Shown here: positions 1 through 54,701 of the stretch, in pieces
How the letters are laid out: every line of letters begins with the position of its first letter
Numbering within the stretch: position 1 is the first letter of the stretch
DNA from: a virus
Reading direction: 5' to 3' (one strand)
IMG/VR virus record: IMGVR_UViG_3300045988_148989
DNA length: 54,701 bases
Translations under genes and position numbers: made by a program
The notes under the pieces: model-generated
Told to the model about the DNA's origin: nothing
Seen by the model: the letters and a program-made list of their open reading frames with translations, nothing else
Databases searched by the model: none

Positions 1-119
1 ACTTTTTTTTGCATAAAAAAGACACTCTATTGAGTGTCTAATTCTCCCACTTCTATATTACTATAATTACAAGGAATGTTATTTATATCACCTTTATAGA
101 ATATCAGTATATTTTGATG
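1..119. repeat. Terminal direct repeat, identical to 54583..54701. The window wraps around a circular or terminally redundant unit of about 54,582 bp.
   Basis: Direct comparison of the first and last 119 nt shows identity. Confidence 0.9.
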
Positions 120-1322
120 TGCCTTTGCTACTTTCCTTTTTTTGAATACATATCTTGCTCTTAATGGTATTGTTCCTAACTGTTCTAGCAATATGATTTC
201 ATTATATGTCATGAATCCATTTTTGTTGAAGCATTCTTTAGTGTAATCAATAAAGTTTCTGTAATATCCTTTCTTGTCTCTTACATCACCAACAACGAAA
301 ATTGCGAAACGATCATTCTTTACTTTTTTGCAAGAAATATCAATTATCTTTCTATACACTTCTTTAAACTGCTCATAATCCATGTTTGATATGTCTCTTT
401 CATCATCGCTATATACTTCTAAATCTGCGTAAGGTGGACAACTGAATAACAAATCAACACTATCATCTTCAACGTATAAATCAGCGTTTAAACTATCGTC
501 ACATATCCATGTTGGATTCAATCCCATCTCTTGAGCATTTAATATATTCGCTTCAATTTGTTCTTTTCTCAAGTCTATTCCTGTGTATTTATATCCTAGT
601 TTTTCTGCAACTATACCTCTTACGCTACCACCTGCAAAGCAATCAAATATACTGCCTTCATGCACATTAAACCATTTATACATAACTTCACATAAAACAG
701 GGTCAAATATGCTTGTTCCTGTTAAAGTCTTTGAACCTTGCTTTTCTGCTAGTTGCTTCAAGCCTTGACCTAATAACGCTTCATCTCGTCCAACATCACT
801 AGAAATACCAAGACTTTTCCACGCTCTCTTTCTGTCTTGCCAATACCCTTGTCTTGTATCAAATACGCTTATTGGTGGTATTAGAAATTCATCTGTTAAC
901 TTCTTGCTTGCTTCTTCCTTAATTTCTTCTTCATCTTCATTTAAAAATGACATGTCAAAATCAAATTCCAACATGTCAATATCTTGTATGTTCATTAATT
1001 CTTGCTCCAATAGATTAAAATCATAATCACTGTTCATTGTTAACTTATTATGTATGAGCCTATAGGCTTTCTTCTGCTCCTCATTCAAATGAGATAGCCT
1101 AATACATTCAACCTGTTCATACCCTAATTGTTTCAATGCTTCATGTCTTCCATGCCCTTCAATGATTACATTGTTTTCATCAATTGCTATTGGATCGTTG
1201 TTATTAAATTCAATTATAGATTTCTTAATCTGCTCAATCTGTTCTTTTGGGTGTTCCTTTGCGTTATTTTCATATGGTATTAAATCATCAATATTCAATA
1301 CTTCTATTTCCAATAAAAACAC
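27..1322 (-). CDS. ParB-like nuclease N-terminal domain fused to a DNA methyltransferase (N6A/N4C type, SPPY motif).
   Basis: 431 aa. The N-terminus shows ParB-N/Srx-like features (IPYENNAKEHP, GHGRHEA). The C-terminal half carries MTase motif I (DCFAGGSVRG) and motif IV (SCPPY). Confidence 0.75.
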   Translation of the reverse strand: MFLLEIEVLNIDDLIPYENNAKEHPKEQIEQIKKSIIEFNNNDPIAIDENNVIIEGHGRHEALKQLGYEQVECIRLSHLNEEQKKAYRLIHNKLTMNSDYDFNLLEQELMNIQDIDMLEFDFDMSFLNEDEEEIKEEASKKLTDEFLIPPISVFDTRQGYWQDRKRAWKSLGISSDVGRDEALLGQGLKQLAEKQGSKTLTGTSIFDPVLCEVMYKWFNVHEGSIFDCFAGGSVRGIVAEKLGYKYTGIDLRKEQIEANILNAQEMGLNPTWICDDSLNADLYVEDDSVDLLFSCPPYADLEVYSDDERDISNMDYEQFKEVYRKIIDISCKKVKNDRFAIFVVGDVRDKKGYYRNFIDYTKECFNKNGFMTYNEIILLEQLGTIPLRARYVFKKRKVAKAHQNILIFYKGDINNIPCNYSNIEVGELDTQ

Positions 1323-1331
1323 TCCTATTAT

Positions 1332-1505
1332 TTATTTTTTGTTCATGAATTTCAAATAATCATGTACCTCTGTTCTTAGTTGAAACATGTATTTCATTAA
1401 ATCGTTCTTTCTATAACTTGACTTTGTTTCTTTTAATTGCTTTTCAACTTCTCTTATTTCTTCATAATAATCATCAATCGTTTTTAGGTTGTCTATTCCT
1501 TTCAT
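1332..1505 (-). CDS. Small hypothetical protein (57 aa), below the ORF-track cutoff.
   Basis: Manual translation gives MKGIDNLKTIDDYYEEIREVEKQ...FMNKK. A GAGGTGA RBS precedes the ATG, and the ORF fills the 1322-1554 gap. Confidence 0.35.
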   Translation of the reverse strand: MKGIDNLKTIDDYYEEIREVEKQLKETKSSYRKNDLMKYMFQLRTEVHDYLKFMNKK

Positions 1506-1538
1506 AATGTCACCTCATGTTAATTTTATAACATATAA

Positions 1539-1552
1539 TTTACTATTTGAAT
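1539..1552 (+). promoter_or_regulatory. Dispersed motif copy 1 (tttactatttgaat).
   Basis: Exact core ACTATTTGAA, about 35 bp upstream (minus sense) of the small ORF start. On the minus strand TTCAAA-N17-TAAAAT is present. Confidence 0.5.
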
Positions 1553-1553
1553 A

Positions 1554-1868
1554 CTAAAAATCAAATATACTCATTTGCTTCATTTTTGTTTGTGATTTTT
1601 CAATATCATTTGATTTATTTAAATCATTTACATATAGCGCTATAAGTTCATCATACTTATTAAGCCAAATAGTATCGTATAATTTATTGTTTATTGTGTA
1701 TATAAAGCCCTTGTGTTCTTCTATAAAATCTAATGTTTCATAAAATGCACATGTTCCATATGATTTTATCATCATATATTTAGCGTTCTTTTGAGATTTC
1801 TTAACATATCTATCCGCTAATTCAACCTCTATTATTCTATTAGGATCGCTTATTGATATGGCTATCAT
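1554..1868 (-). CDS. Hypothetical protein.
   Basis: 104-aa ORF in the minus-strand operon. Confidence 0.5.
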   Translation of the reverse strand: MIAISISDPNRIIEVELADRYVKKSQKNAKYMMIKSYGTCAFYETLDFIEEHKGFIYTINNKLYDTIWLNKYDELIALYVNDLNKSNDIEKSQTKMKQMSIFDF

Positions 1869-2164
1869 GATTTAGAATACTCCTTATATTCTTCTTCTGC
1901 TTTCTTTCTCCTTTTGGTTGTTTCTGTTGGTTTTAATTCGGGGTGCGTTTCAAAAATCTTTCTTCTTGCTCGTGTTACTGAACCAAATGAAGGAAAGCCA
2001 TATTTCTTATGATTTAACATCACCTCACTAAATCTATCAATTGTTGCAACATTAAAGTTAATTTCTCTATATACTGCATAAACCAATACAAAATCATCAC
2101 TTCTTGTTTGTTCATATTTTTGTAAGACTTTTAAAACAATATCTTCTGTTCTTTCTAGTTCCAT
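1865..2164 (-). CDS. Hypothetical protein with a basic C-terminus.
   Basis: 99-aa ORF whose start overlaps the neighbouring stop. Confidence 0.5.
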   Translation of the reverse strand: MELERTEDIVLKVLQKYEQTRSDDFVLVYAVYREINFNVATIDRFSEVMLNHKKYGFPSFGSVTRARRKIFETHPELKPTETTKRRKKAEEEYKEYSKS

Positions 2165-2180
2165 ATATGTATATTCCTTT

Positions 2181-3548
2181 CTAATAGTCTAATTGTTTCA
2201 ACAATTGTATAAGTTCTTCTTTATCTTTTTTGTATTCCTCAATGCTCTTGCCTGTCAAATCTTTATATTTGTTTGAAGTTTGTTCTGCTAAATCTGTCTG
2301 ACCGCATTTAACTTGTACATCATAGATTTTGATAAGTTCATTTGTTGAAAATTCGGGTTTACTTTCATCTTCGTTTTTTTCTTTATCAAGCCATTTTGGA
2401 GTTGGTTCTTTTCTAACATTGTTAGGTTTTGGCTTATCCTGTTCTCTTGATAACCAATTGTTTATAAATCGTTTAATACCTCTTTTAGTTTTTCTTTTTG
2501 TAGGATTTGCATTTAACCACCCTTTCATCTTCCTTAATTCTTGCATGATATCAACATTGGGATATAATTCTTCATATTCATTAAAATCATTTTGAGTAAC
2601 ATCATATAAAGTTTTATCATTCAAAGTTAATTGAATAATTGATGGTTCAATACGATTTTCTAAATCGTTTTGAACAATAATATCTTTTTCTTTATTCTTT
2701 TCTTTATTCTCTATATCTCTATACTCTATACTCTTATCTCTATACTCTTGTGTTACATCACCTATTACATTATTGTTACGGTGTAACGTTTCGTTACTAT
2801 CAATGTAATAATCAATCGAGTTTAATATATCTTCATCTATCTTTTTTCCTGCGTGAATATTACTATGACAACCCCTACATAAGGTTATCATTTTATTAGT
2901 TTCATTATTTTGTGGCTTATTTTCATCATACCCATCTATATGATGAACACATAAGTTTTCTATGCTTCCACATATTGCACATTTATATTTATCTCTTTGG
3001 ATAACAACATAATAATTTCCGTTGTATCTTTTGTTATTAATATAATCTTCAATATATGGAATGTGTTGTTTTTGCTCACAATTCTTTTTTGCTCTATGTT
3101 GTTTTTGTCTAATAGCATTGCTTTTTGGTGCTTTCTTTACTTCTTGAACATTGTTATTTTCTAATAATTCTTGTTTCTTTCTCCACTCCCTAATTCTCTT
3201 TGCTCCCGATGTTTCACTGCCTACCATTTCACTAAAGTTAGCGATTGTTAAGCATGAATTTTTATCTTCATAGATTAACCCTAGTTTCTTATACAACTCT
3301 AGCGCTACAACAACAGTGTCATAATCAAAATACTTTGTATCTCTTACAATCTTATCAATGTCATAAGGTACGATCATTTCACCTATTCTTTTTTCTAAAG
3401 TGCCGTTTGTGTTTGCAGTATTTAAACATAACATCTGATACAACACCACATATTCACAACCATTCTTTTGAGATAATAGAAAATCAATTTCATCTAAACT
3501 AAAGAAATTAGTTTTCAATTTTATCCAATAAAATCTCTTTTCGCTCAT
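2181..3548 (-). CDS. Phage replisome organizer / replication initiation protein with an in-frame HNH endonuclease insertion.
   Basis: The N-terminus MSEKRFYWIKLKTNFF is typical of Phage_rep_org_N. The central HNH motif is CAICGS...CVHHIDG...N...LCRGCHSNIH. Confidence 0.6.
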   Translation of the reverse strand: MSEKRFYWIKLKTNFFSLDEIDFLLSQKNGCEYVVLYQMLCLNTANTNGTLEKRIGEMIVPYDIDKIVRDTKYFDYDTVVVALELYKKLGLIYEDKNSCLTIANFSEMVGSETSGAKRIREWRKKQELLENNNVQEVKKAPKSNAIRQKQHRAKKNCEQKQHIPYIEDYINNKRYNGNYYVVIQRDKYKCAICGSIENLCVHHIDGYDENKPQNNETNKMITLCRGCHSNIHAGKKIDEDILNSIDYYIDSNETLHRNNNVIGDVTQEYRDKSIEYRDIENKEKNKEKDIIVQNDLENRIEPSIIQLTLNDKTLYDVTQNDFNEYEELYPNVDIMQELRKMKGWLNANPTKRKTKRGIKRFINNWLSREQDKPKPNNVRKEPTPKWLDKEKNEDESKPEFSTNELIKIYDVQVKCGQTDLAEQTSNKYKDLTGKSIEEYKKDKEELIQLLKQLDY

Positions 3549-3761
3549 TTATTTCTCCTTTTCATTGTTTGAAACGTATTCTTTAATTGCTTCATCAACG
3601 ATAAACCATAGTAATTTACCACTTTTACGTTTTTCCTTGTCAATTAATTCTTTGGTGCTTTCTTTGATTCTAATGACTGAATATCCTTCCATTTTTTCAC
3701 CTTCTTTTCTATATTTTTCTACTTTAATTATAGTACAATATTATTCTTATTCAAGAATATA

Positions 3762-3775
3762 TTTACTATTTGAAG
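3762..3775 (+). promoter_or_regulatory. Dispersed motif copy 2 (tttactatttgaag).
   Basis: Core ACTATTTGAA, immediately downstream of the rusA stop. Confidence 0.5.
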
Positions 3776-3777
3776 CA

Positions 3778-4140
3778 TTAATAAATTAATGATACTTCTA
3801 TTCTTGGATTGCTCTTGTCTATGTAAACATGATGCTCAATTTCATTTATGTATTTTTGGCTATCATCTTGTAGGATTTCTGTTTTAACAATGCCATCTAG
3901 AATAAACTTTGTGGCAAACGTGATATTGTCTATGTCTCTTCTTCTATTCTTCTCATACCAATCAATCTTTATTTTGATAGGGTGTTTATCAACTTTCTTG
4001 ATTTTAAAGTGTCTAATATAATAAATAACAATAGATTCATTATCTTTCTTCATCTTAGCACCTGCATAAGGGTTTCTTCTATTCTTATTTGTATACTCAT
4101 TCAAGCCACTTAATCTACCATCTATAATAAACCTTTGCAT
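3778..4140 (-). CDS. rusA: RusA-like Holliday junction resolvase.
   Basis: 120 aa carrying the RusA catalytic motif RRDIDNI. Confidence 0.65.
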   Translation of the reverse strand: MQRFIIDGRLSGLNEYTNKNRRNPYAGAKMKKDNESIVIYYIRHFKIKKVDKHPIKIKIDWYEKNRRRDIDNITFATKFILDGIVKTEILQDDSQKYINEIEHHVYIDKSNPRIEVSLIY

Positions 4141-4249
4141 AACATCACTTCTTTCTATGCTTTTTTCTTGAATAAAAAGAGTTTTTTATATTCATGATGA
4201 AATACTCATGTTTATATAAAAACCTCTTAAAATCGAAAATATGAGCGAT

Positions 4250-4540
4250 TTATAAATAATTCTTGTGAAACACTTCCATGAATTTTTCATGACTGTATTT
4301 CTTTTCAAACGCTTCTTGCATCTCTCTCTTTAGCCTTAAATCTAATGCTTTATTGAAATGCACTCCATAATTGCTCATGTTATGATAATCTGCTCTCAAT
4401 GGAACACAACAGCCATATTCAATAGATTTCTTTCTATCTGCATAGCCATAGTATACTTCATGAATATGTATATCTTGTGTGCTTCCTGTTATGTAGCACT
4501 TCTTCATGTTATCGGTTAATAAACTATATCTTTTTTTCAT
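4250..4540 (-). CDS. Hypothetical Cys/His-rich protein (possible zinc-binding, DUF968/HNH-like).
   Basis: 96 aa. The pattern C..HIHEV..G...GCCVPL..YH is conserved. Confidence 0.4.
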   Translation of the reverse strand: MKKRYSLLTDNMKKCYITGSTQDIHIHEVYYGYADRKKSIEYGCCVPLRADYHNMSNYGVHFNKALDLRLKREMQEAFEKKYSHEKFMEVFHKNYL

Positions 4541-4734
4541 TTTTTTTCAAATATTCCTTCATCAACATTTCATGATATTCTCTTTTTGTTTTCTGATATA
4601 GATAAGAGTTAACAAGAGATGCAATCCAAATAAATATCAATAATATAATCAAAATATAATCAATCATTTTTCTACCTCCTAATTCGATAGTATAATAAGC
4701 CATAATATAATCATTATTGTAATGCCCGTGAAAA

Positions 4735-5040
4735 TCATTTTTCTATCCTTTCTATGCTTCTTTTCTGCTTGCTATCAATCCATTCTTTAATTGATGGTTC
4801 ATATGCAAAGCCCATTTTCTTCAATTCCTCAATCACGATCAAGACATCTGCAATTTCCTCATTTAGATGGTTTACTGCTTCAAGTGTTACTCCATATCTA
4901 TAGATTTTTGAAATTGCTTGTGCTAATTCGCTTGCTTCTTCCATTGCAACAACCATCATGTAATCATTGCCATAATGTTCAATAACTTTTTTTAAAATAT
5001 CATCATCAAATACTATTTCATTATCTTTATTCATCTTCAA
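4735..5040 (-). CDS. MazG-like nucleotide pyrophosphohydrolase.
   Basis: 101 aa with EEASELAQAI and EEIADVLIV, the two EExxE-type MazG helices. Confidence 0.65.
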   Translation of the reverse strand: MKMNKDNEIVFDDDILKKVIEHYGNDYMMVVAMEEASELAQAISKIYRYGVTLEAVNHLNEEIADVLIVIEELKKMGFAYEPSIKEWIDSKQKRSIERIEK

Positions 5041-5233
5041 ATATATCCGTCCTTACTATTTTTAAATTTTCGTATTTTCTAGGAGTTATTTTTTTCTTGT
5101 ATCTTTTATATAAGCCGTATACGCTTATTGGTTTAATTCCTAGATAATTACCTATAATATATGCATTTCCTTCTGCTTTTAATTCATCATCAATATATAA
5201 AGCGTAAGTTATCATGTTCTTTTTAATACTCAT
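5027..5233 (-). CDS. Hypothetical small protein.
   Basis: 68-aa ORF with overlapping start and stop. Confidence 0.4.
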   Translation of the reverse strand: MSIKKNMITYALYIDDELKAEGNAYIIGNYLGIKPISVYGLYKRYKKKITPRKYENLKIVRTDIFEDE

Positions 5234-5735
5234 ATATATTACTCTCCATCTTAATATCTAACTCACTGCACCAACTCAAAAGCACGTCTATTAGTTTATT
5301 GCATTCTTCAACATTGAATTTACTTGAGCCTTCAAAGCACTTATAAACAATCATCTTCTTACCTTTGTATATTTCGGGTCTTACAACCTTAACGGCTCTA
5401 AATGATTTTTTTAATTCGTTTTCAATGGTTTCTAATCCCATGACATACTCATATTTAGCGTTTGCTTGTTCCAATGCTGATATATATATATCCATATCAT
5501 CTTGTTGTAATTCTTGTGCTATCTCATGGATAATAGCCCACATATAAGCGTTTTGGTTCAATGAGCGCTTAGACTTTGGTCTTTTGATTTCTAAGGAATA
5601 AAGTCCTTCTTTAAGTTCATCAACTTTCTTCTTATCATAGAAATGTTGAAATGAGAAAGTTATCTCAACATTTCCCATTTCATCATATTCTTTTCTTATG
5701 TAATTACCATTAACTTTTATCATATGTTTCAACAA
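5223..5735 (-). CDS. NinB/Orf-family recombination mediator-like protein.
   Basis: RSLNQNAYMWAIIHEIA parallels lambda NinB RSLDQNRKLWACLGDV. Confidence 0.5.
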   Translation of the reverse strand: MLKHMIKVNGNYIRKEYDEMGNVEITFSFQHFYDKKKVDELKEGLYSLEIKRPKSKRSLNQNAYMWAIIHEIAQELQQDDMDIYISALEQANAKYEYVMGLETIENELKKSFRAVKVVRPEIYKGKKMIVYKCFEGSSKFNVEECNKLIDVLLSWCSELDIKMESNIYEY

Positions 5736-5934
5736 CCCTTAAAAAAATAACAAATAATATAATGCTTGTTGTTCTGCTATATGCAAGATTCAACAAACCA
5801 CTAGCATATTTATAAACCATGTTGATGATGGAATATTCTATGTAATAACAAGTGAACATGAATATTCCAATTACAACATGAAAGATTATTAATTTTAGTA
5901 TATTTTTCATTGAATAATTAACTTTTTGAAGCAT
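5710..5934 (-). CDS. Small predicted membrane protein.
   Basis: 74 aa with two hydrophobic segments (LIIFHVVIGIFMF, IILFVIFLRVV). Confidence 0.35.
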   Translation of the reverse strand: MLQKVNYSMKNILKLIIFHVVIGIFMFTCYYIEYSIINMVYKYASGLLNLAYSRTTSIILFVIFLRVVETYDKS

Positions 5935-6341
5935 TAGAATGCTATATCATCTTCTTGAAGTTCATAAGAGTTGATAGGGTCATTTAAATTATTGTAGTTG
6001 TTATTAATTTGTGGTTGTAGATTATTGCTTGAATTATTTGTGTTAATGAACTCAACTCTATTACATAAGACATTAACAGTTTTTCTATTATGTCCGTCTT
6101 TATCTACATATGATCCTGTTTGTATGCTTCCTTCAACTGCAACTTTAGAACCTTTGCTACAATATTGTGCGGTGTTTTCAGCAATTCTTTCCCAACAAAC
6201 ACAATCAACAAAATCTGCTTCATCATTGTTATATCTATTCAATGCTAAAGTGAAATTAGTTACGGCTTTTCCATTCCCTGTTCTTCTTAGTTCGGGGTCT
6301 CTTGTCATATTCCCCAAAAGAACTACTCTATTTATGCTCAT
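5934..6341 (-). CDS. ssb: Single-stranded DNA-binding protein.
   Basis: An OB-fold N-terminus (MSINRVVLLGNMTRDPELR) and an acidic DDIAF tail. Confidence 0.85.
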   Translation of the reverse strand: MSINRVVLLGNMTRDPELRRTGNGKAVTNFTLALNRYNNDEADFVDCVCWERIAENTAQYCSKGSKVAVEGSIQTGSYVDKDGHNRKTVNVLCNRVEFINTNNSSNNLQPQINNNYNNLNDPINSYELQEDDIAF

Positions 6342-7018
6342 TGCTTATTCTCCTTCAATTTAATTTCAATCATCTTTTCTAACACATTCTTATAATTATA
6401 TCTTTCCGCTTGTGTCATTGTGTTGACATCACTCTTATTATTGTTGAATTTATTAATAAAATGTAATGCCCCTTCACTTTTCACATCTACACCTAGATTA
6501 AATAACTCTTCTACTCTTTTATCAATCTCACCTAATAATGTAGCCTGTTCAATTCCAACTTGCTCATAATCATTAGCATTTTTTGATTGATTGTTATTCA
6601 TTTGCTTTTTTTCTTGATATTCTTGCGTATCAACGTCTTTTGTATCATCAATACAGAATAATCCATTTAAAGCGTATTTTCTAGCGTATGAACTAGTTGC
6701 GCCTGTTACTTGTGCGCTGTCCATACCTTTTTTATTTTCGCTTTCTCTAGCATATGCACATGCATATACTTCTTCTTGTGTATCAATATCAATAAGGCTT
6801 GCTTTTGCTTTAACATAAAAGCGCTCACCAATTTGTGAAACATAATCATCAATCAATACAACTGCACCATATTTTAAACATAACGGCTTGATTGCTTCTA
6901 GAATATCCTCACAACTTCTATAGTTGTATTTTCCAAACTTGTTATATTGGTTCTTTGGCGCTTTCAATTCATTCTGAATAGATAGCAACTTAGAATAAAT
7001 ACTAATTTTCTCCTCCAT
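6338..7018 (-). CDS. ERF-family single-strand annealing protein.
   Basis: LKAPKNQYNKFGKYNYRSCEDILEAIKPL matches the ERF N-terminal core. Confidence 0.7.
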   Translation of the reverse strand: MEEKISIYSKLLSIQNELKAPKNQYNKFGKYNYRSCEDILEAIKPLCLKYGAVVLIDDYVSQIGERFYVKAKASLIDIDTQEEVYACAYARESENKKGMDSAQVTGATSSYARKYALNGLFCIDDTKDVDTQEYQEKKQMNNNQSKNANDYEQVGIEQATLLGEIDKRVEELFNLGVDVKSEGALHFINKFNNNKSDVNTMTQAERYNYKNVLEKMIEIKLKENKQ

Positions 7019-7482
7019 TATTCATTCTCCTTCGCTTCTTCAACTTTTTTCATATTATTTTTTAATTCTTCAATTCCTTTTGCTTTTTCTTCCTCATACA
7101 TTTTATAAAGTCTTTTATTGAAATGAGTTACAAAGTCATTGTAACTAATTGTTTCGGGTAGATTATCCTTAAATACTATATTTTTTAACCATGTTTGATA
7201 TGATGCACATTCAAAAGCATTTTCTGATTCATTATAGTTAATTTTTAACTTATTCCAATCATGAATTCCATAAATGCAATCATCAAATAAATCATTCTCA
7301 CCATTTTTTAATGCGATTTTTTCAACGTTATTAAATGTTGATCTTTTTGAATTTTTGGTAATAAATTCAATTTTCTCTTTCAATGCTTTATTTTCTGCAA
7401 CTAATTCTACATTATCTTTGCATACTACATTATAAGCATCATTAAAATCCAATAGTCCACTGATTAAATATTTAATATCCAT
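7018..7482 (-). CDS. Hypothetical protein, paralog of 7485..7904.
   Basis: Shares segments with its neighbour (NLPETISYNDFVTHF / RIPSSMSFEDFATYF, and an EE(K)AK..ENE C-terminus). Confidence 0.5.
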   Translation of the reverse strand: MDIKYLISGLLDFNDAYNVVCKDNVELVAENKALKEKIEFITKNSKRSTFNNVEKIALKNGENDLFDDCIYGIHDWNKLKINYNESENAFECASYQTWLKNIVFKDNLPETISYNDFVTHFNKRLYKMYEEEKAKGIEELKNNMKKVEEAKENE

Positions 7483-7484
7483 TA

Positions 7485-7904
7485 TTACTCATTCTCCTTT
7501 GCTTCTTTTAATGCTTCTTCTTTTTCTTCCTTATACAGTTCTAATAATTCAGTTTTGAAATATGTTGCAAAATCCTCAAATGACATTGAACTAGGGATTC
7601 TATCACAACAAATCTTTTTTTCTAACCATTTATCATATGATGTAAAGTTATATGTATTTGCTTCTTCATCATAACTACAGTTAACTTTTTGCCATGAACT
7701 AGTTGAATAGTTAAAAATTTCTTTTTTACCTCTTTCAATCATCAATTTATCAATGAATGATACGTTTTTTTCCACACTTATAATTTTAGGAACGGCATTT
7801 TGTAACTTTTCATTTTCCATTTCTAAAACATCAATATAATCATATAAATCTAAAATATCATTTACTAATTCTTGTCTTTTAATCATTTTCTTTTTCTCCT
7901 TCAT
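7485..7904 (-). CDS. Hypothetical protein, paralog of 7018..7482.
   Basis: See above. Confidence 0.5.
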   Translation of the reverse strand: MKEKKKMIKRQELVNDILDLYDYIDVLEMENEKLQNAVPKIISVEKNVSFIDKLMIERGKKEIFNYSTSSWQKVNCSYDEEANTYNFTSYDKWLEKKICCDRIPSSMSFEDFATYFKTELLELYKEEKEEALKEAKENE

Positions 7905-8781
7905 CTAATCCTTTTAATTTTCTATAGAATGGGCAATATTGAGCAACGTTGCAGTACTCTTCACATTTCTTGTTTTCTCCTTCACGCTTTTCAATGTAAT
8001 GCTTATCATCATTTACACCTTTCCACTCCATGTAGTCCTTTGCTTCTTCTTCGCTGTCAACTACTCTTAAGGCTCTCTTATTACCTTTCTTCATTACTGC
8101 GAATTTATTGCCTGTAAACCATCTCTGTTCTTCATTGCATGGCTCTAATTTTTCAGTATCTGTATTTTCTGCTACTGAAATATCAATGAATCTTTCAACA
8201 ATGAATTTTTCAATATCCTCAAAGTCCTTTTCAGTGAATTTAAATTGTACTCTATGGACAGGAAATTGTGGGTAACTACTATCTAATTTTGCTTTAGTTT
8301 TTGAATGATCCTTTAAGAACGCAACTATTTCACCTCTATCACATTCAAACCCAATTTTTCTAAGCAACCAAGCATACATTAATAACTGCTTTCTGTAGTC
8401 TTCCCAATCGTTATAGATTACCTTCCAACATGTAGCAGTTTTATAATCTGTAACAGTTTTAGTTGCTTCATCATATAAATCAAAGATTCCACTTAATTTA
8501 TAGCCGTTGACATCAACAACTAGATAATTCTCTTTTAATTGTGAATCCTCTTCTTGAGCATTCTCTAAAATGCTATGAACTGCACTACCAAAAAGTGCCC
8601 AAATCATATCAGATACATCTTGTTCAATATAATCTGCATATCTTCTTTCAAGAACATTTTGACATGCTCCTTTTAATAAAGCCGTAACGCTATACTGTTT
8701 AGGCTTGTACGTGTATTCTCTTGTCACTGCATCAACAAGAGGTTTAGGTAAATTCATTTTATTTGTAATCTTCATATTCAT
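7879..8781 (-). CDS. PD-(D/E)XK nuclease with a C-terminal Cys cluster (Cas4-like/RecB-like exonuclease), partner of ERF.
   Basis: IFDLYDE...DYK motifs and the C-terminus CEEYCNVAQYC. Confidence 0.6.
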   Translation of the reverse strand: MNMKITNKMNLPKPLVDAVTREYTYKPKQYSVTALLKGACQNVLERRYADYIEQDVSDMIWALFGSAVHSILENAQEEDSQLKENYLVVDVNGYKLSGIFDLYDEATKTVTDYKTATCWKVIYNDWEDYRKQLLMYAWLLRKIGFECDRGEIVAFLKDHSKTKAKLDSSYPQFPVHRVQFKFTEKDFEDIEKFIVERFIDISVAENTDTEKLEPCNEEQRWFTGNKFAVMKKGNKRALRVVDSEEEAKDYMEWKGVNDDKHYIEKREGENKKCEEYCNVAQYCPFYRKLKGLDEGEKEND

Positions 8782-8986
8782 TCTCGCTTTCTACTAAATC
8801 AAATAATCTTAATGTATTTTCTGTTTTGAACGTTCTTTCAAAATTATTCAAAAATTGTTGAGATGGGTTTTTCTTTCCTGTCTCAATCAAACAAAAGAAA
8901 CTTGTTGCAACTCCTAGTCTTTTGGCTACATCTGTTTGAGTTAGTCCTCTTCTCGCTCGCCATGCTTTTAATTTGAGTCTTTTCAT
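8759..8986 (-). CDS. cro: Cro-like XRE-family HTH regulator.
   Basis: 75 aa with the HTH GLTQTDVAKRLGVA. It is divergent from the plus-strand repressor. Confidence 0.7.
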   Translation of the reverse strand: MKRLKLKAWRARRGLTQTDVAKRLGVATSFFCLIETGKKNPSQQFLNNFERTFKTENTLRLFDLVESENEYEDYK

Positions 8987-9008
8987 ATTCTTTCACCCCT
9001 TTTCTTGT

Positions 9009-9021
9009 CTACTATTTGAAG
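9009..9021 (+). promoter_or_regulatory. Dispersed motif copy 3 (ctactatttgaag), 22 bp upstream of cro.
   Basis: Core ACTATTTGAA. Confidence 0.5.
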
Positions 9022-9031
9022 CGTTTGCTAT

Positions 9032-9054
9032 AAAGCATGATTTACTCATGCTTT
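9032..9054. promoter_or_regulatory. Candidate operator palindrome AAAGCATGA-N5-TCATGCTTT in the cI-cro intergenic region.
   Basis: A perfect 9-bp inverted repeat lies about 45 bp upstream of the cro start. Confidence 0.4.
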
Positions 9055-9269
9055 TCAATTATCCTTTTTTGCGATTTTCGATTTTTAAAATCAATTCTTG
9101 TAATTCTTTTATGTGTCGCTTTTCGATTATGATATTTTCTTTTATTAAAAGGTTTTCTAATTCATCAATAGTTTTATGTATTTTTTTCATATAATCGCCT
9201 CTATCTATTTAATATCAAATTGGATAATTGACTCAATTTTCTTAAATTGTAATTATTATTATCTCCTTT

Positions 9270-9282
9270 CTACTATTTGAAG
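9270..9282 (+). promoter_or_regulatory. Dispersed motif copy 4 (ctactatttgaag) in the cI-cro intergenic region.
   Basis: Core ACTATTTGAA. The extended match tCTACTATTTGAAGC is shared with copy 3. Confidence 0.5.
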
Positions 9283-9365
9283 CAATTTCTAACTTCTTAA
9301 GACAATATTATTTTACAATAATTTTAAATGTTTGTAAATAATTAAATTAACCAATAGTATAATAA

Positions 9366-9379
9366 TTTTACTATTTGAA
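9366..9379 (+). promoter_or_regulatory. Dispersed motif copy 5 (tttactatttgaat). It overlaps a plus-strand TTTACT-N17-TATATT candidate cI promoter.
   Basis: Core ACTATTTGAA. Confidence 0.5.
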
Positions 9380-9385
9380 TACACT

Positions 9386-9793
9386 ATGCTATATTTAAGT
9401 TATAAAATAAAAAAGGAGTGCTATTTGTTGAAGATTCAAAAAAGTATTAATACAAAGGATATAGGAGCGAAGATAAAACATTTAAGAAAAATGCGATCAA
9501 TGACACAAGATGAATTAGGTGTTGTCTTAGGTGGCTTGTCTAGAGGGCAAATATCTAATCTAGAGACAGGAAGAAGAAATTTAAACATTCATCAGATTAA
9601 GACTCTTGCAGATTATTTTAATGTATCCTTAGAAACATTAGGACTTGTTACAAATGAGATTGAAACCGTTGATTTATTGGAACGTGCAAGAATGATATTT
9701 GAGAATGAGGTCATACCACTAGAAGAAAAACAAGAACTGTATGAAAGTGTGATGAAACTGTATCTTGAAGCAAAAGAACAAGCAAAAAAATGA
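9386..9793 (+). CDS. cI: cI-like XRE-family repressor. The probable true start is TTG at about 9424, after an AAAGGAG RBS.
   Basis: HTH (MTQDELGVVLGGLSRGQISNLETG) and a C-terminal dimerization-like helix. Plus strand, opposite to cro. Confidence 0.7.
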   Translation: MLYLSYKIKKECYLLKIQKSINTKDIGAKIKHLRKMRSMTQDELGVVLGGLSRGQISNLETGRRNLNIHQIKTLADYFNVSLETLGLVTNEIETVDLLERARMIFENEVIPLEEKQELYESVMKLYLEAKEQAKK

Positions 9794-9812
9794 GAAGCAT
9801 TGTATACGCTTC

Positions 9813-10019
9813 TCATAACCATATGTTTTTCTTATCTTTTTTTAATTTCTTGATTTCATCTTTTGAATAAAATAATGCTTCATCTTTGAATATTTTGTTA
9901 CAAGTATCATATAGATTTTTTAGGTTCTCTTTTGTTTGTATTGATGGGTTTATGAAGTTTATTGTTGTATTGCCTATCTGCACTTTTACCACCTCAAAGA
10001 TATGTATGTTGTGTATCAA
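9813..10019 (-). CDS. Hypothetical small protein between cI and int (possible RDF or regulator).
   Basis: 68-aa minus-strand ORF with a copy of the dispersed motif just upstream. Confidence 0.3.
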   Translation of the reverse strand: MIHNIHIFEVVKVQIGNTTINFINPSIQTKENLKNLYDTCNKIFKDEALFYSKDEIKKLKKDKKNIWL

Positions 10020-10052
10020 TCATTTATGTATGAATACTTTATAATTAAATAT

Positions 10053-10065
10053 TAACTATTTGAAT
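10053..10065 (+). promoter_or_regulatory. Dispersed motif copy 6 (taactatttgaat) between gene 9813..10019 and int.
   Basis: Core ACTATTTGAA. Confidence 0.45.
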
Positions 10066-10083
10066 ACTTTATTACAATAAGGA

Positions 10084-11949
10084 ATGAATATAAAAAATAT
10101 GACAATTACACCAATTTTTGAAGAAATAGATTTAATGCTACTAAGGAAATCAAGAACGGACGACACAAAAGAACCAATAGAAATAACATTGAAAAGACAT
10201 GAGGAACAATTACAAGAACTCTCTATAAAGACAACAGGAAAGCCAATAAAAGAAGAAAATATATATAGGGAGATTGTATCGGGTGGAGAGAATATAAAAG
10301 ACAGACCCGATTTCTTGAGATTATTAAGACGGCTTGAAAGTGGAAATATAAAGCGTGTTTGGTGCATGGATCCCGAACGTTTAAGTAGAAGTGGAATATA
10401 TGGTGCAGGTGATGTTTTAAAGATATTTGATATTACTAATACATTGATTGCAACCATTGAGCAGATTTATGACTTAAAGAATCCAATGGATAAGAAATAC
10501 TTAGAAATGCGTATGATTCAATCAGCAGAGTATAGAAACTATTCAAAAGATGTAATGAATAGAGGTAGACATAAATCTGTTAGAGATGGCTATTATATTG
10601 GTAGTTCTGCACCTTTTGGATATAAAAGAAAGCAATTGCCACAAGAAAAGAATAGATTCATACTAGAACCTCATGAAGATGAATCAATAACAGTCAAATT
10701 GATGTTTGAAATGCTTCTTGAAGGTGTTGGAACATCTAATCTAGCCAATCATTTAAACAAGTACAAATATAAGGCACGTAAGAATGAGTTTTGGACTCCT
10801 GCAATGGTTAGGAATATAGTAACATCAGAAGTCTATTGTGGCTATAACACATGGGAAAAATTCAAGACTGTTGAAGAAATTATTAATGGTGAGATAGTAA
10901 AGAAAAGGAAATTAAATGAGGATTATTATATATACAAAGGCAAGCATAAAGCATTGATAAGTGAAGAAGAATTTAAGCACGTTCAAGAGATATTGAAGTC
11001 ACACCCTTCTTCTAAATGCAGTTTAAATAAAAAGCCTTCAAATCCTCTTGCAGGAATCATGATATGTAAGAAATGTGGTAGGCACATGGTAAGAAGACCG
11101 TACACCGAAAAGCATTTAAAACACGGATATAGAAAATATAAATATGATAAACAGGAACTATTAGACTTTATGAGAAAATCAAAAGAAGATAGCAAACTTT
11201 CATTAACTCAAATTGCTAAGAAAATGAACGTATCAACAGATACTGTAAAGGGTTGGTTTCCTACTAAGATAGAAAGATTCTATGATGGTAAGAATTTGAG
11301 TGATAATTGGTTTAAACTGAAAGAAGTGCTAAATATTCAAGAAACAAAATGGGATAAGATAATAACCACTTATAAGAAGAAAGTGAAACAGAATGATAGT
11401 TTAATATGCATTACACCGTTTTGTGATAATGTATCTAGTGAATTACAACTAGTTGAAAAAAGGCTCTTACAAGCCTTAGAAATACAATTAAACGACTTTA
11501 AATATTATGTTGATAATTATGAGCAAGAAATAATAAAAGAAGCAAAAGACAATGCTAAAACATTAAACAAGATAGAAAAACAGATTGAAGAATTAAAGAA
11601 GGAATTGAAAAACCTAAGAAGATCATACAATAGAGAAGAATTTACATATGACGAATATGTTGAGGATAAAACAGATATAGAAAACGAATTAAAAGAGATT
11701 GAACAAACAAAAGAAGAAATATTAAAAGACACTAACCAAGATAAAATAATGAGATATAAAAAAGGCATCCCAATATTAGCGGATACCCTAAAAAAATATG
11801 ACACGCTAAGTATACAGGAAAAGAACGAATTGTTAAAGGATATTTTCATAAAGGTTGAATATGAAAAAAATGAGGGTGGGAGATGGAACAAAGAAGCAAT
11901 TGATAAATTCACGCTTACACCTTACTTAAAAATCCTAACAAACGAATAA
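10084..11949 (+). CDS. int: Large serine recombinase (integrase).
   Basis: 621 aa. An N-terminal resolvase-like motif (LLRKSRTDD), a recombinase domain, a zinc ribbon (CKKCGRHM) and a C-terminal coiled coil. Confidence 0.85.
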   Translation: MNIKNMTITPIFEEIDLMLLRKSRTDDTKEPIEITLKRHEEQLQELSIKTTGKPIKEENIYREIVSGGENIKDRPDFLRLLRRLESGNIKRVWCMDPERLSRSGIYGAGDVLKIFDITNTLIATIEQIYDLKNPMDKKYLEMRMIQSAEYRNYSKDVMNRGRHKSVRDGYYIGSSAPFGYKRKQLPQEKNRFILEPHEDESITVKLMFEMLLEGVGTSNLANHLNKYKYKARKNEFWTPAMVRNIVTSEVYCGYNTWEKFKTVEEIINGEIVKKRKLNEDYYIYKGKHKALISEEEFKHVQEILKSHPSSKCSLNKKPSNPLAGIMICKKCGRHMVRRPYTEKHLKHGYRKYKYDKQELLDFMRKSKEDSKLSLTQIAKKMNVSTDTVKGWFPTKIERFYDGKNLSDNWFKLKEVLNIQETKWDKIITTYKKKVKQNDSLICITPFCDNVSSELQLVEKRLLQALEIQLNDFKYYVDNYEQEIIKEAKDNAKTLNKIEKQIEELKKELKNLRRSYNREEFTYDEYVEDKTDIENELKEIEQTKEEILKDTNQDKIMRYKKGIPILADTLKKYDTLSIQEKNELLKDIFIKVEYEKNEGGRWNKEAIDKFTLTPYLKILTNE

Positions 11950-11960
11950 AGCAAAAAAAG

Positions 11961-11990
11961 AAACCCTTGATTTTAAAGGGTTTTTTTGTT
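11961..11990 (+). terminator. Intrinsic terminator after int (palindromic, possibly bidirectional).
   Basis: AAACCCTT-gatttt-AAGGGTTT followed by TTTTTG. Confidence 0.6.
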
Positions 11991-12057
11991 GGGGTTTATC
12001 ACCTATATATAAAATGTGTGTACTCTTACGTATATTCATTATATAAATGATTTACAC

Positions 12058-12083
12058 AATAAAAAAAGAGTGCCTAGCACTCT
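12058..12083 (-). terminator. Intrinsic terminator for gene 12074..12670. The stop codon lies in the hairpin loop.
   Basis: AGAGTGC-cta-GCACTCT with a T-run on the minus strand. Confidence 0.6.
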
Positions 12084-12670
12084 TTTATAAACCACACTTT
12101 TCCATGATCTGCTTTCACATCTCTTTGTAGATATACATAATATGCTCCATGTAATGTATGTGCTATATCACTTGTGCTACAGTCATATGAGTAGATATTG
12201 AAATCTCCATCAATATGCATTACATATTCAGCATTTTTTGGTTCTTCTGTTGGTGTATCAGAAATTAATACATCAGTATCTCCATCACCATATCCATTGG
12301 AAATATTAAATTGAAAACTATCATTTCCGATTTTTACACAACCAACATCACTATAAGTTTTCACTACTTTAAACGGCTTGATCTCCTTCAAATCCTCATT
12401 TTTGAGGATTTCAATATATTTATGAGTATCAGCAATAAATGCAAATCCACTTTGAACGATCCAACATAATCTTCCATCAAAATTATTATTTTTGATTTCA
12501 TCAAAATTAATAATTTCAAAATTTGAATTAAGTTTTAAGTAATCCAATGTGTTTAGCATTGGCTTTTTGCCATTACTTAAATCATATAGACAACGAAATA
12601 TCTCACTGTTTTCTTTTTTTCCTTCTCCGATTATCATAATAAAATCATCATTAACTCTGTAAGTATTCAT
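12074..12670 (-). CDS. Hypothetical protein in its own transcription unit (moron-like).
   Basis: 198 aa with its own promoter and terminator. Confidence 0.5.
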   Translation of the reverse strand: MNTYRVNDDFIMIIGEGKKENSEIFRCLYDLSNGKKPMLNTLDYLKLNSNFEIINFDEIKNNNFDGRLCWIVQSGFAFIADTHKYIEILKNEDLKEIKPFKVVKTYSDVGCVKIGNDSFQFNISNGYGDGDTDVLISDTPTEEPKNAEYVMHIDGDFNIYSYDCSTSDIAHTLHGAYYVYLQRDVKADHGKVWFIKEC

Positions 12671-12714
12671 ATTCTTTTCTCCTTAGGGGGTTACCCTTTT
12701 CTTTCTACAAGTAA

Positions 12715-12743
12715 ATTATACTATATGTATTACATATAGTCAA
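12715..12743 (-). promoter_or_regulatory. Promoter of the conserved family: TTGACT-N17-TATAAT with the palindrome ATATGTAATACATAT in the spacer.
   Basis: Read on the minus strand, followed by the AAGGAG RBS of 12074..12670. Confidence 0.65.
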
Positions 12744-12761
12744 GCATTTTTAAACTTTTTT

Positions 12762-12793
12762 TAACAAAAATAAAAGGAGTGAATCATCACTCC
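12762..12793 (-). terminator. Intrinsic terminator.
   Basis: GGAGTGA-tgat-TCACTCC plus TTTTATTTTTG on the minus strand. Confidence 0.6.
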
Positions 12794-12797
12794 ATAA

Positions 12798-13106
12798 TTA
12801 GAATACAAAAGTATATCCCTTGTATTCATTATTCACTTTTTCAATCTCAGCGCTCATTTCATTAAGGACTTTTGAAAGTCTTTTCATAGCGCATGTGTCT
12901 AAACCAACTAAATTGGTAAAAGTTAAACAGAACTCCACATTGTAAGTCTGATTAATATTCAATTTTTCACCTTTTAACTGCACACGTGCAATTCTAATGC
13001 CTAGGCTATTTTTGAACAAGCACATTTCTAACTTGTCTCTCAAGTCTTTCTTGATTTCGCTTACTTCTTTAAATGTCATTCTTTTTAATAGTTCTTCGTT
13101 TGTCAT
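12798..13106 (-). CDS. Hypothetical protein (moron-like unit).
   Basis: 102-aa ORF flanked by a promoter and a terminator. Confidence 0.5.
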   Translation of the reverse strand: MTNEELLKRMTFKEVSEIKKDLRDKLEMCLFKNSLGIRIARVQLKGEKLNINQTYNVEFCLTFTNLVGLDTCAMKRLSKVLNEMSAEIEKVNNEYKGYTFVF

Positions 13107-13150
13107 AATTAATCTCCTTTAGGGGGTTGCCCTTTCTTCTTTACAAGTAT

Positions 13151-13179
13151 ATTGTATATGTATTACATATAAATGTCAA
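13151..13179 (-). promoter_or_regulatory. Promoter of the conserved family: TTGACA-N17-TACAAT with the palindrome in the spacer.
   Basis: Minus-strand reading upstream of 12798..13106. Confidence 0.65.
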
Positions 13180-13208
13180 GCGCATATAGCAAATTTTTAT
13201 GATTTTTT

Positions 13209-13235
13209 TCAATAAAAAAAGCACTTGTTAGTGCT
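13209..13235 (-). terminator. Intrinsic terminator.
   Basis: AGCAC-taacaa-GTGCT plus TTTTTTATTG on the minus strand. Confidence 0.55.
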
Positions 13236-13554
13236 TTGCTCTTTCTGCTCTTAATAGCAGTTTTAATTCATTTATTTTCTTTTTTTGATTGATACACATT
13301 TCTCTATACCTTTGTGCATCTGCATCATTTAAAATACCACTTTTCTTATACTCCTTATTTCTTTTTCTTAGGTTCTTATTTTCATATTTGAGCCTTTTGA
13401 TTTCCTTTTCTAAGTCTCCTATTTCATCTAAAAGACCATCATAGTCTTTTTCTAATCGTTCTACATACTCTTTATAATACTTATACTTTTCTGTAGTAAC
13501 GATAGCATTCAATTCTTTATCGTTGTATTCCATATTATAATCCTCCGTATTCAA
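13228..13554 (-). CDS. Hypothetical coiled-coil protein.
   Basis: 108 aa, rich in K/E heptads. Confidence 0.45.
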   Translation of the reverse strand: MNTEDYNMEYNDKELNAIVTTEKYKYYKEYVERLEKDYDGLLDEIGDLEKEIKRLKYENKNLRKRNKEYKKSGILNDADAQRYREMCINQKKKINELKLLLRAERAKH

Positions 13555-13720
13555 TTAAAAGATATGAGTTAATCAAAAAGATTATTGGTAATCCAATCAT
13601 GAATAATAATGATGTAAAACAGATGTCAAAATCTTGAATAGTTAACATCATAATACAAATTATTGAATTGATAATAAGAAGTAGGTTTGTCACCCACTTT
13701 TTGAATCTTAATTTCTTCAT
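13535..13720 (-). CDS. Small membrane protein.
   Basis: 61 aa with two predicted TM helices. Confidence 0.4.
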   Translation of the reverse strand: MKKLRFKKWVTNLLLIINSIICIMMLTIQDFDICFTSLLFMIGLPIIFLINSYLLIEYGGL

Positions 13721-13941
13721 ACTTTATCCCTCTTTTCTTTATAACAACGTTCGCATAAAACGGTTCTTGTAAATGACTTAAAGCCTATAGGCTCTACGAC
13801 ATAGTACATTTTACCATCTCCATAATAATCACAAACAAGATCTACAATCCTTACATCAAAATCACCATCACCAAGTCCATCATCTAATTTTACTTGCTCA
13901 CCAATTTTAAAATACTTCATTTTTTTGCTCTCCTTTTCCAT
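13717..13941 (-). CDS. Hypothetical protein.
   Basis: 74-aa ORF. Confidence 0.4.
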   Translation of the reverse strand: MEKESKKMKYFKIGEQVKLDDGLGDGDFDVRIVDLVCDYYGDGKMYYVVEPIGFKSFTRTVLCERCYKEKRDKV

Positions 13942-13968
13942 TTTTTAAACTAGTTATTCAATATACTT

Positions 13969-14250
13969 TTAGGCTTTATGACCACCTATAAATAAATAAT
14001 CACTATAATCATGATTGCCCGCTAAATAATAGAAATGTATATGGTTTTTTCTATCATAACGATATTTGCAATTAATATCTTGATATACTCCTCTGTATAC
14101 TTCTTCTTGATAAACACTATTTGTATTGGCTTTAACTTTTCCCAAAGGGTAATCTCTAAAGAAAAAGTCTTCACCAAATAACTCCAACAAATCACTACTT
14201 ACATAAACTCTTACTTGTGCTGATTTGTTTGTATTTACTTTTCTTTTCAT
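13969..14250 (-). CDS. Hypothetical protein.
   Basis: 93-aa ORF. Confidence 0.45.
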   Translation of the reverse strand: MKRKVNTNKSAQVRVYVSSDLLELFGEDFFFRDYPLGKVKANTNSVYQEEVYRGVYQDINCKYRYDRKNHIHFYYLAGNHDYSDYLFIGGHKA

Positions 14251-14311
14251 TTTGTGTGTCTCCTTTATTTAAAATTAGTGTTTTTGAGTGTTATCGCTTC
14301 ACTTAATTTAA

Positions 14312-14557
14312 TTATTTGATTTTGATTAATTTACATGACTTCTTTAAACAATCACAACCAATTGGGAATTCATATTCATCTGATAAAGTCCAATATGTTT
14401 CTTTCCCACATATTGCACAAGTATCACTATATTTATTTTTTGAAACTCTTACTGTATTACCTTCTTGAGTATCATTTTCTTCAAACACCTGTCTATTTTT
14501 TAAGATTTTTTCAATCTTGTATAATCCTTCTTTCATTTTACTTACCTCCTTTAGCAC
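14312..14557 (-). CDS. Hypothetical Cys-containing protein (possible zinc ribbon).
   Basis: 81 aa with CAICGKE...CDC. Confidence 0.4.
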   Translation of the reverse strand: MLKEVSKMKEGLYKIEKILKNRQVFEENDTQEGNTVRVSKNKYSDTCAICGKETYWTLSDEYEFPIGCDCLKKSCKLIKIK

Positions 14558-14733
14558 TCAACCATGAATTCATTATCTAATTCAATCATTGCACTGTTGT
14601 AATCACCACGCTCAATATTAGTTATTGCTTTCATTGGTGTGTGATTGAATTTTAAGAAATCTCTAATTTCATAATACTTGTAATCTTCAAAACTTAATTC
14701 TTTTAAACGCTCTTTGATTTGTTTGATTTTCAT
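14551..14733 (-). CDS. Hypothetical small protein.
   Basis: 60-aa ORF, first gene after the promoter at 14762. Confidence 0.4.
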   Translation of the reverse strand: MKIKQIKERLKELSFEDYKYYEIRDFLKFNHTPMKAITNIERGDYNSAMIELDNEFMVEC

Positions 14734-14761
14734 TTTGATTACCTCTCCTCTTTACAAGTAC

Positions 14762-14790
14762 ATTATACTATATGTATTACATATAATCAA
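14762..14790 (-). promoter_or_regulatory. Promoter of the conserved family: TTGATT-N17-TATAAT with the palindrome.
   Basis: Minus-strand reading, followed by the conserved GTACTTGTAAAG leader. Confidence 0.65.
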
Positions 14791-14815
14791 GCCTTTTTTT
14801 ACATTTTTTGACAAA

Positions 14816-14854
14816 AATAAAAAGAGTGTTTTACCACTCTTTTTTTTATTTAAT
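14816..14854. terminator. Bidirectional intrinsic terminator.
   Basis: AGAGTG-ttttac-CACTCT with an A-run on one side and a T-run on the other. Confidence 0.55.
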
Positions 14855-14960
14855 CACATTCAATTAACAACATTATAGTAATAGTGACAACCTAATAAAT
14901 GCGATTAAAAATGAGCATAATTTCAATCGCAAACATTTTCGTCCACGTTATTTTCAATCA

Positions 14961-14992
14961 CAAATAAAAAAGAGTAGTTTTATAACTACTCT
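14961..14992 (-). terminator. Intrinsic terminator at the end of the lysis cassette.
   Basis: AGAGTAGTT-ttat-AACTACTCT plus TTTTTTAT on the minus strand. It overlaps the stop of 14986..15246. Confidence 0.6.
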
Positions 14993-15246
14993 TCGTTAGT
15001 GATTTCTAACTTTGTTTCAACTTTTCCAACTCGTGATTTTAAATCATCAATCTCTATACCATGCTTTTCTAGTCTTTTGTTCTGTACTGCTTCATCTTCT
15101 TTAATGTGCTCAATGCAACTGTTTAACTTTTCAATGACTATTTTTAATTCATTGATTGGTTGTGTAAACTTATTGATGATTGCAACAAAAGAACCTAATG
15201 TAATCAATGTTAGAACAACATTACCAACAAATTGTGCTTCATTCAT
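14986..15246 (-). CDS. Small membrane-anchored coiled-coil protein of the lysis cassette (XhlA-like?).
   Basis: 86 aa with an N-terminal TM (VVLTLITLGSFVAII) and a C-terminal coiled coil, adjacent to the holin. Confidence 0.4.
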   Translation of the reverse strand: MNEAQFVGNVVLTLITLGSFVAIINKFTQPINELKIVIEKLNSCIEHIKEDEAVQNKRLEKHGIEIDDLKSRVGKVETKLEITNEE

Positions 15247-15256
15247 ATGAACACCT

Positions 15257-15514
15257 CTATTCTTTGTTGATTACTTGTTTAAACGCTTGATGTAATCCTG
15301 TTGATGCTAAGCCACTGAATAAGCCACCTAATAGAATATCGGGTGTGAAACTCATATTGATCCATACATTTAATACAATTCCTAGAATTGCCATAATCAA
15401 CGGAATGTATTTGTTATCAATCTTAGGAATGCTTGTTTTAATGACAAACCCAACACATAAACAAATGCCAACAATCACACATACTAAATAATTAGTTAAA
15501 AAATCTAAACTCAT
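15257..15514 (-). CDS. Holin (TcdE/phage_holin_4-like).
   Basis: 85 aa with three hydrophobic helices and a charged C-terminus. Confidence 0.7.
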   Translation of the reverse strand: MSLDFLTNYLVCVIVGICLCVGFVIKTSIPKIDNKYIPLIMAILGIVLNVWINMSFTPDILLGGLFSGLASTGLHQAFKQVINKE

Positions 15515-15528
15515 GCTTAATACCCCCT

Positions 15529-17139
15529 TTACAATGTGATAGTTCCTATATTTGTAACCGTATTATCTACGTCTACAGGCTGATTTACAAAGTTACCCAT
15601 AAGCAACTGTTTTCCACTTGCTTTAATGCTTGTACCACTATTTATATTAATTTCGTTATATAGTACCTTTTTGCAAGAATAGCAGCCATAACATGTACCT
15701 GTTGCATTCTCGATATTAAATTTACTATTTGAAACACTCTGACAAGCATAAGCACCATATAATGTACCATAAGCACCATTTATATATACATTGATATTTT
15801 CATGGTTGCCACCATATAAACTATATATAGTTTGTGAACTACTTTGTACTGCTTTTATATTAGCGTTCTTGATAGTCACATTATCTGTACAACTCATTAT
15901 TGCTAGTGTTGTATCAGTTAAAGTTATGTTTGGTATAGTCGCTCTTGAAAAGTCAACTATTACTCTTCTTTTTGATGTTGTATCACTATTAAAATCAAAT
16001 ACATGATTGTCAATAGAAGAAGCAATACCTAATGTTCCATTGACTGAAATATACAACTGCGAATTATCTTGAGCACTTGCATAATTTCCAACCCCATTCA
16101 AGAAGTTTTTGACCATTGTTGATAATGTTTTATTGTCATTATCTCCCGTTGCTTCATATACATATTCACCAATAGCATTTACTTCTTCTTCTAACTTATC
16201 AACTCTTGTAACAGTGCTTTCTGCAATTGTTCCCTCAACACATTTTTTGTTTACAAACTCTATTCTTGTACCGATTCTATCCAATTCATTTGTAAATATA
16301 ACTTGTGTTCCTTGAGCGTTTATACTAAATTCATCTTTTGCTAGTACAAAGCCATTTACACGAATTTCTAATACATCAAGAGAATTGTTTACAAAGTTGA
16401 TTGTGCTAGGTATCGTGAAAGTCTTTTCACCTTGTGCAACTGTTGCGTATATTGCTTTATATTCTCTATAAAGGTTTGCTGATTTAACAGTATCCTTGAT
16501 AGTATCGAACCATATATCAAAGTCACTTTTCTGTGTTGTCTCCCAATTTGTGAAACTCTTGCTTGTCTCATTGATAAATGTATCTTGAGCATCTTTATAT
16601 TGATTGAATAATGTTGTTGTATCAAACTGCTCAATTAGTCCGACAATCCAACCACAAACATCATTATTTGATCGTGTATCTTCAATCATTGAATTTGTGA
16701 TTGATGTTGTATTCTTGTTCACAATGATATTTGCTAAACATATCTCGTATGTTGTTTCATCTCTTGTTAATGATGGTGGTGTAGGTGTTGAGGATAACTC
16801 ACCTTCCAACAATTTAACGTGTGTTAAACGTGTGCTATTGTCTCTTGAGATTACAATTCTATCAATCCTATTCAAGATTACATCACTTGAAGGAATATCA
16901 ATTGTATAATCCTTATCAATCTCAAACCAATTATTTCCTACCTTGCCTCTACCCGATTTAACAATAACCTTCATTCCTGTACTTTCAACAATCTGACAGG
17001 CATCTGAAACCGTTGCAAATATTCCATTATCGGAAATCAAGCCTTTGAAATAGTCATTAACCTGTTCTGCCGTATATGTTCTATCAGGTTCATTATCAAC
17101 CATAATTGCATTGAAAAATCCACTATTTAATTCAATCAT
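15529..17139 (-). CDS. Receptor-binding / tail fibre protein with a pectate-lyase-like beta-helix.
   Basis: 536 aa. The C-terminal portion shows beta-helix repeats (NIKAVQSS...NINVYINGAYGT...CYGCYSC). Confidence 0.55.
   Translation of the reverse strand: MIELNSGFFNAIMVDNEPDRTYTAEQVNDYFKGLISDNGIFATVSDACQIVESTGMKVIVKSGRGKVGNNWFEIDKDYTIDIPSSDVILNRIDRIVISRDNSTRLTHVKLLEGELSSTPTPPSLTRDETTYEICLANIIVNKNTTSITNSMIEDTRSNNDVCGWIVGLIEQFDTTTLFNQYKDAQDTFINETSKSFTNWETTQKSDFDIWFDTIKDTVKSANLYREYKAIYATVAQGEKTFTIPSTINFVNNSLDVLEIRVNGFVLAKDEFSINAQGTQVIFTNELDRIGTRIEFVNKKCVEGTIAESTVTRVDKLEEEVNAIGEYVYEATGDNDNKTLSTMVKNFLNGVGNYASAQDNSQLYISVNGTLGIASSIDNHVFDFNSDTTSKRRVIVDFSRATIPNITLTDTTLAIMSCTDNVTIKNANIKAVQSSSQTIYSLYGGNHENINVYINGAYGTLYGAYACQSVSNSKFNIENATGTCYGCYSCKKVLYNEININSGTSIKASGKQLLMGNFVNQPVDVDNTVTNIGTITL
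15721..15734 (+). promoter_or_regulatory. Dispersed motif copy 7 (tttactatttgaaa) inside the RBP gene 3' region, about 200 bp upstream of the holin.
   Basis: Core ACTATTTGAA. Confidence 0.45.
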
Positions 17140-17154
17140 CTATTGCACCCCCTT

Positions 17155-18207
17155 CTATAATCCAAAAGTTAAAACTGTCTGTTTTCTGTTCTTGTCATAA
17201 CTCTCTATCACTTCTATAATTCTAGCATTTATATACATATTATTCCATTTAGTTTTCATAATACTCACAATATCACCAATGTATATATCGCCATTTTTTC
17301 CATATGTATATCCACTCAATGAAACACTGCCATCAAAAGCCGTTGTTATTGTTGTAAGGTTTTCTAATCCTTCCTCTAACATCTGTTCTTTTATTTCTGC
17401 TTCTGATATTTCACCGTTGTTTGTAGACATGTTTCTTTGGTCAACCCATAACTCAAAGCGTTTCAATCCTTTAGGCTCAATACCATTATAGGCTTTCACT
17501 ATTCTTCTATCAATTCCTTCTCCTTCACCTGCTACATAAGCAATGTTTTTTAATGTTGAAGTCTGATATACATAAGTTACTTCTTTTAAATTGTCATATT
17601 CATCACTGAATATAACCCATGGATTCTCATTCTGTGCATATGACCTATCAATACCTTTATACATTTCATAGTATAATTTATCATCTCTTAAAGGCATTCT
17701 AAAGCCTATTCCTTTAGATTCACATATTTCTTCTATCTTATCTAAAAGGTTTGCTCCTGTTATTTGTATTTCTATCTTTTCATCTATCGAATTATCAATA
17801 GCACCTAATTTTACAAAACTGATATTTCTATTGGTATCTGTTGCATTGATCATATTCATTTCAATTAGATTTCTGCATTGATATTGAGCGTTACCACTCA
17901 AGATAGTTTGTTGAGATACAACCCTACTATTCAACACATAACCCTCTGCAAATTTTCCTGTTACTTTTATCTTGTCTCCATCTTCTGTATTGCTTACTAT
18001 CTCATAATCCTCAATGATTCCAACATTGTCTTCATCATCATCTCTTACAACATATAAGCCACTCTTGATTAATGATAGATAATAATCTGTAACTGTTGTA
18101 TGTAGTTCAAAATCACCACTCTTATAATATCTAGTAGCCCATATCAATTCAGCGTTTTCAATCAATCCTAATCTTTCAAAATTCTCATTCTCTATGATTA
18201 CATCCAT
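17155..18207 (-). CDS. Tal-like tail tip/baseplate protein.
   Basis: 350 aa, placed between Dit and the RBP. Confidence 0.45.
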   Translation of the reverse strand: MDVIIENENFERLGLIENAELIWATRYYKSGDFELHTTVTDYYLSLIKSGLYVVRDDDEDNVGIIEDYEIVSNTEDGDKIKVTGKFAEGYVLNSRVVSQQTILSGNAQYQCRNLIEMNMINATDTNRNISFVKLGAIDNSIDEKIEIQITGANLLDKIEEICESKGIGFRMPLRDDKLYYEMYKGIDRSYAQNENPWVIFSDEYDNLKEVTYVYQTSTLKNIAYVAGEGEGIDRRIVKAYNGIEPKGLKRFELWVDQRNMSTNNGEISEAEIKEQMLEEGLENLTTITTAFDGSVSLSGYTYGKNGDIYIGDIVSIMKTKWNNMYINARIIEVIESYDKNRKQTVLTFGL

Positions 18208-18209
18208 AA

Positions 18210-19070
18210 TTATATACCCTCATAGTTTGAATAATATTTGAAATCAATATCAATATATTCATTCCCACTTTCAGCAGAATATGTAAATACATTATCTCCT
18301 GTTTCTAATTGCAAGAATTTGCTACCTTTTTTCAAGTAGTTGAATATATTTGTTTCAACTGCATTCCTTATTAGTTTGACTCTCTTGTTATTGATATGAG
18401 TTGTAATTAAAATCGTATCTCCTTTCATCATTATGAAAGGTCTTTCAGCAGTTCCAACCCCTATATATTCCTTTGTATCACGATTGTATATAGTGGGATT
18501 TATAACTTCTCCTCTTGCAGATATTTCAATAGTCATACCGCTTGAAACATTACCTTCATTAATTAGGTTTAGAATGCTTATCTGTGAATATATGCTGAAT
18601 GGTCTTGGTGTGACCGTATAGAACGGAAAATAGAATTTAGGCGCAATTATATTCATGTTTATCAAAGTCTCTTCTAAGTCCTTAAAAAACGGATTTGGAC
18701 ATAATATAGAAATCTGACATGTAGTAAGCATGCTGAATTGATCGGGTTCATTGCTTTCAACATAACCATCAATCCAAACTTTCTTGGTGTTTGTCTCAAA
18801 ATACAGTTTTACATTTTCCTTGTTAGGAAAGTATTTATATAATGCTAGTCTGTTTTCTTCAACATATCCTTTTATAACTAGATTAATCACAATGTTTCTT
18901 GTGCCTATTCTAGAATGTACAAAGTCTGCGCCATCTTCTATATTGTCACTCATTGCAATATCAGCAGAGGGTGGGTTAAGCCCTAGAACTGATTCAAGTT
19001 GATATTTGTTTTCATCATCTGTCAAACATAACTGTTTTCCTTTTGAATTTTCAACTGTTATCTTTATCAT
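18210..19070 (-). CDS. Distal tail protein (Dit).
   Basis: 286 aa, immediately downstream of the TMP. Confidence 0.5.
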   Translation of the reverse strand: MIKITVENSKGKQLCLTDDENKYQLESVLGLNPPSADIAMSDNIEDGADFVHSRIGTRNIVINLVIKGYVEENRLALYKYFPNKENVKLYFETNTKKVWIDGYVESNEPDQFSMLTTCQISILCPNPFFKDLEETLINMNIIAPKFYFPFYTVTPRPFSIYSQISILNLINEGNVSSGMTIEISARGEVINPTIYNRDTKEYIGVGTAERPFIMMKGDTILITTHINNKRVKLIRNAVETNIFNYLKKGSKFLQLETGDNVFTYSAESGNEYIDIDFKYYSNYEGI

Positions 19071-22000
19071 GACTTAACCCCTCCTTTTAATAAGTTTCTG
19101 CTCTGTCTGTAAATGTCTAATGTGCTTAATGTCTTAGGTGATGTTATGTATTGGTTGAATGTGTTGTTGACTGTTTTACTATTTGAAACATTATTTACAT
19201 TTGAAGCCCCATTAATAACTCCTAAGCCTTTTTTGACATCTTGTAATTCTTCATTAACAATCTTTCTGATTGTATTAACAGGTGAAATGATTTCGTCCTG
19301 TGTAGGGTTATCACCAACCATAGCCAAGAACGGATTATTCTTTTTAGCAAGTCCACCTTGAGCAAGTCTTGGTAAATTGAATGTGTTTAATCTCTTCAAA
19401 TTAATTCCTGGAACATCGTTTATTTTTCCAATCAAACTATTGATAGCATTGATAGGAGAGTTTAAAACACTTTCTGCTGTTTTCAATACTGCATTGATAG
19501 CACTCTTAAATGCTCCCCCAACTGCCTGTCCTACTTTCTGCCCTATATTTGTAAATACTGATTTAATAGTGTTCCATATTCCACTAAAGAAACTGCCAAC
19601 CCCACTGAAAGCGCTCTTGACTGCATTCCATGCACTTTGGAAAGCACTGCCAAACCAACTGCTTACAGTGTTGAATACACCTTGGATACCACTCCATACA
19701 CCACTAAAGAATGATACAACACCATTCCATGCTCCTTGTATTCCTTTAACCGCTCCATTGAAAGCACTTGTAAACCATGAAGCGACAACATTATAAACGC
19801 TGACTATTCCGTTCCATATTTTTGTAAAGTAACCCACAACACCATTCCACACGCTTTGTATTCCATCATAGGCACTTTCAAATATACCCGTAAGATAATC
19901 AATAACAGGAGTGAATATCTCAACTATCTTTGACCAAACAAATTGAAATATTATAACCATATTATCGAACGTTATTTTTATGTTGCTGAATATAGTGCCA
20001 AATATGCTACTGAACAACTTAATAGCAGGTGAGAATACTGTAACAATGCTTGTATAAACATTTGTGAATATCGCAACTAATCCATTCCAAATTCCTTCAA
20101 TCGTTGAAACAATTGAACTGAATAAATCACTAAAGAATGAACCTATAGAAGAAAATACACCCATGACACCACTTAATAAGGTGCTGAAAAAATCAACTAA
20201 CCCACTCCACACGCTTGTTATTAAATCCCAAGCACCACTAAAGAATGAAGTGATCCCATCAATTGCTGTTTTACACGCTCCTACTATCGTATCCCATACA
20301 CCTATCCAAAACTTTCTGAATCCTTCTACATTGTTCCACAAGTAAATGAATGCAACAACTAGCCCTGCTATTGCACTAGCAATTAATACAAATGGGTTTA
20401 ATGCCATTGTGGCACTCAATAATGCAAATGCTTTTTGAACACCACTTATAAGTCCTTGAATTGCTAACGCTCCTGCTAGTACTCCAAAAGCCGTTGCAAC
20501 TCCTGCTACAATTGGGGCTATAACAGTCATGTTGTTAATGACAAACTTCAACAAATCGGTCAAGATAGGTTCTAATGTGTTTACGATAGGTTGAATTAGA
20601 TTGACCTCAAGTGTTTTACCTAATTCTGTCCATTGGCTTGCTAAGTTATCGTACTTAACATCATCAACTTTCTTCATAGTTCCCTCAACATTACTGTATG
20701 TATCATTCACATCATTCAATGAAGAAATAACCTTCATTGCATTATCTTCACCCAATGCACTCCATGTATCACTTGCAACTGTCAATAATTCTTGCTTATC
20801 TCCTGCCGTTGCTAAATCATTAATGATTGATTTAAATACATCTGCTTGTGTTGCTTTTCCATCTTTCCATGATTTAAATAAATCCTGTGTCTTAGTTGAG
20901 AAGTTATCCATCTGATCCTCAAAACGTCCATCAACCATAGAAATACCGATTTCCTTAACTAAGTCATTCACCTTATCAAGGTTATACGCTCCACTGTCAA
21001 CACCGTTTTGTAAGATAGTAAACATTTCTTCTGCACTAAATCCTGCTTGTCCCCATAACTGTGAGTATTCGGCAATGTTATCGCCTAATTCATCAGACTT
21101 ATTCAAACCGTTTTGAGCGCCTTTAGCGATTAGGTCAAAGGCTTCATCAGCACTTACCCCCATGTTTTCCATTAACCCTTGCACACCTCTAAGCGTTTCA
21201 TTGAAATCCATTCCAAATGTATCTTGCAAAACAATAAGATTCTTTGTCATGTTCTTGATTTCTTCTGAACCTAAATCCATATTAGAAGTTTGTTGTTTTA
21301 CTAGTGAAATCTTTTGTGCTAAATCTTCCCAACTTTCACCATAGTTGTTTTTATAAAGGTCATCCATCACATCTTTAAAATCTTTCATTTCGCCATTGGT
21401 TGAGCCTGTTGATGCTTGTAATTGGTCTAGTGCCTTTCCTCCTTCTGTCGCTAAATCCTTGAAGGCTTGTATGGCTTCTTGAATAACCTTACTCGCTAAA
21501 TCTGCAACGACATCTTTTAATACTGTATAACCATCACTAGAATTTTCTGCTTCTTTTCCTGTCTCTTCTAATGATCCACCTAATTTATTTGCACTGCCTT
21601 TTAAGTCGTTCATGGTTTCCTTGTTCTTGTCAAGGTCTCCATTTAAACTAGTAATCTTTGATGCAAGGCTTTGTGCTTCGTTTGATGTTTCACCAAATTC
21701 AAGACAAGCGTTCATGTAAGCAGTCTTTAATTCCTTAATCTCTTTTTCTTGATCGTTTATTGTATCTTCAAGTTTTTCAAGAGATGTTCTTGTATCAATG
21801 CTTTCTTTTTCAACATCATTCAAAGCATTTTCATAATTTCTTAATTCTTTCTTTGTCTTATTGATAGAAGCCTGTTGATTCAATATTGTTATATTAAGAT
21901 TTTCAGATGCTTTTTTATTTCTTTCCTGTTCCTTAACAGTTTGATTCAATTCTTTTTGAAGGTCATCAAGATTACCTTTTAGCGCTTTTGATGCTTCGGA

Positions 22001-22354
22001 ATTTTCTCCTGTCGCTTTTACGCTTTCATCATACTGTTTTGTTAATTCTGCAATCTGCTTTTTTAGGTCTTCTGCATGTTTCTCTGCTTCTTCTTGAGCC
22101 TTTGAATATTCTGCTTGTTCACCTTTTAAAGCGTTCAACTTCTTTTCTTGTTGCTCAATAATAGAATTAAGTTGTTTAATCTTTGCTTGAAGCCCATCTG
22201 TAGACTTTGACCAATCGTCCATCTTTGAACTTGCTTCTTTAAATTGAGCGTTCGCAAGTTTTATCTGTTTATTTGCTTCTGTTATTCCTTTTTTAAAGTC
22301 CGATATATCAACTTTAAACTTTGTTGTAACCTCTTTAGCCTTACCTTTTGCCAT
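19067..22354 (-). CDS. Tape measure protein.
   Basis: 1095 aa. An N-terminal coiled coil and a C-terminal region of tandem hydrophobic W/F-rich repeats. Confidence 0.85.
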   Translation of the reverse strand: MAKGKAKEVTTKFKVDISDFKKGITEANKQIKLANAQFKEASSKMDDWSKSTDGLQAKIKQLNSIIEQQEKKLNALKGEQAEYSKAQEEAEKHAEDLKKQIAELTKQYDESVKATGENSEASKALKGNLDDLQKELNQTVKEQERNKKASENLNITILNQQASINKTKKELRNYENALNDVEKESIDTRTSLEKLEDTINDQEKEIKELKTAYMNACLEFGETSNEAQSLASKITSLNGDLDKNKETMNDLKGSANKLGGSLEETGKEAENSSDGYTVLKDVVADLASKVIQEAIQAFKDLATEGGKALDQLQASTGSTNGEMKDFKDVMDDLYKNNYGESWEDLAQKISLVKQQTSNMDLGSEEIKNMTKNLIVLQDTFGMDFNETLRGVQGLMENMGVSADEAFDLIAKGAQNGLNKSDELGDNIAEYSQLWGQAGFSAEEMFTILQNGVDSGAYNLDKVNDLVKEIGISMVDGRFEDQMDNFSTKTQDLFKSWKDGKATQADVFKSIINDLATAGDKQELLTVASDTWSALGEDNAMKVISSLNDVNDTYSNVEGTMKKVDDVKYDNLASQWTELGKTLEVNLIQPIVNTLEPILTDLLKFVINNMTVIAPIVAGVATAFGVLAGALAIQGLISGVQKAFALLSATMALNPFVLIASAIAGLVVAFIYLWNNVEGFRKFWIGVWDTIVGACKTAIDGITSFFSGAWDLITSVWSGLVDFFSTLLSGVMGVFSSIGSFFSDLFSSIVSTIEGIWNGLVAIFTNVYTSIVTVFSPAIKLFSSIFGTIFSNIKITFDNMVIIFQFVWSKIVEIFTPVIDYLTGIFESAYDGIQSVWNGVVGYFTKIWNGIVSVYNVVASWFTSAFNGAVKGIQGAWNGVVSFFSGVWSGIQGVFNTVSSWFGSAFQSAWNAVKSAFSGVGSFFSGIWNTIKSVFTNIGQKVGQAVGGAFKSAINAVLKTAESVLNSPINAINSLIGKINDVPGINLKRLNTFNLPRLAQGGLAKKNNPFLAMVGDNPTQDEIISPVNTIRKIVNEELQDVKKGLGVINGASNVNNVSNSKTVNNTFNQYITSPKTLSTLDIYRQSRNLLKGGVKS
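19176..19189 (+). promoter_or_regulatory. Dispersed motif copy 8 (tttactatttgaaa) inside the TMP 3' end, about 100 bp upstream of Dit.
   Basis: Core ACTATTTGAA. Confidence 0.45.
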
Positions 22355-22379
22355 TTAACTAACCCCCTTTCTACGTTAA

Positions 22380-22956
22380 ATCCATCCTCCTGTTCCTCGT
22401 TTTCCTGTTACATTTCTTCTTATGTGTCTTGTTCCATCATTTTCAACAGTCTCATTACTGTATTTATTGCTATCCTTGATTAATCGAATAAGTCTAAATA
22501 CTTCTGTTGCTCTTTGTTGCCTTACGATAAATGGATTTAAAGAAGGATACATTTCACAAATACTATTAGTTAGTTTATATAATGTTTGTGGTACGGGGAT
22601 ATTATCATCTATCCCCTCATCACGTTTTTTGATCCATCACTAAACTGTTCCATTGCAATTTTTAAGATGCCAACAATAACGGGAATCAATTCCTTTACTT
22701 TGATACATTTCAATTCTTCATCACTCAAGCCATAGAACACATCTTTCAATAATGGCTTTAATTGATTCATTGTTTTCATAACCATCTTTAAAATCTCGTT
22801 TGTGTCATTCATATTTTCAACGTCAAAGATTGTTAGAATATCCTCAACAGTTCCATACATCAAATCATATTCATCTGTCTTATATGTCTTAACAATTTCT
22901 CTTTTTCCTGTTTCCTTGTCTCTTTCTTTTCCATAAATATTTAATACTAATTCCAT
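22380..22956 (-). CDS. Tail assembly chaperone G (22609..22956) with a -1 frameshift GT extension to about 22380.
   Basis: 115-aa ORF between the major tail protein and the TMP. A slippery AAAAAAC site lies at the G stop. Confidence 0.55.
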
Positions 22957-23024
22957 ATTTTTCTCCTTTACTAAAAAATAGATGGAGACTATAAGAGGAA
23001 TTGTAATTCCACTTTCCCCATCTA

Positions 23025-23038
23025 TTTACTATTTGAAT
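23025..23038 (+). promoter_or_regulatory. Dispersed motif copy 9 (tttactatttgaat) between the major tail protein and chaperone genes.
   Basis: Core ACTATTTGAA. Confidence 0.5.
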
Positions 23039-23046
23039 ATTTTAGT

Positions 23047-23679
23047 TTAAACGCTTGGGTTTGTCTTAGTGAATGTAGATAATGTGTCGGGTGTCTGCAC
23101 TGTATCAAACCATGTTGATAAATCAATTGTGCTTCCATCGGGTTGAACATCTTCTAATGCAACATATGTTTTCTTTCCACCATTTTTAAACTTATGAGTT
23201 GTTGCAATGCCTGTATAGACTAATGAAAGGTTGTTAGAATCTGTACCACCGTTCTTAGTAGTGTTAGTTTCATCGGGAATAGCAAATGTGCCTTTTAAAG
23301 ACCATTTGTATGTCTTGATTCCACTTGTTACTTCTGTTACGTAACCAACTGCAAAGTATGGATTTTTTACATCTCCACCACCTAAAATCGCTCCTGTTTT
23401 TTCATCAACATCCTGTCCTGTTAGTTCTGCTAACAACGCTAATGGTAAATGGTCAATCGTAAACGTTCTTGTTTCTGCTCCTTGTCCTTTTAATACCAAA
23501 GCAGGGTTATTATCATAGTATTTAGTTTCACTTGACTGTTCTACCGTTACTCCAACTTCTGCAAGTCCTGCTAACTCTTTGACTTCTCCCGTTGTGTAAT
23601 TTTCGGAATCGTCTTTTGTAATTTTTGCATAAACTAGATTCTCGCAACCTCTATATTCTGCAACTTCTGCTTTTGCCAT
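23047..23679 (-). CDS. Major tail protein.
   Basis: 210 aa, upstream of the chaperone and TMP. A Gly-rich beta protein. Confidence 0.6.
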   Translation of the reverse strand: MAKAEVAEYRGCENLVYAKITKDDSENYTTGEVKELAGLAEVGVTVEQSSETKYYDNNPALVLKGQGAETRTFTIDHLPLALLAELTGQDVDEKTGAILGGGDVKNPYFAVGYVTEVTSGIKTYKWSLKGTFAIPDETNTTKNGGTDSNNLSLVYTGIATTHKFKNGGKKTYVALEDVQPDGSTIDLSTWFDTVQTPDTLSTFTKTNPSV

Positions 23680-23681
23680 AT

Positions 23682-24029
23682 TTAATTCCTCCTTTTTTCT
23701 ATATTTGCTTCTAGATATTTTCCTGTGTAGTTAGGAATATCACTATAAGTATCTGTAGGCTCTTCATCAATATTAAAGCCGTTATTTTCTAATAGTTCGA
23801 CTGCCTTATTCATTGCTACATCAACAATTTTTATATCATCACTAAAGAACTGTATCTGATAATAATAAATGATTGAATGGTGTCTATTGTCATAATATTC
23901 ATCTCTTGGGCTTTCCCAATTCCAATATGTGAAGAACGCTCTAGGACATTCTTCATCTGCTTCTATTGTTCCTTGTTTAATAACCTCATAGCCAACTTTT
24001 TCAAGTATCTCTATTAATAACTCGTCCAT
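23682..24029 (-). CDS. Tail completion / neck protein.
   Basis: 115 aa, by position. Confidence 0.4.
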   Translation of the reverse strand: MDELLIEILEKVGYEVIKQGTIEADEECPRAFFTYWNWESPRDEYYDNRHHSIIYYYQIQFFSDDIKIVDVAMNKAVELLENNGFNIDEEPTDTYSDIPNYTGKYLEANIEKRRN

Positions 24030-24473
24030 TCAATCACCTCTCATTGCTTTTGATATTGCTTCAAAGATAACATCTTGTTGAATCTCTGCAACTTTTTCTT
24101 TTGTCTTGTTTCCTTCTAGAAGTGTTTTAAGTCCTTTGACCGCTCCACCTTTTCCACCTCTAATTAGGAATATTGGAACAGGTGAATTATCTAGATTAAA
24201 CCCAACATCAACAGTACATGTCTTTCCTGTCCATTGTATATTAGGTTCTCTGATAATCTGCTTTATTGAATGCTCTCTATCTTTTGTTGAGTATTTACCA
24301 TGTGCAGGCAAATTTGATTTATCAAGTTTCTTTTCGATTAATGGTGTTATATATTCATGCGATTTACTTAAGGCTTCTTCTGTTGCTTCTTCAACATTTC
24401 CATCAACCTTTTTCAAATCGTCTAACATGCTATTGATCTCTTCAAAGTCTATACTGAATTTATGACTAGCCAT
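24030..24473 (-). CDS. HK97 gp10-like head-tail joining protein.
   Basis: 147 aa, by position and size. Confidence 0.45.
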   Translation of the reverse strand: MASHKFSIDFEEINSMLDDLKKVDGNVEEATEEALSKSHEYITPLIEKKLDKSNLPAHGKYSTKDREHSIKQIIREPNIQWTGKTCTVDVGFNLDNSPVPIFLIRGGKGGAVKGLKTLLEGNKTKEKVAEIQQDVIFEAISKAMRGD

Positions 24474-24832
24474 TACATTTTTCCTTTGATTCTCTGAACC
24501 TTGAATTTAACATATTGATTCTTCATCTCTATGTTTTCGGGTTCGTTTAGGATTTCAAATAACGCTCCATCACTCATTCTTTTTAGTCTGCAATCACTTT
24601 GAATGTCGGGTCTGAACCATGTAACAACGTTTGCAGTGTCATATATAACATATCTTCCATTAATATCTTTTTCAGTTCCTCCATACGTTTTAAAACTACA
24701 ATAGATTAAGTCTTTTTCTATATATGATTTAGGTTGTGTTACTCCTTTAACCTTCTCATATTCACTCACTACTAATAGTTTAAAAGGTACTCTCATGTCT
24801 CTCGCTTCTGTAGGCTTATACATCTTTTTCAC
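24473..24832 (-). CDS. Head closure / head-tail adaptor protein.
   Basis: 119 aa, by position. Confidence 0.45.
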   Translation of the reverse strand: MKKMYKPTEARDMRVPFKLLVVSEYEKVKGVTQPKSYIEKDLIYCSFKTYGGTEKDINGRYVIYDTANVVTWFRPDIQSDCRLKRMSDGALFEILNEPENIEMKNQYVKFKVQRIKGKM

Positions 24833-25106
24833 CTGCTCTTAACTGCACAACTCGCTCCTTAAAATAAGGAGATAGACCTGTGGAACCACTCCCATAATCC
24901 CACAAGTCACTTACTCCACGTGTGATAACTCCGATAGATTTATTACTATTAATAATTGCATCAGAAACACCTGCGCCATGCATGAAGTCTTTCACTTCAT
25001 CAATATAGATTGATAATGTATCATCTTGATAGTCCCCTGTGATTCCTAAGCCATTCTTAACCTTTATTAATAGTTCTTCGTTTCTTTCGTCTATCATCAT
25101 TATCAC
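24816..25106 (-). CDS. gp6-like head-tail connector protein.
   Basis: 96 aa, by position. Confidence 0.45.
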   Translation of the reverse strand: MIMMIDERNEELLIKVKNGLGITGDYQDDTLSIYIDEVKDFMHGAGVSDAIINSNKSIGVITRGVSDLWDYGSGSTGLSPYFKERVVQLRAGEKDV

Positions 25107-25120
25107 CTACTTTCTATTAA

Positions 25121-26455
25121 CTAAATTGTTGGGTCGGCTTTTTTAATTCTCATGAATCCACGATATGAAGTTGTATTACCACCTGCGAATACAGAACCCT
25201 TATAAGCAATCATGCCAGTTTTAAATTTGAAATCATAAGATTTCTTGATTTCAACAGGTGAGAAGATAGCAGTTTCATAATACATAGGAATACCGTAAAT
25301 CATGCAGTAATCATCTTTGACAGCCTTTTCTAATGATTTTAAGTTAGAGTTGATAATATAAGGTACTGTATTGATTGTCTGATTTGCTAAGTCAATCTTA
25401 TAAGCATGGTCACCAATATCATTTTTAACTAATGAGAATGCTAATAAATCTGCTTTATTGAGAATTAATACACCTTTCTGTTCAACTTCTTCATCTCCAC
25501 CATATGAGAAAATGATTTTATTTAATGTATCTTGGTCAATCTTAGAAATTGCTAAATCGTCAGTTTCTAATACGGCAGTGTTATCAGCAATTTTTGATGT
25601 GATACCAATGAAAGTATTTGAAGTCCCTGCTCCTGCAATCTGCTGTTCTGCCATCTTTTTCTTTAATGCAACTTCAATACCTTTTCTAATTTCTGATTCA
25701 TAATCTGCATTTGGTAGTTTTTCTAATTCTTCACTATATTCTGCATATGCAGTAATCTTTACTTTGTTGATTTTTGCATGTCCAAATTCTGTTTCTGCAT
25801 CTGTATATTCTCCACCTTCAGCAGTTAATCCACCTTCACCATAAGACTTAGTAAATGGTGCTTCATAAGATTCTCCACCCTGTAAGTTTCTAACCTTTGT
25901 TAAATCAACGAATGAAGAAACCTGTCTGAATGGTACTGTTGCTAAGTCGCTTGACTGATACTGTGGTAATAAAATGTCATCACTTGCAACTGTGATCGCT
26001 CTACCTTCTTTTAAGGCTTTACCTCTTTCTTCTCTATCCTTGATAGATAATTCACGTTTATTCTTATCCATCTTGTTACCTCCTTCTAATTCTGTACTTG
26101 ATAATTTTCTGATGTTTGTTTCATCAATCTTAACCCAATCATTTGAACGCTTTACATCGTCTGATGTTGGTTCTTCTTCATCTTTCTTAGGCTCTTCTGT
26201 AGGTTCTTCTTTTTTGTCGTCTTCTGCTCTTTTGCTTTCTTCTGTAGGCTCGCTTGTTGGTGCTTCTTCGGGTTCGCTTTCAATTGCCTGTAACTGTGCT
26301 TCTGCATCTGCAATTTCCTGTGCAATCGTCTTTAGAGTTTCACCAATTCCACGAATCTCTTTTACATCTTCACTTTTATCAATTCTTTCATATAACTTAT
26401 CTCGTTCATCTTTTTTAGAACGAATAAATTTCTCTAAATATTCTTTGATATTCAT
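25121..26455 (-). CDS. Major capsid protein, HK97 fold, with an N-terminal scaffold-like (delta) domain.
   Basis: 444 aa. An E/K-rich coiled N-terminus followed by an HK97-type capsid region. Confidence 0.75.
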   Translation of the reverse strand: MNIKEYLEKFIRSKKDERDKLYERIDKSEDVKEIRGIGETLKTIAQEIADAEAQLQAIESEPEEAPTSEPTEESKRAEDDKKEEPTEEPKKDEEEPTSDDVKRSNDWVKIDETNIRKLSSTELEGGNKMDKNKRELSIKDREERGKALKEGRAITVASDDILLPQYQSSDLATVPFRQVSSFVDLTKVRNLQGGESYEAPFTKSYGEGGLTAEGGEYTDAETEFGHAKINKVKITAYAEYSEELEKLPNADYESEIRKGIEVALKKKMAEQQIAGAGTSNTFIGITSKIADNTAVLETDDLAISKIDQDTLNKIIFSYGGDEEVEQKGVLILNKADLLAFSLVKNDIGDHAYKIDLANQTINTVPYIINSNLKSLEKAVKDDYCMIYGIPMYYETAIFSPVEIKKSYDFKFKTGMIAYKGSVFAGGNTTSYRGFMRIKKADPTI

Positions 26456-27111
26456 TACATAAATCCTCCTTTGATTTTTGCTTTTAATCTTTCTAATTCA
26501 ACATTCTCCAATGTTTTCTTGTCATTCTCCAATGACTTGCTACGGTTCAGTTCAGTCTCCACCAATTCCTTACTACGTGCATATATAGAAGTTCCGTCAT
26601 ATGCAGGTACATCTACAACTGCACAATCCCAAACTTTCTTAATCTTTGTGATGTATCTTTTAATAGGCTTTGTGTTTTGGTCTAATTCGTGCTCCTCAAC
26701 AGTGAAGCAGAAAGACATCTTGTCTAACAGTCCTGCCTTGATACATTTATAAATATCTACATTGTCTGTAGTATCTATTAATTCTGCTCTGATGAATAAT
26801 CCTTTATCATCAATAGTACATTTAAGGCTTCCGTTTCTTGTTCTTGCTAGGATTCCTTTTGCATCTCCATGATTGTACTTAAGACAACAGTCTGTAAAGT
26901 CTGCATCATCAAATGCACCTTTTCTAATCACTTCTATATAAGTAAGATCCCAATCTTCAATTAAAGTTTCTTCATCAAATACACTTGCATATCCTTCAAC
27001 AACCATTTTCTTTGTTCCATCTTCATTGGTTGCTTCATCTGCTCTAATCTCTTTTATTCGCATTTCTTTATTTTCTTTAAGACTTCTATAATCTGTCTTT
27101 AATTTGCTCAC
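26455..27111 (-). CDS. Prohead protease (HK97 family, S78).
   Basis: 218 aa with GYASVF...NHG...G...S motifs. Confidence 0.7.
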   Translation of the reverse strand: MSKLKTDYRSLKENKEMRIKEIRADEATNEDGTKKMVVEGYASVFDEETLIEDWDLTYIEVIRKGAFDDADFTDCCLKYNHGDAKGILARTRNGSLKCTIDDKGLFIRAELIDTTDNVDIYKCIKAGLLDKMSFCFTVEEHELDQNTKPIKRYITKIKKVWDCAVVDVPAYDGTSIYARSKELVETELNRSKSLENDKKTLENVELERLKAKIKGGFM

Positions 27112-27140
27112 ATTATCACCACCTTTTATATAAAAAATAA

Positions 27141-27175
27141 GCCTATCAACTTAATGTGATAGGCTCATAGGCTCG
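27141..27175 (-). terminator. Intrinsic terminator-like hairpin inside the late operon, between portal/zinc-ribbon and the protease.
   Basis: AGCCTATCA-N8-TGATAGGCT followed by TATTTTTTAT on the minus strand. Confidence 0.4.
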
Positions 27176-27300
27176 TCTATATTAATAATAGTCTTACATT
27201 TCTTACATTTTAACTGTATGCCCTTTACAACAAAATCATTATTCACTTTAAAAAGTTTCTGATTGCATTTAGGGCAACAATACCAACCGTTAATTATCAT
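27151..27300 (-). CDS. Small zinc-ribbon protein (49 aa), below the ORF-track cutoff.
   Basis: Manual translation MIINGWYCCPKCNQ...LKCKKCKT shows two CxxC pairs. Confidence 0.3.
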   Translation of the reverse strand: MIINGWYCCPKCNQKLFKVNNDFVVKGIQLKCKKCKTIINIDEPMSLSH

Positions 27301-27358
27301 ATAATAACCTCATTTACACCTTAATTATATCATGTTTTTTGTATACTTTTAACAACTT

Positions 27359-28606
27359 TTATTCACTATTTGAAACACTATCATCTTGATTATTCTGTTC
27401 ACCAACTTGATATTTTGAAGCATCTTTCGTTTTGATGTAGTTCAATGACATAAAGCGTTCGTCTCCACCTTCATAAGGTTGTTCACCAAACCATCCCAAT
27501 ACTTGGTTATTGGTTACACCGCCTGTTGGTAATAGAAGTTCTGCAAGTTTTAGTTTCTTGTCTGCGCTCATCATCTGTATTTCACTTGTATAACAGATAA
27601 TGCTGTTTCCGTTCTTTCTTGCAAATGGTGTTAACATTACTCTTTCAATAGCCTGTCCTAAACTGATAGCACCACTTTCAATAACTGTTTCATAGAATGC
27701 TTCTTTATCTTCACTTGTATATTTACCGTTTAATATTTCTTCACTAACTCCATAATGTCTTCTAATCTTATCATCAAAGAATTTCAATAAATCCTTGCTT
27801 ACAGTTCTACCATAGAAAGGAATAGGATTGTATTCAGTTCCTTGGTCTAAGATAACAAAGCCACTCTTATCGTCATTTAGTTTCTTTTCAAACTCTTGTC
27901 TTTCTTTTTCAAGTTTATCTTTACCAATCAAGCCCGACACTTTAAATATGCCTGTTACTTTTAATGAGCCTTCTATTGATTTGAATGTTGCTTGAATCAT
28001 TTTATCATTAGTTTCTAGGTGTCTAAGAAGTGTTGTATTGTTCGCACTTCCATTTTTATCCCCACCCATATATTCATTCTCACCGTATTCTTTTCTCCAA
28101 TGAATGATTTCATCGTATCTTAATTTTCCACTATGTTTCCCATTCTTAAAAGTGAAGTCAACATATATGATACCTAAATCATCTTCAAAGAAATCAACTC
28201 TAACAGGATTTAAAGGATATAAGGCTTTATATACCTTCTTTGTTCTGCCGTTTGTAGGATTGTAATAAAGATCGTATGTAGGATAAATAAAACAGTTCTT
28301 ATAAGTCTCTCTTAACCATGCGCATTTTCTCAAGAAATCGCTTTGTGTCATTAGATTGTTTGGGTTCTGTAGAATCTCATTGATGTTATTGTCTGTTACT
28401 TTTACTTCCTTACCATTCACAATTCTTATATGTCTAGGCTTCAATTTAGAATATTCATCTAGGATTCTATTTGTGATTGTAAAGACAGTTTCATCATTCA
28501 TTATGTTATCTCCAAATTGAGAGAATGATGGTGTTCCGCTCGTACTACTTGCCCACATAAAAGATTTATTTATTGCTTGTTTTGCTAACTTATCAATCAA
28601 TCCCAC
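27359..28606 (-). CDS. Portal protein.
   Basis: 415 aa, immediately downstream of terL with a start/stop overlap. Confidence 0.75.
   Translation of the reverse strand: MGLIDKLAKQAINKSFMWASSTSGTPSFSQFGDNIMNDETVFTITNRILDEYSKLKPRHIRIVNGKEVKVTDNNINEILQNPNNLMTQSDFLRKCAWLRETYKNCFIYPTYDLYYNPTNGRTKKVYKALYPLNPVRVDFFEDDLGIIYVDFTFKNGKHSGKLRYDEIIHWRKEYGENEYMGGDKNGSANNTTLLRHLETNDKMIQATFKSIEGSLKVTGIFKVSGLIGKDKLEKERQEFEKKLNDDKSGFVILDQGTEYNPIPFYGRTVSKDLLKFFDDKIRRHYGVSEEILNGKYTSEDKEAFYETVIESGAISLGQAIERVMLTPFARKNGNSIICYTSEIQMMSADKKLKLAELLLPTGGVTNNQVLGWFGEQPYEGGDERFMSLNYIKTKDASKYQVGEQNNQDDSVSNSE
27362..27375 (+). promoter_or_regulatory. Dispersed motif copy 10 (ttcactatttgaaa), overlapping the portal stop codon.
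   Basis: Core ACTATTTGAA. Confidence 0.45.
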
Positions 28607-30354
28607 TATTCAACACCTCCATTATATTCATTTACATGTTTCATGTATTCATTCTCATATCTATATAATATTGCATACGTGTCTATGCATGCACTAGTTC
28701 CATCAATTCGCATCTCTGTCTTCATCTTAGCAGGTAAGATTAATTCATTGTTATCCATTTCAAATGTTGTATTTTTGAAACACCATAAATCAACTTCATT
28801 AAGCCCTTGAACATATTGAGATTTTAAATCTGCTTCAAGATGTTTCATTGGTGTACTCATTACATATTTATTCTGATTTATCATTTCACACGTTTCACCT
28901 TTTCTATATCCGTATCCTATTTCCTTCATAGCATTTAAGAAATCATTTGCAAAACGTTGATCGTATCCTAATTTGAATATTCTAATGTTGTATTGCTCAA
29001 ATACTCTTAGATACCATTCAGCAACTTTTGAAAGTGAAACTCTATTACCTTCATGAACCTCAATGAATCCTCTTTGCGCCCATTCTCTATATCTTGCTCC
29101 ACCGTTCTTATCACTGTCTAATTTGCTTTCGGGAATGAAATACTTGTTATAGAAATATTTATGTTCATCATTAGGCTTCATGAACATCATTGTTACACAC
29201 GTTAAATCTGATGTTTGCGATAAGTCTGCTCCTGCTATCGCTACACAATTTCTAAAGTCTTCAAGTGAATAGATATTTTGAGGGTAAAAGCAATCATCTT
29301 GTAGCCATGCTTCTGCACTATTCTGTTTGATGTTGAAATCCTTACATAACATATGTACTTTTGAAGACTTTGATAGTTTAGCCTTAATCATATTCTTTTC
29401 AATGAATGACCATTTCTTTACTCCATAAATCAATGATGGATTAGATTTGCACCAACTCCATTTATCTTGAAATATTTCTTGTGTAGAATCCTGTGTGAAT
29501 AGCCAAGGTAAGAAATGCTCGTCCTCTATTTCACCATTCAAAACACCTCTAGCATATTCTAGTTTTTCATCAAGAAGCCCATCATTAATAAAACCTTCTG
29601 TTGTACACGTTATTAACAATGGGTTTTCTTTGATAGACATACTTTCCCAACATGCCATAAATATTTCGTTCGTCTTGCTATCATGCATTTCATCATAATA
29701 GCACTTGTCAATATTTCGTCCATCTTTATTTTGTGTCTTTTCACTCATTTTGAATATTGTGATGTTCTTTATATCGTTTCTTATTTCTGCTAAATTTTGC
29801 CTTGTGAGTTCGCTTTTAGTGTCAAGCCTACCTCTCATACCTCCAATCTCTTTCCATATGAGAGAGGCTTGCTTATCGTCATTTGAAGCACATACAATAT
29901 CCTCTCCACCACTGCCAAGAAATAAATCATAATTTCCATCACTTGCAAGGTCTGTTGATTTGCCGTTTTTTCTTCCTACAAGTTCAAGAACCTCATTGAA
30001 TCTCCTTATTCCTGTATCTGCCATCTTGAAACTATATACAACTTCCCAAAATGCTTTTTGTTGTAGCATTAGACTCATAGCCTTCATAAAGAAAGGCTTT
30101 TTTCCTTGCAAGCAACACGTTTCTTTGAATTGTATTCTCTTTTCGCTTTCTTTTGTATCATATATGTATTTAGAATTTGAAAGGTCTTCAACAAGTTTAT
30201 TTATTTCTGTTCTCATTTCCATACCAACAATTAAAGGTGTTTTGATATATTCATCTTTCTCTTCGTTGTATAAATCAATATAGCCTTTATTTATACAATC
30301 TTGATAGGTTTCCAACCATGTTTCTTTTGTTTTGTGATATAAAGGTTTATTCAA
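28606..30354 (-). CDS. terL: Terminase large subunit (PBSX/Terminase_6-like).
   Basis: 582 aa with an ATPase Walker A-like GRKNGKST and a C-terminal nuclease region. Confidence 0.85.
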   Translation of the reverse strand: MNKPLYHKTKETWLETYQDCINKGYIDLYNEEKDEYIKTPLIVGMEMRTEINKLVEDLSNSKYIYDTKESEKRIQFKETCCLQGKKPFFMKAMSLMLQQKAFWEVVYSFKMADTGIRRFNEVLELVGRKNGKSTDLASDGNYDLFLGSGGEDIVCASNDDKQASLIWKEIGGMRGRLDTKSELTRQNLAEIRNDIKNITIFKMSEKTQNKDGRNIDKCYYDEMHDSKTNEIFMACWESMSIKENPLLITCTTEGFINDGLLDEKLEYARGVLNGEIEDEHFLPWLFTQDSTQEIFQDKWSWCKSNPSLIYGVKKWSFIEKNMIKAKLSKSSKVHMLCKDFNIKQNSAEAWLQDDCFYPQNIYSLEDFRNCVAIAGADLSQTSDLTCVTMMFMKPNDEHKYFYNKYFIPESKLDSDKNGGARYREWAQRGFIEVHEGNRVSLSKVAEWYLRVFEQYNIRIFKLGYDQRFANDFLNAMKEIGYGYRKGETCEMINQNKYVMSTPMKHLEADLKSQYVQGLNEVDLWCFKNTTFEMDNNELILPAKMKTEMRIDGTSACIDTYAILYRYENEYMKHVNEYNGGVE

Positions 30355-30652
30355 ACTGTTTTAACATCTCCATCAATGGACTATCTTCTTTAACATCAAA
30401 CTTACCTAAAGTAGATAGTATAATCTTGATCTTGCTATCATGCCTTTGTGAAAGGTCTGAATACTCTTTAGAAAGATATTTCTTTTGTTCTGCCTTTGTT
30501 TTGTTAGTTGGAATACCTATTTTTAATAATGCTTCTTTGATTTTCTCTATTTGTTCCTGTTCAAAAAGAAAATCGGGTATCATACTTGATAAAACTTCTT
30601 TCTTTCCATCATCTAAGTTATTAAATATACTTTTTAACTGTTCTTCTGTCAT
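30347..30652 (-). CDS. Hypothetical protein overlapping the terL start, a possible alternative small terminase subunit.
   Basis: 101 aa with an 8-nt overlap onto terL and an AAAGGTG RBS. Confidence 0.3.
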   Translation of the reverse strand: MTEEQLKSIFNNLDDGKKEVLSSMIPDFLFEQEQIEKIKEALLKIGIPTNKTKAEQKKYLSKEYSDLSQRHDSKIKIILSTLGKFDVKEDSPLMEMLKQFE

Positions 30653-30991
30653 ATCATCACACCTTTTATTTATTTTATATAATTTTTGATAGTTTTATAT
30701 GATTTTCATTTTTTTAGGCTTTTGAACCTTGAAAAGTTTGAAAAATTGACGTGTACGGAAAAACTAGCCCCTATCCACTTACCCAAAAGTTAAATTTCAA
30801 CTTTCAAATAGGGGGGTATCTATATTTTTTCAAACACTCATACAATTATCTTTCTTCAACATTCACTCTTTTCTTTATTGCATATTCTTTCTTGTGTTTC
30901 TTCTCTTTCATATCTCTATAGTCTTTATACTCTTCTTTCTTTCTACTCTTCTTATTCTTCATAGGTATTCTATTGCTCATTGCTATTACCT

Positions 30992-31729
30992 CTATATGAT
31001 GAATGATGTACTTATGAAATGATAATCACTTGCATTAAAAGATGTAGCCGTTGAATTCATTATCTCTATCAATCCAGTTGTACTTATTTGATAAGTATCT
31101 ATCTTTCCACCCGTTCTAGCCTGAGTGAAGTATAATGCTTTGCTTGGTCTATATCCTTCGGGTAATACTCCAATCTCTTTTGTTTTGGTTGTGACCCCTT
31201 TTACTGCTCCTTCAATGAATACTATGTTTCCTTGTTTCTTGCATCTAACAGGATAAGTAGTTGAGTTATGTACTGTAATCCCACTCTTTAATGTGATACT
31301 ACTATATCCACTATCTAATATTGGAATACACTTTCCGTTTAATGTGATCTTGTTTTCTTTTATCTGTAAATAGTTGTTTGTTGTTACTACTCCATCTTTG
31401 GCTATAACTCTTCTCATTACTCCTGTTGGAGTTAAAAAGGTAAAATGTAATTCACTATTGCTATGATATACATTAATTAAAAAGTATTCGCTTGTTGTTC
31501 CTATATCTGTTTGAGTAGTATACCTATATTTACCCGTCACCTTATAAAGTCCATTGGTTAAGTTGTCAAAGACAATAACATTATTGTCAGTTCCTTTTAA
31601 CAAAGGTAAATTGCTTCCTACATTATTTATCATTCCTTTTAATACTCTGCCTTGATTGGCGCTTAATGCATCTGTTACTGATGTGCTATTCAAATTATCA
31701 ATAACGTTTATAATTGCTCTGCTTTCCAT
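30992..31729 (-). CDS. Receptor-binding-protein-like paralog (shares a domain with 32606..33331 and 34963..35793).
   Basis: Likely start MESRAIINV after AAAGGAGG. Shared segment NNVIVFDNLTNGLYKVTGKY. Confidence 0.5.
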   Translation of the reverse strand: MESRAIINVIDNLNSTSVTDALSANQGRVLKGMINNVGSNLPLLKGTDNNVIVFDNLTNGLYKVTGKYRYTTQTDIGTTSEYFLINVYHSNSELHFTFLTPTGVMRRVIAKDGVVTTNNYLQIKENKITLNGKCIPILDSGYSSITLKSGITVHNSTTYPVRCKKQGNIVFIEGAVKGVTTKTKEIGVLPEGYRPSKALYFTQARTGGKIDTYQISTTGLIEIMNSTATSFNASDYHFISTSFII

Positions 31730-31885
31730 ATACATACCTCCTTTATAATTTATTCTTGTATGCACTAAGGAACTATCAAGTGAAAGGAATAGCCTTAATA
31801 GTTCCATACTAAATACAAATAGGACTTACATATTAAACATAGAAATTATAAGAAAGGAGAATATTCACAACACGTTTAATAATGC

Positions 31886-31898
31886 CCACTATTTGAAT
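31886..31898 (+). promoter_or_regulatory. Dispersed motif copy 11 (ccactatttgaat) upstream of the RBP-like gene 30992..31729.
   Basis: Core ACTATTTGAA. Confidence 0.5.
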
Positions 31899-31899
31899 A

Positions 31900-32595
31900 C
31901 TAAGGTTGATACTTCTTAGCATAATCATTTATATACTTTGTCCACTCTTCTATGTCTCTGCCTTGTGGATTTTCATATAGTCTTTTTAGACATTCTTCTT
32001 TAGGAGTATCAATATGAATAACTTCATCTACTCCCAATTTATCAATGATTCTTTTTCTTTCCATCACATAAGGACATGTAGTAATAACCCATGCATTAAA
32101 CCATGAACCTCTTCTAGTTTTGATTATTTCATATATAGCACGTTTGATATCAAATACAGGTTCTTTCAATCTATTAGGCTTGATGTATCTTTCATTCAAG
32201 GAAATCATCTGCCATATTGAATCTATATCACATACTATATCATCTACTCTTTTATTTTCTCTTACAAATGTTGTCTTTCCACTACATGAATTTCCGTGTA
32301 CTAGTATAACTTTGCTTTGATAGTATCCAAACCTTTCATGTATCTCGTTATGTGACTTATGAGACACAATCATAATGTTATCGGGATTTAATGAAATGTT
32401 AGGATCATTCACGTTTGTTAGATTCAATTCTATCTTGTGATGAAAGACCATGTCATATTTTCTATAAATCGGGTTTCCTGTGTACTCGTCAATAATATCA
32501 CCGTTCTCATTTATTCGTTGTGATATTATGTATTTCTTTAAGTCGCTCCATTCCTTGCTAGAATAGAATTGATTTAAGTTTGTAAAGTATCTCAT
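31900..32595 (-). CDS. HNH endonuclease domain fused to a P-loop NTPase/kinase-like domain.
   Basis: The N-terminus carries HH...N...N...HKSHNEIH. The C-terminus carries the Walker A motif GNSCSGKTT. Confidence 0.55.
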   Translation of the reverse strand: MRYFTNLNQFYSSKEWSDLKKYIISQRINENGDIIDEYTGNPIYRKYDMVFHHKIELNLTNVNDPNISLNPDNIMIVSHKSHNEIHERFGYYQSKVILVHGNSCSGKTTFVRENKRVDDIVCDIDSIWQMISLNERYIKPNRLKEPVFDIKRAIYEIIKTRRGSWFNAWVITTCPYVMERKRIIDKLGVDEVIHIDTPKEECLKRLYENPQGRDIEEWTKYINDYAKKYQP

Positions 32596-32605
32596 ATATC
32601 ACCTT

Positions 32606-33331
32606 TTAAATTGCAAACGATATTTCAAACGGTAGCCATGCAGTAGTTGGAACTTTTGCATTTGCTGTTGTTCCATATCTAGCAATGGTTACAGTTCCGT
32701 TTGTATTTACTGCCAAACACCAAACATTTTTACCCGAACCTTGACATATTTTAACTATTCCATAAGTTGTTCTATATCCTGTTGGCAATGTAAATATTAC
32801 CTTGCCTGTTGCACTTGCTTCTAGTTCAGTACTTGGAGATACACACCCACGAATATAAACAACACCGTTCTTTTTTCTGTATCTTGGCTTGTTATCGCTA
32901 TTGTTTGCATATGGTATGAAATCGTTTGTTAATGTTGCATCAATCCAACCTGTATCATCTAAATCTTGATATGTTGTATTTGTGATTGAATATCTTAATG
33001 TTCTTGAACTATCAATTACTGTTGCATATGTCACTGAACTTGATTTATCAATCATTACATAAGCGAATGGATCAACTCCACTAATACCACTCTGATTAGA
33101 GTTACATTTGAAATACCCTTTAATCTTATATAATCCACTGTTTAAATTCCTTAATATGATTGGACTATTTGCATTTAGGCTTTCTTTATAAGTAAGTAAA
33201 CTATCTAGTTGTTCATCAATATCACTAATTACATATAATTCATTTGCTTTCAATAAATTACTAGCCTTAGCACTTTTATATTGTGCCAAGGTTAGTTTGT
33301 TTATTGTAGCGCCATTTAATGTTTGTGCCAT
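32606..33331 (-). CDS. Receptor-binding-protein-like paralog.
   Basis: 241 aa with SPIILRNLNSGLYKIKGYF, which aligns to its paralogs. Confidence 0.5.
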   Translation of the reverse strand: MAQTLNGATINKLTLAQYKSAKASNLLKANELYVISDIDEQLDSLLTYKESLNANSPIILRNLNSGLYKIKGYFKCNSNQSGISGVDPFAYVMIDKSSSVTYATVIDSSRTLRYSITNTTYQDLDDTGWIDATLTNDFIPYANNSDNKPRYRKKNGVVYIRGCVSPSTELEASATGKVIFTLPTGYRTTYGIVKICQGSGKNVWCLAVNTNGTVTIARYGTTANAKVPTTAWLPFEISFAI

Positions 33332-33332
33332 A

Positions 33333-34040
33333 TTACCAAATGATTGTTTTAACTGTAGGCACTGTAATATTTACTTCTTTGTTTGTGATTGTTTGAGCAA
33401 CTCCATTTACTTTAATAGATTCTAGTTTGTTTGCTTGTGCGTTTGATGGTGCATGTGCCTGTTGTGAATGAGTGTATGCAGTATCATAATGGCTTTTTAA
33501 TGTGTTTGTTAAGTCATTTGTAACTGTTGGGATTTCACTTTTCAATGCATAATTAGTTAAATCAATTGATGTATCGCCAATCTTTTCCCATTTGTTATTC
33601 ACATATAAATATTCATCATAGATATTGTTTGTTTCTGTTTTTGACTTTGGTACTAAATAAATAGTCTTATTACTAATGTTTGATGTTGGTAATGCAGTAA
33701 CTACTAATACATTCAACGTTGTAATGCCATTGATTAATTCATTTACTTCTGTTTTAGAATATGTATTTGTCTTTAGATAATAGTTTGTTAAATCATTTAC
33801 GGCTTTTGTAACAAAGTTAACATCGTTTGATAATTCACTTAGTTTAGTAGGATTCTTTTGTGCTCCTGTTTCAATGCCATTTAATTTAGTCTTTTCATCA
33901 CTTGTATAAACATTATCATCTGTAAAAATCCATATTTCTTGTTCTTGCATTGTTGGTGTGATCGTACCGTTTGCAACATTTGTATCATACAACGCTTTTG
34001 TTATCTTATTAATTCTTACTTGATTTAATTCCTGTGACAT
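33333..34040 (-). CDS. Tail fibre-like protein.
   Basis: Contains KTKLNGIETGAQKN, matching the repeat unit of the 36436..37743 fibre. Confidence 0.5.
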   Translation of the reverse strand: MSQELNQVRINKITKALYDTNVANGTITPTMQEQEIWIFTDDNVYTSDEKTKLNGIETGAQKNPTKLSELSNDVNFVTKAVNDLTNYYLKTNTYSKTEVNELINGITTLNVLVVTALPTSNISNKTIYLVPKSKTETNNIYDEYLYVNNKWEKIGDTSIDLTNYALKSEIPTVTNDLTNTLKSHYDTAYTHSQQAHAPSNAQANKLESIKVNGVAQTITNKEVNITVPTVKTIIW

Positions 34041-34055
34041 AATGATTACCTCCTT

Positions 34056-34787
34056 TTACACTCTTTTTGTATAACTTAATTTAATCCAACCTACATTTGA
34101 TTTAAGTCTTCCCCAACCATTTCTTTCTTCAACAATTGTGTATCTATATGGTTTCTTGACATTTGTAACAATACTTGAATTTGTTGTTGGTTCTTTTCTT
34201 ACATGCAATACATCTGCTGTTATTTCTACAATGTAGTTAACATTATTAGATGTATTTGTTGTATTGCTTGCTTCAATATTTCTATTTAAAATTCCTTCAA
34301 CTATTGCTTTAGCACACTTTTCAGCATTCCAATGTGCTTTATCCTTCGAATTATCAACAAAACAACATTCAACTAAAAGTGCTGGTGAACTAGTCTTTCT
34401 TAATACATATAAATTAGTTTTTGTTTTAACTCCTCTGTTTCTGATACCTAGAGTATTAGAAACCTTTTCTGCAATTCTAGTTGCTTCGTCTTTTGCTTTT
34501 GACTTATTGCTATATACATATACCTCTGTTCCTGTTCCACCTCCTGCATTTAGATGAATAGATACATCTAAATCAACAGAATGTGAATTACATTTGTTAA
34601 CAATTGCTCTTAGATTTGCTTTTTGTGAAGTGCTATTATCATCTGTGCAATCATAGACAGTATGACCATTTGCACGTAACATTTCTATTACTCTATTCTT
34701 TACTTTTCTATCTTCATTTACTTCATCAAGATAGCCACTAGCACCACGACATTTTAAGGAATGTCCACCATGTACATTAATTCTCAT
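34056..34787 (-). CDS. Endolysin: N-acetylmuramoyl-L-alanine amidase (Amidase_3) plus a C-terminal SH3b domain.
   Basis: HGGH...E...SIHLNAGGG zinc-ligand pattern and a C-terminal SH3-like region. Likely start MRINV after a GGAGG RBS. Confidence 0.8.
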   Translation of the reverse strand: MRINVHGGHSLKCRGASGYLDEVNEDRKVKNRVIEMLRANGHTVYDCTDDNSTSQKANLRAIVNKCNSHSVDLDVSIHLNAGGGTGTEVYVYSNKSKAKDEATRIAEKVSNTLGIRNRGVKTKTNLYVLRKTSSPALLVECCFVDNSKDKAHWNAEKCAKAIVEGILNRNIEASNTTNTSNNVNYIVEITADVLHVRKEPTTNSSIVTNVKKPYRYTIVEERNGWGRLKSNVGWIKLSYTKRV

Positions 34788-34798
34788 AATATTACCTC

Positions 34799-34963
34799 CT
34801 ACCAAATAATAGTCTTGTAATTACTTACATCAACAATATTGTTTTCTAATTGAATAACTCTTAATTCCAATGCTTGAATTGCTTCATTTAACACTCTTCC
34901 CATGTTTGCAGATAAAGCATTATTTTTATCATGACTTGTTAATTCATCATAAACCTCAATCAT
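34799..34963 (-). CDS. Small hypothetical protein (54 aa), below the ORF-track cutoff.
   Basis: Manual translation MIEVYDELTSHDKNN...KTIIW. The C-terminal KTIIW is shared with 33333..34040. Confidence 0.3.
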   Translation of the reverse strand: MIEVYDELTSHDKNNALSANMGRVLNEAIQALELRVIQLENNIVDVSNYKTIIW

Positions 34964-35793
34964 CATACCACCTTGCTTTCTAGTGCTTCTATTCTACTTA
35001 CTAAATCACTTATTGAAACACTTTGTGAATCATAATCATTTTCAGTTATCGCATAATATTGAATTTGATTGTTATAAGCGAAAAACAATTGAATGTAAGA
35101 TGTTGTTGATGTTGTCGCTACATAAGCAACCAATGGAATTTGTGCAATAATGCTTTTAGGCGCTCCCTCATATGCTTTGAAATATCCATGTAGCATATAA
35201 GCACCACTTTGAAGACTTTTCAATATAACAGGATTATTTCTGTCCATGCTTTCTATTACTTCTATAGGCTTGTTTTCAAGTACATTGTAATCACTTGTTC
35301 CACCTGTTACCGTCTTATACTGTCCATCATTTGCAAGGTACTTTGTTCCGTCTCCACTTGTATCTACAATGTTTTTCATCTCGTCAAGTGTCTTTTTCGC
35401 TTCACTGATGAAGTCGGGATTTTCTTTTTGAAGCGTTTCACTTGCATTAATGCTATCCATCACATAGAACTTGTATGTATATGACTTAAATACATAATTA
35501 TCATCATTTCTTAACACAACTTCACATTTCAATTCACCTTTAGAATCTAGAAGGCTGTTAACCATTTCAAACGTTGCGTTATATGTTCCATCTTCTTTTT
35601 TATTTAATTTTAATGGCTTGCTTACATACTTCTCACCGTTAGACTTTTCAAACTCTAAATATAAATCCTTATCACCTAACAACGAATCAACATTTATTGA
35701 TAGGATTGTTGATTTATTCTCATTTGTTTTACCAATAATATGTTGGTCACTTGATACGATCCTATCATCACTAATTGATAATGTTATAACCAT
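34963..35793 (-). CDS. Receptor-binding / baseplate-like paralog.
   Basis: 276 aa. The C-terminal NPVILKSLQSGAYMLHGYFKAY aligns to the other two paralogs. Confidence 0.5.
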   Translation of the reverse strand: MVITLSISDDRIVSSDQHIIGKTNENKSTILSINVDSLLGDKDLYLEFEKSNGEKYVSKPLKLNKKEDGTYNATFEMVNSLLDSKGELKCEVVLRNDDNYVFKSYTYKFYVMDSINASETLQKENPDFISEAKKTLDEMKNIVDTSGDGTKYLANDGQYKTVTGGTSDYNVLENKPIEVIESMDRNNPVILKSLQSGAYMLHGYFKAYEGAPKSIIAQIPLVAYVATTSTTSYIQLFFAYNNQIQYYAITENDYDSQSVSISDLVSRIEALESKVV

Positions 35794-35795
35794 AA

Positions 35796-36086
35796 TTAAG
35801 CCTTCTTAGGTCTGCCACGTTTTGGCTTTGACTCTTCAACATTTGGCTTTTCTTCTTCAACATTTGGCTTTTCTTCTTCAACATTTGGCTTTTCTTCTTC
35901 AATGTTTGGTTTTTCTTCTTCAATGTTTGGTTTTTCTTCTTCTACAAAACAACAAAATGGTTTTCTGTCATATGTTGTTGATGTTAGTACTTTTGCTCTT
36001 TCTTCATCAACTTCAATAACTTCATCTTTTTCAACTATTCTGTTTAGTAATAAATCTTTGTATCTTAAATTTGCTTTTACTTTCAT
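35796..36086 (-). CDS. Repeat protein with (EEEKPNI/V)x5 and a C-terminal AT-hook-like KRGRPKK.
   Basis: 96 aa encoded across a 21-bp x5 tandem repeat. Confidence 0.45.
   Translation of the reverse strand: MKVKANLRYKDLLLNRIVEKDEVIEVDEERAKVLTSTTYDRKPFCCFVEEEKPNIEEEKPNIEEEKPNVEEEKPNVEEEKPNVEESKPKRGRPKKA
35836..35940. repeat. 21-bp tandem repeat x5 (tcaacatttggcttttcttct and variants).
   Basis: Seen directly in the sequence. It is in-frame and encodes the EEEKPNV heptads. Confidence 0.85.
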
Positions 36087-36098
36087 TGTTTCATCTCC

Positions 36099-36425
36099 TT
36101 ATAAATTAGTAGCCTTATTTACAATAAAATGGACTTTACAACCTTTTTCAATTGCTTTAGTCAATATAATGTTTGTGTTGTTTTTATTTGTGTATTCTGT
36201 GTTGTCTAATCTCATACCGTTTATATAGACTTCAAGGATATCTGCACCATACCTATATTGAGAAATATTAATAGGAATAGTGCTTACATCTCCTGTTGCA
36301 GTATAAGTTGATTTATATTGAACTAACTTGAGCGCATAATCATGCGTATGATTTTTTAATGCAAATGTATTTTTTAATACACTCCACAAATGTGTTAATC
36401 CCGAATCATCAAGGTATTTTGACAT
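36099..36425 (-). CDS. Short tail fibre-like protein, N-terminal paralog of 36436..37743.
   Basis: MSKYLDDSGLTHLWSVLKNTF versus MSKYLDENGLTYLWSKIKGTF. Confidence 0.4.
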   Translation of the reverse strand: MSKYLDDSGLTHLWSVLKNTFALKNHTHDYALKLVQYKSTYTATGDVSTIPINISQYRYGADILEVYINGMRLDNTEYTNKNNTNIILTKAIEKGCKVHFIVNKATNL

Positions 36426-36435
36426 TTATATTCAC

Positions 36436-37743
36436 CTACTTACAAATGGTATCAATATCATCATTTGATAACGAATTGATAACAAATAATCCTCCTAATG
36501 CATCCCATGCTTCTCCTGTCCATGCAACGTTTGTTCCTGCTGGTCCGTATTCACTTGCATCTGTTAAATTATACGTATCACCTACAATCTGATTTGCTGT
36601 TGGCAATGAAGCACTTGTGATAGAACCTTTGTATTTATATAAACCTGCTAAATCTGTTTTCAATGCATAGGAACTTGCAGATAGAAAGCCGTCTAACTTC
36701 TTTTTATCTGTTGAAGACATCAACCCATTTACTGTTTGTGTTGCTGTTGAATACGTTGTGTTTGTGCTTGGGATTCCTAAAGCGGTAATATCTGATTTTG
36801 ATACGGCTGTAGTTGCACTTACATGTCCTGTAGAATCAACAGTAATATTATACAATCCACTAGTTTTAGAAGCGTATGTAGGGTGTACATATTTATTCGC
36901 TCCTGTCGCAATTCCATCTAATTTTACTTTATCGCTTGCGATCATCAACCCATCTGTTGTAGTTGTTACAGGGTTATATTTTGTATCGTTTGGAGTAGCC
37001 CACGTTCCATTTCCACATAAGAATTTCCATTGCTGACTTGTCTGTGGTGCAGGAACTAGTCCACTTGTTCCGCTTGTATCTGCTGTTGCTCCTGTCATGA
37101 CTGAATATGTTGTATCCTGTGAAGGAATCCCTAAAGCGGTAATATCGCTTTTTGAAACGTTTGCAGTACTTGAAACGTGCCCTGTTCCGTCAATAGTGAT
37201 TTTATAAAGCCCACTTGTTTTGGCGGTATATGCTGGGTGCACATATTTATTTGCACCTGTTTCAATGCCATTTAATTTTGTTTTATCACTTGAAGACATC
37301 AAACCATTTGATGTAGTTGTTGCTAGGTTATATTTTGTATCGTTTGGAGTGCTCCATGTGCCATCTGCACATAAGAACTTACTTTGGTCACCTTTTGAAG
37401 GCTTTGGAACTAGTCCATGTGTTCCGTCTGCTGTTGCCGTTGCTCCTGTCATGTCTGAATATGTTGTATCTTGTGATGGAATCCCTAAAGCAGTGATATC
37501 ACTCTTAGAAACATTTGTAGTACTTGAAACATGACCTTTTTCGTCAACAGTGATTTTATAAAGACCATTTGTTTTTGAAGTATAACTTGGGTGCGTGTAA
37601 TTGCTTAACCCTGCTAGTTTGTTCTTTTCTGCTGTTGTGTAATCGTTTGTACTCAGACCTTTACCACTTTGCTGTGCTACAAACGTTCCTTTTATCTTAC
37701 TCCATAAATAAGTTAAACCATTTTCATCTAAATATTTTGACAT
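36436..37743 (-). CDS. Tail fibre protein with about 118-aa tandem repeats.
   Basis: 435 aa. The unit ...KLNGIETGANKYVHP.YT.KTSGLYKIT.D.TGHVSST.NVSKSDITALGIPSQDTTYS is repeated about three times. Confidence 0.6.
   Translation of the reverse strand: MSKYLDENGLTYLWSKIKGTFVAQQSGKGLSTNDYTTAEKNKLAGLSNYTHPSYTSKTNGLYKITVDEKGHVSSTTNVSKSDITALGIPSQDTTYSDMTGATATADGTHGLVPKPSKGDQSKFLCADGTWSTPNDTKYNLATTTSNGLMSSSDKTKLNGIETGANKYVHPAYTAKTSGLYKITIDGTGHVSSTANVSKSDITALGIPSQDTTYSVMTGATADTSGTSGLVPAPQTSQQWKFLCGNGTWATPNDTKYNPVTTTTDGLMIASDKVKLDGIATGANKYVHPTYASKTSGLYNITVDSTGHVSATTAVSKSDITALGIPSTNTTYSTATQTVNGLMSSTDKKKLDGFLSASSYALKTDLAGLYKYKGSITSASLPTANQIVGDTYNLTDASEYGPAGTNVAWTGEAWDALGGLFVINSLSNDDIDTICK
36620..37660. 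repeat. About 354-bp tandem repeat (around 2.9 copies) inside the tail fibre gene.
   Basis: The anchor ggaatccctaaagcggtaatatc recurs at 36771, 37124 and 37478 with high identity. Confidence 0.75.
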
Positions 37744-37758
37744 TATTTCATCACTCCT

Positions 37759-38286
37759 TTATTTGCAAATATAATCTATGTCAATGTTTGTTAATGATTC
37801 AACCGAATCTCCTTTAGTCATTTCAATAACACCTTTTGAAGATACGGAAATTGTATTACCAATCTGAACAACACCTAAATTTTCATGGCTTGTGATAGGT
37901 ATATCATAAGGACTATCTGAAGTATCTAGAAGCCTTCTAACCAAGAATATTCCATCAAGGTAATTAACCATTATTTCACTATCATCTAATAGCAGTTTTT
38001 CAGTCTTGAATGTAAATTGTGTTCCATAACCATCTACATACTTGACTTTGATATACATCATACCAATCTCTTTGTATAGAGAAAACGGAAGTGTATAATA
38101 TAGAAATTTATCATCTTTTGTATAATTCGTTATTTGATACGTTTTACTATTTGTTTCGATTTGTAAATATTCAACCTCTTTTGGTTGAAGCCTTACCTTG
38201 ATTTCTATTGAATTATCACCACAACCCATTGAAGTAGAACCCGTGCAAGTTCCTTCTAGACAATCAAGATCGCATATATTTCTCAT
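37759..38286 (-). CDS. Hypothetical tail fibre-associated protein.
   Basis: 175 aa. The C-terminal IDIDYICK resembles the DDIDTICK C-terminus of 36436..37743. Confidence 0.4.
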   Translation of the reverse strand: MRNICDLDCLEGTCTGSTSMGCGDNSIEIKVRLQPKEVEYLQIETNSKTYQITNYTKDDKFLYYTLPFSLYKEIGMMYIKVKYVDGYGTQFTFKTEKLLLDDSEIMVNYLDGIFLVRRLLDTSDSPYDIPITSHENLGVVQIGNTISVSSKGVIEMTKGDSVESLTNIDIDYICK

Positions 38287-38298
38287 TTTTTTATGCCT

Positions 38299-39396
38299 TT
38301 ATACATTTTCTGCAATAAGCCATACATCTAACTGAATTTTAGTGATGTTTGAATAATTCATTCGACCACTATTGTTTGGACCTGTCTGCTTCAACTGCAT
38401 ATATAACTCATAAGTATCACTCCATACGTTGAATACAACAGGCACATCATAATTCTTACCATTAGATGTTATAATGCACGTTGCATGTTGAGTACCTATA
38501 TTTGGTGCTCTCCAAGGAAAGGCACATACATTTCTAGGGGCATACAATTTGAATGCATTATATCCATTACTATTAAGGTTATTGACAGGTTCGTCAAATA
38601 TAATTCTATATATATTAATATCTCCAAGACATTGACCATATATTGTTCCGTTAAAAGTGCCACCATTTAATCTAGTACTTAATTGTCTTCTATCTATGCA
38701 ATTACTTCCTGTGCCAAGGATATATCCTTTTAAATATTCAGCGATACTTTCTTGTCCCCATTCGTTAGGGTGAAACCAATCTGTAGCCATCATATTTTCA
38801 AACGATAGAATATTTTCAGCACCTGGAACTACTACAAACGGCTTATTTGTATATGTTGCCATAGTCTTATAGATTGGCAACATATCATACTTTAATCCAT
38901 ATTGGTTACCGCTGTTTTTGAAATCTACTCCAAATGGAGCAAAATGTATAATTGCATTTGGATATGTACTTTCAACATATGATATTAAAGTGTTAATATT
39001 TGACTTTACTACATCATTCTTTCCTCTGTATGATAATTCATTGCACCCTCCACCAATCAATACATCTGTAATGATGTTTTTATTAGAAACTTTATTTTCT
39101 ACACCTTTTAATAGTGCTAAATAGTTATTTGATGGATCGCTAAAACTTGCTCCACCTCTATAATTGATAAAAATATTATCAGCATTTGCATGGCAATTAA
39201 CCAATTTTGATTTTAATCTATCACACCAACCCGTTATAATCCCATTTGGTGTATAACCTTGTCCGTATGAATCGCCAATAAAAATATAACCTTTGCTTGA
39301 AATAGGCATGCTTGATTTAATATCAACAGTTTCTTTGTCATATGTTTCAATCAAACATTTGTTATCACATATTCCATATACTTTTTCATGTGCCAT
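38299..39396 (-). CDS. SGNH/GDSL hydrolase (putative receptor-modifying esterase) with a C-terminal beta-rich domain.
   Basis: IFIGDSYGQGY GDSL motif. Likely start MAHEKVYG after a GGAGG RBS. Confidence 0.55.
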   Translation of the reverse strand: MAHEKVYGICDNKCLIETYDKETVDIKSSMPISSKGYIFIGDSYGQGYTPNGIITGWCDRLKSKLVNCHANADNIFINYRGGASFSDPSNNYLALLKGVENKVSNKNIITDVLIGGGCNELSYRGKNDVVKSNINTLISYVESTYPNAIIHFAPFGVDFKNSGNQYGLKYDMLPIYKTMATYTNKPFVVVPGAENILSFENMMATDWFHPNEWGQESIAEYLKGYILGTGSNCIDRRQLSTRLNGGTFNGTIYGQCLGDINIYRIIFDEPVNNLNSNGYNAFKLYAPRNVCAFPWRAPNIGTQHATCIITSNGKNYDVPVVFNVWSDTYELYMQLKQTGPNNSGRMNYSNITKIQLDVWLIAENV

Positions 39397-39410
39397 TATT
39401 TTACCTCCTT

Positions 39411-39878
39411 TTAAATATTCCAATCTTTATCATCTGCAAGTTTCTTCTTTAACTCTAATTCTGCTTGCTTTAGTTCATAACTATCCCAATCATTTTTCCA
39501 ATTATCCTTATCATAGTTCTTGAGTAATAAATGTAATGCTCCTGTATCTCCGTCAACTTCTTTTGTTGTTATTTCAGTATGCTTTCTAGTAGAACCATTT
39601 TCATCTTGAGTAACATATGTTTTCTTGGTTTCTAGAGTATGTTTAAATGCTTTCTTTATCATTTCACTTCTTAAATCTAAAACTAAACTTGATCGCCCTT
39701 TTTTTAAGGCTTCTTTTAATTCCATTTTTTCCTTATGAACATTGAAAGCACTAACTGAAATTCCTAACGCTTCACATATCTGTTTTTCAGTAGCACCACT
39801 TTTAACCCATTCTTCTATTTTATTTATATTTGGAAATATGACAGTGTCATAAACGCTTTTTCTTCCTCTTTTAGACAT
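39411..39878 (-). CDS. HTH DNA-binding protein, small-terminase-subunit-like (or a late regulator).
   Basis: 155 aa. The N-terminal HTH TEKQICEALGISVSAFNVHKEK and its architecture resemble Terminase_2-type TerS. It is separated from terL by about 9 kb. Confidence 0.4.
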   Translation of the reverse strand: MSKRGRKSVYDTVIFPNINKIEEWVKSGATEKQICEALGISVSAFNVHKEKMELKEALKKGRSSLVLDLRSEMIKKAFKHTLETKKTYVTQDENGSTRKHTEITTKEVDGDTGALHLLLKNYDKDNWKNDWDSYELKQAELELKKKLADDKDWNI

Positions 39879-39948
39879 TCAACATCATACTTTCACATCT
39901 CCTTTTTTATTCATATTTACATCATTATTTTATCATATTTCACTATTT

Positions 39949-39962
39949 GAATACATATATAA
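39949..39962 (+). promoter_or_regulatory. Dispersed motif copy 12 (ttcactatttgaat), about 70 bp upstream of the TerS-like gene.
   Basis: Core ACTATTTGAA. Confidence 0.5.
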
Positions 39963-40175
39963 TTCAATTTTTTAACAATTAAAAAAGACAGTGAATATTT
40001 CACTGCCCTTTTTAGGAAAAACGTTTATACGCTTCTCAATTTGGGAAAAAAGTGTTTTGTTTGTCTCGTACCAAATCTAAGAACACTAATAACGATGGTA
40101 CACCTAGAAGGTTCTGCCCCTCCGTTTATCCCTTATAAGGAGACCACTCTACTATTGAGTTATAGGTGTATACGG

Positions 40176-40249
40176 TGTTGAATTGAGGATTCGAACCCCT
40201 GTCCTCTAGTCTCCACGACTAGATATTCTACCTTTGAACCATATCCAAC
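40176..40249 (-). tRNA. tRNA-like gene with a non-canonical anticodon arm (anticodon possibly UGG/Pro if the loop is 7 nt).
   Basis: The reverse complement reads GTTGGAT...GGGGTTCGAATCCTC AATTCAAC A. It has a 7-bp acceptor stem, a perfect GTTCGAATC T-loop and GG in the D-loop. The anticodon hairpin TCTAGTC-GTGGA-GACTAGA has a 7-bp stem and a 5-nt loop. Confidence 0.5.
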
Positions 40250-40377
40250 AGTTATAAGCACTATTTTCAAGTGCTTATATAAAAATGATTTAAGAAATTG
40301 AGTTAAAGAACATGCATATTTGCAACTCTTAGTTGCAAGTATTATTATACTCATTTTCATAATATTTTCAATATTTT

Positions 40378-40405
40378 TTAAATAAAAAAAGGTGATTTCT
40401 CACCT
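40378..40405 (-). terminator. Intrinsic terminator (bidirectional-looking) between the small ORF and the tRNA-like gene.
   Basis: AGGTGA-tttc-TCACCT flanked by A-runs and T-runs. Confidence 0.5.
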
Positions 40406-40407
40406 TA

Positions 40408-40578
40408 TACAAATCTTATTTCCATTCCGTCCATCCATGAATTTATTTCGTATGGGTCATTCATGAAACTTTCTTTTGCTTCTTCAATTCTTCTTTCTAC
40501 TTTTTCATTTCCAAATAATTCTCTTGCTTTCTTTTTTGAAATTCTCTTTCCATTTAAATAAATTCTTGTTCTCATTTT
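40408..40578 (-). CDS. Small hypothetical protein (57 aa) driven by the conserved promoter at 40609.
   Basis: Manual translation MRTRIYLNGKRISKKKARELFGNEK..., preceded by GAGAGAGG. Confidence 0.3.
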
Positions 40579-40608
40579 TATATCCTCTCTCTCTTTCTAT
40601 ATATACTT

Positions 40609-40637
40609 ATTATACTATATGTATTACATACATTCAA
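40609..40637 (-). promoter_or_regulatory. Promoter of the conserved family: TTGAAT-N17-TATAAT with the palindrome in the spacer.
   Basis: Minus-strand reading. Confidence 0.6.
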
Positions 40638-40892
40638 GCGATTTTACTTATTTTTTGCAACAAAAAAAGGAACTATATTATATATAGCCCCTTTAAAAGG
40701 AATAACCCTTTTTTATGTGTTTTGGAGGACACACAACCAAAATGAAAACAAGTAAACCAAAACGACAAACTAATGACAACCAAAGTGAGGTGTCCTATTC
40801 ACCTCAAATAACATTATACATGTTTTTACATTTTTTACAACGAATATTATACATATTTTTACATTTTTTACAACATAAAAAAAGAACGCTTT

Positions 40893-41084
40893 TTAGCGTT
40901 CAATATCTGCTTTTATTAAAGCCTTAATGTATCCATTCACATTCGCACATTTTTCTAAATGATCGTAAATATCTTTTTCTGTCTTCTTATTTACTTTAAT
41001 AGGAAAGTTCTTTGTGTTCGATTTATTGTACTTAGCACTCGCTTTAAGTTGTGCCTTGCTTGTTTTTTCATTCAATGCTATCAC
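40893..41084 (-). CDS. Ribbon-helix-helix (Arc/MetJ-like) DNA-binding protein.
   Basis: 63 aa. The beta strand FPIKV is followed by two helices (EKDIYDHLEK, NVNGYIKALIKADIE). Confidence 0.4.
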   Translation of the reverse strand: MIALNEKTSKAQLKASAKYNKSNTKNFPIKVNKKTEKDIYDHLEKCANVNGYIKALIKADIER

Positions 41085-41518
41085 CTCTATTTCATTATAT
41101 CATAAATAAGTAATATGTGATACTTATAATTTTAAAATTTAAGAAGGTTGATTTTTGAAGAGTGTTTTTATCAACCTTCTATATAGCGATTACTAACATA
41201 GGAAATCTTGTTTTGTGAGGTGATTTCCTTCTTTCTTCTTCTTTATTTATGCTTTCATCACTGTTTAACGCATTGAAAATGAGATTTTAAAGGTAAAATG
41301 CATAAAAGTCTTGTTTTGATTAGTACAAGTAACTAATAATATTAAAAATTAAATATCAATGCGTTGTTGAATCCCTATACTGACAATGAGATTAAATGAA
41401 AAAAATCTAAATAGGTATTTGTATATAATTTAATTTTCTTATGAGTCTTGTTTTGATTAGACCAAGTAACTAATGTTTAAAAAATATATTACATCAATAT
41501 AGGGATATACTATATATT

Positions 41519-41719
41519 CTATAGATATTTTTCTATTTCTTCAAGACCTTCAATCTCCTCTAGTTCATCTTTTGAATTTTCTAATAGATATTTTAGATAA
41601 TTTATTCTTTTTTTTAATGCTTCTTTTTTGTTTGGATTTGGTTCATTTCCATCAAGCATTAATCTATTATCCATTGCCATATCAATAACGTTGCATACAA
41701 TAGTATCAATTTTCGTCAT
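41519..41719 (-). CDS. Hypothetical small protein.
   Basis: 66-aa ORF. Confidence 0.4.
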   Translation of the reverse strand: MTKIDTIVCNVIDMAMDNRLMLDGNEPNPNKKEALKKRINYLKYLLENSKDELEEIEGLEEIEKYL

Positions 41720-42044
41720 TTTTTGTATCTCCTCTCAAAAAATACTCTTTCCAACATTTTATGGATTTTTTTAAATATTCATTATCTAGTCGATCATCTA
41801 AACTCATACATTGATAATCACAAATATTACATTCATTCATTTTTTCGTTTGTAATAGTTGTCCAACAATAATTAAAAGGGCATCCATTTGATCCACAATC
41901 ATGAGTGTATTCACAAGCCTTATCAAGTGCTTTTTCTAATGCATCACAATATATTTCTAAATAATCGGTATAAAACCCAAGTTGTTCATAATCATTTTCA
42001 GATTTAGGAAATGCATAATCTTCCATTTTCGGTCTAGTTATCAT
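41706..42044 (-). CDS. Hypothetical Cys-rich protein.
   Basis: 112 aa with multiple C..C pairs. Confidence 0.4.
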   Translation of the reverse strand: MITRPKMEDYAFPKSENDYEQLGFYTDYLEIYCDALEKALDKACEYTHDCGSNGCPFNYCWTTITNEKMNECNICDYQCMSLDDRLDNEYLKKSIKCWKEYFLRGDTKNDEN

Positions 42045-42291
42045 TTTTATTGCCCTCCTTATTTATAATGCATTGAATTACTATTCCAAACCCTCTTGAG
42101 GTTCTTGTAACTCCTAAATGTGTTACAGTTCTATCGCCTACTTTTTTATCTATAAAACACTTATCATTTATTAAATCTTTTTTATACGCACAAACAAAAT
42201 AACCATCTTCTCTTATAGTCATTACTACAGCAGTTGCTTCATTACTCATTGTTTCCAATACTTCATTTACTCTCATGCTCTTCAACTCCAC
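42034..42291 (-). CDS. Hypothetical protein.
   Basis: 85-aa ORF. Confidence 0.4.
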   Translation of the reverse strand: MELKSMRVNEVLETMSNEATAVVMTIREDGYFVCAYKKDLINDKCFIDKKVGDRTVTHLGVTRTSRGFGIVIQCIINKEGNKNDN

Positions 42292-42832
42292 AATCTTTTT
42301 CGCAATTTTTTAATAACTCTGCGATTGATCTTGGTTCTTTGTCATTCCATGAAATGAATAAGAACATATCTTCGCATAAATTTAAATTATCGGAATCAAT
42401 TAAATTTTCCCAAGTTTTTCCGTCTTTCTTTGGTGCATACTCATATACATATAGGTTATCGTTATAATCTCTTGCAATATAGTTGCGATTTTTATATAAG
42501 CAGTGCTTTAAGATGTCTCGCTCAAATTTTGTCAACTTAATTTTTTCTTTAATTTGTTCTTTCTCAAATTCAATAGTTACGATATTTGATGCATTGATTA
42601 ATAAAGGTTCTTCTATTGTTGGCTTGATTGTTCTATAGCCTACCGTATCATTGCAACAAAATTCATATTCACTATAAATTTCAATTGCTTCATTTTCTTT
42701 AAGTTTTTCTTTCATTTGTTTAATGTGCTCATTAGGATTAAAACATTCTTTTTTAATTAAATATTCATCACCGTTAACCATTTCAATAGTTACATTTAAA
42801 TTAGTCATACTTATTCGCCTTCCTTTACCCAC
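42263..42832 (-). CDS. Member 3 of an intragenomic three-paralog family (conserved C-terminus W.D.EP.SI..LLKNCE).
   Basis: 189 aa. The C-terminal 60 aa align to 44217..44684 and 44888..45358. The N-terminal MVNGDEY segment aligns to 45362..45637. Confidence 0.5.
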   Translation of the reverse strand: MGKGRRISMTNLNVTIEMVNGDEYLIKKECFNPNEHIKQMKEKLKENEAIEIYSEYEFCCNDTVGYRTIKPTIEEPLLINASNIVTIEFEKEQIKEKIKLTKFERDILKHCLYKNRNYIARDYNDNLYVYEYAPKKDGKTWENLIDSDNLNLCEDMFLFISWNDKEPRSIAELLKNCEKDCGVEEHESK

Positions 42833-43011
42833 TTCATCATATTTTTAGCATTGTAGAACGGACATTCTTCATTACATTCTACTATTCCTACACCAATATT
42901 TTTATTATCCTTGCAATGCTTTCCAAACCAATTAAAATACACATCATTGCAATATGCTCCACTGTCTATCATTTCAATTAATGAGTGCATTTTTTTATCA
43001 TTAACAATCAT
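42811..43011 (-). CDS. Hypothetical Cys-rich small protein.
   Basis: 66 aa. Confidence 0.35.
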   Translation of the reverse strand: MIVNDKKMHSLIEMIDSGAYCNDVYFNWFGKHCKDNKNIGVGIVECNEECPFYNAKNMMKWVKEGE

Positions 43012-43171
43012 TTTTTAATACCTCGCATTCTTCAAAAATATCCTCAATATAGCCTATGCAAGTATCAATGCCATAATTAAAGTATTCATCTCTTTCGTCA
43101 CATTCAATACGAATTTTTTGATCGTTCAATGTATCAATTATTTTATTTCTTAATTCTTCTGTTTCCATAAA

Positions 43172-43414
43172 TTATTGTTCTCCTAAAGGACAAAAATAAT
43201 CATGGTACTTATCATCAGTAAATTTAACTCTTGTAGCGTCAACACGATAGATATTGCCTTTTTTATCCTCAATTAAAGCAAATACAGCACTTACTTGTCC
43301 TCCTGGATGTCCACCAATCATAGGTGATGGCGAAATTACATATGAATGTTGCTCAAAGCAGTGAAAAATATAATTTTTATCTTCATATTTGCATGTTCTA
43401 TAATAATCTTTCAT
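43172..43414 (-). CDS. Hypothetical protein.
   Basis: 80 aa. Confidence 0.4.
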   Translation of the reverse strand: MKDYYRTCKYEDKNYIFHCFEQHSYVISPSPMIGGHPGGQVSAVFALIEDKKGNIYRVDATRVKFTDDKYHDYFCPLGEQ

Positions 43415-43426
43415 AATATTCTCCTC

Positions 43427-43759
43427 TTATAAAATAAATAAGTAAATCATTATCATTAATGTAATAGCATAGGCTACTGCAAGAATAAAGAAGTCTCTAT
43501 TTGATGCTTTATTATTTTTAACTAATTTACTATTTAATTTCTGCATATCATCTATCTTTTTTAAATTCTCATTGTAAATATTCAATACAGTTTGACCTGT
43601 TTCTTTATAACTTTTGTATCTATCTTCTAAATCTTCATTTTCAACTTTTAAATCTTCCAATTCTTCTTCTAAACAATGCTTTTCACTTTCTAGTTTTTCA
43701 ATCTGATATTGTAACTCTGTAATCTGTTCCTCATGCAATTCCATAGAAATAGTATTCAT
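43427..43759 (-). CDS. Coiled-coil protein with a C-terminal transmembrane anchor.
   Basis: 110 aa, E/L heptads followed by ILAVAYAITLMIMIYLFIL. Confidence 0.4.
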   Translation of the reverse strand: MNTISMELHEEQITELQYQIEKLESEKHCLEEELEDLKVENEDLEDRYKSYKETGQTVLNIYNENLKKIDDMQKLNSKLVKNNKASNRDFFILAVAYAITLMIMIYLFIL

Positions 43760-43760
43760 A

Positions 43761-44024
43761 TTATCTCACCCACTCCGTTTGACTATACATTCCTGCGCCT
43801 GTTGCTGATTCAACAAGAATATAAGTTTCTGATTCTTCTTTTACAATGTCTATTCTAGTTACAGTTGTATCTTCATATTTATTTCTCTTTTTTATATACT
43901 CCTCTTGACAAGCAATATTAAATGCAGTACCTCTAAAAGTTATAATATCAACATCATTTATTCTTAAAATAATCTTAGTTGTGCTTGCGAATTTCGGTAA
44001 TAATTGGTTTAATCTCATTTTCAA
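43761..44024 (-). CDS. Hypothetical protein.
   Basis: 87 aa. Confidence 0.4.
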   Translation of the reverse strand: MKMRLNQLLPKFASTTKIILRINDVDIITFRGTAFNIACQEEYIKKRNKYEDTTVTRIDIVKEESETYILVESATGAGMYSQTEWVR

Positions 44025-44227
44025 TACCCTCTCTTTTTAATCTCGTTTTCAAAATCTTCTCTATTTTCAAAATTAGGATAACCTTTTGCAATCGCTCTTA
44101 TAAAAATGCCTGTTATCTCTTTTATTTCTTCTTTAAATTCTTCATCATTCTCACATTCACATTTTATTTCTTCTAAAAATTCTGCATTTGTCATTTCATT
44201 ATGTTCAGTATATTTTTCATTCATCAT
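44021..44227 (-). CDS. Hypothetical protein (start trimmed to MMNEKY after an AAGGTGG RBS).
   Basis: The 95-aa track ORF overlaps its upstream neighbour by 92 nt. The RBS supports the internal start. Confidence 0.35.
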   Translation of the reverse strand: MMNEKYTEHNEMTNAEFLEEIKCECENDEEFKEEIKEITGIFIRAIAKGYPNFENREDFENEIKKRGY

Positions 44228-44684
44228 CAACCACCTTGCAGTTATTGAGTAATTTTTTGATTGACTTAGGTTCTTCATCTTTCCATTGAACAAATTGAAA
44301 TAAGTCATTAATTACATCAAAAGTAATATAAGTTTCGCAATTGTACCACATGCCACCATTTTTTTGAGGAGGACACTTTCCCTTATGCATATACAAATAT
44401 CCGCCAATTCCTCTTGTGAGATACCTGTAATCTTTTTCATAAAATAACTTTAGTAATAAATATTCTAATCTAGTTAATTTAACAGGTGGTTCTCTATATT
44501 CTGAAATAAGCCACCTTGTTTTACTTGCATCACACGTACCATCATCAAATAAACAACCACGGCATTGCTCTAAATCATTACATTTTATAATTTTAGTTGG
44601 ATTATCTGCTCTAATTGCAAACTGTTTTCTATCTTCTAAAAGTGCTAATATATCTTTTCTATACTTTTCTCCATTAGTCATCAT
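44217..44684 (-). CDS. Member 2 of the three-paralog family (start trimmed to MMTNGEKY after GAAGGAG).
   Basis: N-terminal Cys cluster and the C-terminus WKDEEPKSIKKLLNNCKVV. Confidence 0.5.
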   Translation of the reverse strand: MMTNGEKYRKDILALLEDRKQFAIRADNPTKIIKCNDLEQCRGCLFDDGTCDASKTRWLISEYREPPVKLTRLEYLLLKLFYEKDYRYLTRGIGGYLYMHKGKCPPQKNGGMWYNCETYITFDVINDLFQFVQWKDEEPKSIKKLLNNCKVVDDE

Positions 44685-44901
44685 CTTCTTCTCCTTCATC
44701 TGTACTAAGTATGCTTTCAATAAATTCGTCACGTTCAAACTTAATTTTATCAATAACATAAGTTAGTTTTTTTTCTCCTGTTAGAACATTGCAAAGGCTA
44801 TACATATCGCATCTTTTGCAATCATCATGAGATTTGCAATAATTTAATAATCCACTAATTGCGACAAATTGAGCAATATCATCTGTTTTAAGCATTTCCA
44901 A
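44674..44901 (-). CDS. Hypothetical acidic-tailed Cys-containing protein.
   Basis: 75 aa. Confidence 0.4.
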   Translation of the reverse strand: MEMLKTDDIAQFVAISGLLNYCKSHDDCKRCDMYSLCNVLTGEKKLTYVIDKIKFERDEFIESILSTDEGEEDDD

Positions 44902-45358
44902 TTACCTCACAATTTTTTAATAATTCTTCTATTGATGTAGGTTCTGCATCTTCCCATTTAATAAATTCAAATAATTCATTGAATAAAGTTAAATCATGTG
45001 AATAAATTTGATTCTTTTTGACGTCACAATCCCAAATATCATTATCTTTTTTTGGTTTATACCAAAATGAAAATAAATTGCCATCCTTATCTCTAGCGAT
45101 ATATCCAAATTCTATGAATTTCAAAATCTCATATTCAAGTCTATTTAATTTAATAGGATCTTTATTTTCAGAAATAAACCATTTTAATTTTGCAACATTG
45201 CATGATGGTTCATCTACTTTTCTATTTTCTTGACTAAATAAACATTCATCACAAAACCTTGCACCACATTCTACGATTTTTCTATCACGTTCATTAAATC
45301 CAAAATCGCAATTCTTGATTTTTAATATATCATCTATGTACTTTTCAATATTCATCAT
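44888..45358 (-). CDS. Member 1 of the three-paralog family.
   Basis: 156 aa with the C-terminus WEDAEPTSIEELLKNCEVI. Confidence 0.5.
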   Translation of the reverse strand: MMNIEKYIDDILKIKNCDFGFNERDRKIVECGARFCDECLFSQENRKVDEPSCNVAKLKWFISENKDPIKLNRLEYEILKFIEFGYIARDKDGNLFSFWYKPKKDNDIWDCDVKKNQIYSHDLTLFNELFEFIKWEDAEPTSIEELLKNCEVIGNA

Positions 45359-45361
45359 TTT

Positions 45362-45637
45362 TTACTCCTCCTCCAAATAATTAATTGATGCAATATTTTT
45401 TGAATTGATTGAAACATGTGATAAATATGTCTTTCTAATATCAAATGAAGGTGACCTATGAAATCTATAAAAATACTTCACATATATAATTTCCTTTGCA
45501 ATAGTGTTATCAATTTCAATGAAATTCATATCATCAAAATTTCTTGTCATTAAAATTGTTGTTTTTGTATTATGTAAATGATATTCATCACCATTCACCA
45601 TTCTAATAACTATATTTTTCATTTTCTTTTGCTCCAT
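45362..45637 (-). CDS. Hypothetical protein sharing an N-terminal module (MVNGDEY) with paralog 3.
   Basis: 91 aa. Confidence 0.4.
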   Translation of the reverse strand: MEQKKMKNIVIRMVNGDEYHLHNTKTTILMTRNFDDMNFIEIDNTIAKEIIYVKYFYRFHRSPSFDIRKTYLSHVSINSKNIASINYLEEE

Positions 45638-45975
45638 TCTTCTTTATCTTTATTCTTTGCAACTAACATAAAATAAAATGTTGCAATACCTTCAATGCTA
45701 GATTTATCGTTTATACATTCTCTAAATAAATCTGCATATTCTTCATATCCTTCTGCAATCATTAAAGACCAATCACTTACATAAGGCATTGCATCTCCGA
45801 TTGCTTGTTTTAAAGCCTGTTTATATACTTCAAGATAAAATGAAGAAGTACACTCAAACACCATTTTTTGGTGTTTCAACATTGCATTTTCCTTTCTTGC
45901 TAGTGCTAATTTTGTTTCTAATCTATCAACATATTCGCTTGCATATGTTACCTCTTTTAATTCTTTTTTATCCAT
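45619..45975 (-). CDS. Hypothetical protein.
   Basis: 118 aa. Confidence 0.4.
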   Translation of the reverse strand: MDKKELKEVTYASEYVDRLETKLALARKENAMLKHQKMVFECTSSFYLEVYKQALKQAIGDAMPYVSDWSLMIAEGYEEYADLFRECINDKSSIEGIATFYFMLVAKNKDKEEWSKRK

Positions 45976-45993
45976 TATATCTTTGCTCCCTTT

Positions 45994-46194
45994 TTACTCA
46001 TTCTTATTAAAAATACCTTTTATATTTTCTTTTATCCAATTTATTAGTTCTTCAATAAGTAACTTAATCATTGAACCAATTAAATAAATAACACCACAAA
46101 CTACATATAATATTCCTGCTAGTAAATATTGCAAAACAACTCCACCAACTAAAAATAATATGAGTGCTAAATATATATTGCTGAAAATAATCAC
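45994..46194 (-). CDS. Small membrane protein (two TM helices).
   Basis: 66 aa, hydrophobic. Confidence 0.4.
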   Translation of the reverse strand: MIIFSNIYLALILFLVGGVVLQYLLAGILYVVCGVIYLIGSMIKLLIEELINWIKENIKGIFNKNE

Positions 46195-46199
46195 AAATA

Positions 46200-46397
46200 T
46201 TAATTCTCCTTTCTAAGCCATTCTTTTATTCCTTTTTTATTTTTAAATTGGCAATTTCCACATTTCTGCGGTTCATTGATTAATACCCCATGACAACAAT
46301 ACTTGCCATAGGCTTCTTCATGCAAGTAGTCACAATTATGACCAAATGCATTTAAAACTTTATCCAATCTATTTTCATCAACTTCCACTTTTGCCAA
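46200..46397 (-). CDS. Small Cys-rich (zinc-ribbon-like) protein.
   Basis: 65 aa with CDYLH...CCHG...CGNC. Confidence 0.4.
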   Translation of the reverse strand: MAKVEVDENRLDKVLNAFGHNCDYLHEEAYGKYCCHGVLINEPQKCGNCQFKNKKGIKEWLRKEN

Positions 46398-46569
46398 CCT
46401 TCTTTAACTCTGAAATTTCAATTTTCAAATTTGCATTTTCTACCTCTAATCTATTTGTATATATTTCTAGTTTTGTTGTATAAAATGCCAATCCCATAAA
46501 ACTACCCATTTCTCTAAAATCCTTTTTAAATGGTCTCTTTATGAGTTTCTTTGTTAGTCTATTCATCAT
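46378..46569 (-). CDS. Hypothetical small coiled-coil protein.
   Basis: 63 aa. Confidence 0.35.
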   Translation of the reverse strand: MMNRLTKKLIKRPFKKDFREMGSFMGLAFYTTKLEIYTNRLEVENANLKIEISELKKVGKSGS

Positions 46570-46742
46570 CTTCTATATATCCAACCTTTATAATATCCTT
46601 TTCTTTTCTTGCTCTTCTGCGTATATTATTGATTGTTGTATGCAATATATTTGATAACTCTCTAGCCGTTCCAACGGCTATTAATTCATCACATTCATAA
46701 TACGCATACAACGCTTTGTGTTGAATCATTGTTATTTCTCCA

Positions 46743-46756
46743 TTTACTATTTGAAG
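46743..46756 (+). promoter_or_regulatory. Dispersed motif copy 13 (tttactatttgaag) abutting the RBS of a 56-aa ORF (about 46563..46730).
   Basis: Core ACTATTTGAA. Confidence 0.5.
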
Positions 46757-46764
46757 CGTTATGT

Positions 46765-47973
46765 TTAAAACAACTTCATTCTAGGATCGCTCCCATTCGT
46801 TTCTCTTTTATATTGCATATACGCTTCTGAACTTTTAGGAGAAAAACCCAATCCTCTTAGCCAATAATCATTTCTTAATATTGATTTGCATATCTTGCGA
46901 TAACTTGGAATATCTTTTTTCTTTTCTATGTAATAATCTGCTTCATCGGGTATACCATCATGGTAACAATTATCTTCCCAATATTTTATGTATTTATCTA
47001 TTTGATATTGATAGTGCTTTTTTGTTTTTGGTGGCATTGAATTTATTAATAATTCATAATAACTTTTCCATGTATGCCCTTTGGGTTTTGAAATTTTGTT
47101 ATATCCATTTATGTTTCCTGTCTCATTAATATACAACGCTCCACTATTTGCACCATTAACACGTTTTACAACCTTGCCCCATGTATTAGGTTCAATCAAA
47201 TGGAATAACCATAACCCTCTTCTTTGGTCATCTCCGTATGGTTGGCATATTCTCATTTGGCTTAATTTTAATCCTGCTTCATGCATATAATCATATAATT
47301 TATTGTATGGTTTATCTTTGTTCTTACCTTGATATGTCCATATATCGCTTACTTTCCAATCATAAATAGGATATACATTATAAACATGTTCACTTGCTCT
47401 TGTTGTATACATCTTACTATCTTTAGTTTCTTTTCTTGAATTTGCAATGGTTCTATATCTATTTAAACTTTCATCACTTCTTATACCAACAAAGTTTGCC
47501 GTTGTCTTTCCTTGTGAATACCATTCACCAAACAAAGGAACGAACTCCTCAAATTCCATACCATCTCTAAAGAACGGAAAATAGTTTATATCATTTATAC
47601 AATCTTTTGGCATTTGTCTAATCCATATATCTTTTTGATCACTGTCCCAACATTTCCAAAATGGTTCATATACACTTACTGCATTTCTTAAATGTATCGG
47701 TAAACATATCCAAAACCATTTTGAATTTTCTTTATACATTTCTTTCATTGTTAAAGCGTGATTTATAGTTATATCATATTGACCTTCTAAATCTATCAAA
47801 ATAACACCTACAACCTTATTTCTTTTAATTGCTTCTTGCATAACCATGTGCAACATTACAGTGCTATCTTTTCCACCGCTAAAACTAACATATATTCTTT
47901 CAAAGTTATCAAATGTCCATGATATTCTTTGTTTAGTTGCTTCATAAACATTTATTCCTATTCCTTTTTTCAT
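46765..47973 (-). CDS. IbrA-like PAPS-reductase-family (PP-loop, DUF3440-like) protein, copy 2.
   Basis: 402 aa with the PP-loop SFSGGKDS near the N-terminus. Paralogous to 50062..51333. Confidence 0.7.
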   Translation of the reverse strand: MKKGIGINVYEATKQRISWTFDNFERIYVSFSGGKDSTVMLHMVMQEAIKRNKVVGVILIDLEGQYDITINHALTMKEMYKENSKWFWICLPIHLRNAVSVYEPFWKCWDSDQKDIWIRQMPKDCINDINYFPFFRDGMEFEEFVPLFGEWYSQGKTTANFVGIRSDESLNRYRTIANSRKETKDSKMYTTRASEHVYNVYPIYDWKVSDIWTYQGKNKDKPYNKLYDYMHEAGLKLSQMRICQPYGDDQRRGLWLFHLIEPNTWGKVVKRVNGANSGALYINETGNINGYNKISKPKGHTWKSYYELLINSMPPKTKKHYQYQIDKYIKYWEDNCYHDGIPDEADYYIEKKKDIPSYRKICKSILRNDYWLRGLGFSPKSSEAYMQYKRETNGSDPRMKLF

Positions 47974-48368
47974 ACCATTTCACCTAAATCAAATAAAGAT
48001 ATTTGCCCTTGGTGTCTCCTTACCCAATTTGTAATAATTTCATTTGCTATCTTGTTTGCTTGTTCTCTTTGATTGTCTGTAAGCAATCCCCACCCTTCTC
48101 TTGTTTCGTCTTCATGAACGTTTGCGTATATACTACAACATGCTTGACCTAACCACGCTTTTTTATTTATTTTATCATTTGATAAATTATACTCTGTCGC
48201 ATTTTTCCATTTGCTTACTACTGTTTCCATTGCTTTACGGCACGTTTCTTTATCTCCTAATATTTCACACGCTCTCTTTACTCTCTCATTTCTATCATTT
48301 TTGTTTTCTCTATACATGCCATTTTGAAAATCTTCCATTTCTTGATATTGATGAAATATCCTTTTCAT
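47970..48368 (-). CDS. Hypothetical protein between IbrB-like copy 2 and IbrA-like copy 2.
   Basis: 132 aa with no recognisable motif. Confidence 0.45.
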   Translation of the reverse strand: MKRIFHQYQEMEDFQNGMYRENKNDRNERVKRACEILGDKETCRKAMETVVSKWKNATEYNLSNDKINKKAWLGQACCSIYANVHEDETREGWGLLTDNQREQANKIANEIITNWVRRHQGQISLFDLGEMV

Positions 48369-49006
48369 TATTCAATCACATCACTTTCATTAACTTCCCA
48401 TGCTTCACTAAATTCTTCATCTTGAAACATTTCTGCCAATCCATACACTTGAGATAATCTTAATATTTCATCTTGATCTAATCCCAATTCTTTAGAAATC
48501 CTTTTATCTGTCCAATTTCTTCTTTTCAAATCAACTACTATTTGGCTCATTCCATCTATTGTATGTTTTCCCCTTGCTCTATTGTGCCTAATGGTTGAAG
48601 CAATTCTATCACCTTTATCTTTTCTATTTTCGTTTATAACAACTACAGGCAAATATCCTTTTACTCTCTTTTTAATATCTTCATATTCTTTCCCAACTCT
48701 GTTTCTATGAAATCCATCAACAACTTCATAAATACCATTATTCTCCCATACAACTATTGGTTGTGTATATCCATCTTCTTTAATTGATGTATGTAATAGT
48801 TCCATTTCGGGTGGAGCAACAACATTTGGATTGTAATCATTTTGCTTAACTAAATCTTGTTTTACCCATTTGATACATTCAACGGGTTCATAATTAAAAG
48901 GACTAACTTCTTTCAATCTTTCTTTTATGTAATTTATTGATTCTATTCTTTTATCAATATCCATTGATTTTAAAGAATCAATTATTTCATCTATCTTTCC
49001 TTTCAT
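48368..49006 (-). CDS. IbrB-like ParB/Srx-domain protein, copy 2.
   Basis: 212 aa. VDGFHR (the ParB-N DGxHR motif) and ASTIRHNRARG are shared with copy 1. Confidence 0.65.
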   Translation of the reverse strand: MKGKIDEIIDSLKSMDIDKRIESINYIKERLKEVSPFNYEPVECIKWVKQDLVKQNDYNPNVVAPPEMELLHTSIKEDGYTQPIVVWENNGIYEVVDGFHRNRVGKEYEDIKKRVKGYLPVVVINENRKDKGDRIASTIRHNRARGKHTIDGMSQIVVDLKRRNWTDKRISKELGLDQDEILRLSQVYGLAEMFQDEEFSEAWEVNESDVIE

Positions 49007-49015
49007 TATTTTTTA

Positions 49016-49525
49016 TCACTCCCAACTTTTAGAAAATTCCTTATCTTTGAATAAACTTGCTAACCCACTAATCTGTTTCAATCTTAATAACTCTTCTGCA
49101 TCCATACCAATGTTTTTCATAATCCAAGCATCACTCATACCACTACTAACTAAATCTGCAACAATGTTTGTCATTAATTCAATATCATGGCTTCCTCTTG
49201 CTCTATTATGTCTAATTGTTGAAGCCATTCTATTAGATATATCTTTATCAATCGTTACAACAGGTAAACAACCACCTTCACGTTCATATATATCTTTATG
49301 ATTTAACATAGTTGTATATCTATGAAATCCATCAACAATTTCATATTTATCTTCATCTTTCAAGTAATAGCATACAATAGGCATTGTATAACCATCTTCT
49401 AAAATAGACTTATATAATAAATCCATTTCGGGTTTTGCAACATGATTTGGGTTATATGAATTTGCTTGTATTTTATCAATTGGTACTCTTTTAACGTTAT
49501 AAACAGGGCTTACGAATCCTTCCAT
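49016..49525 (-). CDS. IbrB-like ParB/Srx-domain protein, copy 1 (start trimmed to MEGFVSP after AAGGAAGG).
   Basis: IVDGFHRY and ASTIRHNRARG. Confidence 0.65.
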   Translation of the reverse strand: MEGFVSPVYNVKRVPIDKIQANSYNPNHVAKPEMDLLYKSILEDGYTMPIVCYYLKDEDKYEIVDGFHRYTTMLNHKDIYEREGGCLPVVTIDKDISNRMASTIRHNRARGSHDIELMTNIVADLVSSGMSDAWIMKNIGMDAEELLRLKQISGLASLFKDKEFSKSWE

Positions 49526-49527
49526 TT

Positions 49528-50061
49528 TTATTTTTCCTTCCTTTTTAACCTTGCACATCTCTTGTATCTCTTATCCAAAAAATAATAATTATTCAAAATC
49601 TCTATTTCATCATTTATAGATTTTAATTTATGGACAGACCTTTTACTTTCTATCCTTCCTTCTAATATGATGTATTCTACATCACATTCATATAATGCTT
49701 TTTCTATATCATGTATTAAACTATCTCCACCACAATCATATATTTCGGGTATTACTCTTCTGAAAACAACAATATCAATTTTATTCTTAATTAATATATC
49801 TCTAAATTGAGATAATGTATTTTCATTGATTTTCATATTTACTATATTTTGATATATAGACCTATCACAATAATATTTGCTTGATTCAATACCTATAACA
49901 TTGAATTGCTTTGATAGCCTATGTGATAGTAATCCATAGCAACAACAAATATCTAAAATGTTTGATCCTATTGTGTTGCTAGTCAAATAGAATATATCAT
50001 TATGTATTTTTGGATATATCCCATATTTGAATTGTTTTAAATATTTATCATCATCAAACAT
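49528..50061 (-). CDS. Hypothetical protein with a degenerate class-I SAM-methyltransferase-like Rossmann motif.
   Basis: 177 aa. ILDICCCYGLL resembles motif I (hhDhGxGxG with G to C changes). VIGIESS resembles post-I and IDIVVF resembles motif II. Confidence 0.3.
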   Translation of the reverse strand: MFDDDKYLKQFKYGIYPKIHNDIFYLTSNTIGSNILDICCCYGLLSHRLSKQFNVIGIESSKYYCDRSIYQNIVNMKINENTLSQFRDILIKNKIDIVVFRRVIPEIYDCGGDSLIHDIEKALYECDVEYIILEGRIESKRSVHKLKSINDEIEILNNYYFLDKRYKRCARLKRKEK

Positions 50062-51333
50062 TTATAAAATTTTGCTATACCTTTCTACTGCTCTTTTTCT
50101 CTTTGTCAATTCGCTCTTCGTTTGAGCAAATCCCATATATTTACAATAATAATCATTTTTAATAATACAAATACACATTCTTTTATATGTAGGTAACTCT
50201 TTGAAATTCTTGCAATCTGTATCATCTAAATATTCATCAAATGCAACAACTTCTTTTGTTGTATGTGGTTTTATTCTTCCTTTTCTTTCACAAGGAATAT
50301 TATTGTTTTCCAAATACTCTAATGTATCATCACTAACAACACATCCTTTTTCTCTCCATACCTTAATTGAAGTATTTAACTTATCTAAATAATGTTGTCT
50401 TGTGTTTTCATCAAGGGTATCAAGCAAGAAATAACAATACTCTTTCCAAGTGAAATGTTTTGGCTTGGTAATTGATTTCCACCCCATTGCAGTAGTTCCA
50501 CCATACAATCCTGCAAAGTTTACACCATTAACTCTACCTATCATTTTCCCCCAATTGTTAGGATCAATAACTTTGTATAGTTTTAATGAATGTATCCCAC
50601 AATCATTAAAAGGACTTGCAACTCTCATTTGGTCAACGTTTAATCCTGCATTATAGAATAAGTCATACAATTTGTTATATGGCTTCTCAAATTTACAGTT
50701 ATAAATCCAAACATCATCTACATTCCAATCATAAATAATGTATGCTTTATCCTCGTTTATCCATTTGAGACTTTTGTATTTTCTTACTTTATCACTTGCG
50801 ATTGCTCTAAAACGGTTTAAACTTTCATCCGTTCTTATCCCAACCACATTTACAGTGTTTGGATGCTTCTTTTTAAACCATTCAAAGAAGCCTTTAGGAA
50901 TTTCAAAATCATCTTTTTTTATTTCGAATTCACAATTGTCTTCATTGATTACATAATCATATGTAGGCATTTCACGAACCCAAATATCTTTTTTTGATTT
51001 TTCCCAAGGAATCCAATACCCCTTATCCATTCTACATGCACATTGTGCGTATATTGGTAAACACAACCAATATCTTTCAATGTCATTGAAACGCTTAAAC
51101 GTTTCATCAACATAATCCGTTGTCATTTGGTATTGTGCTTCATAGTCCATATGAACCATTGCTAATTTATGAAGCATGTTATGCTTCTTTGCATAGTCAT
51201 AGCACATTTCCAAGCACACACCACTGTCCTTACCACCACTAAACGAAACAAGAACAGTGTCAAATTCATTAAATATGTACTCAATACGCTCTTGCGTTGC
51301 TTCGTACACATTTTTATCTATGTACTTTTTCAT
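50062..51333 (-). CDS. IbrA-like PAPS-reductase-family (PP-loop, DUF3440-like) protein, copy 1 (start trimmed to MKKYIDKNVY after AAAGGAG).
   Basis: VLVSFSGGKDSGV PP-loop. Paralogous to 46765..47973 over the full length. Confidence 0.7.
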   Translation of the reverse strand: MKKYIDKNVYEATQERIEYIFNEFDTVLVSFSGGKDSGVCLEMCYDYAKKHNMLHKLAMVHMDYEAQYQMTTDYVDETFKRFNDIERYWLCLPIYAQCACRMDKGYWIPWEKSKKDIWVREMPTYDYVINEDNCEFEIKKDDFEIPKGFFEWFKKKHPNTVNVVGIRTDESLNRFRAIASDKVRKYKSLKWINEDKAYIIYDWNVDDVWIYNCKFEKPYNKLYDLFYNAGLNVDQMRVASPFNDCGIHSLKLYKVIDPNNWGKMIGRVNGVNFAGLYGGTTAMGWKSITKPKHFTWKEYCYFLLDTLDENTRQHYLDKLNTSIKVWREKGCVVSDDTLEYLENNNIPCERKGRIKPHTTKEVVAFDEYLDDTDCKNFKELPTYKRMCICIIKNDYYCKYMGFAQTKSELTKRKRAVERYSKIL

Positions 51334-51520
51334 ATATTCTCCTTTCAATACAAATAAGAAACGGACTAAATAAGCCCATTTCTTATTTTTTAGTAGATTA
51401 CTTAAATAATCTACTATAAGCATAGCGATAACTACGCTTTTGAAGTGGATGCTTCACAATGAAGTACCACCAACCAATTCTCTTTTTTCTTTTCATTTGT
51501 GTATCCTCCTTACAACCACT

Positions 51521-51549
51521 ATTATATATGTATTACTTATAAATGTCAA
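51521..51549 (-). promoter_or_regulatory. Promoter of the conserved family: TTGACA-N17-TATAAT with an imperfect palindrome in the spacer.
   Basis: Minus-strand reading, upstream of a 33-aa basic leader peptide ORF and IbrA-like copy 1. Confidence 0.6.
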
Positions 51550-51553
51550 TATT

Positions 51554-51877
51554 TTACATTACCTTTTTTACATCTTTCCACAATGGGTTTAATGTCCCTT
51601 TGTAGTTTAGATACATGTTTTCTTGAAAAGCGCTATATCCTGTTAATACATGAATTTGTTCATTACCTAAGAATTCACCGTCTTGGCTATAATACTCGCC
51701 ATATTTGGTTTTTCCTTCTTCATAATGGCAACATTCAAACTCACCACGATCAAGCGCTTCTAACGCTTGATTTTTTAATTCTTCAATTTCTTTTTGGGTT
51801 GCTTCTCTATAATCAACCTCTCTTTCTAAAAATATATCTCCATTATCAGCAATCCAAACTTTCTTTAATTTCAACAT
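51554..51877 (-). CDS. Hypothetical protein.
   Basis: 107 aa. Confidence 0.45.
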   Translation of the reverse strand: MLKLKKVWIADNGDIFLEREVDYREATQKEIEELKNQALEALDRGEFECCHYEEGKTKYGEYYSQDGEFLGNEQIHVLTGYSAFQENMYLNYKGTLNPLWKDVKKVM

Positions 51878-51901
51878 CTTCTTTTCTCCTTTTCCTTTAT
51901 G

Positions 51902-51915
51902 TTTACTATTTGAAG
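51902..51915 (+). promoter_or_regulatory. Dispersed motif copy 14 (tttactatttgaag), about 28 bp upstream of gene 51554..51877.
   Basis: Core ACTATTTGAA. Confidence 0.5.
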
Positions 51916-51943
51916 CACAAGCGCTATGCTTGTGCTATTTTTT
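51914..51943 (+). terminator. Plus-strand-oriented intrinsic terminator-like hairpin amid minus-strand genes.
   Basis: AGCACAAGC-gctat-GCTTGTGCT followed by ATTTTTT on the plus strand, with no U-run on the minus strand. Confidence 0.45.
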
Positions 51944-52217
51944 CAACTTGTGATGAATCAAATAATGAAGCGCTAACCATAATGAACTTGCTTTCTTCCT
52001 TATTATCTTCATCTTTCTTTCTATTTCTAACCTTTTTCCAAAGTTTAGTTTTAATAACTGCCTTTGACCCTTTTTTGACTTGGTAGCCACTATATTTCCA
52101 TTCTTGATATGTTTTGTATGGTAATGCTCCAAACTTTCCAATTATTTCTTCAACTTGTTGTTCTGTTAATAATTCTCTTGTAATTACTTCGTTTGCTACG
52201 ATTTCTAGATTTGTCAT
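51924..52217 (-). CDS. Hypothetical protein, possibly an ArdC-N-like ssDNA-binding domain.
   Basis: 97 aa. YKTYQEWKYSGYQVKKGSKAV resembles the ArdC N-terminal signature. Confidence 0.35.
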   Translation of the reverse strand: MTNLEIVANEVITRELLTEQQVEEIIGKFGALPYKTYQEWKYSGYQVKKGSKAVIKTKLWKKVRNRKKDEDNKEESKFIMVSASLFDSSQVEKIAQA

Positions 52218-52245
52218 ATTCTTTTTCCTCTCTTTCTATATATCC

Positions 52246-52274
52246 ATTATAGCATATGTGATACATATATACAA
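52246..52274 (-). promoter_or_regulatory. Promoter of the conserved family: TTGTAT-N17-TATAAT with the palindrome ATATGTATCACATAT in the spacer.
   Basis: Minus-strand reading. Confidence 0.55.
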
Positions 52275-52303
52275 GAGAAAATAGAATTTTTGCTATTATT
52301 TGT

Positions 52304-53545
52304 CTAAATGTCTTTTATCCATTTAGTTCCTTCTTTCTGCAACTTCTGTTTAATCAAATTATCAAGCGTGCTTTTCTTTCTTATGTTTTCTAGTACTAAA
52401 TCTGTAATACCTAAATCAGTGAGAATATATGTATATTTGATGTCTCTTTCTTGTCCTAGTCTCTTGATTCTATATTTTGATTGTTCTAGTTTTGAATACT
52501 CAAAATTGATACTTGAATATACTATTTCATTGCAAAATTGAAGATTTAAAGAGAAAGCACCACAACCATATGTCATTAATAAAGGCTTTTGATCGTTCTT
52601 GAATACTTCTATAACTTTATTACGATTATTCGTATTTCCTGTTATCACATAACAATCTATCTTGCTTTGATAGTATTCAATCTCTTTTAAATAATTACAG
52701 AATACAATCACTTGTTTATTTTCTATGTACTTTATAACTTCATCATTCTTTCTTTCGTATGTTGATGCTATAACGTTCAATGATTGCAACATATTTATAA
52801 TTGCTTCACTTGAGCCATATTCAAGAACCTTGTCTAGACTTTCTTCTTTGATTCTGTAATATTCATCATCATCAATATAAGAAACCCATTTATAAGATTC
52901 ATCTTCATTCTTGCTAAATTCCAAATCACATTGATAGATATAAGGACTAACCATCTTGTTTAGCACATCAGCGTTTACTTCGCTGAATTTATAAAAGGTG
53001 TGTTCTCTACTTTCGTATTTCTTCTTATATCTTATTTTGTTAAAGAATTTGTATCTAAACTCATTCTCATTCATTCCGATAATTTTATGACTTAAAAATT
53101 CCATCTGATTGTATAGATCAAATTCATCTTTTACTATTGGTGTACCATTCAACACTAAAGCATAAGAACAAAGGTTTCTTAATTCCATTGTTCTCTTTGT
53201 TCTTTTTGTGTTTCCGTTCTTAATAAAAATGCTTTCATCTGCAATAATGAAAGCGTTCTTTTTTGTTTTCATATTTTTCAATAATTCTAAGTATTTAACA
53301 TCACTACTTGAAATAGTCTCATATCCTACTATTTCATAATCGCAACGAATACCCCATTTTTTTATTTCCTTCTCTATGTTCCCTTTTGTTGAAAATGGGC
53401 AAAGATAAAGCATAAAGTCAGTATCTGTATTATTCACTAGTTCTAAAGCGACTCTTGTTTTACCACTTCCCATTTTCATAAACAAAGCACCAACACGCAT
53501 TTTAGAAAACTTATCAAATGCTAGTTTTTGATTTACTGTAATCAT
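52304..53545 (-). CDS. SF2 helicase, SNF2-like.
   Basis: 413 aa with motif I GSGKT, motif II DESIF and motif VI QSKYRIKRLGQ. Confidence 0.7.
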   Translation of the reverse strand: MITVNQKLAFDKFSKMRVGALFMKMGSGKTRVALELVNNTDTDFMLYLCPFSTKGNIEKEIKKWGIRCDYEIVGYETISSSDVKYLELLKNMKTKKNAFIIADESIFIKNGNTKRTKRTMELRNLCSYALVLNGTPIVKDEFDLYNQMEFLSHKIIGMNENEFRYKFFNKIRYKKKYESREHTFYKFSEVNADVLNKMVSPYIYQCDLEFSKNEDESYKWVSYIDDDEYYRIKEESLDKVLEYGSSEAIINMLQSLNVIASTYERKNDEVIKYIENKQVIVFCNYLKEIEYYQSKIDCYVITGNTNNRNKVIEVFKNDQKPLLMTYGCGAFSLNLQFCNEIVYSSINFEYSKLEQSKYRIKRLGQERDIKYTYILTDLGITDLVLENIRKKSTLDNLIKQKLQKEGTKWIKDI

Positions 53546-53958
53546 TTCATTAACTCCTTTGGTATTTCAATATCTTCTATTTCTATTCTCTTTGGTTCTT
53601 CAACCTCATAATAAGAAGATTTTATAAAATTTGTATAGTCGTCAAAATCATCTTCAACAACTTTAAACGCTTCTTCAAAGTCCTCAACGCTTATACTTTT
53701 CTCAGCAATCTTTTCATATTTGTTTGTCTTTCCACTTCCATTCTTGAAGATGTTGAAAGTGAAATCATCTGTATATAATAGTTCATAACTACTACCTCTA
53801 TAGTATGATTCTTTGACTAACTTCTTTGGATGCCAAAAAAGAAATCCTTTATACTTTGAACTCAAAGGCATTTTAACAAGGACTGATTTAACAGTCCTTG
53901 CTTTTATTTGGTTTTCACATAGGTTTACGCTTTTCCATTTCATTTTCGATAACCTCAA
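53542..53958 (-). CDS. Hypothetical protein upstream of the helicase.
   Basis: 138 aa. Confidence 0.45.
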   Translation of the reverse strand: MRLSKMKWKSVNLCENQIKARTVKSVLVKMPLSSKYKGFLFWHPKKLVKESYYRGSSYELLYTDDFTFNIFKNGSGKTNKYEKIAEKSISVEDFEEAFKVVEDDFDDYTNFIKSSYYEVEEPKRIEIEDIEIPKELMK

Positions 53959-54148
53959 CTAACATATTTCTAAAATCTGAAAGGATATCATTGTATCTTT
54001 TCAACGTTTTGGCATCTTCTAAATTTCTTTTGTATGCTTGTACCGTTTCTAGCACAAGCATTTTTCTAACCTCAACATCATATAAGATATTTAGATCGTC
54101 CATAATATCAATCATATCTTTAGCGACCTTATCATTAATTATTTTCAT
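53915..54148 (-). CDS. Hypothetical protein.
   Basis: 77 aa. Confidence 0.4.
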   Translation of the reverse strand: MKIINDKVAKDMIDIMDDLNILYDVEVRKMLVLETVQAYKRNLEDAKTLKRYNDILSDFRNMLVEVIENEMEKRKPM

Positions 54149-54162
54149 TTTTATTTTCCTCC

Positions 54163-54483
54163 TTATACTTCTTCAAAATATTCTCCGTCTCTTGTCATAG
54201 TACGGACGAATTTTTTAATTATTTTTAATAATTGTTTTCCTTCATCATTCTCTCTATAGATTGATAGATTAACTTTGCCTTCTCCCCATGAACCCTCATA
54301 TTCTAAAACAATATATATTGTTTTAGTTTTTCTATAGGAACTATCGTCTACCAATCCAATTAAACATTCCCCAAAGCTCCATCCGTATGATGTATCATTT
54401 AACATCATATCTTTATCAGCCATTAAAATTTTAATGGCTTCTTCTGTTGCCATTCTTTGGACTTCATTTCTTGAATATTTCAT
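54163..54483 (-). CDS. Hypothetical protein, first gene of the early operon driven by the promoter at 54534.
   Basis: 106 aa. Confidence 0.45.
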   Translation of the reverse strand: MKYSRNEVQRMATEEAIKILMADKDMMLNDTSYGWSFGECLIGLVDDSSYRKTKTIYIVLEYEGSWGEGKVNLSIYRENDEGKQLLKIIKKFVRTMTRDGEYFEEV

Positions 54484-54533
54484 TTTTCTTTTCCTTATGA
54501 GTTCCTTTGAACTCCCTTTCTTAATACAAGTAC

Positions 54534-54562
54534 ATTATAATATATGTATCACTTATATTCAA
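54534..54562 (-). promoter_or_regulatory. Promoter of the conserved family: TTGAAT-N17-TATAAT with an imperfect palindrome.
   Basis: Minus-strand reading. It is preceded on the minus strand by the terminator in the terminal repeat. Confidence 0.6.
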
Positions 54563-54582
54563 GGGTTTATTTACATTTTTTT

Positions 54583-54701
54583 ACTTTTTTTTGCATAAAA
54601 AAGACACTCTATTGAGTGTCTAATTCTCCCACTTCTATATTACTATAATTACAAGGAATGTTATTTATATCACCTTTATAGAATATCAGTATATTTTGAT
54701 G
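54583..54701. repeat. Second copy of the 119-bp terminal overlap (identical to 1..119).
   Basis: Same as above. Confidence 0.9.
54592..54621 (-). terminator. Intrinsic terminator ending the recombination/replication operon (second copy at 10..39).
   Basis: AGACACTC-tatt-GAGTGTCT plus TTTTTTATGC on the minus strand. It overlaps the stop of the ParB-MTase gene. Confidence 0.6.

Follow-up and report, generated by a model that had tools for sequence, protein, structure and literature searches.

An oriented, asymmetric repeat at the gene boundaries of a temperate gut siphophage as a candidate stoperator-like site of its cI-type repressor

What may a short repeat do when it recurs every 2-8 kb round a phage genome, in a single orientation and mostly between genes? 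The question is raised by the window analysed here, i.e. the whole stretch of about 54.6 kb, which is the complete circular genome of a temperate siphophage from a human gut metagenome. Its GC content is 30.5%, rather than the 28% or so given in a preliminary description of the sequence, and the phage probably infects a Firmicute-type gut organism of low GC rather than an actinobacterium. The minus strand carries nearly all genes, intergenic DNA makes up 8% of the window, and about half of the ORFs are without annotation.

The 10-base core ACTATTTGAA occurs 14 times on the plus strand and never on the minus strand, as had been described, and the small number expected by chance was confirmed with 100 dinucleotide-preserving shuffles (mean 0.58, maximum 3). 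Thirteen of the start positions first reported were right in essence, each being 2-4 nt low because flanking T's had been counted in, while the copy placed at 39949 starts at 39942 (table 1). As window genes lie nearly all on the minus strand, the motif reads TTCAAATAGT in the sense of transcription, or AA(T/C)G(C)-TTCAAATAGT-(A/G)(A/G)A in its extended form; it is asymmetric and not palindromic, and the flanks beyond it are not conserved, being unrelated between contexts. One-mismatch variants are weakly enriched (24 on both strands versus approximately 14 expected), and one copy of this kind, TTCAAAAAGT at 5921-5930, is probably a 15th member in view of its consensus flank and its place just past the SSB stop codon; the same variant is found in the immunity region of L084-type relatives.

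Eleven of the 14 copies are fully intergenic, to be compared with the 8% of the genome that is so (binomial P = 2.5e-10), and the three in-gene copies (15724, 19178 and 27365) share one reading frame, V-S-N-S. The copies do lie upstream of gene starts, as originally noted, but the stop codon of the upstream gene is their tighter positional partner: the motif typically stands 2-12 nt past it, and such a stop codon lies within 12 nt of the motif in 40 of 78 contexts. Its orientation follows that of transcription, with only about three antisense exceptions once the immunity region is set aside (about 105 contexts); indeed, in L084-type phages, where the integrase gene is on the plus strand, the copy next to it is flipped onto the plus strand.

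Table 1. Motif copies and immunity-region features of the window (for motif copies, the strand is that of the transcription-sense reading).
Feature	Position	Strand	Setting
Motif copy	1542..1551	−	2 nt past stop of 1554-1868; 36 nt before start of 1332-1505
Motif copy	3765..3774	−	3 nt past stop of RusA-like gene
Weaker one-mismatch copy	5921..5930	−	plus strand ACTtTTTGAA; flank aatgc; 3 nt past SSB stop
cro-like HTH gene, 75 aa	8759..8986	−	first long gene of early leftward operon
Motif copy	9011..9020	−	between terminator-like hairpin (after 44-aa ORF) and SD of cro-like gene; ATG 24 nt on
Motif copy	9272..9281	−	about +22..+31 of early (cro-side) promoter; sense orientation
Predicted early (cro-side) promoter, TTTACA-17-TAAAAT	9310..9338	−	copies 9370 and 9272 on either side, none overlapping
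Predicted cI promoter, TTTACT-17-TATATT, TG extension	9367..9395	+	−35 inside extended motif
Motif copy	9370..9379	−	overlaps −35 TTTACT (9367-9372, plus strand) of predicted cI promoter
cI-like repressor gene, 121 aa from TTG start	9428..9793	+	XRE-type HTH and C-terminal two-helix hairpin; proposed motif binder
Motif copy	10055..10064	−	between serine-integrase gene (+) and small minus-strand ORF 9813-9983
Motif copy, in-gene (V-S-N-S)	15724..15733	−	192 nt before stop of 536-aa tail/RBP-like gene; upstream of holin gene
Motif copy, in-gene	19178..19187	−	108 nt before end of tape-measure gene; upstream of Dit
Motif copy	23028..23037	−	9 nt past stop of 210-aa gene at major-tail-protein position; then hairpin, then tail chaperone genes
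Motif copy	27365..27374	−	ends 3 nt before portal stop codon
Motif copy	31888..31897	−	2 nt past stop of 231-aa gene (31900-32595); upstream of fibre-repeat gene and TerL
Motif copy	39942..39951	−	after two tRNA genes and terminator; TerS-like gene 63 nt on
Motif copy	46746..46755	−	9 nt past stop of second IbrA-like gene; next ATG 16 nt on
Motif copy	51905..51914	−	abuts hairpin at end of 51924-52217; next ATG 27 nt on

Related phages had been proposed as a place to look, with loss of position there speaking against the motif; its position is conserved in them, and the claim stands. At least eight related lineages, with cI proteins 99-71% identical to that of the window, carry the motif in the same orientation, some of the copies being at orthologous places despite an identity of 65-80% in the surrounding DNA (e.g. 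copy 15724 in L078, where nucleotide identity is 65%). The counterpart of copy 9370, at the cI promoter, is kept in all cI-family lineages examined, often with one mismatch. Four phages of 36-41% GC (L082, L083, L275 and L276) are otherwise unrelated to the window, with which they have in common cI (69-70% identity), int (40%) and cro (35-38%), and nothing else. Scattered copies are absent from their loci, which keep three immunity-region sites (ACTATTTGAc, gCTATTTGAA and one exact copy) at positions homologous to those in the window: over the cI-promoter −35, in the interval from the early promoter to cro, and next to the integrase gene. The comparison between lineages covered ±10 kb round cI and most loci were retrieved via cI, so that the co-occurrence of motif and cI is partly by construction.

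The reading that we favour, with a probability of roughly 55%, is that the motif serves the 121-aa XRE/cI-type repressor as an asymmetric operator, and that it has been multiplied genome-wide in the manner of the L5 stoperators. The ancestral set would be the three immunity-module sites: one on the −35 of the cI promoter, which would serve autoregulation of cI, a second, in sense orientation, downstream of the early lytic promoter and ahead of cro, and a third before the small ORF adjoining the integrase gene. In the window phage and several related lineages, the site would have been multiplied to 14-15 copies at gene boundaries, in one direction relative to transcription. In the lysogen, with repressor on every copy, a site over a −35, or about 10 bp upstream of one, would shut that promoter. 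A site that has no promoter, standing immediately 5' of an SD or within a gene's 3' end, would be a one-way roadblock for RNA polymerase in elongation; the combined effect would keep the entire prophage silent, as described for mycobacteriophage L5 stoperators.

The key support for cI is that the sites are kept with its gene, in the immunity region only, in phages that are otherwise unrelated. The link between motif and protein is this co-inheritance, which makes cI a candidate binder. Furthermore, the recognition helix of cI (LSRGQ[VI]SNLETG[KR]RN) is invariant in 40 homologs 69-89% identical to the window protein, whereas the translated recognition helices of Cro vary from lineage to lineage, which argues for cI as the putative binder. 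Three motif copies are the sole repeat family of the cI-cro control region, copy 9370 standing at −76..−67 relative to the early promoter. Across lineages, the cI-promoter site usually has one mismatch whereas the scattered sites are exact, which would have the look of a graded operator series. Strong promoter-like sites also cluster at two offsets, one using the motif's own TTCAAA as −35 and the other with a −35 starting 19-22 nt past the motif start, and this pile-up counts for the operator reading as well as for the promoter reading considered below.

Several observations count against cI. XRE repressors are normally dimers on palindromes. The AlphaFold model of cI has one HTH and a small helical hairpin, without a second DNA-reading domain, and how such a protein would read an asymmetric site of 10-16 bp is therefore unaccounted for. 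An imperfect palindrome (9312-9338) sits over the early promoter core, on which there is no motif copy, and could be a classical operator. The split in L084-type phages between ACTtTTTGAA at both immunity-region sites and ACTATTTGAA at the scattered ones is also adverse. Finally, at several scattered sites about 10 bp upstream of a −35 a roadblock would be ineffective, so that repression there would need another mechanism.

The site may belong instead to another DNA-binding protein, such as Cro, a ParB-domain/IbrB-like protein, a small phage protein that has no annotation, or a regulator of the host, with the immunity copies as part of its regulon, and the palindrome at the early promoter as the true cI operator. 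This is rather unlikely, although the phage encodes three proteins with a ParB_N domain and a cro-like HTH protein, about half of its ORFs lack annotation and the lineage comparison spans the surroundings of cI only. The preliminary description had named cI/Cro or a ParB-domain protein as possible binders. Among these cI is the best supported, as the motif travels with its gene into otherwise unrelated phages and its helix is invariant; Cro does not fare as well, being so divergent where the three sites persist with only cI, cro and int in common, and neither does ParB, which has no tie to the motif: no ParB gene is present in the loci of those phages and the non-palindromic site is unlike parS or KorB sites. 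A single host's regulator is hard to reconcile with a motif kept across phages of 26-41% GC.

That the motif marks the starts of transcription units as a promoter element for host or phage-modified polymerase, whether a −35 (TTCAAA), an UP-like element immediately before the −35 or a compact phage promoter core, is improbable as a general account. The −35-like element first suggested does fit a minority of copies: TTCAAA is followed by a proper −10 at 16-18 nt in about 10 of the 132 contexts, e.g. TAAAAT 17 nt downstream in copy 1542 and TTCAAA-17-TAAAGT directed at the small ORF 9813-9983 in copy 10055. In 13 contexts, at least six of them independent, a −35 begins 19-22 nt past the motif start; a σA-like promoter, TTGAAT-16-TATAAT, begins 10 nt past copy 3765 and upstream of the replisome-organizer gene, and an extended −10 promoter, TTAAAA-17-TGaTATAAT, begins 12 nt past copy 27365. 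Several copies come after terminator hairpins, and the even 2-8 kb spacing would suit transcription units. For the rest, however, the suggestion fails: most contexts are without a −10 at the correct distance, and many copies are so near the start codon (12-17 nt away, an SD being all that intervenes) that a promoter has no space, as neither a −10 nor a transcription start can fit. Ten invariant bases with flanks exceed what a −35 or UP element requires, a scan of approximately 40 window proteins showed no σ factor, RNA polymerase or late activator, and L082-type phages carry sites in the immunity region only.

A recombination linker or cassette boundary, used for gene exchange via Erf/exonuclease/RusA or by a site-specific enzyme, is very doubtful. 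The window does encode exonuclease, Erf, SSB, NinB and RusA genes; in relatives, the point at which a shared upstream flank gives way to differing downstream genes is precisely the motif, and the converse is also seen; several homology blocks stop at a copy, and in L271 a methylase gene is flanked by inverted copies. Nevertheless, of the 78 homology-breakpoint clusters in the window, no more than five have a copy within 20 nt, and the majority of junctions fall on gene boundaries that lack the motif; any conserved island at a gene boundary would give the enrichment seen over random positions, and the three fixed immunity-region sites, whose contexts are not mosaic, would be left unaccounted for. 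Least plausible is the RNA element in 5' UTRs put forward earlier. In the downstream leader, UUCAAAUAGUAAA could serve as a processing site, a translational enhancer or a target for a protein or small RNA. Almost every copy does have the mRNA sense, and many are 2-10 nt 5' of an SD. However, the most widely conserved one (9370 and homologs) stands 5' of the early promoter, antisense to cI, hence outside any sense transcript, in long intergenic regions the copy is beside the upstream stop and upstream of the promoter, hence outside the leader of the downstream gene, the unrelated flanks leave no conserved RNA structure, and an Rfam search of the window gave two tRNA genes only, with no match at the motif.

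Among known systems, several share features with the motif. The Start-Associated Sequences (SAS) of Cluster K mycobacteriophages, whose function is unproven, are likewise asymmetric, of about 13 bp, in one orientation and conserved at the starts of unrelated genes; however, they include the SD core, with 3-7 bp between them and the start codon, and do not extend beyond the non-structural half of the genome. The window motif is without SD, its distance from the start ranges from 12 to over 200 nt, it keeps close to the upstream stop, and it is also present in structural genes and the immunity region. The 22-bp repeats of phage T1 and Citrobacter phage Stevie (16-20 copies) are asymmetric, mostly intergenic and one-way relative to transcription, and were likened to stoperators by their own authors, but both phages are virulent and without a repressor, the role of the repeats is not established and their sequences are unrelated to the motif. 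The promoter-early stem-loops (PeSL) of T4-type phages are mobile regulatory cassettes made of a stem-loop and an early promoter. They too are short and repeated, and stand where gene boundaries and mosaic junctions fall together; the motif, however, comes with neither a conserved stem-loop nor a conserved promoter, and shows no specific enrichment of junctions.

Operators of coliphage P1 are dispersed round the genome at several promoters, and the repressor sites of Bacillus phage phi105 are clustered near the immunity region. To our knowledge, P1 operators are promoter-associated, with no report of them as roadblocks of uniform orientation at the ends of genes. The C1 repressor of P1/P7 and that of phi105, although of families different from the window cI, resemble the present proposal in their non-palindromic operators in multiple copies (PMC1934351). 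Published accounts describe stoperators as asymmetric, placed at promoters or in the short gaps between genes, and oriented in correlation with transcription (PMC9283540; PMC6550527), and the pattern of the motif agrees with this. Those of Cluster A mycobacteriophages (L5 gp71, Bxb1 and the TipsytheTRex repressor) are, like the motif, short sites in many copies in early and late regions, at promoters (as operators) and between genes, oriented with transcription, with a copy in the repressor's own upstream region and with number and sequence varying among relatives; for the window, binding and elongation block are predictions from sequence. The differences concern the repressor (121 aa, of XRE/cI type and unrelated, its one HTH followed by a two-helix tail, versus HTH plus Stoperator-domain), the number of sites (14-15 versus upwards of 20, with a maximum of about 30), the core (10 invariant bases versus a 13-mer with variants), the host (low-GC gut Firmicute-type versus actinobacterium) and the fact that some sister lineages of the window phage, unlike Cluster A, hold just the three immunity-region sites.

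Genome-wide scattered repressor sites have so far been described only in phages of mycobacteria and relatives. If the operator reading is true, the window phage would have a stoperator-like arrangement served by a repressor non-homologous to that of L5.

The 10-base core ACTATTTGAA, which reads TTCAAATAGT in gene sense, is found 14 times on the plus strand and not once on the minus strand when exact copies are counted over the 54,701 bases of the window (GC content 30.5%), against an average of 0.58, and never more than 3, in 100 dinucleotide-preserving shuffles. The one-strand, 14-copy repeat of the preliminary description thus stands, and so do its coordinates, apart from being 2-4 nt low through flanking T's and from one copy placed at 39949, the true start being 39942 (see table). 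One-mismatch variants number 24 on both strands versus ~14 expected, a mild enrichment only, which makes the motif family unusually sharp; one of them, ACTtTTTGAA, shares the flank and context of the family and is probably its 15th member. In 68 non-redundant contexts, drawn from the window and from related phages, the extended consensus in gene sense is A-A-(T/C)-G/T-C/A/T-TTCAAATAGT-(A/G)-(A/G)-A, i.e. an invariant 10-bp core with biased flanks. Dyad symmetry was looked for in the motif and is absent, the sole partial inverted half found (AATAGTA / TACTATT) being that adjoining copy 9370. At window positions 23010-23110 part of the motif is repeated (AAATAGT AAATAGA) right behind copy 23028, next to a long hairpin (AAATAGATGG ... 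CCATCTATTT) with a T-run, downstream of a 210-aa gene at the position of the major tail protein.

Coordinates of the motif copies and of the features discussed in the text (window positions unless stated otherwise)
Feature	Position	Strand	Details
Motif core starts	1542, 3765, 9011, 9272, 9370, 10055, 15724, 19178, 23028, 27365, 31888, 39942, 46746, 51905	+	exact copies
Variant copy	5921-5930		ACTtTTTGAA
Predicted early promoter	9338-9310	−	TTTACA-17-TAAAAT (promoter scan)
Predicted cI promoter	9367-9395	+	TTTACT-17-TATATT (promoter scan)
Imperfect palindrome	9312-9338		TTTACAATAATTT / AAATGTTTGTAAA
Promoter past copy 3765			TTGAAT-16-TATAAT (offset 2)
Promoter past copy 27365			TTAAAA-17-TGaTATAAT (offset 2)
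cI-like XRE repressor gene	TTG start 9428, stop 9793	+	
Serine recombinase gene	10084-11949	+	621 aa
cro-like HTH gene	8759-8986	−	early operon start
ParB_N-DNA methylase fusion	27-1322		
Replisome-organizer gene	2181-3548		
TerL gene	28606-30354		
TerL-TerS interval	30347-39878		
Paralogous fibre-like proteins	36099-36425, 36436-37743		common N-terminus MSKYLD..GLT.LW
TerS-like gene	39411-39878		PHROG 309
tRNA genes (Rfam)	40099-40169, 40177-40248		adjacent
tRNA-Pro(UGG) (ARAGORN)	40174-40249		single tRNA
Tandem IbrA-like sets	46765-51423		PAPS_reduct + DUF3440; 402 and 453 aa
Small methyltransferase gene	49528-50061		
Site in L082, L083, L275, L276	before cro SD		ACTATTTGAc
Site in L082, L083, L275, L276	on cI promoter −35		gCTATTTGAA
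Site in L082, L083, L275, L276	between small ORF and int		exact copy

The genome that carries these copies is transcribed almost wholly leftward, the plus strand holding only the cI-like gene and the serine recombinase. Positions 1-119 are identical to positions 54583-54701, which is an assembler overlap (k = 119), and contigs from human gut metagenomes that encode the same capsid protein measure 53.4-54.7 kb. It follows that a temperate siphophage genome of ~54.6 kb (about 54,582 bp) has been assembled here completely, as a circle. The early operon, in which the cro-like gene is followed by those for exonuclease, Erf, SSB, NinB, RusA and the replisome organizer, crosses the contig ends and continues with a helicase and two IbrA-like/ParB-like gene pairs; the later genes encode TerS-like, TerL, portal, protease, capsid, tail, holin and lysis functions. 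The nearest cultured relatives are the Butyrivibrio viruses Arian and Bo-Finn (TerL 50% identical), and a megablast search with a 12-kb query gave no nucleotide-level match among cultured phages. Arian, the closest by both TerL (50%) and cI (35%), contains neither the motif nor any dispersed repeat.

Some features of this genome deserve mention in their own right. PHROG matches reveal an HNH-endonuclease-like segment inside the replisome-organizer protein (residues ~148-270), which suggests an inserted homing-endonuclease domain. The TerS-like gene lies ~9 kb away from TerL, a layout similar to that of Arian, and the interval includes an SGNH-like gene, an amidase, a 231-aa gene with weak AAA/kinase-like Pfam matches and the two fibre-like paralogues. 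Directly upstream of the terminator and of copy 39942 are tRNA genes, two by Rfam and one by ARAGORN. Each of the two IbrA-like proteins has a ParB_N-domain partner (212 and 180 aa); together with the methylase genes they may form a DNA-modification or anti-defence cluster, and no link between this cluster and the motif was found.

Gene boundaries are where the motif resides. Intergenic DNA makes up 8% of the genome and contains 11 of the 14 copies in full (P = 2.5e-10); by function, the copies span early, lysogeny, packaging, head, tail and lysis regions. Three copies are in coding sequence, where each is translated as V-S-N-S, and these, too, are near gene ends: one finishes 3 nt short of the portal stop codon, and the tape-measure gene and a tail-fibre-like gene each have one within their final 200 nt. 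When 87 non-redundant contexts are compared, the motif is tied most closely to the end of the gene upstream, a stop codon being found within 12 nt 5' of the motif in 40 and within 5 nt in 24 of the 78 contexts with an identifiable upstream ORF end; the next start codon follows at anything from 12 to >200 nt, and in long intergenic regions the motif sits at the upstream edge. Copies are also more evenly spaced than random ones (intervals 2.2-8.1 kb; coefficient of variation 0.32 versus 0.885; P = 0.00035), a suggestive result given that the four copies of the immunity region were collapsed into one by a post-hoc choice.

Searches of IMG/VR and ENA with the cI protein and with the motif pattern returned many gut-phage contigs. 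Relatives whose cI is 99-71% identical to that of the window carry the exact 10-mer in 3-13 copies per 16-27 kb, nearly all on the same strand within a locus, and copies at orthologous positions (e.g. the in-gene copy of the tail-fibre-like gene in the relative L078) persist in DNA that is otherwise only 65-80% identical, so that the motif is indeed conserved in position among related phages. In the related L084-type lineage the integrase-adjacent copy is on the plus strand, upstream of a plus-strand integrase gene, which indicates that orientation follows transcription rather than the chromosome; outside the immunity region, antisense exceptions amount to ~3 in ~105 contexts. One of these, at 5915 in L271, another member of that lineage, faces a sense copy at 5192 across an N6/N4 DNA-methylase gene (5206-5898; whole span 5192-5924), and the inverted pair may have been left by an insertion or inversion event at the motif. 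The L084-type relative, a phage of ~51 kb, has a cI protein indexed in 191 assembly-collection blocks; the occurrences listed stem from several separate studies, all of them on 50-53 kb contigs that lack bacterial flanks. This phage is apparently widespread in the gut.

The decisive comparison, covering ±10 kb around cI, is that with four otherwise unrelated phages (L082, L083, L275 and L276; GC 36-41%), whose similarity to the window is confined to cI (69-70%), integrase (40%) and cro (35-38%). They contain no scattered copies, and they keep three sites at homologous places of the immunity region. Lineages L279, L280 and the L084 type are intermediate, with 3-6 copies per 16-20 kb, and the most copies are found in L277, L278, L078 and the window. 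The cI-promoter site mostly bears one mismatch (ACTATTaGAA, ACTtTTTGAA, AtTATTTGAA, gCTATTTGAA or ACTATTTGAt), whereas the scattered sites are exact. As far as sequence comparison can tell, therefore, the motif appears to travel with cI across phages of 26-41% GC. The same four phages contain CCATTTTGAA (TTCAAAATGG in gene sense) in 4-8 same-strand copies per locus. It was considered as a variant scattered motif and rejected as not homologous, several copies being SD-spacer-ATG contexts in which TTCAAAATGG includes the start codon; this indicates a favoured spacer ahead of start codons rather than a repressor site.

Within the cI-cro control region of the window the motif (copies 9011, 9272 and 9370) is the sole repeat family found. 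According to the promoter predictions, the −35 of the cI promoter lies partly within copy 9370, which occupies −76 to −67 relative to the early promoter; copy 9272 corresponds to about +22 to +31 of the early transcript, in sense orientation, and copy 9011 has a terminator-like hairpin on one side and the cro SD on the other. No copy overlaps the core of the early promoter. The −10 to −35 portion of that predicted promoter is covered by an imperfect palindrome, which could be a second, classical operator (e.g. for Cro) or a mere by-product of the promoter hexamers. More generally, among 132 contexts strong σA-like promoters occur at two offsets from the motif, either with its own TTCAAA as −35 (10 cases, e.g. 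1542) or with a −35 beginning 19-22 nt past the motif start (13 cases, at least six of them independent). The remaining copies have no promoter near and are found directly before an SD or within a gene end.

The cI protein itself is a 121-aa putative repressor of the XRE type (Pfam HTH_3, HTH_19 and HTH_31). Its family numbers roughly 540 members and includes a 127-aa type that has a 6-aa insertion. Its recognition helix, LSRGQ[VI]SNLETG[KR]RN, is invariant among 40 homologues 69-89% identical to it, whereas the Cro recognition helices vary among lineages. The best PDB sequence matches are weak and of the XRE family (the unnamed regulator 9sf2, PezA, C.BclI, C.AhdI and Stl). The AlphaFold2 model, built on the 40 homologues (pLDDT 81), predicts a five-helix XRE domain (residues 9-64) joined by a flexible linker to a C-terminal hairpin of two helices (residues 83-120); its top Foldseek matches are C.BclI, C.AhdI, BldD and P22 c2. 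The repressor of the cluster A mycobacteriophage TipsytheTRex is absent from both the sequence and the Foldseek matches.

From the sequence patterns observed around the motif we infer binding by cI and a consequent block of transcription initiation or elongation, and we favour, with a probability of roughly 0.55, the reading of the motif as a cI operator that has been dispersed genome-wide in a stoperator-like manner. The ancestral triplet of operators would have served cI autoregulation, the stopping of early transcription before cro and the control of the small ORF beside int; in the lineage of the window the operator would then have multiplied at gene boundaries across the whole genome. Where promoters adjoin a site, the repressor bound there would block or inactivate them; at promoter-less sites it would act as an oriented roadblock, so that each 2-8 kb segment of the prophage would be kept silent and superinfection immunity reinforced.

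Among the binders named in the preliminary description, cI is thus favoured by its joint travel with the motif, and the ParB-domain proteins are not: a parS site (or KorB OB) is expected to be a palindrome of ~13-16 bp, the motif is asymmetric, and loci without a ParB gene in common with the window still retain it. That some protein other than cI is the binder, be it Cro, a ParB-like protein, a small-ORF product or a host factor, is unlikely on a between-lineage comparison of ±10 kb around cI, no positive link to the motif having emerged for any of them. The occurrence of the motif with cI in phages of 26-41% GC further argues against a factor of one particular host. As for the host itself, an integrase query on genome contigs gave no match, and a 17-mer scan returned almost solely chance matches in unrelated taxa, with the exception of a 40-kb contig of a ‘Clostridia bacterium’ metagenome-assembled genome with at least six copies.

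A role as promoter or −35 element, also put forward previously, is improbable. It suits a minority of copies, a −10 being found 16-18 nt downstream, with space left for transcription to start ahead of the SD as for a σ-70-type promoter, in only ~10 of 132 contexts, and it fails where the ATG is 12-17 nt away; moreover, Pfam or PHROG scans of ~40 proteins found among these no phage σ factor, RNA polymerase or antiterminator. Still less probable is a recombination linker, for which speak some junctions of the relatives that fall exactly at the motif: in L073 (1313), L076 (1357), L078 (3050), L079 (2596), L080 (2436) and others, identical upstream flanks and different downstream genes, or the reverse, are joined there, so that several mosaic junctions coincide with copies and most window junctions do not. 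With merely five of 78 breakpoint clusters at a copy, the linker is rejected as primary function. The RNA-level element of the preliminary description has very little left in its favour, in that a conserved copy precedes the early promoter and runs antisense to cI, the flanks are unrelated and Rfam finds no RNA family at the motif, the tRNA genes being its only matches in the window. A nick site, a Chi-like site, a DNA-uptake sequence and a modification target, considered for the strand bias, have no positive support and leave the gene-boundary placement and the immunity-region triplet unexplained.

The preferred reading, a dispersed cI operator, has its closest parallel in the stoperators of Cluster A mycobacteriophages, asymmetric 13-mers in >20 copies at promoters and short intergenic spaces, the orientation of which is tied to transcription and the reversal of which abolishes repression (PMC9283540; PMC6550527; PMC1934351). 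The window motif is likewise short and asymmetric, its 14 exact copies and one probable copy being located at promoters or in short spaces between genes, the exact ones all pointing one way in a genome of nearly uniform direction. Stoperators are bound by monomers of the gp71 family with an N-terminal HTH and a C-terminal Stoperator domain, an architecture that the 121-aa cI lacks; the motif would therefore work like a stoperator system outside that family. Lambda-type cI/Cro operators overlap the promoters of the divergent cI-cro region; the window has motif copies in that region, one of them on the cI −35 and none on the early promoter core. Lambda-type operators consist of palindromic half-sites bound by a dimer; the motif is not palindromic. 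Multiple asymmetric operators have further precedents in the P1/P7 C1 and phi105 repressors. The SAS of Cluster K differ in that they contain an SD core and are separated from the start codon by just 3-7 bp; the motif, which lacks an SD, lies 12 to >200 nt away and is tied to the upstream stop. In the searchable literature the term stoperator is used almost only for actinobacteriophages, besides a comparison for unexplained repeats of T1, Stevie and TLS, and the motif sequence matches primers by coincidence only.

If cI binds, silencing by dispersed oriented roadblocks would not be peculiar to actinobacteriophages, and the strategy would have evolved again with an unrelated and much smaller repressor; how a single-HTH XRE protein recognizes an asymmetric site of 10-16 bp would then become a structural question. 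The site could also provide synthetic biology in Firmicutes with a compact, orientation-dependent transcription stop and, these phages being common (one relative type in 191 blocks), could mark immunity groups in gut viromes. More tentatively, with the odds somewhat against it, abundant human-gut phages of low-GC Firmicutes may represent an independent second origin of genome-wide directional repressor roadblocks, built from a minimal XRE/cI protein on an asymmetric site, the scattered operators being at the same time portable gene-boundary sequences for module swaps and the sister lineages stages of their spread. From three local operators to ~15 genome-wide sites, these lineages form a natural series that could show how a regulon spreads.

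Follow-up and report, generated by a model that had tools for sequence, protein, structure and literature searches.

The window, the whole 54,701-nt stretch of the virus contig IMGVR_UViG_3300045988_148989, begins and ends with the same 119 nt and represents a circular, 54.6-kb, temperate, siphovirus-like genome from a metagenome. Seven minus-strand promoters, which we refer to as P1 to P7, head separate groups of genes in this genome. P1 to P3 serve small units adjoining a serine recombinase, P1 and P2 being single-gene units with terminators on both sides, and the P3 unit holding six small open-reading frames (14733 down to 13228). The P4 unit consists only of a 56-aa open-reading frame (40405-40575) and ends at a terminator (40406-40389), P5 precedes an IbrA/IbrB-like cluster starting at 51423 (PAPS_reduct+DUF3440 and ParB_N proteins), the P6 unit comprises an ArdC-N-like 97-aa and a 107-aa open-reading frame, and the P7 operon carries frames of 106, 77 and 138 aa together with an SNF2 helicase (52304-53545). 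The initial annotation, which had assigned these promoters to a helicase operon, an IbrA/IbrB cluster and three units beside the integrase, was right on each of these units. Two XRE-type HTH genes, CI (9386-9793) and Cro (8759-8986), are also present.

All seven sites lie where they had first been placed, each with a 17-nt spacer and a palindrome inside it (Table 1). They share a -35 box starting with TTG, a TAnAAT -10 box (10 to 12 of 12 consensus matches) and A-tracts upstream; an RBS and a start codon (ATG) follow 20 to 45 nt downstream, as had been claimed, in seven of seven cases, and a common leader, (G/A/T)TACTTGTA, which several copies had been said to share, follows P1, P2, P3 and P7. 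By these features, P1 to P7 are promoters of the sigma-70/sigmaA type, each serving its own transcription unit; the label 'early' given to them at first is an assumption. The shared motif is a 15-bp palindrome, ATATGT-N3-ACATAT, extended to 17 bp by the T and A that usually flank it. Counting sites with at most one mismatch, the window contains nine, against 0.76 expected from 300 first-order Markov simulations (simulation maximum 4); eight of the nine are intergenic, all on the gene strand. The earlier tally of four exact copies is reduced to three (P1, P2 and P3), with single-mismatch copies at P4 and P5 and the variants ATATGTATCACATAT at P6 and ATAAGTGATACATAT at P7. The expectation of seven copies and no others did not survive the genome scan, which added an eighth and a ninth. 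The eighth, which looks functional, lies at the extended -10 promoter (ATCACA-16-TATAAT with TG, TGnTATAAT) of a gene encoding a 60-aa ribbon-helix-helix (RHH)-like protein, and the ninth, within a coding sequence, is at chance level and looks fortuitous.

Table 1 Promoters, palindrome copies, terminators and candidate regulator gene in the window.
Feature	Position	Strand	Description
P1	12715..12743	-	TTGACT-17-TATAAT; palindrome ATATGTAATACATAT 12723-12737, exact, register 0; drives 198-aa ORF 12074-12670
P2	13151..13179	-	TTGACA-17-TACAAT; exact palindrome 13156-13170 in register +3, ending on the T that opens the -10; drives 102-aa ORF 12798-13106
P3	14762..14790	-	TTGATT-17-TATAAT; exact palindrome 14770-14784, register 0
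P4	40609..40637	-	TTGAAT-17-TATAAT; palindrome GTATGTAATACATAT 40617-40631, one mismatch
P5	51521..51549	-	TTGACA-17-TATAAT, 12/12 consensus; palindrome ATAAGTAATACATAT 51526-51540, one mismatch, register +3
P6	52246..52274	-	TTGTAT-17-TATAAT; palindrome ATATGTATCACATAT 52254-52268
P7	54534..54562	-	TTGAAT-17-TATAAT; palindrome ATAAGTGATACATAT 54542-54556
Eighth palindrome	41113-41127 within 41094..41127	-	ATAAGTATCACATAT; overlaps -35 of RHH-like gene promoter
Ninth palindrome	12213-12227		Inside ORF 12074-12670; no promoter hexamers; invariant AC core broken
RHH-like protein	40893..41075	-	60 aa, starting with TTG at 41075; RHH fold putative; candidate regulator
Terminator upstream of P1	12766..12793	-	Intrinsic; 7-bp GC-rich stem + U-run, -11.3 kcal/mol
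Terminator upstream of P2	13208..13237	-	Intrinsic; hairpin + U-run
Terminator upstream of P3	14809..14844	-	Intrinsic; bidirectional-looking hairpin
Terminator upstream of P4	40659..40694	-	Intrinsic; 13-bp stem + U7, -12.7 kcal/mol
Terminator upstream of P7	54592..54621	-	Intrinsic; hairpin + U-run; same sequence as 10-39

Adjacent hairpin-plus-U terminators (-9 to -14 kcal/mol) precede five of the seven promoters: P1, P2, P3, P4 and P7. Because the contig is circular, the terminator upstream of P7 is found again at 10-39, and the ParB/methylase gene (27-1322) ends at it. Five terminators had also been claimed at the outset, and those at P1, P2, P3 and P7 hold, but the fifth, a hairpin at 51914-51936, does not: its minus-strand 3' flank is UCAAAUAG, with no U-run (the T-run is on the plus strand), and about 370 nt, including an open-reading frame (51554-51877), separate it from P5 downstream, so that P5 has no adjacent terminator. 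Conversely, P4 had been listed together with P6 as having no hairpin upstream, which is correct for P6 only.

We compared 52 distinct promoter contexts from about 20 related metagenomic contigs, which together form one narrow clade. The palindrome occupies register 0 in 32 contexts, +2 in three, +3 in 16 and +5 in one, and it is carried by two promoter backbones, GCTTGAWT...AGTATAAT and AAATATTGACATTT...(T)ATAAT. Aligning the contexts on the palindrome places the peak of information content within its 15 nt, with the flanks becoming indistinct. The four registers and two backbones therefore point to an element selected in its own right, an operator, and support the view that the palindrome acts as a conserved module distinct from the RNA polymerase recognition elements, although the relatives are a single narrow clade, so that neither conservation nor co-occurrence adds much independent weight. 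Promoter anatomy, statistical excess, intergenic placement, conservation in relatives and variable register are all direct observations.

The same data can be read without an operator, the promoters being strong, constitutive modules (terminator, A-tract, -35, spacer, -10 and leader) copied by descent from one or two ancestors along with morons, and the palindrome an inherited AT-rich spacer, perhaps structurally favourable. The likeness between sites indeed reaches past the palindrome to upstream AAAAATGTAAAAA tracts, GCTTGA and a (G/A)TACTTGTAAAG leader, and type-B promoters conserve their nonessential flanks as much as the palindrome. In addition, SNF2 and IbrA-like genes abut in distant relatives (L133-L149), and in this clade an insertion made up of P6, the ArdC-N-like gene, the 107-aa gene and P5 separates them, as a moron would; the single-gene units of P1 and P2, with their own promoters and flanking terminators, also have a moron structure, and P1 to P3 occupy the classic moron position beside the recombinase. 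A neutral inherited spacer, however, would not be expected to remain palindromic while the hexamers shift, yet this palindrome keeps both sequence and symmetry across all registers and in two unrelated backbones. One copy lies outside any spacer, over the -35 of the RHH-like gene, and the palindrome is missing from other intergenic promoters of the genome (Pcro, 3754-3727, the tRNA promoter at 40371-40344 and the tandem promoters at 40873 and 40840). We regard copying of modules without an operator as unlikely.

If the palindrome is an operator, the best candidate for its regulator is the RHH-like protein, a putative member of an unannotated family of phage proteins of about 60 aa with the conserved pattern KYDKxNTK...KLN...GYIKxLIR. 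Its predicted AF2 secondary structure, an extended segment (24-32) followed by two helices (33-42 and 48-59), has the RHH order. The eighth palindrome upstream of its gene is identical in close relatives, flanks included, and the gene adjoins a palindromic promoter in two diverged clades. It is present in all nine contigs that have the palindrome and for which the relevant region can be read; in 12 of 12 low-GC contigs a homologue of 67% identity or more is accompanied by palindromic promoters, and one 44% homologue with a different predicted beta-strand lacks such promoters. In the L164-L167 clade there is no palindrome upstream of the RHH-like gene, and the loci of 22 more distant homologues (41-61% identity) contain no repeated palindrome and so give no covariation support for this regulator.

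Alternatively, the palindrome could be the operator of a host transcription factor, for example a winged-helix dimer of the GntR/FadR type, and the units would then respond to host physiology. GntR/FadR-type sites typically have a GT-N3-AC core, which is also the invariant core of the motif here, the only Pfam-recognisable HTH proteins in the genome are cI and cro, and the RHH fold of the phage candidate is itself a prediction. Against this, the exact 15-mer was searched for in 185,579 genomes, and among the matches listed there were scattered single hits in unrelated taxa, none with promoter context. The motif is also found only in a single narrow clade of phages, and relatives of similar GC content (L133-L136) lack it. 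A host factor is, in our judgement, improbable.

The genome's own CI or Cro as the binder, with the seven promoters as extra immunity operators, is very improbable: they are its only recognisable HTH proteins and other phages are known to have scattered immunity-repressor sites (PMC10516654, PMC9283540), but no palindrome is found between cro and cI even at three mismatches, that region having instead AGCATGA-N5-TCATGCT within the spacer of Pcro and a 13-mer, TACTATTTGAAKM, in three copies, and relative L136, whose CI is 69% identical, has the 13-mer and no palindrome in 21 kb. The palindrome had been described as distinct from the cI/cro motif, which this bears out, making a regulator other than CI/Cro plausible.

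On balance, then, we think it somewhat more likely than not that the promoters P1 to P7 share the palindrome as an operator and that the regulator is phage-encoded, the RHH-like protein being the best candidate; the 15-bp palindrome is most likely a repressor-binding site. That a protein binds, that it represses and does not activate, which protein it is and when the units are expressed are all inferred. Sitting on the palindrome, which fills the spacer, a symmetric dimer or a dimer of dimers would reach into the -35 and the -10 hexamer and exclude RNA polymerase, and a single protein could in this way switch together the SNF2 operon, the ArdC-like unit, the IbrA/IbrB-like cluster, the 56-aa gene and the three recombinase-side units. 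The copy over the -35 of the RHH-like gene's own promoter would add negative autoregulation. Morons are usually expressed from the prophage, and the units of P1 to P3 are moron-like, so their co-repression alongside DNA-metabolism genes fits awkwardly, which counts against the operator reading.

Regulons with scattered operators are already known from other phages and plasmids, and here the same element occurs, far above chance, at eight promoters of one genome. In plasmid RK2 (IncP-1), about seven promoters carry the palindromic OA operators on which KorA acts, and the omega protein of inc18 plasmids is an RHH repressor with a disordered N-terminal extension that acts at Pcop, Pdelta and Pomega, recognising arrays of 7-bp heptads (WATCACW). 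Both are small, autoregulated dimeric repressors with one short repeat in several strong sigma-70 promoters, an arrangement resembling the one proposed here, and our candidate shares the disordered N-terminal extension of omega; unlike the phage palindrome, however, these are plasmid systems, omega binds heptad arrays rather than a single palindrome, and no sequence or fold similarity was demonstrated between the candidate and the KorA or omega repressors. Amongst phages, the C1 operators of phage P1 and the conserved inverted repeats of phiC31 are likewise scattered sites at which one phage repressor controls many operons, and P22 immI (Mnt/Arc) is a second, RHH-type repressor system apart from the main immunity region, as the candidate here would be. 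They differ in that the phage P1 operator is asymmetric, the phiC31 repressor is large, and Mnt/Arc serve one promoter pair, not seven or eight.

In the SPbeta prophage of Bacillus subtilis, about ten separate transcription units have a 15-bp element, SPBRE, in their promoter regions. The element was predicted in silico long before its binder, the master repressor MrpR/YopR, was found; its binding has been shown, and it silences its units in the lysogen (PMC10516654). The palindrome resembles SPBRE as a conserved 15-bp element at many separate units of one temperate phage (the SPbeta host is low-GC). It differs in being known from sequence alone, and MrpR is large with a recombinase fold, unlike the 60-aa RHH-like candidate; no MrpR-like large recombinase-fold repressor was seen in this genome. 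By analogy, the proposed palindrome regulon would belong to the known kind represented by SPbeta SPBRE/MrpR, phage P1 C1 and RK2 KorA.

The more unusual feature of the genome is the 13-mer. Allowing at most one mismatch, there are 13 copies, all on the plus strand, against 1.24 expected; they cluster at cI/cro, 11 of the 13 are intergenic, and the -10 boxes of Pcro, PcI and the recombinase promoter are each closely followed by a copy. The orientation bias is repeated in relatives. Cluster A mycobacteriophages (L5, Bxb1) carry a short repressor site, the operators and stoperators, dispersed at promoters and in short intergenic gaps (PMC9283540). In L5 these sites are asymmetric, monomer-bound and orientation-dependent, and also block elongation. 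The palindrome shares with them its many dispersed copies, but it is symmetric and occurs only in promoter spacers or over a -35. The 13-mer is the better match: asymmetric, dispersed, tied to one orientation and located at promoters or short gaps, it appears to fit stoperator-type sites. Speculatively, and with rather little confidence, the clade may run two independent genome-wide motif circuits, the spacer palindrome under a widespread, unannotated RHH-like family and a stoperator-type 13-mer tied to an XRE-type CI. If true, this would place the stoperator type outside the mycobacteriophages, the sole group for which it is described in the literature compared here.

All seven minus-strand promoters of the initial annotation (P1–P7; TTGnnn-N17-TAnAAT with a palindrome in the spacer) were present as described, and an RBS and a start codon lie downstream of each, as it had also stated. 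The palindrome, reported there as exact in four copies, is exact in three (P1, P2 and P3), and the variants among the seven give ATATGT-N3-ACATAT, with a free 3-nt centre, as the real consensus. At ≤1 mismatch this consensus has nine sites in the genome, compared with an average of 0.76 and at most 4 in first-order Markov simulations, so the expectation of seven copies and no others did not hold: one of the additional sites is an eighth promoter copy. The ninth, at 12213, lies inside an ORF without promoter hexamers and with the invariant AC core broken, and a single such match is the chance expectation. A leader, (G/A/T)TACTTGTA, occurs downstream of P1, P2, P3 and P7, its position fixed to the -10 and not to the palindrome, which makes it part of the promoter or the 5'-UTR. 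A small hairpin, GGG(T/C)AACCCCC, is common to the P1 and P2 leaders just before the RBS (12686-12696 and 13122-13132, minus strand), the P7 leader carries GAGTTC-AAAG-GAACTC in its place (54499-54514), and these leader hairpins are conserved in relatives.

The list of associated terminators needed amending at two promoters. P4, said to have none on the minus strand, has one at 40694-40666. The hairpin at 51914-51936, assigned to P5, does exist, yet its T-run is on the plus strand only, the gene strand continuing UCAAAUAG, and it is separated from P5 by an ORF (51554-51877) whose stop codon abuts the P5 -35; P5 and P6 are thus not insulated. The designation 'early' for these promoters is an assumption of the initial annotation.

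The window begins and ends with one and the same 119-nt sequence (1-119 and 54583-54701), so that it is circular or terminally redundant with 54,582 unique bases, and the terminator at 54602-54621 has the sequence of 20-39. The genome has a GC content of ~30% and almost all of its genes are on the minus strand. A pair of tRNA genes sits between the 56-aa gene of P4 and the small terminase gene, and renders an ORF called at 40160-40360 spurious. Two regions of the window searched by blastn against 50,697 cultured-phage records gave no nucleotide match, a 126-nt promoter query gave insignificant Staphylococcus matches only, and homologue searches with the recombinase and endolysin returned metagenomic records only. 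Among the matches listed for the exact 15-mer in a genome collection, all were single-copy and unrelated. The relatives are metagenomic contigs of 26–55 kb, most of them from one IMG sample.

Table. Positions of promoters, motifs and annotated genes in the window
Feature	Position	Strand	Sequence	Context
P1	12715-12743	-	TTGACT-17-TATAAT; ATATGTAATACATAT, exact	198-aa ORF 12074-12670
P2	13151-13179	-	TTGACA-17-TACAAT; ATATGTAATACATAT, exact	102-aa ORF 12798-13106
P3	14762-14790	-	TTGATT-17-TATAAT; ATATGTAATACATAT, exact	six small ORFs, 14733 to 13228
P4	40609-40637	-	TTGAAT-17-TATAAT; GTATGTAATACATAT	56-aa ORF 40405-40575
P5	51521-51549	-	TTGACA-17-TATAAT; ATAAGTAATACATAT	IbrA/IbrB-like cluster
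P6	52246-52274	-	TTGTAT-17-TATAAT; ATATGTATCACATAT	ArdC-N-like 97-aa and 107-aa ORFs
P7	54534-54562	-	TTGAAT-17-TATAAT; ATAAGTGATACATAT	three small ORFs and SNF2 helicase
Eighth palindrome	41113-41127		ATAAGTATCACATAT	over -35 of extended -10 promoter of small gene 41075-40893
60-aa RHH-like protein	41075-40893	-
13-mer starts	1541, 3764, 9010, 9271, 9369, 10054, 15723, 19177, 23027, 31887, 39941, 46745, 51904	+	TACTATTTGAAKM
cI, XRE-type	9386-9793	+		divergent from cro
cro	8759-8986			divergent from cI
Large serine recombinase	10084-11949
ERF, SSB, RusA, NinB, replisome organiser				downstream of cro
ParB/methylase gene	27-1322
SNF2 helicase	52304-53545
Two IbrA-like PAPS-reductase/DUF3440 proteins	46765-51423			with ParB_N partners
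IbrA-like ORF	50062-51423			PAPS_reduct and DUF3440 domains
TerL, portal, capsid				annotated
Holin; Amidase_3/SH3 endolysin				annotated
Two tRNA genes, one tRNA-Pro(TGG)	40099-40169 and 40174-40249	-		own promoter 40371-40344

Promoter copies were gathered from related contigs by the exact promoter pattern, the IbrA-like protein, the small 60-aa protein and a second promoter pattern (type B), which yielded 52 distinct contexts, every one with a 17-nt spacer. Within that spacer the palindrome starts at position 0 in 32 of the 52 contexts, at +3 in 16, at +2 in three and at +5 in one, and it is carried on two backbones, type A (GCTTGAWT-palindrome-AG-TATAAT) and type B (AAATATTGACATTT-palindrome, overlapping the -10). 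When the contexts were aligned on the palindrome, information content was concentrated in the 15 nt and the flanks were blurred; the right half, ACATAT, is almost invariant, the left half is also found as ATAAGT, ATGTGT or ATAGGT, and the centre as AAT, ATC, GAT, AAC or ATT. The palindrome is absent from the genome's other intergenic promoters, and no copy was found in more distant relatives (L133-L155) that share the SNF2 and IbrA genes. The SNF2 helicase and IbrA-like genes are direct neighbours in distant relatives (L133-L149, compared with 51554-52274 of the window); this clade has an insertion between the two that comprises P6, the ArdC-N-like gene, the 107-aa gene and P5.

These patterns incline us, by a little, to read the palindrome as an element within the promoters that is under selection of its own, i.e. 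a predicted operator. It could instead be a neutral spacer copied along within a promoter cassette, a reading with which the narrowness of the clade and the conservation of the type-B promoter flanks agree, but the several registers, the two backbones, the centring of information on the 15 nt and the palindrome-free promoters and relatives favour an operator, and we regard simple copying as improbable. An RNA hairpin was rejected, as asymmetric variants outnumber the symmetric double ones that exist (ATGTGT..ACACAT, ATAGGT..ACCTAT) and a 7-bp A/U stem would be weak.

The initial annotation was right to separate this palindrome from that of the cI/cro region, whose intergenic sequence holds no copy of it even at three mismatches. 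The spacer of the cro promoter (9034-9052) has a perfect palindrome of its own, AGCATGA-N5-TCATGCT, the same palindrome-in-spacer design as P1–P7 with a different site; it is single-copy in the genome (4 matches at ≤3 mismatches vs 3.5 expected), and the intergenic region also holds three copies of a second dispersed motif, a 13-mer. With other motifs in place of the palindrome there, the sequence makes a regulator distinct from CI and Cro plausible. Pfam scans of ~80 ORFs found HTH domains in cI and cro only, and a 155-aa HTH-like protein (39411-39878) was set aside as the small terminase subunit.

The best candidate for the palindrome binder is the 60-aa RHH-like protein, a possible though doubtful assignment. 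The eighth palindrome, in its own promoter, is identical in close relatives, and two diverged clades have its gene beside a promoter with the palindrome. Homologues sharing ≥67% identity are accompanied by palindromic promoters in every low-GC contig (12 of 12), one at 44% identity, whose predicted beta-strand differs, has none, and the protein is found in all nine palindrome-positive contigs whose relevant region could be read. An apparent counter-example, contig 146506, with palindromic promoters and no detected RHH, was discarded because its stored sequence ends ~250 nt before the syntenic RHH position. The predicted secondary structure (N-terminal helix, extended 24-32, helices 33-42 and 48-59) follows the RHH order, and the structure model is mediocre (pLDDT 70, pTM 0.35). 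In one clade (L164-L167) the gene has no upstream palindrome, and the loci of 22 distant homologues (41–61% identity), searched for covariation, hold no repeated palindromes. The family consists of widespread small phage proteins with no Pfam model (L209-L230), some fused to C-terminal domains, in phages of 33–55% GC, with the pattern AQxKASAKYDKxNTK-x4-KLN-x2-TDxDIxxxLE-x3-NxQGYIKxLIR.

Between the gene of the 60-aa protein and P4, two tandem TTGTAAAAAATGTAAAAA-N-TATAAT promoters (40873-40846 and 40840-40813, minus strand) are followed by ~130 nt without an ORF, with a hairpin inside, ending at the 40694-40666 terminator; this stretch (within 40660-40873, minus strand) is a candidate small RNA and had no Rfam match. 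Upstream of the gene, ~400 nt of non-coding sequence (41130-41520, minus strand) contains a long-loop hairpin (41145-41180) and two 30-nt direct repeats, TTAGTTACTTG(GT/TA)CTAATCAAAACAAGACT (41444-41473 and 41307-41336). It may serve as an origin, as a packaging site or as an RNA.

The 13-mer has 13 copies, 13 nt each, at ≤1 mismatch (1.24 expected), all 13 on the plus strand and 11 intergenic, frequently straight after a stop codon. Copies lie just 3' of the -10 of the cro (9010), cI (9369) and recombinase (10054) promoters. Relatives show both the motif and the bias to one strand, among them L136, whose CI is 69% identical and which lacks the palindrome. The motif has no symmetry, and its absolute orientation is maintained at plus-strand genes too, which argues for a DNA-level rather than an RNA-level signal. 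By analogy the copies resemble a set of repressor sites of the stoperator type, fitting the description of mycobacteriophage stoperators (PMC9283540), and probably the 13-mer, rather than the palindrome, is the more unusual feature of the genome.

As for the palindrome as an operator, one symmetric dimer or a pair of RHH dimers on its 15–17 bp would fill the 17-nt spacer and overlap both hexamers, blocking RNA polymerase. P1–P7 have near-consensus hexamers and upstream A-tracts and should need no activator to be strong, which makes repression likelier than activation. The palindrome over the candidate's own -35 would provide negative autoregulation, which is known for the small plasmid global repressors KorA and omega. 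Two modes are conceivable for the set, silence in lysogens or an early burst followed by shut-off, and the presence of the ArdC-N-like gene in the P6 unit would suit expression immediately upon phage entry.

The C1 operators of phage P1, the conserved inverted repeats of phiC31, RK2 KorA and inc18 omega are built on this scattered-operator logic too. The closest documented parallel is SPbeta, in which one 15-bp element recurs in about ten promoter regions, its in silico prediction preceding the demonstration of MrpR binding by 24 years (PMC10516654). The present palindrome set would join these systems, possibly with a regulator of an orphan family. One repressor acting at many scattered operators is a textbook principle (SPbeta, P1, L5, RK2), so the value here lies in annotation and an experimental entry point, not in a new concept. 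If the operator reading is true, the short DNA target could be used to give an orphan small-protein family a function, and the promoters would be compact and strong for low-GC hosts, with one operator as a switch. The palindrome would then mark co-regulated accessory and DNA-metabolism modules of an abundant, uncultivated phage group, comprising an ArdC-like anti-restriction gene, IbrA/IbrB-like genes, an SNF2 helicase and several orphan genes.

Follow-up and report, generated by a model that had tools for sequence, protein, structure and literature searches.

Why should a siphovirus encode its fibres, a surface esterase and its endolysin ahead of the packaging genes? This question is raised by a virus genome from IMG/VR (IMGVR_UViG_3300045988_148989), of which the whole stretch of 54,701 nucleotides that was analysed is called the window here. 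The window is a complete circular genome of a temperate siphovirus of ~54.6 kb, circular because bases 1-119 are repeated at 54583-54701. The virus is of a gut prophage type; its fibres, esterase and lysin occupy a variable cargo slot before the packaging genes and not a position behind the tail genes. All open reading frames of the block at 30992..39878 are on the minus strand. Those named in the original prediction, which was made from the letters alone, were found where it had placed them, but C, H, L and N were missing from its inventory. The backbone runs from A through slot 1, L, slot 2 and N to TerL; ten genes fill slot 1 (B to K), and slot 2 contains M. The features are as follows, in the order of their orientation.

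39411..39878, minus strand: A, HTH protein of 155 aa, terminase-small-like (phrog_309 'terminase small subunit', 2.2e-22), upstream boundary of slot 1
38299..39396, minus strand: B, SGNH/GDSL esterase of 365 aa, N-terminal anchor of 32 aa specific to the lineage, C-terminal domain beta-rich (PF00657)
37759..38286, minus strand: C, 175-aa protein with an N-terminal 'MRNICD.DC' motif and a C-terminal 'DIDxICK' tail (blastp)
36436..37743, minus strand: D, fibre protein of 435 aa with a T..DK.KL.GI..GA motif in its repeats (repeats, PHROG)
36099..36425, minus strand: E, 108 aa, D-like N-terminal anchor and a domain like one in the 536-aa protein (blastp)
35796..36086, minus strand: F, 96 aa, (EEEKPN[IV])5 repeats, basic tail at the C-terminus (21-nt repeats, D2)
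34963..35793, minus strand: G, 276 aa, C-terminal ~80 aa resembling the first K/M subdomain (blastp)
34799..34966, minus strand: H, 55-aa Phage_fiber_rpt protein (PF22337, 4.2e-10)
34056..34787, minus strand: I, endolysin, N-acetylmuramoyl-L-alanine amidase with SH3b (Amidase_3, 1.4e-28; SH3_3, 2.3e-6)
33333..34040, minus strand: J, fibre-like protein of 235 aa (phrog_24103, 3.4e-17)
32606..33331, minus strand: K, receptor-binding protein (RBP) of 241 aa with a predicted TP901-1/p2-type head (structure model and profile)
31900..32595, minus strand: L, fusion of HNH endonuclease and P-loop kinase-like parts, 231 aa, dividing slots 1 and 2 (phrog_4581, 7.7e-38)
30992..31729, minus strand: M, RBP paralog of K, 245 aa, N-terminal Phage_fiber_rpt, slot 2 (PF22337, 1.4e-12)
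30347..30652, minus strand: N, 101-aa protein overlapping the start of terL, conserved TerL partner
28606..30354, minus strand: TerL, large terminase (precomputed TerL_ATPase and TerL_nuclease matches on identical proteins)
15529..17139, minus strand: 536-aa baseplate protein after Tal, BppU-like N-terminal half and beta-rich C-terminal domain (homology)
15257..15514, minus strand: holin, Hol44 family (PF16079, 2.8e-16; phrog_1129 holin; predicted TM)
14986..15246, minus strand: XhlA-like protein with a single TM (predicted TM segment)

That the block serves host recognition, as originally proposed, is supported by K. Its structure model (pLDDT 91.5) is matched by Foldseek to the RBP heads of lactococcal phages TP901-1 and p2 and to Listeria PSA gp15, and its family profile matches a solved protein (PDB 30yz_W 'receptor-binding protein', 6.7e-9). 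Homologs of K elsewhere are placed after BppU or Tal (L019, L024). M, which has PHROG minor-tail matches, is a full-length paralog of K (blastp E=9e-10). G had been counted as a third protein of this kind, but it has only the first ~75-aa subdomain in common with K (residues 181-254 against 50-121, blastp E=3e-8); it is 41% identical to a 270-aa protein of L022. The signature (N)P(V/I)IL..SG.Y..GYFK is indeed common to all three, but it starts a two-subdomain module and does not define a C-terminal domain. From its model, K is predicted to carry the lactococcal type of RBP head, as by paralogy is M and in part G.

The remaining small proteins are linked to fibres and to each other by shared segments. 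D contains three tandem copies of a 354-nt repeat (repeat families D1 and D9), in agreement with the 118-aa repeats noticed earlier, and matches multiple PHROG fibre-repeat families; its versions in relatives have 435, 317 or 242 aa, and a full-length homolog lies between the HNH gene and terL in a Lactonifactor prophage. The C-terminal 14 aa of C and D are 64% identical (blastp); C has a homolog in L022, and in L023 its N-terminal motif is joined to a K-like head in one protein. E was rightly seen as a paralog of the fibre N-terminus, with which it shares ~35 aa (51% identity, blastp E=3e-7), while its other domain has a homologous counterpart in the 536-aa baseplate protein at residues 226-299 (blastp E=4e-7) and E also matches a 542-aa tail protein of Butyrivibrio phage Arian (E=2e-7). 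J resembles the D repeat motif (blastp E=2e-8) and the N-terminal motif of K (blastp E=0.011). H, whose start overlaps the stop of G, resembles the N-terminus of M (blastp E=2e-5) and has a C-terminal 'KTIIW' in common with J. The repeat reported as (EEEKPNV)5 in F was recovered as five EEEKPN(I/V) copies and one degenerate copy of 21 nt each; repeat number differs among relatives, giving proteins of 75-96 aa, and an N-terminal homolog lies between the HNH gene and terL in MT835488. F is probably not an RBP.

How these proteins might be mounted depends on the 536-aa protein, which had been taken for a conventional RBP. Its N-terminal half is BppU-like instead: homology to a protein of L019 that contains BppU_IgG and has a K homolog as its partner RBP extends over residues 6-223 (E=2.7e-15), and many homologs of ~300 aa match this half only. 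The window thus resembles the TP901-1/Tuc2009 baseplate (Dit–Tal–BppU–BppL) and the p2 RBP in that K has the same predicted head fold, the gene order Dit, Tal (Sipho_Gp37), BppU-like protein is the same, and K homologs come after the BppU_IgG protein in L019. It differs in that its RBP genes lie ~16-19 kb from the BppU-like gene, upstream of terL, in having several paralogs whose N-terminal anchors differ, and in that the BppU-like protein has an extra C-terminal part of ~235 aa and no direct Pfam BppU match. As no BppL-type RBP gene follows the BppU-like gene in the tail module, it is more likely that the block supplies the RBPs of one baseplate. The reading that we prefer, and consider probable, is that the block carries the host-specificity genes and the endolysin of a temperate HK97-type siphovirus as cargo, held in two hypervariable slots of a conserved packaging backbone. 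Tail specificity modules and endolysin would open a lambda/HK97-like late operon, and the block proteins would be late virion proteins that dock via N-terminal anchors onto a Dit–Tal–BppU-like baseplate, docking onto the 536-aa protein being suggested by gene content and domain homology. The outcome would be one multi-RBP adsorption device bearing a surface-deacetylating esterase.

The original prediction had instead suggested a second adsorption apparatus, with the block providing accessory side fibres and an esterase besides the 536-aa protein as conventional tail-tip RBP. In the model of that protein (pLDDT 84.8), the C-terminal domain is a confident, beta-rich unit of 175 residues which could itself bind a receptor; moreover, the block contains at least five types of N-terminal anchor, more than one BppU arm might accept, and G and C might be adaptors of their own. 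Against this, the N-terminal ~300 aa of the 536-aa protein have the size and position of a BppU, both the L019 homolog with its K-type partner and the missing BppL-type gene argue for a single baseplate, and among close relatives the protein diverges evenly along its length without a hypervariable C-terminus. We therefore regard a second independent device as unlikely, if still worth weighing. Considerably less probable is the idea that the block proteins are fibres of the head, neck or tail tube (decoration or whiskers) and not baseplate RBPs. The block does adjoin head and packaging genes, D has a weak match to the phi29 head-fibre Pfam family (E=0.009, below cutoff), and in the relative L051 a gene for a K/M-like head is flanked by the tail-terminator and major-tail genes, which implies that such heads can mount elsewhere on the virion. 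However, the fold and sequence homologs of K are baseplate RBPs, homologs of K and B elsewhere follow Tal or BppU and precede the holin, and E shares its domain with a baseplate protein.

Modular exchange is well known for tailspikes and RBPs, in which a conserved N-terminal particle-binding domain is joined to a horizontally exchanged receptor-active domain, as in the tailspikes of P22, Sf6 and HK620 and the esterase gp63.1 of G7C. Esterase B is similar in keeping a lineage-specific N-terminal anchor while its catalytic body is common to another prophage lineage; it differs in that the anchor has only ~32 aa and that attachment of B to the virion is putative. The protein matches PF00657 (26.1 bits, cutoff 23.6), PF13472 (1.5e-6) and phrog_31573 (1e-161). 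Alignment A7 shows no variation in its GDS, G, GxN and DxxH blocks (D42, S43, G82, N119, D206, H209), and the esterase looks catalytically intact, in keeping with the activity first proposed. Among relatives B is 63-70% identical, compared with 93-100% for the adjoining genes, the anchor being conserved while the body diverges. The body has been exchanged with the unrelated L105-type prophage lineage, which uses another anchor (62-88% identity), so that anchor and body have been swapped separately between lineages. In L105-L107 the B homologs reside in a canonical tail–holin–amidase module, with a holin 49% and an amidase 58% identical to those of the window.

The amidase I (phrog_435 endolysin, 8.8e-73), for which no signal or TM segment is predicted, shares 58% identity with the amidase that follows the tail genes in L105. 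It is the sole recognisable endolysin, separated from the holin/XhlA pair ~19 kb downstream of the block as had been observed: no TM protein is predicted between positions 30 and 40 kb, hence no holin is seen in the block, and scans of the tape measure protein, Dit, Tal, the 536-aa protein and the post-holin open reading frames revealed no second peptidoglycan hydrolase. Homologs of K, B, holin and amidase hold the ordinary post-tail position in other prophages. Within the clade that has this backbone, lysis genes before packaging genes are the rule and not atypical as first assumed, which makes the holin, and not the endolysin, the displaced partner. The window holin and XhlA are 51% and 37% identical to a pair in L023 that lies beside an Amidase_3 gene upstream of the terS-like gene. 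The ancestor may have had holin, XhlA and amidase adjacent upstream of the packaging genes, as L023 still does, and recombination would then have split the pair from the amidase in the window phage, a direction suggested by parsimony from few relatives. Separate timing of the endolysin, also proposed originally, finds no support, because block and terminase genes form one co-oriented, tightly packed unit with overlapping stop and start codons at several junctions of the block, no minus-strand terminator was found between 40389 and 29500, and the frequency of promoter-like sites in the block does not exceed that in shuffled sequence. As in lambda and HK97, synthesis of the endolysin would begin as soon as late transcription does, and the enzyme would wait in the cytoplasm, the moment of lysis being set by the Hol44 holin and XhlA, which are encoded at the distal end of the late region. 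In the late operon of lambda and HK97 the order is lysis genes, HNH (HK97), cos, terS, terL; likewise, the window has its endolysin before the packaging genes and an HNH gene adjoining the terminase genes, and most of its relatives have the whole lysis cassette there. The window differs in its Gram-positive type of host (Amidase_3 with SH3b, XhlA), in the distal holin/XhlA pair, and in having RBP and fibre genes in the same region as the endolysin.

The backbone of terS-like, HNH, 101-aa and TerL genes is conserved in Arian and Bo-Finn, MT835488, two metagenomic phages and 26 clostridial prophage loci. Homologs of A lie upstream of HNH–terL in Arian, MT835488, L022, L023 and the 26 prophage loci; a Pfam search with A gave no match, and its family profile matches only generic HTH regulators in the PDB. 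L, which also matches phrog_119 HNH and weakly AAA_18/AAA_33, is 37-64% identical to its counterparts in the same genomes and prophage loci. Of 80 genome loci, 61 have a homolog of N immediately before terL; its family searches gave no informative match, and it is a conserved TerL partner and a candidate for the true small terminase. The gap between A and L ranges from 0 to 5.6 kb in the prophage loci and is about zero in 10 of the 26. Families in the cargo include Phage_tail_C, Gp10_C, BspA LRR, GH25, M23, M15_4, DNA methylases and SAM synthetase. In MT835488 the genes for a holin and for an M15 lysin separate A from L; in L022 a fibre block of 6.4 kb, together with a GH25 lysin, closely precedes A; and L023 has the order holin–XhlA–Amidase_3–A–RBP–…–HNH.

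The gene order of the window itself recurs in 8 independent metagenome contigs of 50-53 kb (ENA, Logan) and in those IMG/VR contigs that extend far enough upstream. The layout is thus neither an assembly artefact, the outcome that would have undone the original prediction, nor a one-off insertion. A recent mosaic insertion or chimera that displaced the endolysin for different timing control could draw on the departure from the textbook order of Firmicutes siphoviruses and on the divergent esterase allele, but it is contradicted by identical synteny in independent contigs from different samples, by the circular contig, by the same backbone, cargo and nearby lysis genes in relatives with no more than 38-56% identity in TerL, and by the lack of internal terminator or enriched promoter signal, and is very improbable. 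The mosaicism of the esterase is real; an insertion peculiar to the window phage is not, since backbone and cargo are conserved in relatives and the 26 prophage loci. The observation behind the original prediction is confirmed and its interpretation partly supported. Being real and common to a clade, the layout looks unusual but is not new in kind.

The closest cultured relatives are the Butyrivibrio phages Arian and Bo-Finn (MN882551, MN882552), whose TerL is 50% identical (Arian) and which share the terS-like gene, the HNH/P-loop gene (37% identical), a small open reading frame before terL and a homolog of the 536-aa tail protein. In Arian the cargo amounts to 2.8 kb in the interval from A to L and to 4 kb in that from L to N, the latter including an endolysin and a putative holin (GenBank annotation of MN882551.2); the published description lists a holin only for Bo-Finn and makes no remark on the layout (PMC7372960). 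No integrase is annotated in these phages. They differ from the window in that the holin lies next to the endolysin, upstream of terL, and that the cargo consists of BspA-type LRR and collagen-like/beta-helix proteins, not of K/M-type RBPs and an esterase. In T5-like phages and actinophages, too, it is documented that RBP, tail or endolysin genes stand apart from the tail module, before the terminase, but those lineages and proteins are unrelated and single genes are concerned, compared with the ten-gene, multi-paralog block of the window.

The contig is circular with a length of about 54.58 kb, as a repeat comparison within the window shows bases 1-119 to be the same as bases 54583-54701, and it has a G+C content of about 30%, with almost every gene on the minus strand. 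The gene for a large serine recombinase (10084..11949, plus strand) adjoins an HTH_3 repressor-like gene (9386..9793, plus strand), which implies that the phage is temperate. On the minus strand, early genes are followed by two tRNAs, gene A (39878..39411) and the block, after which come the genes for TerL, portal, S78 protease and major capsid protein, then connectors, major tail protein, tape measure protein, Dit, Tal (Sipho_Gp37), a 536-aa protein, a Hol44 holin with an XhlA-like protein, small ORFs and an integrase. The genes referred to by letter, together with the 536-aa protein, are:

39411..39878, minus: A, HTH protein resembling small terminase subunits (TerS)
38299..39396, minus: B, SGNH esterase (predicted)
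37759..38286, minus: C, protein of 175 aa
36436..37743, minus: D, fibre
36099..36425, minus: E, short protein
35796..36086, minus: F, acidic-repeat protein
34963..35793, minus: G, protein with part of a receptor-binding domain
34799..34966, minus: H, protein of 55 aa
34056..34787, minus: I, amidase endolysin
33333..34040, minus: J, fibre-like protein
32606..33331, minus: K, predicted receptor-binding protein (RBP)
31900..32595, minus: L, HNH/P-loop protein
30992..31729, minus: M, paralog of K
30347..30652, minus: N, protein of 101 aa
15529..17139, minus: 536-aa protein

Every element named in the original prediction was found where it had been placed, but its gene list lacked C, H (a Phage_fiber_rpt protein), L and N, which overlaps the start of terL. 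An artefact of assembly or rearrangement is dismissed by synteny, as the gene order is identical in all eight of the contigs read, which are 50-53 kb long and come from different samples. Eight further loci in IMG/VR have the same block genes wherever they reach far enough upstream of terL, and a protein identical to K is present in 177 collection blocks. Among near-identical genomes the block genes are mostly 93-100% identical, with the esterase at just 63-70% in most of them; D, which contains three 354-nt repeats, has lengths of 435, 317 or 242 aa in different contigs, while F, built from 21-nt repeats encoding EEEKPN(I/V), varies from 75 to 96 aa. Megablast found nothing matching the block among GenBank phages, and close relatives of the TerL were not found among genome contigs; the relatives recovered by an alignment-based search are only 38-56% identical and lie mostly in Clostridia MAGs. 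The GC skew at 33000-38000, where the fibre genes lie, is -0.01 to -0.09, as opposed to -0.2 to -0.4 elsewhere in this minus-strand genome, which may be due to amino-acid composition or foreign origin.

The block consists of the contents of two hypervariable cargo slots inside a conserved packaging backbone, A–L–N–TerL, slot 1 lying between A and L and slot 2 between L and N. In an alignment-based scan of 185,579 species genomes 227 TerL relatives were found, 80 of which were kept, and the order A–L–(N)–terL holds in 26 of the 26 loci in which both A and L were detected. The gap between A and L is close to zero in 10 of these and 0.4-5.6 kb in the others, and the terL match begins 0.44-3.0 kb after L, about 0.3 kb of this distance being N itself. 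The cargo is heterogeneous, ranging from tail-tip domains, Gp10_C, LRR adhesins, GH25, M23 and M15 lysins, LysM and CW_7 to DNA methylases with ParB_N and a SAM synthetase, and lysins or holins are often found directly upstream of A. A full-length D-like fibre lies between the HNH gene and N in L083, a prophage of a Lactonifactor isolate.

The nearest cultured relatives by TerL, the Butyrivibrio phages Arian and Bo-Finn (50% identity), illustrate the same arrangement. In Arian, a TerS-like gene (35% identical) is followed by 2.8 kb of cargo with BspA-type LRR proteins, the HNH/P-loop gene (37% identical), 4 kb of cargo with a collagen-like/β-helix protein, endolysin and holin, a small ORF and terL. 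In MT835488 a holin and an M15 lysin lie between the TerS-like and HNH genes. Locus L022 carries a GH25 lysin just ahead of the TerS-like gene and then 6.4 kb of fibre genes with homology to C, D, G, H, J, K and M, while locus L023 has the order holin–XhlA-like–Amidase_3–TerS-like–RBP–…–HNH, its holin and XhlA-like protein being 51% and 37% identical to the post-tail pair of the window. Lysis genes before the packaging genes are normal in this clade; the window phage stands out by how much slot 1 holds (6.8 kb) and by its holin and XhlA-like genes, which have been relocated to the end of the tail module. MT835488 also encodes, at 14414-14623, a homolog of the N-terminal domain of F with EEPEEEP repeats, located between the HNH gene and the small ORF upstream of terL, which implies that the F gene moves between both slots.

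In HK97-type modules an HNH gene lies immediately upstream of the terminase genes. In the window, M and a 339-nt gap lie between the conserved HNH/P-loop gene and the pair N and terL, and N is a candidate TerS only. The profile of A matches only generic HTH proteins in the PDB, and that of N has no meaningful match in the PDB or Pfam. L itself (31900-32595, minus strand) is a fusion of HNH to a P-loop kinase-like domain with weak matches to AAA_18, AAA_33 and dNK; its PHROG label is 'terminase small subunit', and the fusion is kept beside terL throughout the clade.

The original prediction had assigned a common RBP-like domain to three proteins. K and M are full-length paralogs, but G has only the first subdomain of about 75 aa. 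The structure of K predicted from an alignment of 43 homologs (pLDDT 91.5) has as its best solved-structure matches in the PDB (Foldseek) the RBPs of the lactococcal phages TP901-1 and p2 and of Listeria phage PSA. The matches 3d8m, 3da0, 2bse, 4ios, 2f0c and 6r5w have probabilities of about 1.0 and target TM scores of 0.46-0.70; those to the head domain have an rmsd of 3.1-3.8 Å over about 115 residues, and the top match, 3d8m, one of 7.6 Å. The K family profile also matches 30yz_W, 'receptor-binding protein' (E=6.7e-9). As modelled, K carries the β-barrel head fold of lactococcal-type siphovirus RBPs (TP901-1 BppL / p2 ORF18). The genes of such RBPs directly follow BppU/Tal in the baseplate operon, whereas K, M and G are encoded upstream of terL. 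Homologs of the C-terminal domain of K hold the textbook position in two unrelated prophages, L019 (Dit–Tal–BppU_IgG protein–K homolog–XhlA–holin–amidase) and L024 (Tal–…–K homolog–holins–amidase). The Pfam repeat Phage_fiber_rpt is found in M and H, and D and J have a fibre repeat motif in common. Another K/M-like RBP head is part of a 240-aa protein at 10580-11302 of L051, a TerL relative (45% identical) with three extra genes among its head-tail connector genes; it is encoded between the tail-terminator and major-tail-protein genes.

The esterase B matches PF00657 with 26.1 bits (cutoff 23.6) and PF13472 with 29.3, which is under the cutoff of 32.9. Residues G41, D42, S43, G81/G82, G116/G117, N119, D206 and H209 are invariant in 13 homologs, and from its sequence B is a predicted esterase with SGNH blocks I (GDS), II (G), III (GxN) and V (DxxH), including the catalytic Ser, Asp and His. 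A tblastn search against phages returned just two weak unannotated matches, and direct sequence searches of the PDB gave nothing useful for B, D or the 536-aa protein. A large family of homologs (380-382 aa, 62-69% identical) is present in a different prophage, L105-L107, with the order Dit–Tal–298-aa BppU-like protein–…–esterase–holin–…–DUF6275–…–Amidase_3, whose holin and amidase are 49% and 58% identical to their counterparts in the window. In the esterase alignment, the first 32 or so residues of B are conserved within the window lineage even where the bodies are just 64-72% identical, the L105 lineage has another anchor of about 50 residues, and one homolog (P0188) joins an anchor of the L105 type to a body that is 88% identical to the one in the window. 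Such a pairing, in which the N-terminal anchor is specific to the lineage while the active domain can be exchanged, is classically the mark of tailspikes and RBPs attached to virions. Other block proteins and their relatives have shuffled N-terminal segments as well, as in L023, where a K-like head has a C-type N-terminus. Head-to-tail docking through cysteines, with the C-terminal 'IDxICK' of C and D pairing with the N-terminal 'ICDxxCL' of B and C, was considered and rejected, as these cysteines are not conserved in the L022 homologs.

The 536-aa protein, which follows Tal in the order Dit–Tal–536 aa, had been taken for a conventional RBP, but its N-terminal half looks like an adaptor of the BppU type. 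Residues 6-223 are homologous to an L019 protein (E=2.7e-15) that has BppU_IgG at 240-325, and hundreds of homologs that match BppU in length, at about 300 aa (many 296-301 aa), align to the N-terminal half alone (residues ~1-300); the 536-aa protein itself has no Pfam match at E<=0.01, BppU_N and BppU_IgG included. Its model consists of a β domain (1-160), a helix (174-218), an Ig-like β domain (223-301) and a β-rich C-terminal domain, and a fold search with it gave weak multi-domain baseplate and fibre matches and nothing else. BppU-type position, a module of about 300 aa and, in the predicted structure, a β–long helix–Ig-like architecture are all found. The Ig-like domain is also present in E, and no BppL-type gene follows the 536-aa gene.

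The endolysin is an amidase-type enzyme with a cell-wall-binding domain and without a secretion signal (Amidase_3 and SH3_3, no hydrophobic segment). Its predicted separation from the holin stands: the Hol44 gene (15257..15514) lies about 18.5 kb downstream, none of the proteins of the 30-40 kb region has a transmembrane or hydrophobic segment, no hidden holin was found in the block, and a second peptidoglycan hydrolase was not found in the tape measure protein, Dit, Tal, the 536-aa protein or the ORFs after the holin. This implies that endolysin and holin are really apart, in contrast to the canonical cassette, in which the two genes are adjacent, as they are in L023, MT835488 and Arian. A 44-aa ORF between M and N was rejected as a hidden holin, being highly basic and not membrane-like. 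Holin and Amidase_3 are likewise not adjacent in L105-L107, where seven genes (about 2.7 kb, including DUF6275) lie between them; DUF6275 is also found just ahead of the amidase in some of the phages closely related to that of the window (L003, L006, L007).

Different timing control of the endolysin had been offered as one reason for the split. The block genes overlap or lie about 10-15 nt apart, a scan from 40389 to 29500 gave no terminator on the minus strand, and promoter-like sites in a consensus scan of the block are not commoner than in shuffled sequence, none of which supports it. Control of the block by a promoter or terminator of its own was rejected, as consensus scans gave it no support. 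A hairpin terminator is located near 39990, after the tRNAs, with weak promoter-like sites before A, and the simplest reading of the sequence would be a single late transcript that continues through the block as far as terL. In lambda-type lysis it is standard for a cytoplasmic endolysin to be made early in the late phase and to be freed by a separately encoded holin.

The observation is thus confirmed with corrections and its original interpretation supported in part. Each element has a precedent: endolysin genes lie upstream of the terminase in Arthrobacter clusters AM and AU and in Cluster A mycobacteriophages, and tail genes upstream of terL in cluster AQ (PMC5513430), while the Bacillus myoviruses Deep-Blue and Vp4 are without a lysis cassette (PMC9327680). 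The paper on Arian and Bo-Finn (PMC7372960) does not discuss their layout. What is new is the combination, a multi-paralog RBP/fibre/esterase set with an endolysin in packaging-module slots of a Clostridia siphovirus clade; the layout is a variant of genome organisation and no new mechanism. The block probably represents the trans-encoded specificity modules of one BppU-type baseplate plus the endolysin. The RBP, fibre and esterase modules would serve this single baseplate in trans, and the block would head a lambda/HK97-like late operon from within a recombination-prone cargo slot. A wider proposal, rather unlikely as it stands, is that a gut/rumen Clostridia siphovirus clade has uncoupled its host-specificity genes from tail morphogenesis into a recombination hot spot of the packaging module, where RBP heads, fibres and a surface esterase, all with short plug-in anchors at the N-terminus, would be swapped as cassettes and join a branched multi-RBP baseplate built on a BppU-like adaptor that is conserved. 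If true, such a baseplate would be the Gram-positive siphovirus counterpart of the branched tailspike systems of CBA120/G7C.

These findings need to be considered in RBP annotation and host-range prediction, as tools that search only downstream of the tail genes would miss all specificity determinants of a widespread gut-phage clade and would take the BppU-like adaptor for the RBP. Backbone and slots provide a defined place in which to seek or engineer host-range cassettes in phages of Lachnospiraceae-type hosts, and the anchor/body exchange of the esterase, as judged from alignment, appears to be a clean natural case of plug-in tail enzymes in Gram-positive siphoviruses.

Several further features lie outside the block. 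Just upstream of A are two minus-strand tRNA genes (40099-40169 and 40174-40249), of which tRNA-Pro(TGG) is called by ARAGORN and Rfam and the second by Rfam only. An intergenic element of about 98 nt is present in four copies (12695-12792, 14742-14839, 40589-40686 and 54514-54611); on the minus strand it contains a promoter of near-consensus sequence (TTGACT/TTGAAT, 17 nt, TATAAT), the spacer of which holds the palindrome ATATGTAATACATAT, and it looks like a shared operator-controlled promoter at the head of four transcription units. At 40660-40900 on the minus strand, a promoter-like sequence (TTGTAA, 16 nt, TATAAT) is present twice in tandem, the copies being 33 nt apart; after it come about 130 nt in which neither a convincing ORF nor an Rfam match was found, and then two terminator-like hairpins. 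This arrangement could be a small regulatory RNA before the late region. A non-coding 44-nt direct repeat at the early/late boundary (41294-41337 and 41431-41474, 82% identical), with TTGATTAGTAC.AAGTAACTAAT, may be an operator or origin-like site. Among the early genes, two paralog pairs (46765-47973 with 50062-51423, and 48368-49006 with 49016-49558) share DNA segments that are 72-75% identical.

Follow-up and report, generated by a model that had tools for sequence, protein, structure and literature searches.

Two anciently diverged IbrA/IbrB subtypes lie next to each other in an early operon from a temperate phage of gut Clostridia

IbrA and IbrB are encoded by a widespread gene pair that is functionally unsolved and usually annotated as sulfur metabolism. 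The closest described systems are the IbrA/IbrB pair of a prophage island in Escherichia coli ECOR-9 and their paralogs YbdN/YbdM of strain K-12, in which a protein with PAPS_reduct and DUF3440 domains is encoded beside a ParB-N protein. The ECOR-9 pair is itself biochemically unsolved, and an earlier note on the DNA analyzed here agrees with the literature in calling both proteins biochemically uncharacterized. The window (the whole stretch of 54,701 nucleotides that was analyzed) encodes proteins with invariant motifs identical to those of ECOR-9 IbrA/IbrB, and phage and plasmid homologues are annotated as IbrA, IbrB or DUF3440. In contrast to ECOR-9, two subtypes are stacked in the window, each with an extra component, either a small methyltransferase-fold protein (MT) or a 132-aa protein (U132).

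A PP-loop enzyme of the PAPS-reductase family combined with a ParB-superfamily protein of the DGxHR type is also found in DndB/DndC (and in SspD and BrxP). The PADLOC profile of DndC matched IbrA with E-values of 8e-10 to 5e-9, that of BrxP with approximately 1e-6. However, the likeness to DndC extends over approximately 60 residues and reaches 25-27 bits (cut-off 290); unlike DndC, IbrA lacks the conserved 4Fe-4S cysteine cluster and has a DUF3440 C-terminus, and no DndA, DndD or DndE partners were seen at the window locus. A fusion of a PAPS domain with Dam in Vibrio crassostreae podophages mediates resistance to host Dnd (Piel et al., bioRxiv 10.1101/2021.05.05.442762) and resembles the window in that a phage PAPS-reductase-family domain is functionally linked to a methyltransferase. 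In contrast to the window, this protein, which was compared with IbrA on the PAPS domain alone, is one polypeptide with a DNA adenine methylase and lacks ParB, DUF3440 and U132. Modules of Bacillus (031MP002, PBC5), Arthrobacter (Laroye-like) and Mycobacterium phages comprise an MT of phrog_11826, an IbrB-type ParB with invariant motifs identical to those of the window IbrB, and a PAPS_reduct neighbor. Their enzyme, of approximately 365 aa, differs in that DUF3440 could not be detected in it; it is present in one copy and without U132, usually just before terminase. In DpdA/DpdB and other ParB-assisted systems, a ParB-like NTPase helps a DNA-modifying enzyme (PMC12839542). Compared by description only, the DpdA-type enzyme is a transglycosylase and not a PP-loop enzyme.

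The carrier of the operon is a temperate gut-Clostridia phage. Six tightly packed minus-strand genes, reading from 51333 to 46765, encode two PAPS-reductase/DUF3440 proteins (IbrA), two ParB/Srx proteins (IbrB), MT with its class-I SAM-methyltransferase fold, and U132. All six ORFs were located on this strand where the earlier note had placed them, so that its observation is confirmed, while its interpretation is partly supported. The gene order had to be corrected. MT is not located between the pairs but inside the first one (cassette 1, IbrA1-MT-IbrB1), and U132, described as following, lies inside the second (cassette 2, IbrB2-U132-IbrA2).

IbrA1 (50062..51333, minus strand; start at 51333 with a GGAG ribosome-binding site) is a PP-loop ATP-pyrophosphatase-type PAPS_reduct/DUF3440 enzyme, and IbrA2 (46765..47973, minus strand) belongs to another subtype of PP-loop/DUF3440 enzyme. 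Profile searches, as suggested in the earlier note, assigned both proteins: PAPS_reduct scored 41 and 57 bits, respectively (cut-off 22.5 bits), and DUF3440 276.5 bits (E 1.2e-82) and 121.8 bits; IbrA1 also matched phrog_2302 (E 9e-102). The PP-loops read earlier as SFSGGKDSGV and SFSGGKDSTV are present and fall on invariant columns of the family. Although the paralogs are only 35% identical, the SGGKDS PP-loop, DxE, GIRxxESLxR and YPIYDW are invariant in both and in 45 homologues. The family as a whole conserves just two cysteines, in keeping with a persulfide-type transfer. The C-terminal approximately 70 aa of IbrA2 occur elsewhere as a free-standing mini-protein.

IbrB1 (49016..49525, minus strand) consists of a ParB/Srx N-domain (NxYNPN, DGFHR, TIRHNRARGxH) and a helical C-terminal half; IbrB2 (48368..49006, minus strand) adds to the same core a helical extension of 40 aa at the N-terminus. 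Both exceeded the ParB_N cut-off of 26.3 bits (29.5 and 27.2 bits) in the corresponding search and matched phrog_2159 (E 2e-83 and 1e-71). VDGFHR and ASTIRHNRARG were found in both, again on invariant family columns. The two proteins are 51% identical, and the IbrB of Streptococcus thermophilus phage 94 is 88.6% identical to IbrB1. IbrA and IbrB occur nearly one-to-one in phage records (226 vs 229) with equal host distribution. The pairing of subtypes is strict: IbrA1 accompanies IbrB1 in at least 16 loci and IbrA2 accompanies IbrB2 in at least 18, without any A1-B2 or A2-B1 cross among them, and the partners of IbrB2 in other loci are exclusively IbrA2-type enzymes.

For the 177-aa MT (49528..50061, minus strand; motif I DICCCYG), the proposed methyltransferase fold holds; it is a class-I SAM-methyltransferase fold of the small-molecule type. 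The MT family (phrog_11826) occurs only beside PAPS-reductase/ParB pairs. The arrangement had been called undescribed, which has to be qualified. A small MT beside a PAPS reductase and ParB is already annotated in approximately 20 deposited phage genomes, although two copies are present in no isolate phage record that has IbrA or IbrB (223-229 records). U132 (47970..48368, minus strand) is an all-alpha protein whose C-terminal tail is disordered and contains QISLF (residues 122-126); it is the founder of an unmodelled new family of approximately 776 clusters. The family adjoins IbrA and/or IbrB in 59 of 61 loci, the two exceptions being short-flank loci. In its sequence, the tail of the window U132 and its close relatives resembles a beta-clamp-binding motif. 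Such tails were detected in 32% of the U132 relatives, compared with rates of 0.9% in shuffled tails and 0.33% in background ORFs, as well as in 6/22 IbrA2-type and 7/10 mini-A proteins, but in 0/17 IbrA1 and 0/35 IbrB. An argument against the DNA modification proposed below is that the tail is clade-restricted (17% of the U132 representatives at 50% identity) and absent from the U132 homologues of phages Gaia, Mwe-JY13 and XCL1123.

A consensus sigma-70 promoter (TTGACA-17-TATAAT, score 12/12) is located on the minus strand at 51521..51549. It is the sole exact match in the window, and the early promoter claimed for this site is upheld. The spacer contains a 17-bp near-palindrome (51525-51541, TATATGTAATACATATA) that was found at seven sites, the promoter spacer and six others, where 0.11 strand matches were expected. 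Promoters similar to that of the operon lie at 13179 and 12743. The palindrome is shared with promoters beside the repressor gene region, which suggests immediate-early expression of the operon rather than late-switch timing. The upstream neighbors, both on the minus strand, encode a 97-aa ArdC-N-like protein of an anti-restriction family (51924..52217; phrog_25027, E 1e-20; phrog_7245 'anti-restriction protein', E 5e-8) and an SNF2-type helicase (52304..53545; phrog_62, E 2e-61). Their orthologues in the related locus L008 show a weak ArdcN Pfam match and the domains SNF2-rel_dom and Helicase_C, respectively. The ORF at 27..1322 (minus strand) encodes, as noted before, a fusion of ParB-N with an N6/N4 DNA methyltransferase (phrog_498, E 3e-129). 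Circularization of the genome at its 119-bp terminal repeat places this gene upstream of the operon, and L008 has the same order.

The make-up of the operon points to ATP-driven DNA modification rather than sulfur metabolism. Our preferred explanation, which we hold tentatively and at somewhat less than an even chance, is a counter-defence system that modifies DNA in an ATP-dependent manner, guided by ParB and in part tethered to replication. The composite early operon is a stack of two subtype-specific IbrA/IbrB cassettes, in which IbrA as a PP-loop ATP pyrophosphatase would adenylylate the target before a nucleophile is added, and IbrB as its cognate ParB/Srx-type partner would bind nucleotide and DNA. 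MT, an optional SAM-methyltransferase of cassette 1, might modify the product further, whereas U132 may serve cassette 2 as a non-enzymatic adaptor whose QISLF tail would hold the enzyme on the sliding clamp DnaN and thereby on replicating DNA. We infer that phage DNA is the most likely target; the modification would most likely shield it from host restriction-like or phosphorothioate-sensing defences, and stacked cassettes could provide more than one specificity. A link to DNA is indicated by the match of the IbrB profile to chromosomal ParB/Noc N-domains (E 6e-8) and by PADLOC MTase_II (Type II DNA methyltransferase) profiles, which match IbrA-type and IbrB-type domains; ParB-N/MTase fusions, of which this genome has one, point the same way. 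The DNA-modification reading of the earlier note stays plausible and gains indirect support from the clamp-like tails, the neighboring genes and the published anti-Dnd phage PAPS domain. PAPS reductases have also been found in Aca-regulated anti-defence operons (PMC13551039). Several observations argue against DNA modification: cysteine replaces a near-invariant glycine in motif I of the window's MT, in structure MT comes closest to small-molecule C-, N-, O- and S-methyltransferases, the (D/N/S)PP(Y/F) motif of DNA methyltransferases is missing from MT, and the closest relatives of the window lack MT altogether. Among the annotated ORFs, no cysteine desulfurase, ThiS-like sulfur donor or nucleotide-precursor gene was present.

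That the cassettes arose by recent tandem duplication and are redundant or decaying copies without a joint function appears very improbable, even though two copies per gene type lie within 4.6 kb, the glycine substitution affects MT, IbrB2 is split in locus L005, and IbrA and IbrB are fragmented in L011. Every invariant residue is kept in both IbrA copies, and the IbrA and IbrB paralogs are each closer to stand-alone cassettes of other phages than to one another. Since IbrA1 is approximately 52% identical to IbrA of Lactobacillus/Streptococcus phages and 35% to IbrA2, and since each half is a stand-alone cassette elsewhere, the simple tandem duplication assumed earlier is refuted in favor of two anciently diverged subtypes. 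Moreover, L008 retains all six genes at 67-93%, and the composite architecture recurs there and in the other lineages L012, L027 and L035. Related phages swap the two cassettes independently of each other: L007 shares 99.7-100% identity with the window over cassette 2 but only 75-80% over cassette 1, which in L007 is without MT. Hardly credible is a role of IbrA as an auxiliary metabolic CysH-type PAPS reductase boosting host assimilatory sulfate reduction. A metabolic-gene role has been argued (PMC13369170; bioRxiv 10.64898/2026.02.18.706556), and it agrees with the PAPS_reduct Pfam score above threshold and the PHROG label 'phosphoadenosine phosphosulfate reductase; auxiliary metabolic gene'. 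However, the two IbrA proteins fall well short of the curated cut-offs for CysH (TIGR00434, 21.9 and 31.3 vs 165 bits; TIGR02057, 14.1 and 31.6 vs 254 bits), and the aligned loop is the ATP-pyrophosphatase SGGKDS in IbrA but SFGIQA in CysH. The C-terminal ECGLH cysteine is not conserved, the DCGIH of IbrA1 not being shared even by close orthologues; a ParB-like partner gene invariably accompanies IbrA, and other sulfur-pathway genes were not seen among the annotated ORFs. Because IbrA lacks the hallmarks of CysH and DndC, the usual sulfur-metabolism annotation is unsupported.

A serious rival, although in our estimate rather unlikely, is that IbrA/IbrB co-activate the transcription of phage genes or relieve their silencing. 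ParB-like IbrB would bind or slide near promoters, and IbrA would locally modify DNA, a nucleoid protein or RNA polymerase, so that late or silenced genes are switched on, each cassette serving a different promoter set. If the activating mark were a DNA modification, this would overlap partly with the preferred explanation. Activation of prophage eib genes gave the family its name and is the only reported IbrAB phenotype, deposited genomes label the family 'co-activator of prophage gene expression', and members of the ParB family such as KorB act as transcription regulators. The modules of Arthrobacter, Mycobacterium and metagenomic phages lie directly before terminase and late genes, the chromosomal ybdNM of E. 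coli adjoins the gene of the LysR-type YbdO, which represses ybdNM, and the IbrA/IbrB locus of Salmonella IncF adjoins GrlA-like and GrlR-like genes. However, the complete invariance of the catalytic PP-loop residues makes IbrA unlike a pure scaffold, a simple activator would not be expected to come with an accessory methyltransferase and a clamp-binding-like adaptor, and the operon's own promoter with the shared palindrome, as well as the stacking of up to three cassettes in one phage, also stand against it. Distinctly unlikely is a target other than DNA, that is, RNA (tRNA/rRNA), a small molecule or a nucleotide, with IbrA acting like the tRNA-modifying PP-loop enzymes TilS, TtcA or ThiI, IbrB like the kinases of ParB/Srx fold (SerK, SbnI, sulfiredoxin), and MT on a small molecule; translation would be reprogrammed, or a metabolite or immune signal made or destroyed. 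Weak profile matches connect IbrA with TilS, TtcA, LarE, CysD and FAD synthase and IbrB, which has DGxHR where GERR would stand, with SerK and SbnI; the nearest structures of MT and the lack of sulfur or precursor pathway genes nearby are in accordance with this. In contrast, a DNA target is suggested by the best profile matches of IbrB, which are chromosomal ParB/Noc proteins that bind DNA, by the tails resembling clamp-binding motifs, by the fusion of each domain to DNA methyltransferases elsewhere, and by neighboring genes that act on DNA; the genome's single tRNA gene is unlinked to the operon.

A putative basic leader ORF (51398..51496, minus strand), which begins with MKRKKRIGWWYF and has an AGGAGG ribosome-binding site, comprises 32 aa rather than the 33 given earlier. 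It is kept in L004 and L007 and absent from L008. The ribosome-binding site of IbrA1 is preceded by a structured leader (51334..51416, minus strand) that has no match in Rfam and forms two strong hairpins (51416-51391 and 51388-51352). Its free energy is -31.4 kcal/mol (z -6.9), which was equalled by 0/200 shuffles, and it is possibly an attenuator.

Six genes on the minus strand, extending from position 51333 down to 46765 and either separated by no more than 9 nt or slightly overlapping, encode IbrA1 (423 aa), MT (177 aa), IbrB1 (169 aa), IbrB2 (212 aa), U132 (132 aa), and IbrA2 (402 aa). They are arranged as two cassettes, IbrA1-MT-IbrB1 (cassette 1) and IbrB2-U132-IbrA2 (cassette 2). An exact terminal direct repeat of 119 bp (1-119 and 54583-54701), which leaves a unique length of 54,582 bp, identifies the window as a complete circular or circularly permuted phage genome. 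It is the entire genome of a temperate phage and encodes a large serine recombinase, a CI-like HTH protein, ERF, SSB, NinB, RusA, and the large terminase. The GC content is about 30%, and the closest homologues of the U132 gene among bacterial genome assemblies are found in Clostridia (53-58% identity). Near-identical DNA was not detected among isolate phages. Outside the operon, the genome contains three paralogous ORFs of phrog_22292, a family of unknown function, within 3 kb downstream (42263-42832, 44217-44759, and 44888-45358, minus strand), a lone tRNA-Pro (UGG) gene (40174-40249, minus strand), and a replisome-organizer/DnaD-like protein (2181-3548, minus strand) with an apparent inserted HNH endonuclease domain at residues ~148-270.

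The domain assignments of the earlier note, which had been made from the sequence alone, were borne out by profile searches. Both IbrA proteins exceeded the Pfam gathering thresholds of PAPS_reduct (PF01507; 41 bits for IbrA1 and 57 bits for IbrA2, cut-off 22.5) and DUF3440 (PF11922; 276.5 and 121.8 bits, cut-off 25). The IbrB proteins passed ParB_N (29.5 bits for IbrB1 and 27.2 bits for IbrB2, cut-off 26.3), and very strong matches to phrog_2302 and phrog_2159 were obtained for the four proteins (phrog_2159: E 2e-83 for IbrB1, E 1e-71 for IbrB2). The PP-loop residues S32, G34, K35, D36, and S37 (canonical SGGxDS) are kept in both IbrA copies, each of which adjoins an IbrB-type ParB gene; the same applies to every related locus with enough flanking sequence. 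The scores for the curated CysH models were far too low (TIGR00434, 21.9 and 31.3 bits vs. 165; TIGR02057, 14.1 and 31.6 bits vs. 254). In the alignment, SGGKDS of IbrA stands where CysH has SFGIQA, and the C-terminus consists of DUF3440 without the conserved catalytic cysteine of CysH (ECGLH). The sequence DCGIH in IbrA1, considered as a counterpart of ECGLH, was rejected as a chance likeness; it is not kept in orthologues and is missing from IbrA2. The DndC model TIGR03183 yielded 25 and 27.3 bits vs. a cut-off of 290.4. C91 and C387 are the only cysteines conserved in at least 90% of 45 IbrA sequences, which leaves no conserved set for the 4Fe-4S cluster and cysteine dyad of DndC, and none of the approximately 36 scanned ORFs of the window was annotated as DndA, DndD, or DndE. 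A single-sequence search of the PDB returned no relatives of IbrA, and a profile search gave nothing better than E 1e-3, with matches confined to the PP-loop. Fusions of a PAPS domain with a methyltransferase were not found, at this sensitivity, among the IbrA-like tblastn matches in isolate phages.

The motifs NPN, DGxHR, and TIRxNRAxGxH are present in both IbrB proteins on invariant columns, the last one being the second invariant motif of IbrB. Chromosomal ParB/Noc N-domains match IbrB at E 6e-8. The CTP-binding ParBs (Spo0J, Noc, KorB) possess QPR and GERR, whereas IbrB carries NPN and DGFHR instead: in the alignment to 4umk, 7ol9, and 6sdk, DGFHR lies opposite AGERR and NPN opposite QPR, so that the canonical boxes of CTP-dependent ParBs are absent. 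IbrB1 (49016-49525) is 88.6% identical to IbrB of Streptococcus thermophilus phage 94 (MH375594.1, 24542-25042), whereas IbrA1 shares just 40-53% identity with IbrA of S. thermophilus phages. This suggests that the ParB-like partner is either far more constrained or recently transferred.

MT (49528-50061) has the Rossmann-like seven-strand fold of class I SAM-dependent methyltransferases. It did not reach the Pfam cut-off (16.6 vs. 27). D37, G43, and E59 are present and invariant in the family; at motif-I position G39, the window protein has a cysteine, where at least 90% of its relatives have glycine. The DNA amino-methyltransferase motif (D/N/S)PP(Y/F/W) is missing, and the motif following beta4 reads RRVIPE. 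A scan of IMG/VR with the single sequence returned nothing, and an alignment-based scan succeeded. In the 20 isolate phages and 20 IMG/VR contigs recovered, every member of the MT family neighbors an IbrB-type ParB gene and a PAPS_reduct gene. Outside the window's clade, the partner enzyme is without detectable DUF3440.

U132 (47970-48368) had no match in Pfam, PHROGs, NCBIfam, or PADLOC. A full-library profile search recovered 776 cluster representatives, nearly all of them stand-alone proteins of about 130 aa. The predicted model (pLDDT 86.7) is all-alpha apart from a disordered tail and had no match among known folds. In 59 of the 61 loci carrying U132, including those of Gaia, Mwe-JY13, XCL1123, and Amjad_SA, which are cultured phages, the gene adjoins IbrA and/or IbrB; the two remaining loci (L013 and L041) are nearly devoid of flanking sequence on one side. 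The possibility that U132 is a diverged piece of IbrA or IbrB was rejected (hhalign probability <1%), as was a catalytic role of its conserved EDETR motif, because this motif is not conserved in the homologues of Gaia, XCL1123, and Mwe-JY13. Where the IbrA is of the A1 type, U132 is accompanied by mini-A, a free-standing protein of 85 aa with homology to the C-terminal ~70 residues of IbrA2. Its gene is located between U132 and the A1-type gene in 16 viral contigs (L038-L058; e.g., L057, 3726-3980). From this co-occurrence, U132 seems to work with the IbrA2-type C-terminal module.

The U132 protein ends in ...GQISLFDLGEMV, and residues 122-126 (QISLF), within the low-pLDDT tail, match a clamp-binding-like peptide pattern. 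The tails of the family differ in sequence as well as length, the exception being a Q-[LIVM]-x-[LMF]-F or QLxLxL peptide, which, together with QL[SD]LF, we take to be the consensus of the bacterial beta-clamp-binding motif. Using the strict pattern within the last 22 residues, the motif was counted in 32% of 183 family members, compared to 0.9% of shuffled tails (maximum 3.8% in 500 shuffles) and 0.33% of 1802 background ORFs from the same loci, which corresponds to an enrichment of about 35-fold and 100-fold, respectively. It was also found in 6 of 22 IbrA2-type C-termini and 7 of 10 mini-A proteins (most mini-A copies end in QLKLxL), vs. none of 17 IbrA1 and none of 35 IbrB sequences. The motif is clade-restricted: it occurs in 17% of the representatives at 50% identity and is missing in the homologues of Gaia, Mwe-JY13, and XCL1123.

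The earlier note had described the operon as a duplication, a reading that gives way to one of two distinct cassettes, because the halves occur separately elsewhere and IbrA1 is closer to IbrA of Lactobacillus and Streptococcus phages (~52% identity) than to IbrA2 (35%). The IbrB pair is 51% identical. Among 79 related loci annotated with the six window proteins, IbrB2-U132-IbrA2 stands on its own in 14, the order U132-IbrA2-IbrB2 is found in 4, and U132-miniA-IbrA1-IbrB1 in 16. Pairing of the subtypes is strict throughout these loci, A1 with B1 and A2 with B2, with zero crosses. In L007, the closest IMG/VR relative, cassette 2 is 99.7-100% identical to that of the window, whereas cassette 1, which lacks MT, is 75-80% identical; the cassettes are thus exchanged between phages as units. 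The related contig L008 has kept the complete six-gene arrangement at 67-93% protein identity, two loci from another temperate phage type (L012 and L027) are composites with one IbrB, and a further locus (L035) stacks three PAPS-reductase-like genes. Two copies of IbrA or IbrB were found in none of the 223-229 isolate phage records carrying either gene. In L008, a TROVE/Ro60 plus vWA gene (12349-13797) without counterpart in the window lies ~1 kb downstream of IbrA2.

The sole perfect TTGACA-17-TATAAT promoter of the window is that of the operon. Seven sites (12722-12738, 13155-13171, 14769-14785, 40616-40632, 51525-51541, 52253-52269, and 54541-54557; 12 strand matches vs. 0.11 expected) carry a 17-bp palindrome, TATATGTAATACATATA, which lies within the spacer of a sigma-70-like promoter wherever this was checked (12743, 13179, and 51549). 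Three of the seven sites adjoin the repressor and recombinase region. A phage regulator in control of many early transcription units probably uses the palindrome as its operator. The stretch between promoter and IbrA1 (51334-51496, minus strand) contains a basic ORF of 32 codons and then, immediately before the ribosome-binding site of IbrA1, two hairpins of very high stability (-31.4 kcal/mol, z -6.9); together they may constitute a leader-peptide or attenuator arrangement. This leader is nearly identical in L007 and a further relative (L004), absent in L008, and matched no known RNA element in Rfam. Directly upstream of the operon, a 97-aa ArdC-N-like protein of an anti-restriction family is encoded (51924-52217, minus strand), with the palindrome site 52253-52269 just upstream of its gene. 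Further upstream come the gene of an SNF2 helicase and, past the junction of the circular genome, that of a fusion of ParB-N with a DNA methyltransferase.

The invariant PP-loop suggests that IbrA is an adenylylating enzyme. The strictly co-evolving ParB-like partner, DNA-methyltransferase fusions of both domain types, the DNA-metabolism neighbors, and the clamp-like tails all speak for DNA as the substrate. A phage PAPS-domain/Dam fusion overcomes host Dnd (bioRxiv 10.1101/2021.05.05.442762), and Aca-controlled anti-defense operons include PAPS reductases (PMC13551039). Because of this combination, we tentatively favor an ATP-dependent, ParB-guided DNA modification for counter-defense. IbrA, guided by IbrB, would adenylylate a DNA target at the expense of ATP; cassette 2 would be tethered to replication, and the action of cassette 1 would optionally be followed by methylation. 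A persulfide relay of the kind known from ThiI or MnmA would be in keeping with the two conserved cysteines. Co-activation of transcription is the sole phenotype ever reported for IbrAB; also in its favor, the module sits ahead of the terminase in several phages, and enterobacterial IbrA/IbrB loci lie beside GrlA/GrlR-like and LysR regulators. We regard a co-activator function as unlikely, and it overlaps with DNA modification if the mark is placed on DNA. RNA or a small molecule as the target, in place of the DNA to which the features named above point, is somewhat less likely still. The ATP-pyrophosphatase loop SGGKDS is intact in both IbrA copies, as are about 45 invariant positions, and a decaying duplicate is a highly improbable reading that the data do not support. 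A sulfur metabolism of the CysH type is scarcely credible and likewise not supported, since IbrA falls far short of the CysH models and the conserved C-terminal CysH cysteine is lacking.

This last point concerns more than one phage. Few genes are reported as viral auxiliary metabolic genes as frequently as the IbrA-type "PAPS reductases", and papers from 2026 rest ecological arguments on this reading (PMC13369170; bioRxiv 10.64898/2026.02.18.706556). The intact ATP-pyrophosphatase loop, the lack of CysH and DndC hallmarks, the obligate co-evolving ParB partner, the dedicated accessory proteins, and the clamp-binding-like tail speak against sulfur assimilation and favor a machine directed at nucleic acids. 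Taking DNA modification further, IbrA/IbrB might represent a large unrecognized class of adenylylating DNA-modification systems in phages, plasmids, and chromosomes, guided by ParB-like proteins and in some clades docked via U132 on the sliding clamp to mark DNA just replicated, a generalization that we consider doubtful. Such systems could produce a novel modification of base or backbone, e.g., a thiolated and, with MT, S-methylated nucleotide, and cassettes would be stacked in phages much like orphan methylases. If true, the viral metabolic gene reported most commonly, "cysH", would encode an enzyme of epigenetic and anti-defense function.

The functionally unsolved IbrA/IbrB pair is already known, and the claim of the earlier note that the arrangement was undescribed does not extend to the MT trio, which is annotated in deposited genomes; it appears to hold for the stacked two-subtype operon, for which no paper was found. 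This operon, the U132 family with its mini-A partner, the subtype-specific pairing, and the clamp-binding-like tails appear to be new, as the literature searched contained no description of any of them. Nor did it contain a biochemical study of IbrA/IbrB, the main comparative-genomics papers being outside its scope. With MT and U132 defined here as accessory families, along with a mini-domain that stands free, the long-open question of IbrAB function becomes directly testable in culturable carriers of variants, namely Mycobacterium phage Gaia (gp103-106), Bacillus phage 031MP002 (gp80-85), Microcystis phage Mwe-JY13, and S. thermophilus phages, with E. coli ybdNM as an additional test system. 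The IbrA query also matched 728 plasmids, some with two to three copies. The Salmonella IncF plasmid NZ_CP051369.1 (L088, 7756-11187) carries an IbrA/IbrB pair with genes for a CaiF/GrlA-family regulator and a GrlR-family protein on its flanks, and the locus adjoins a fimbrial operon.
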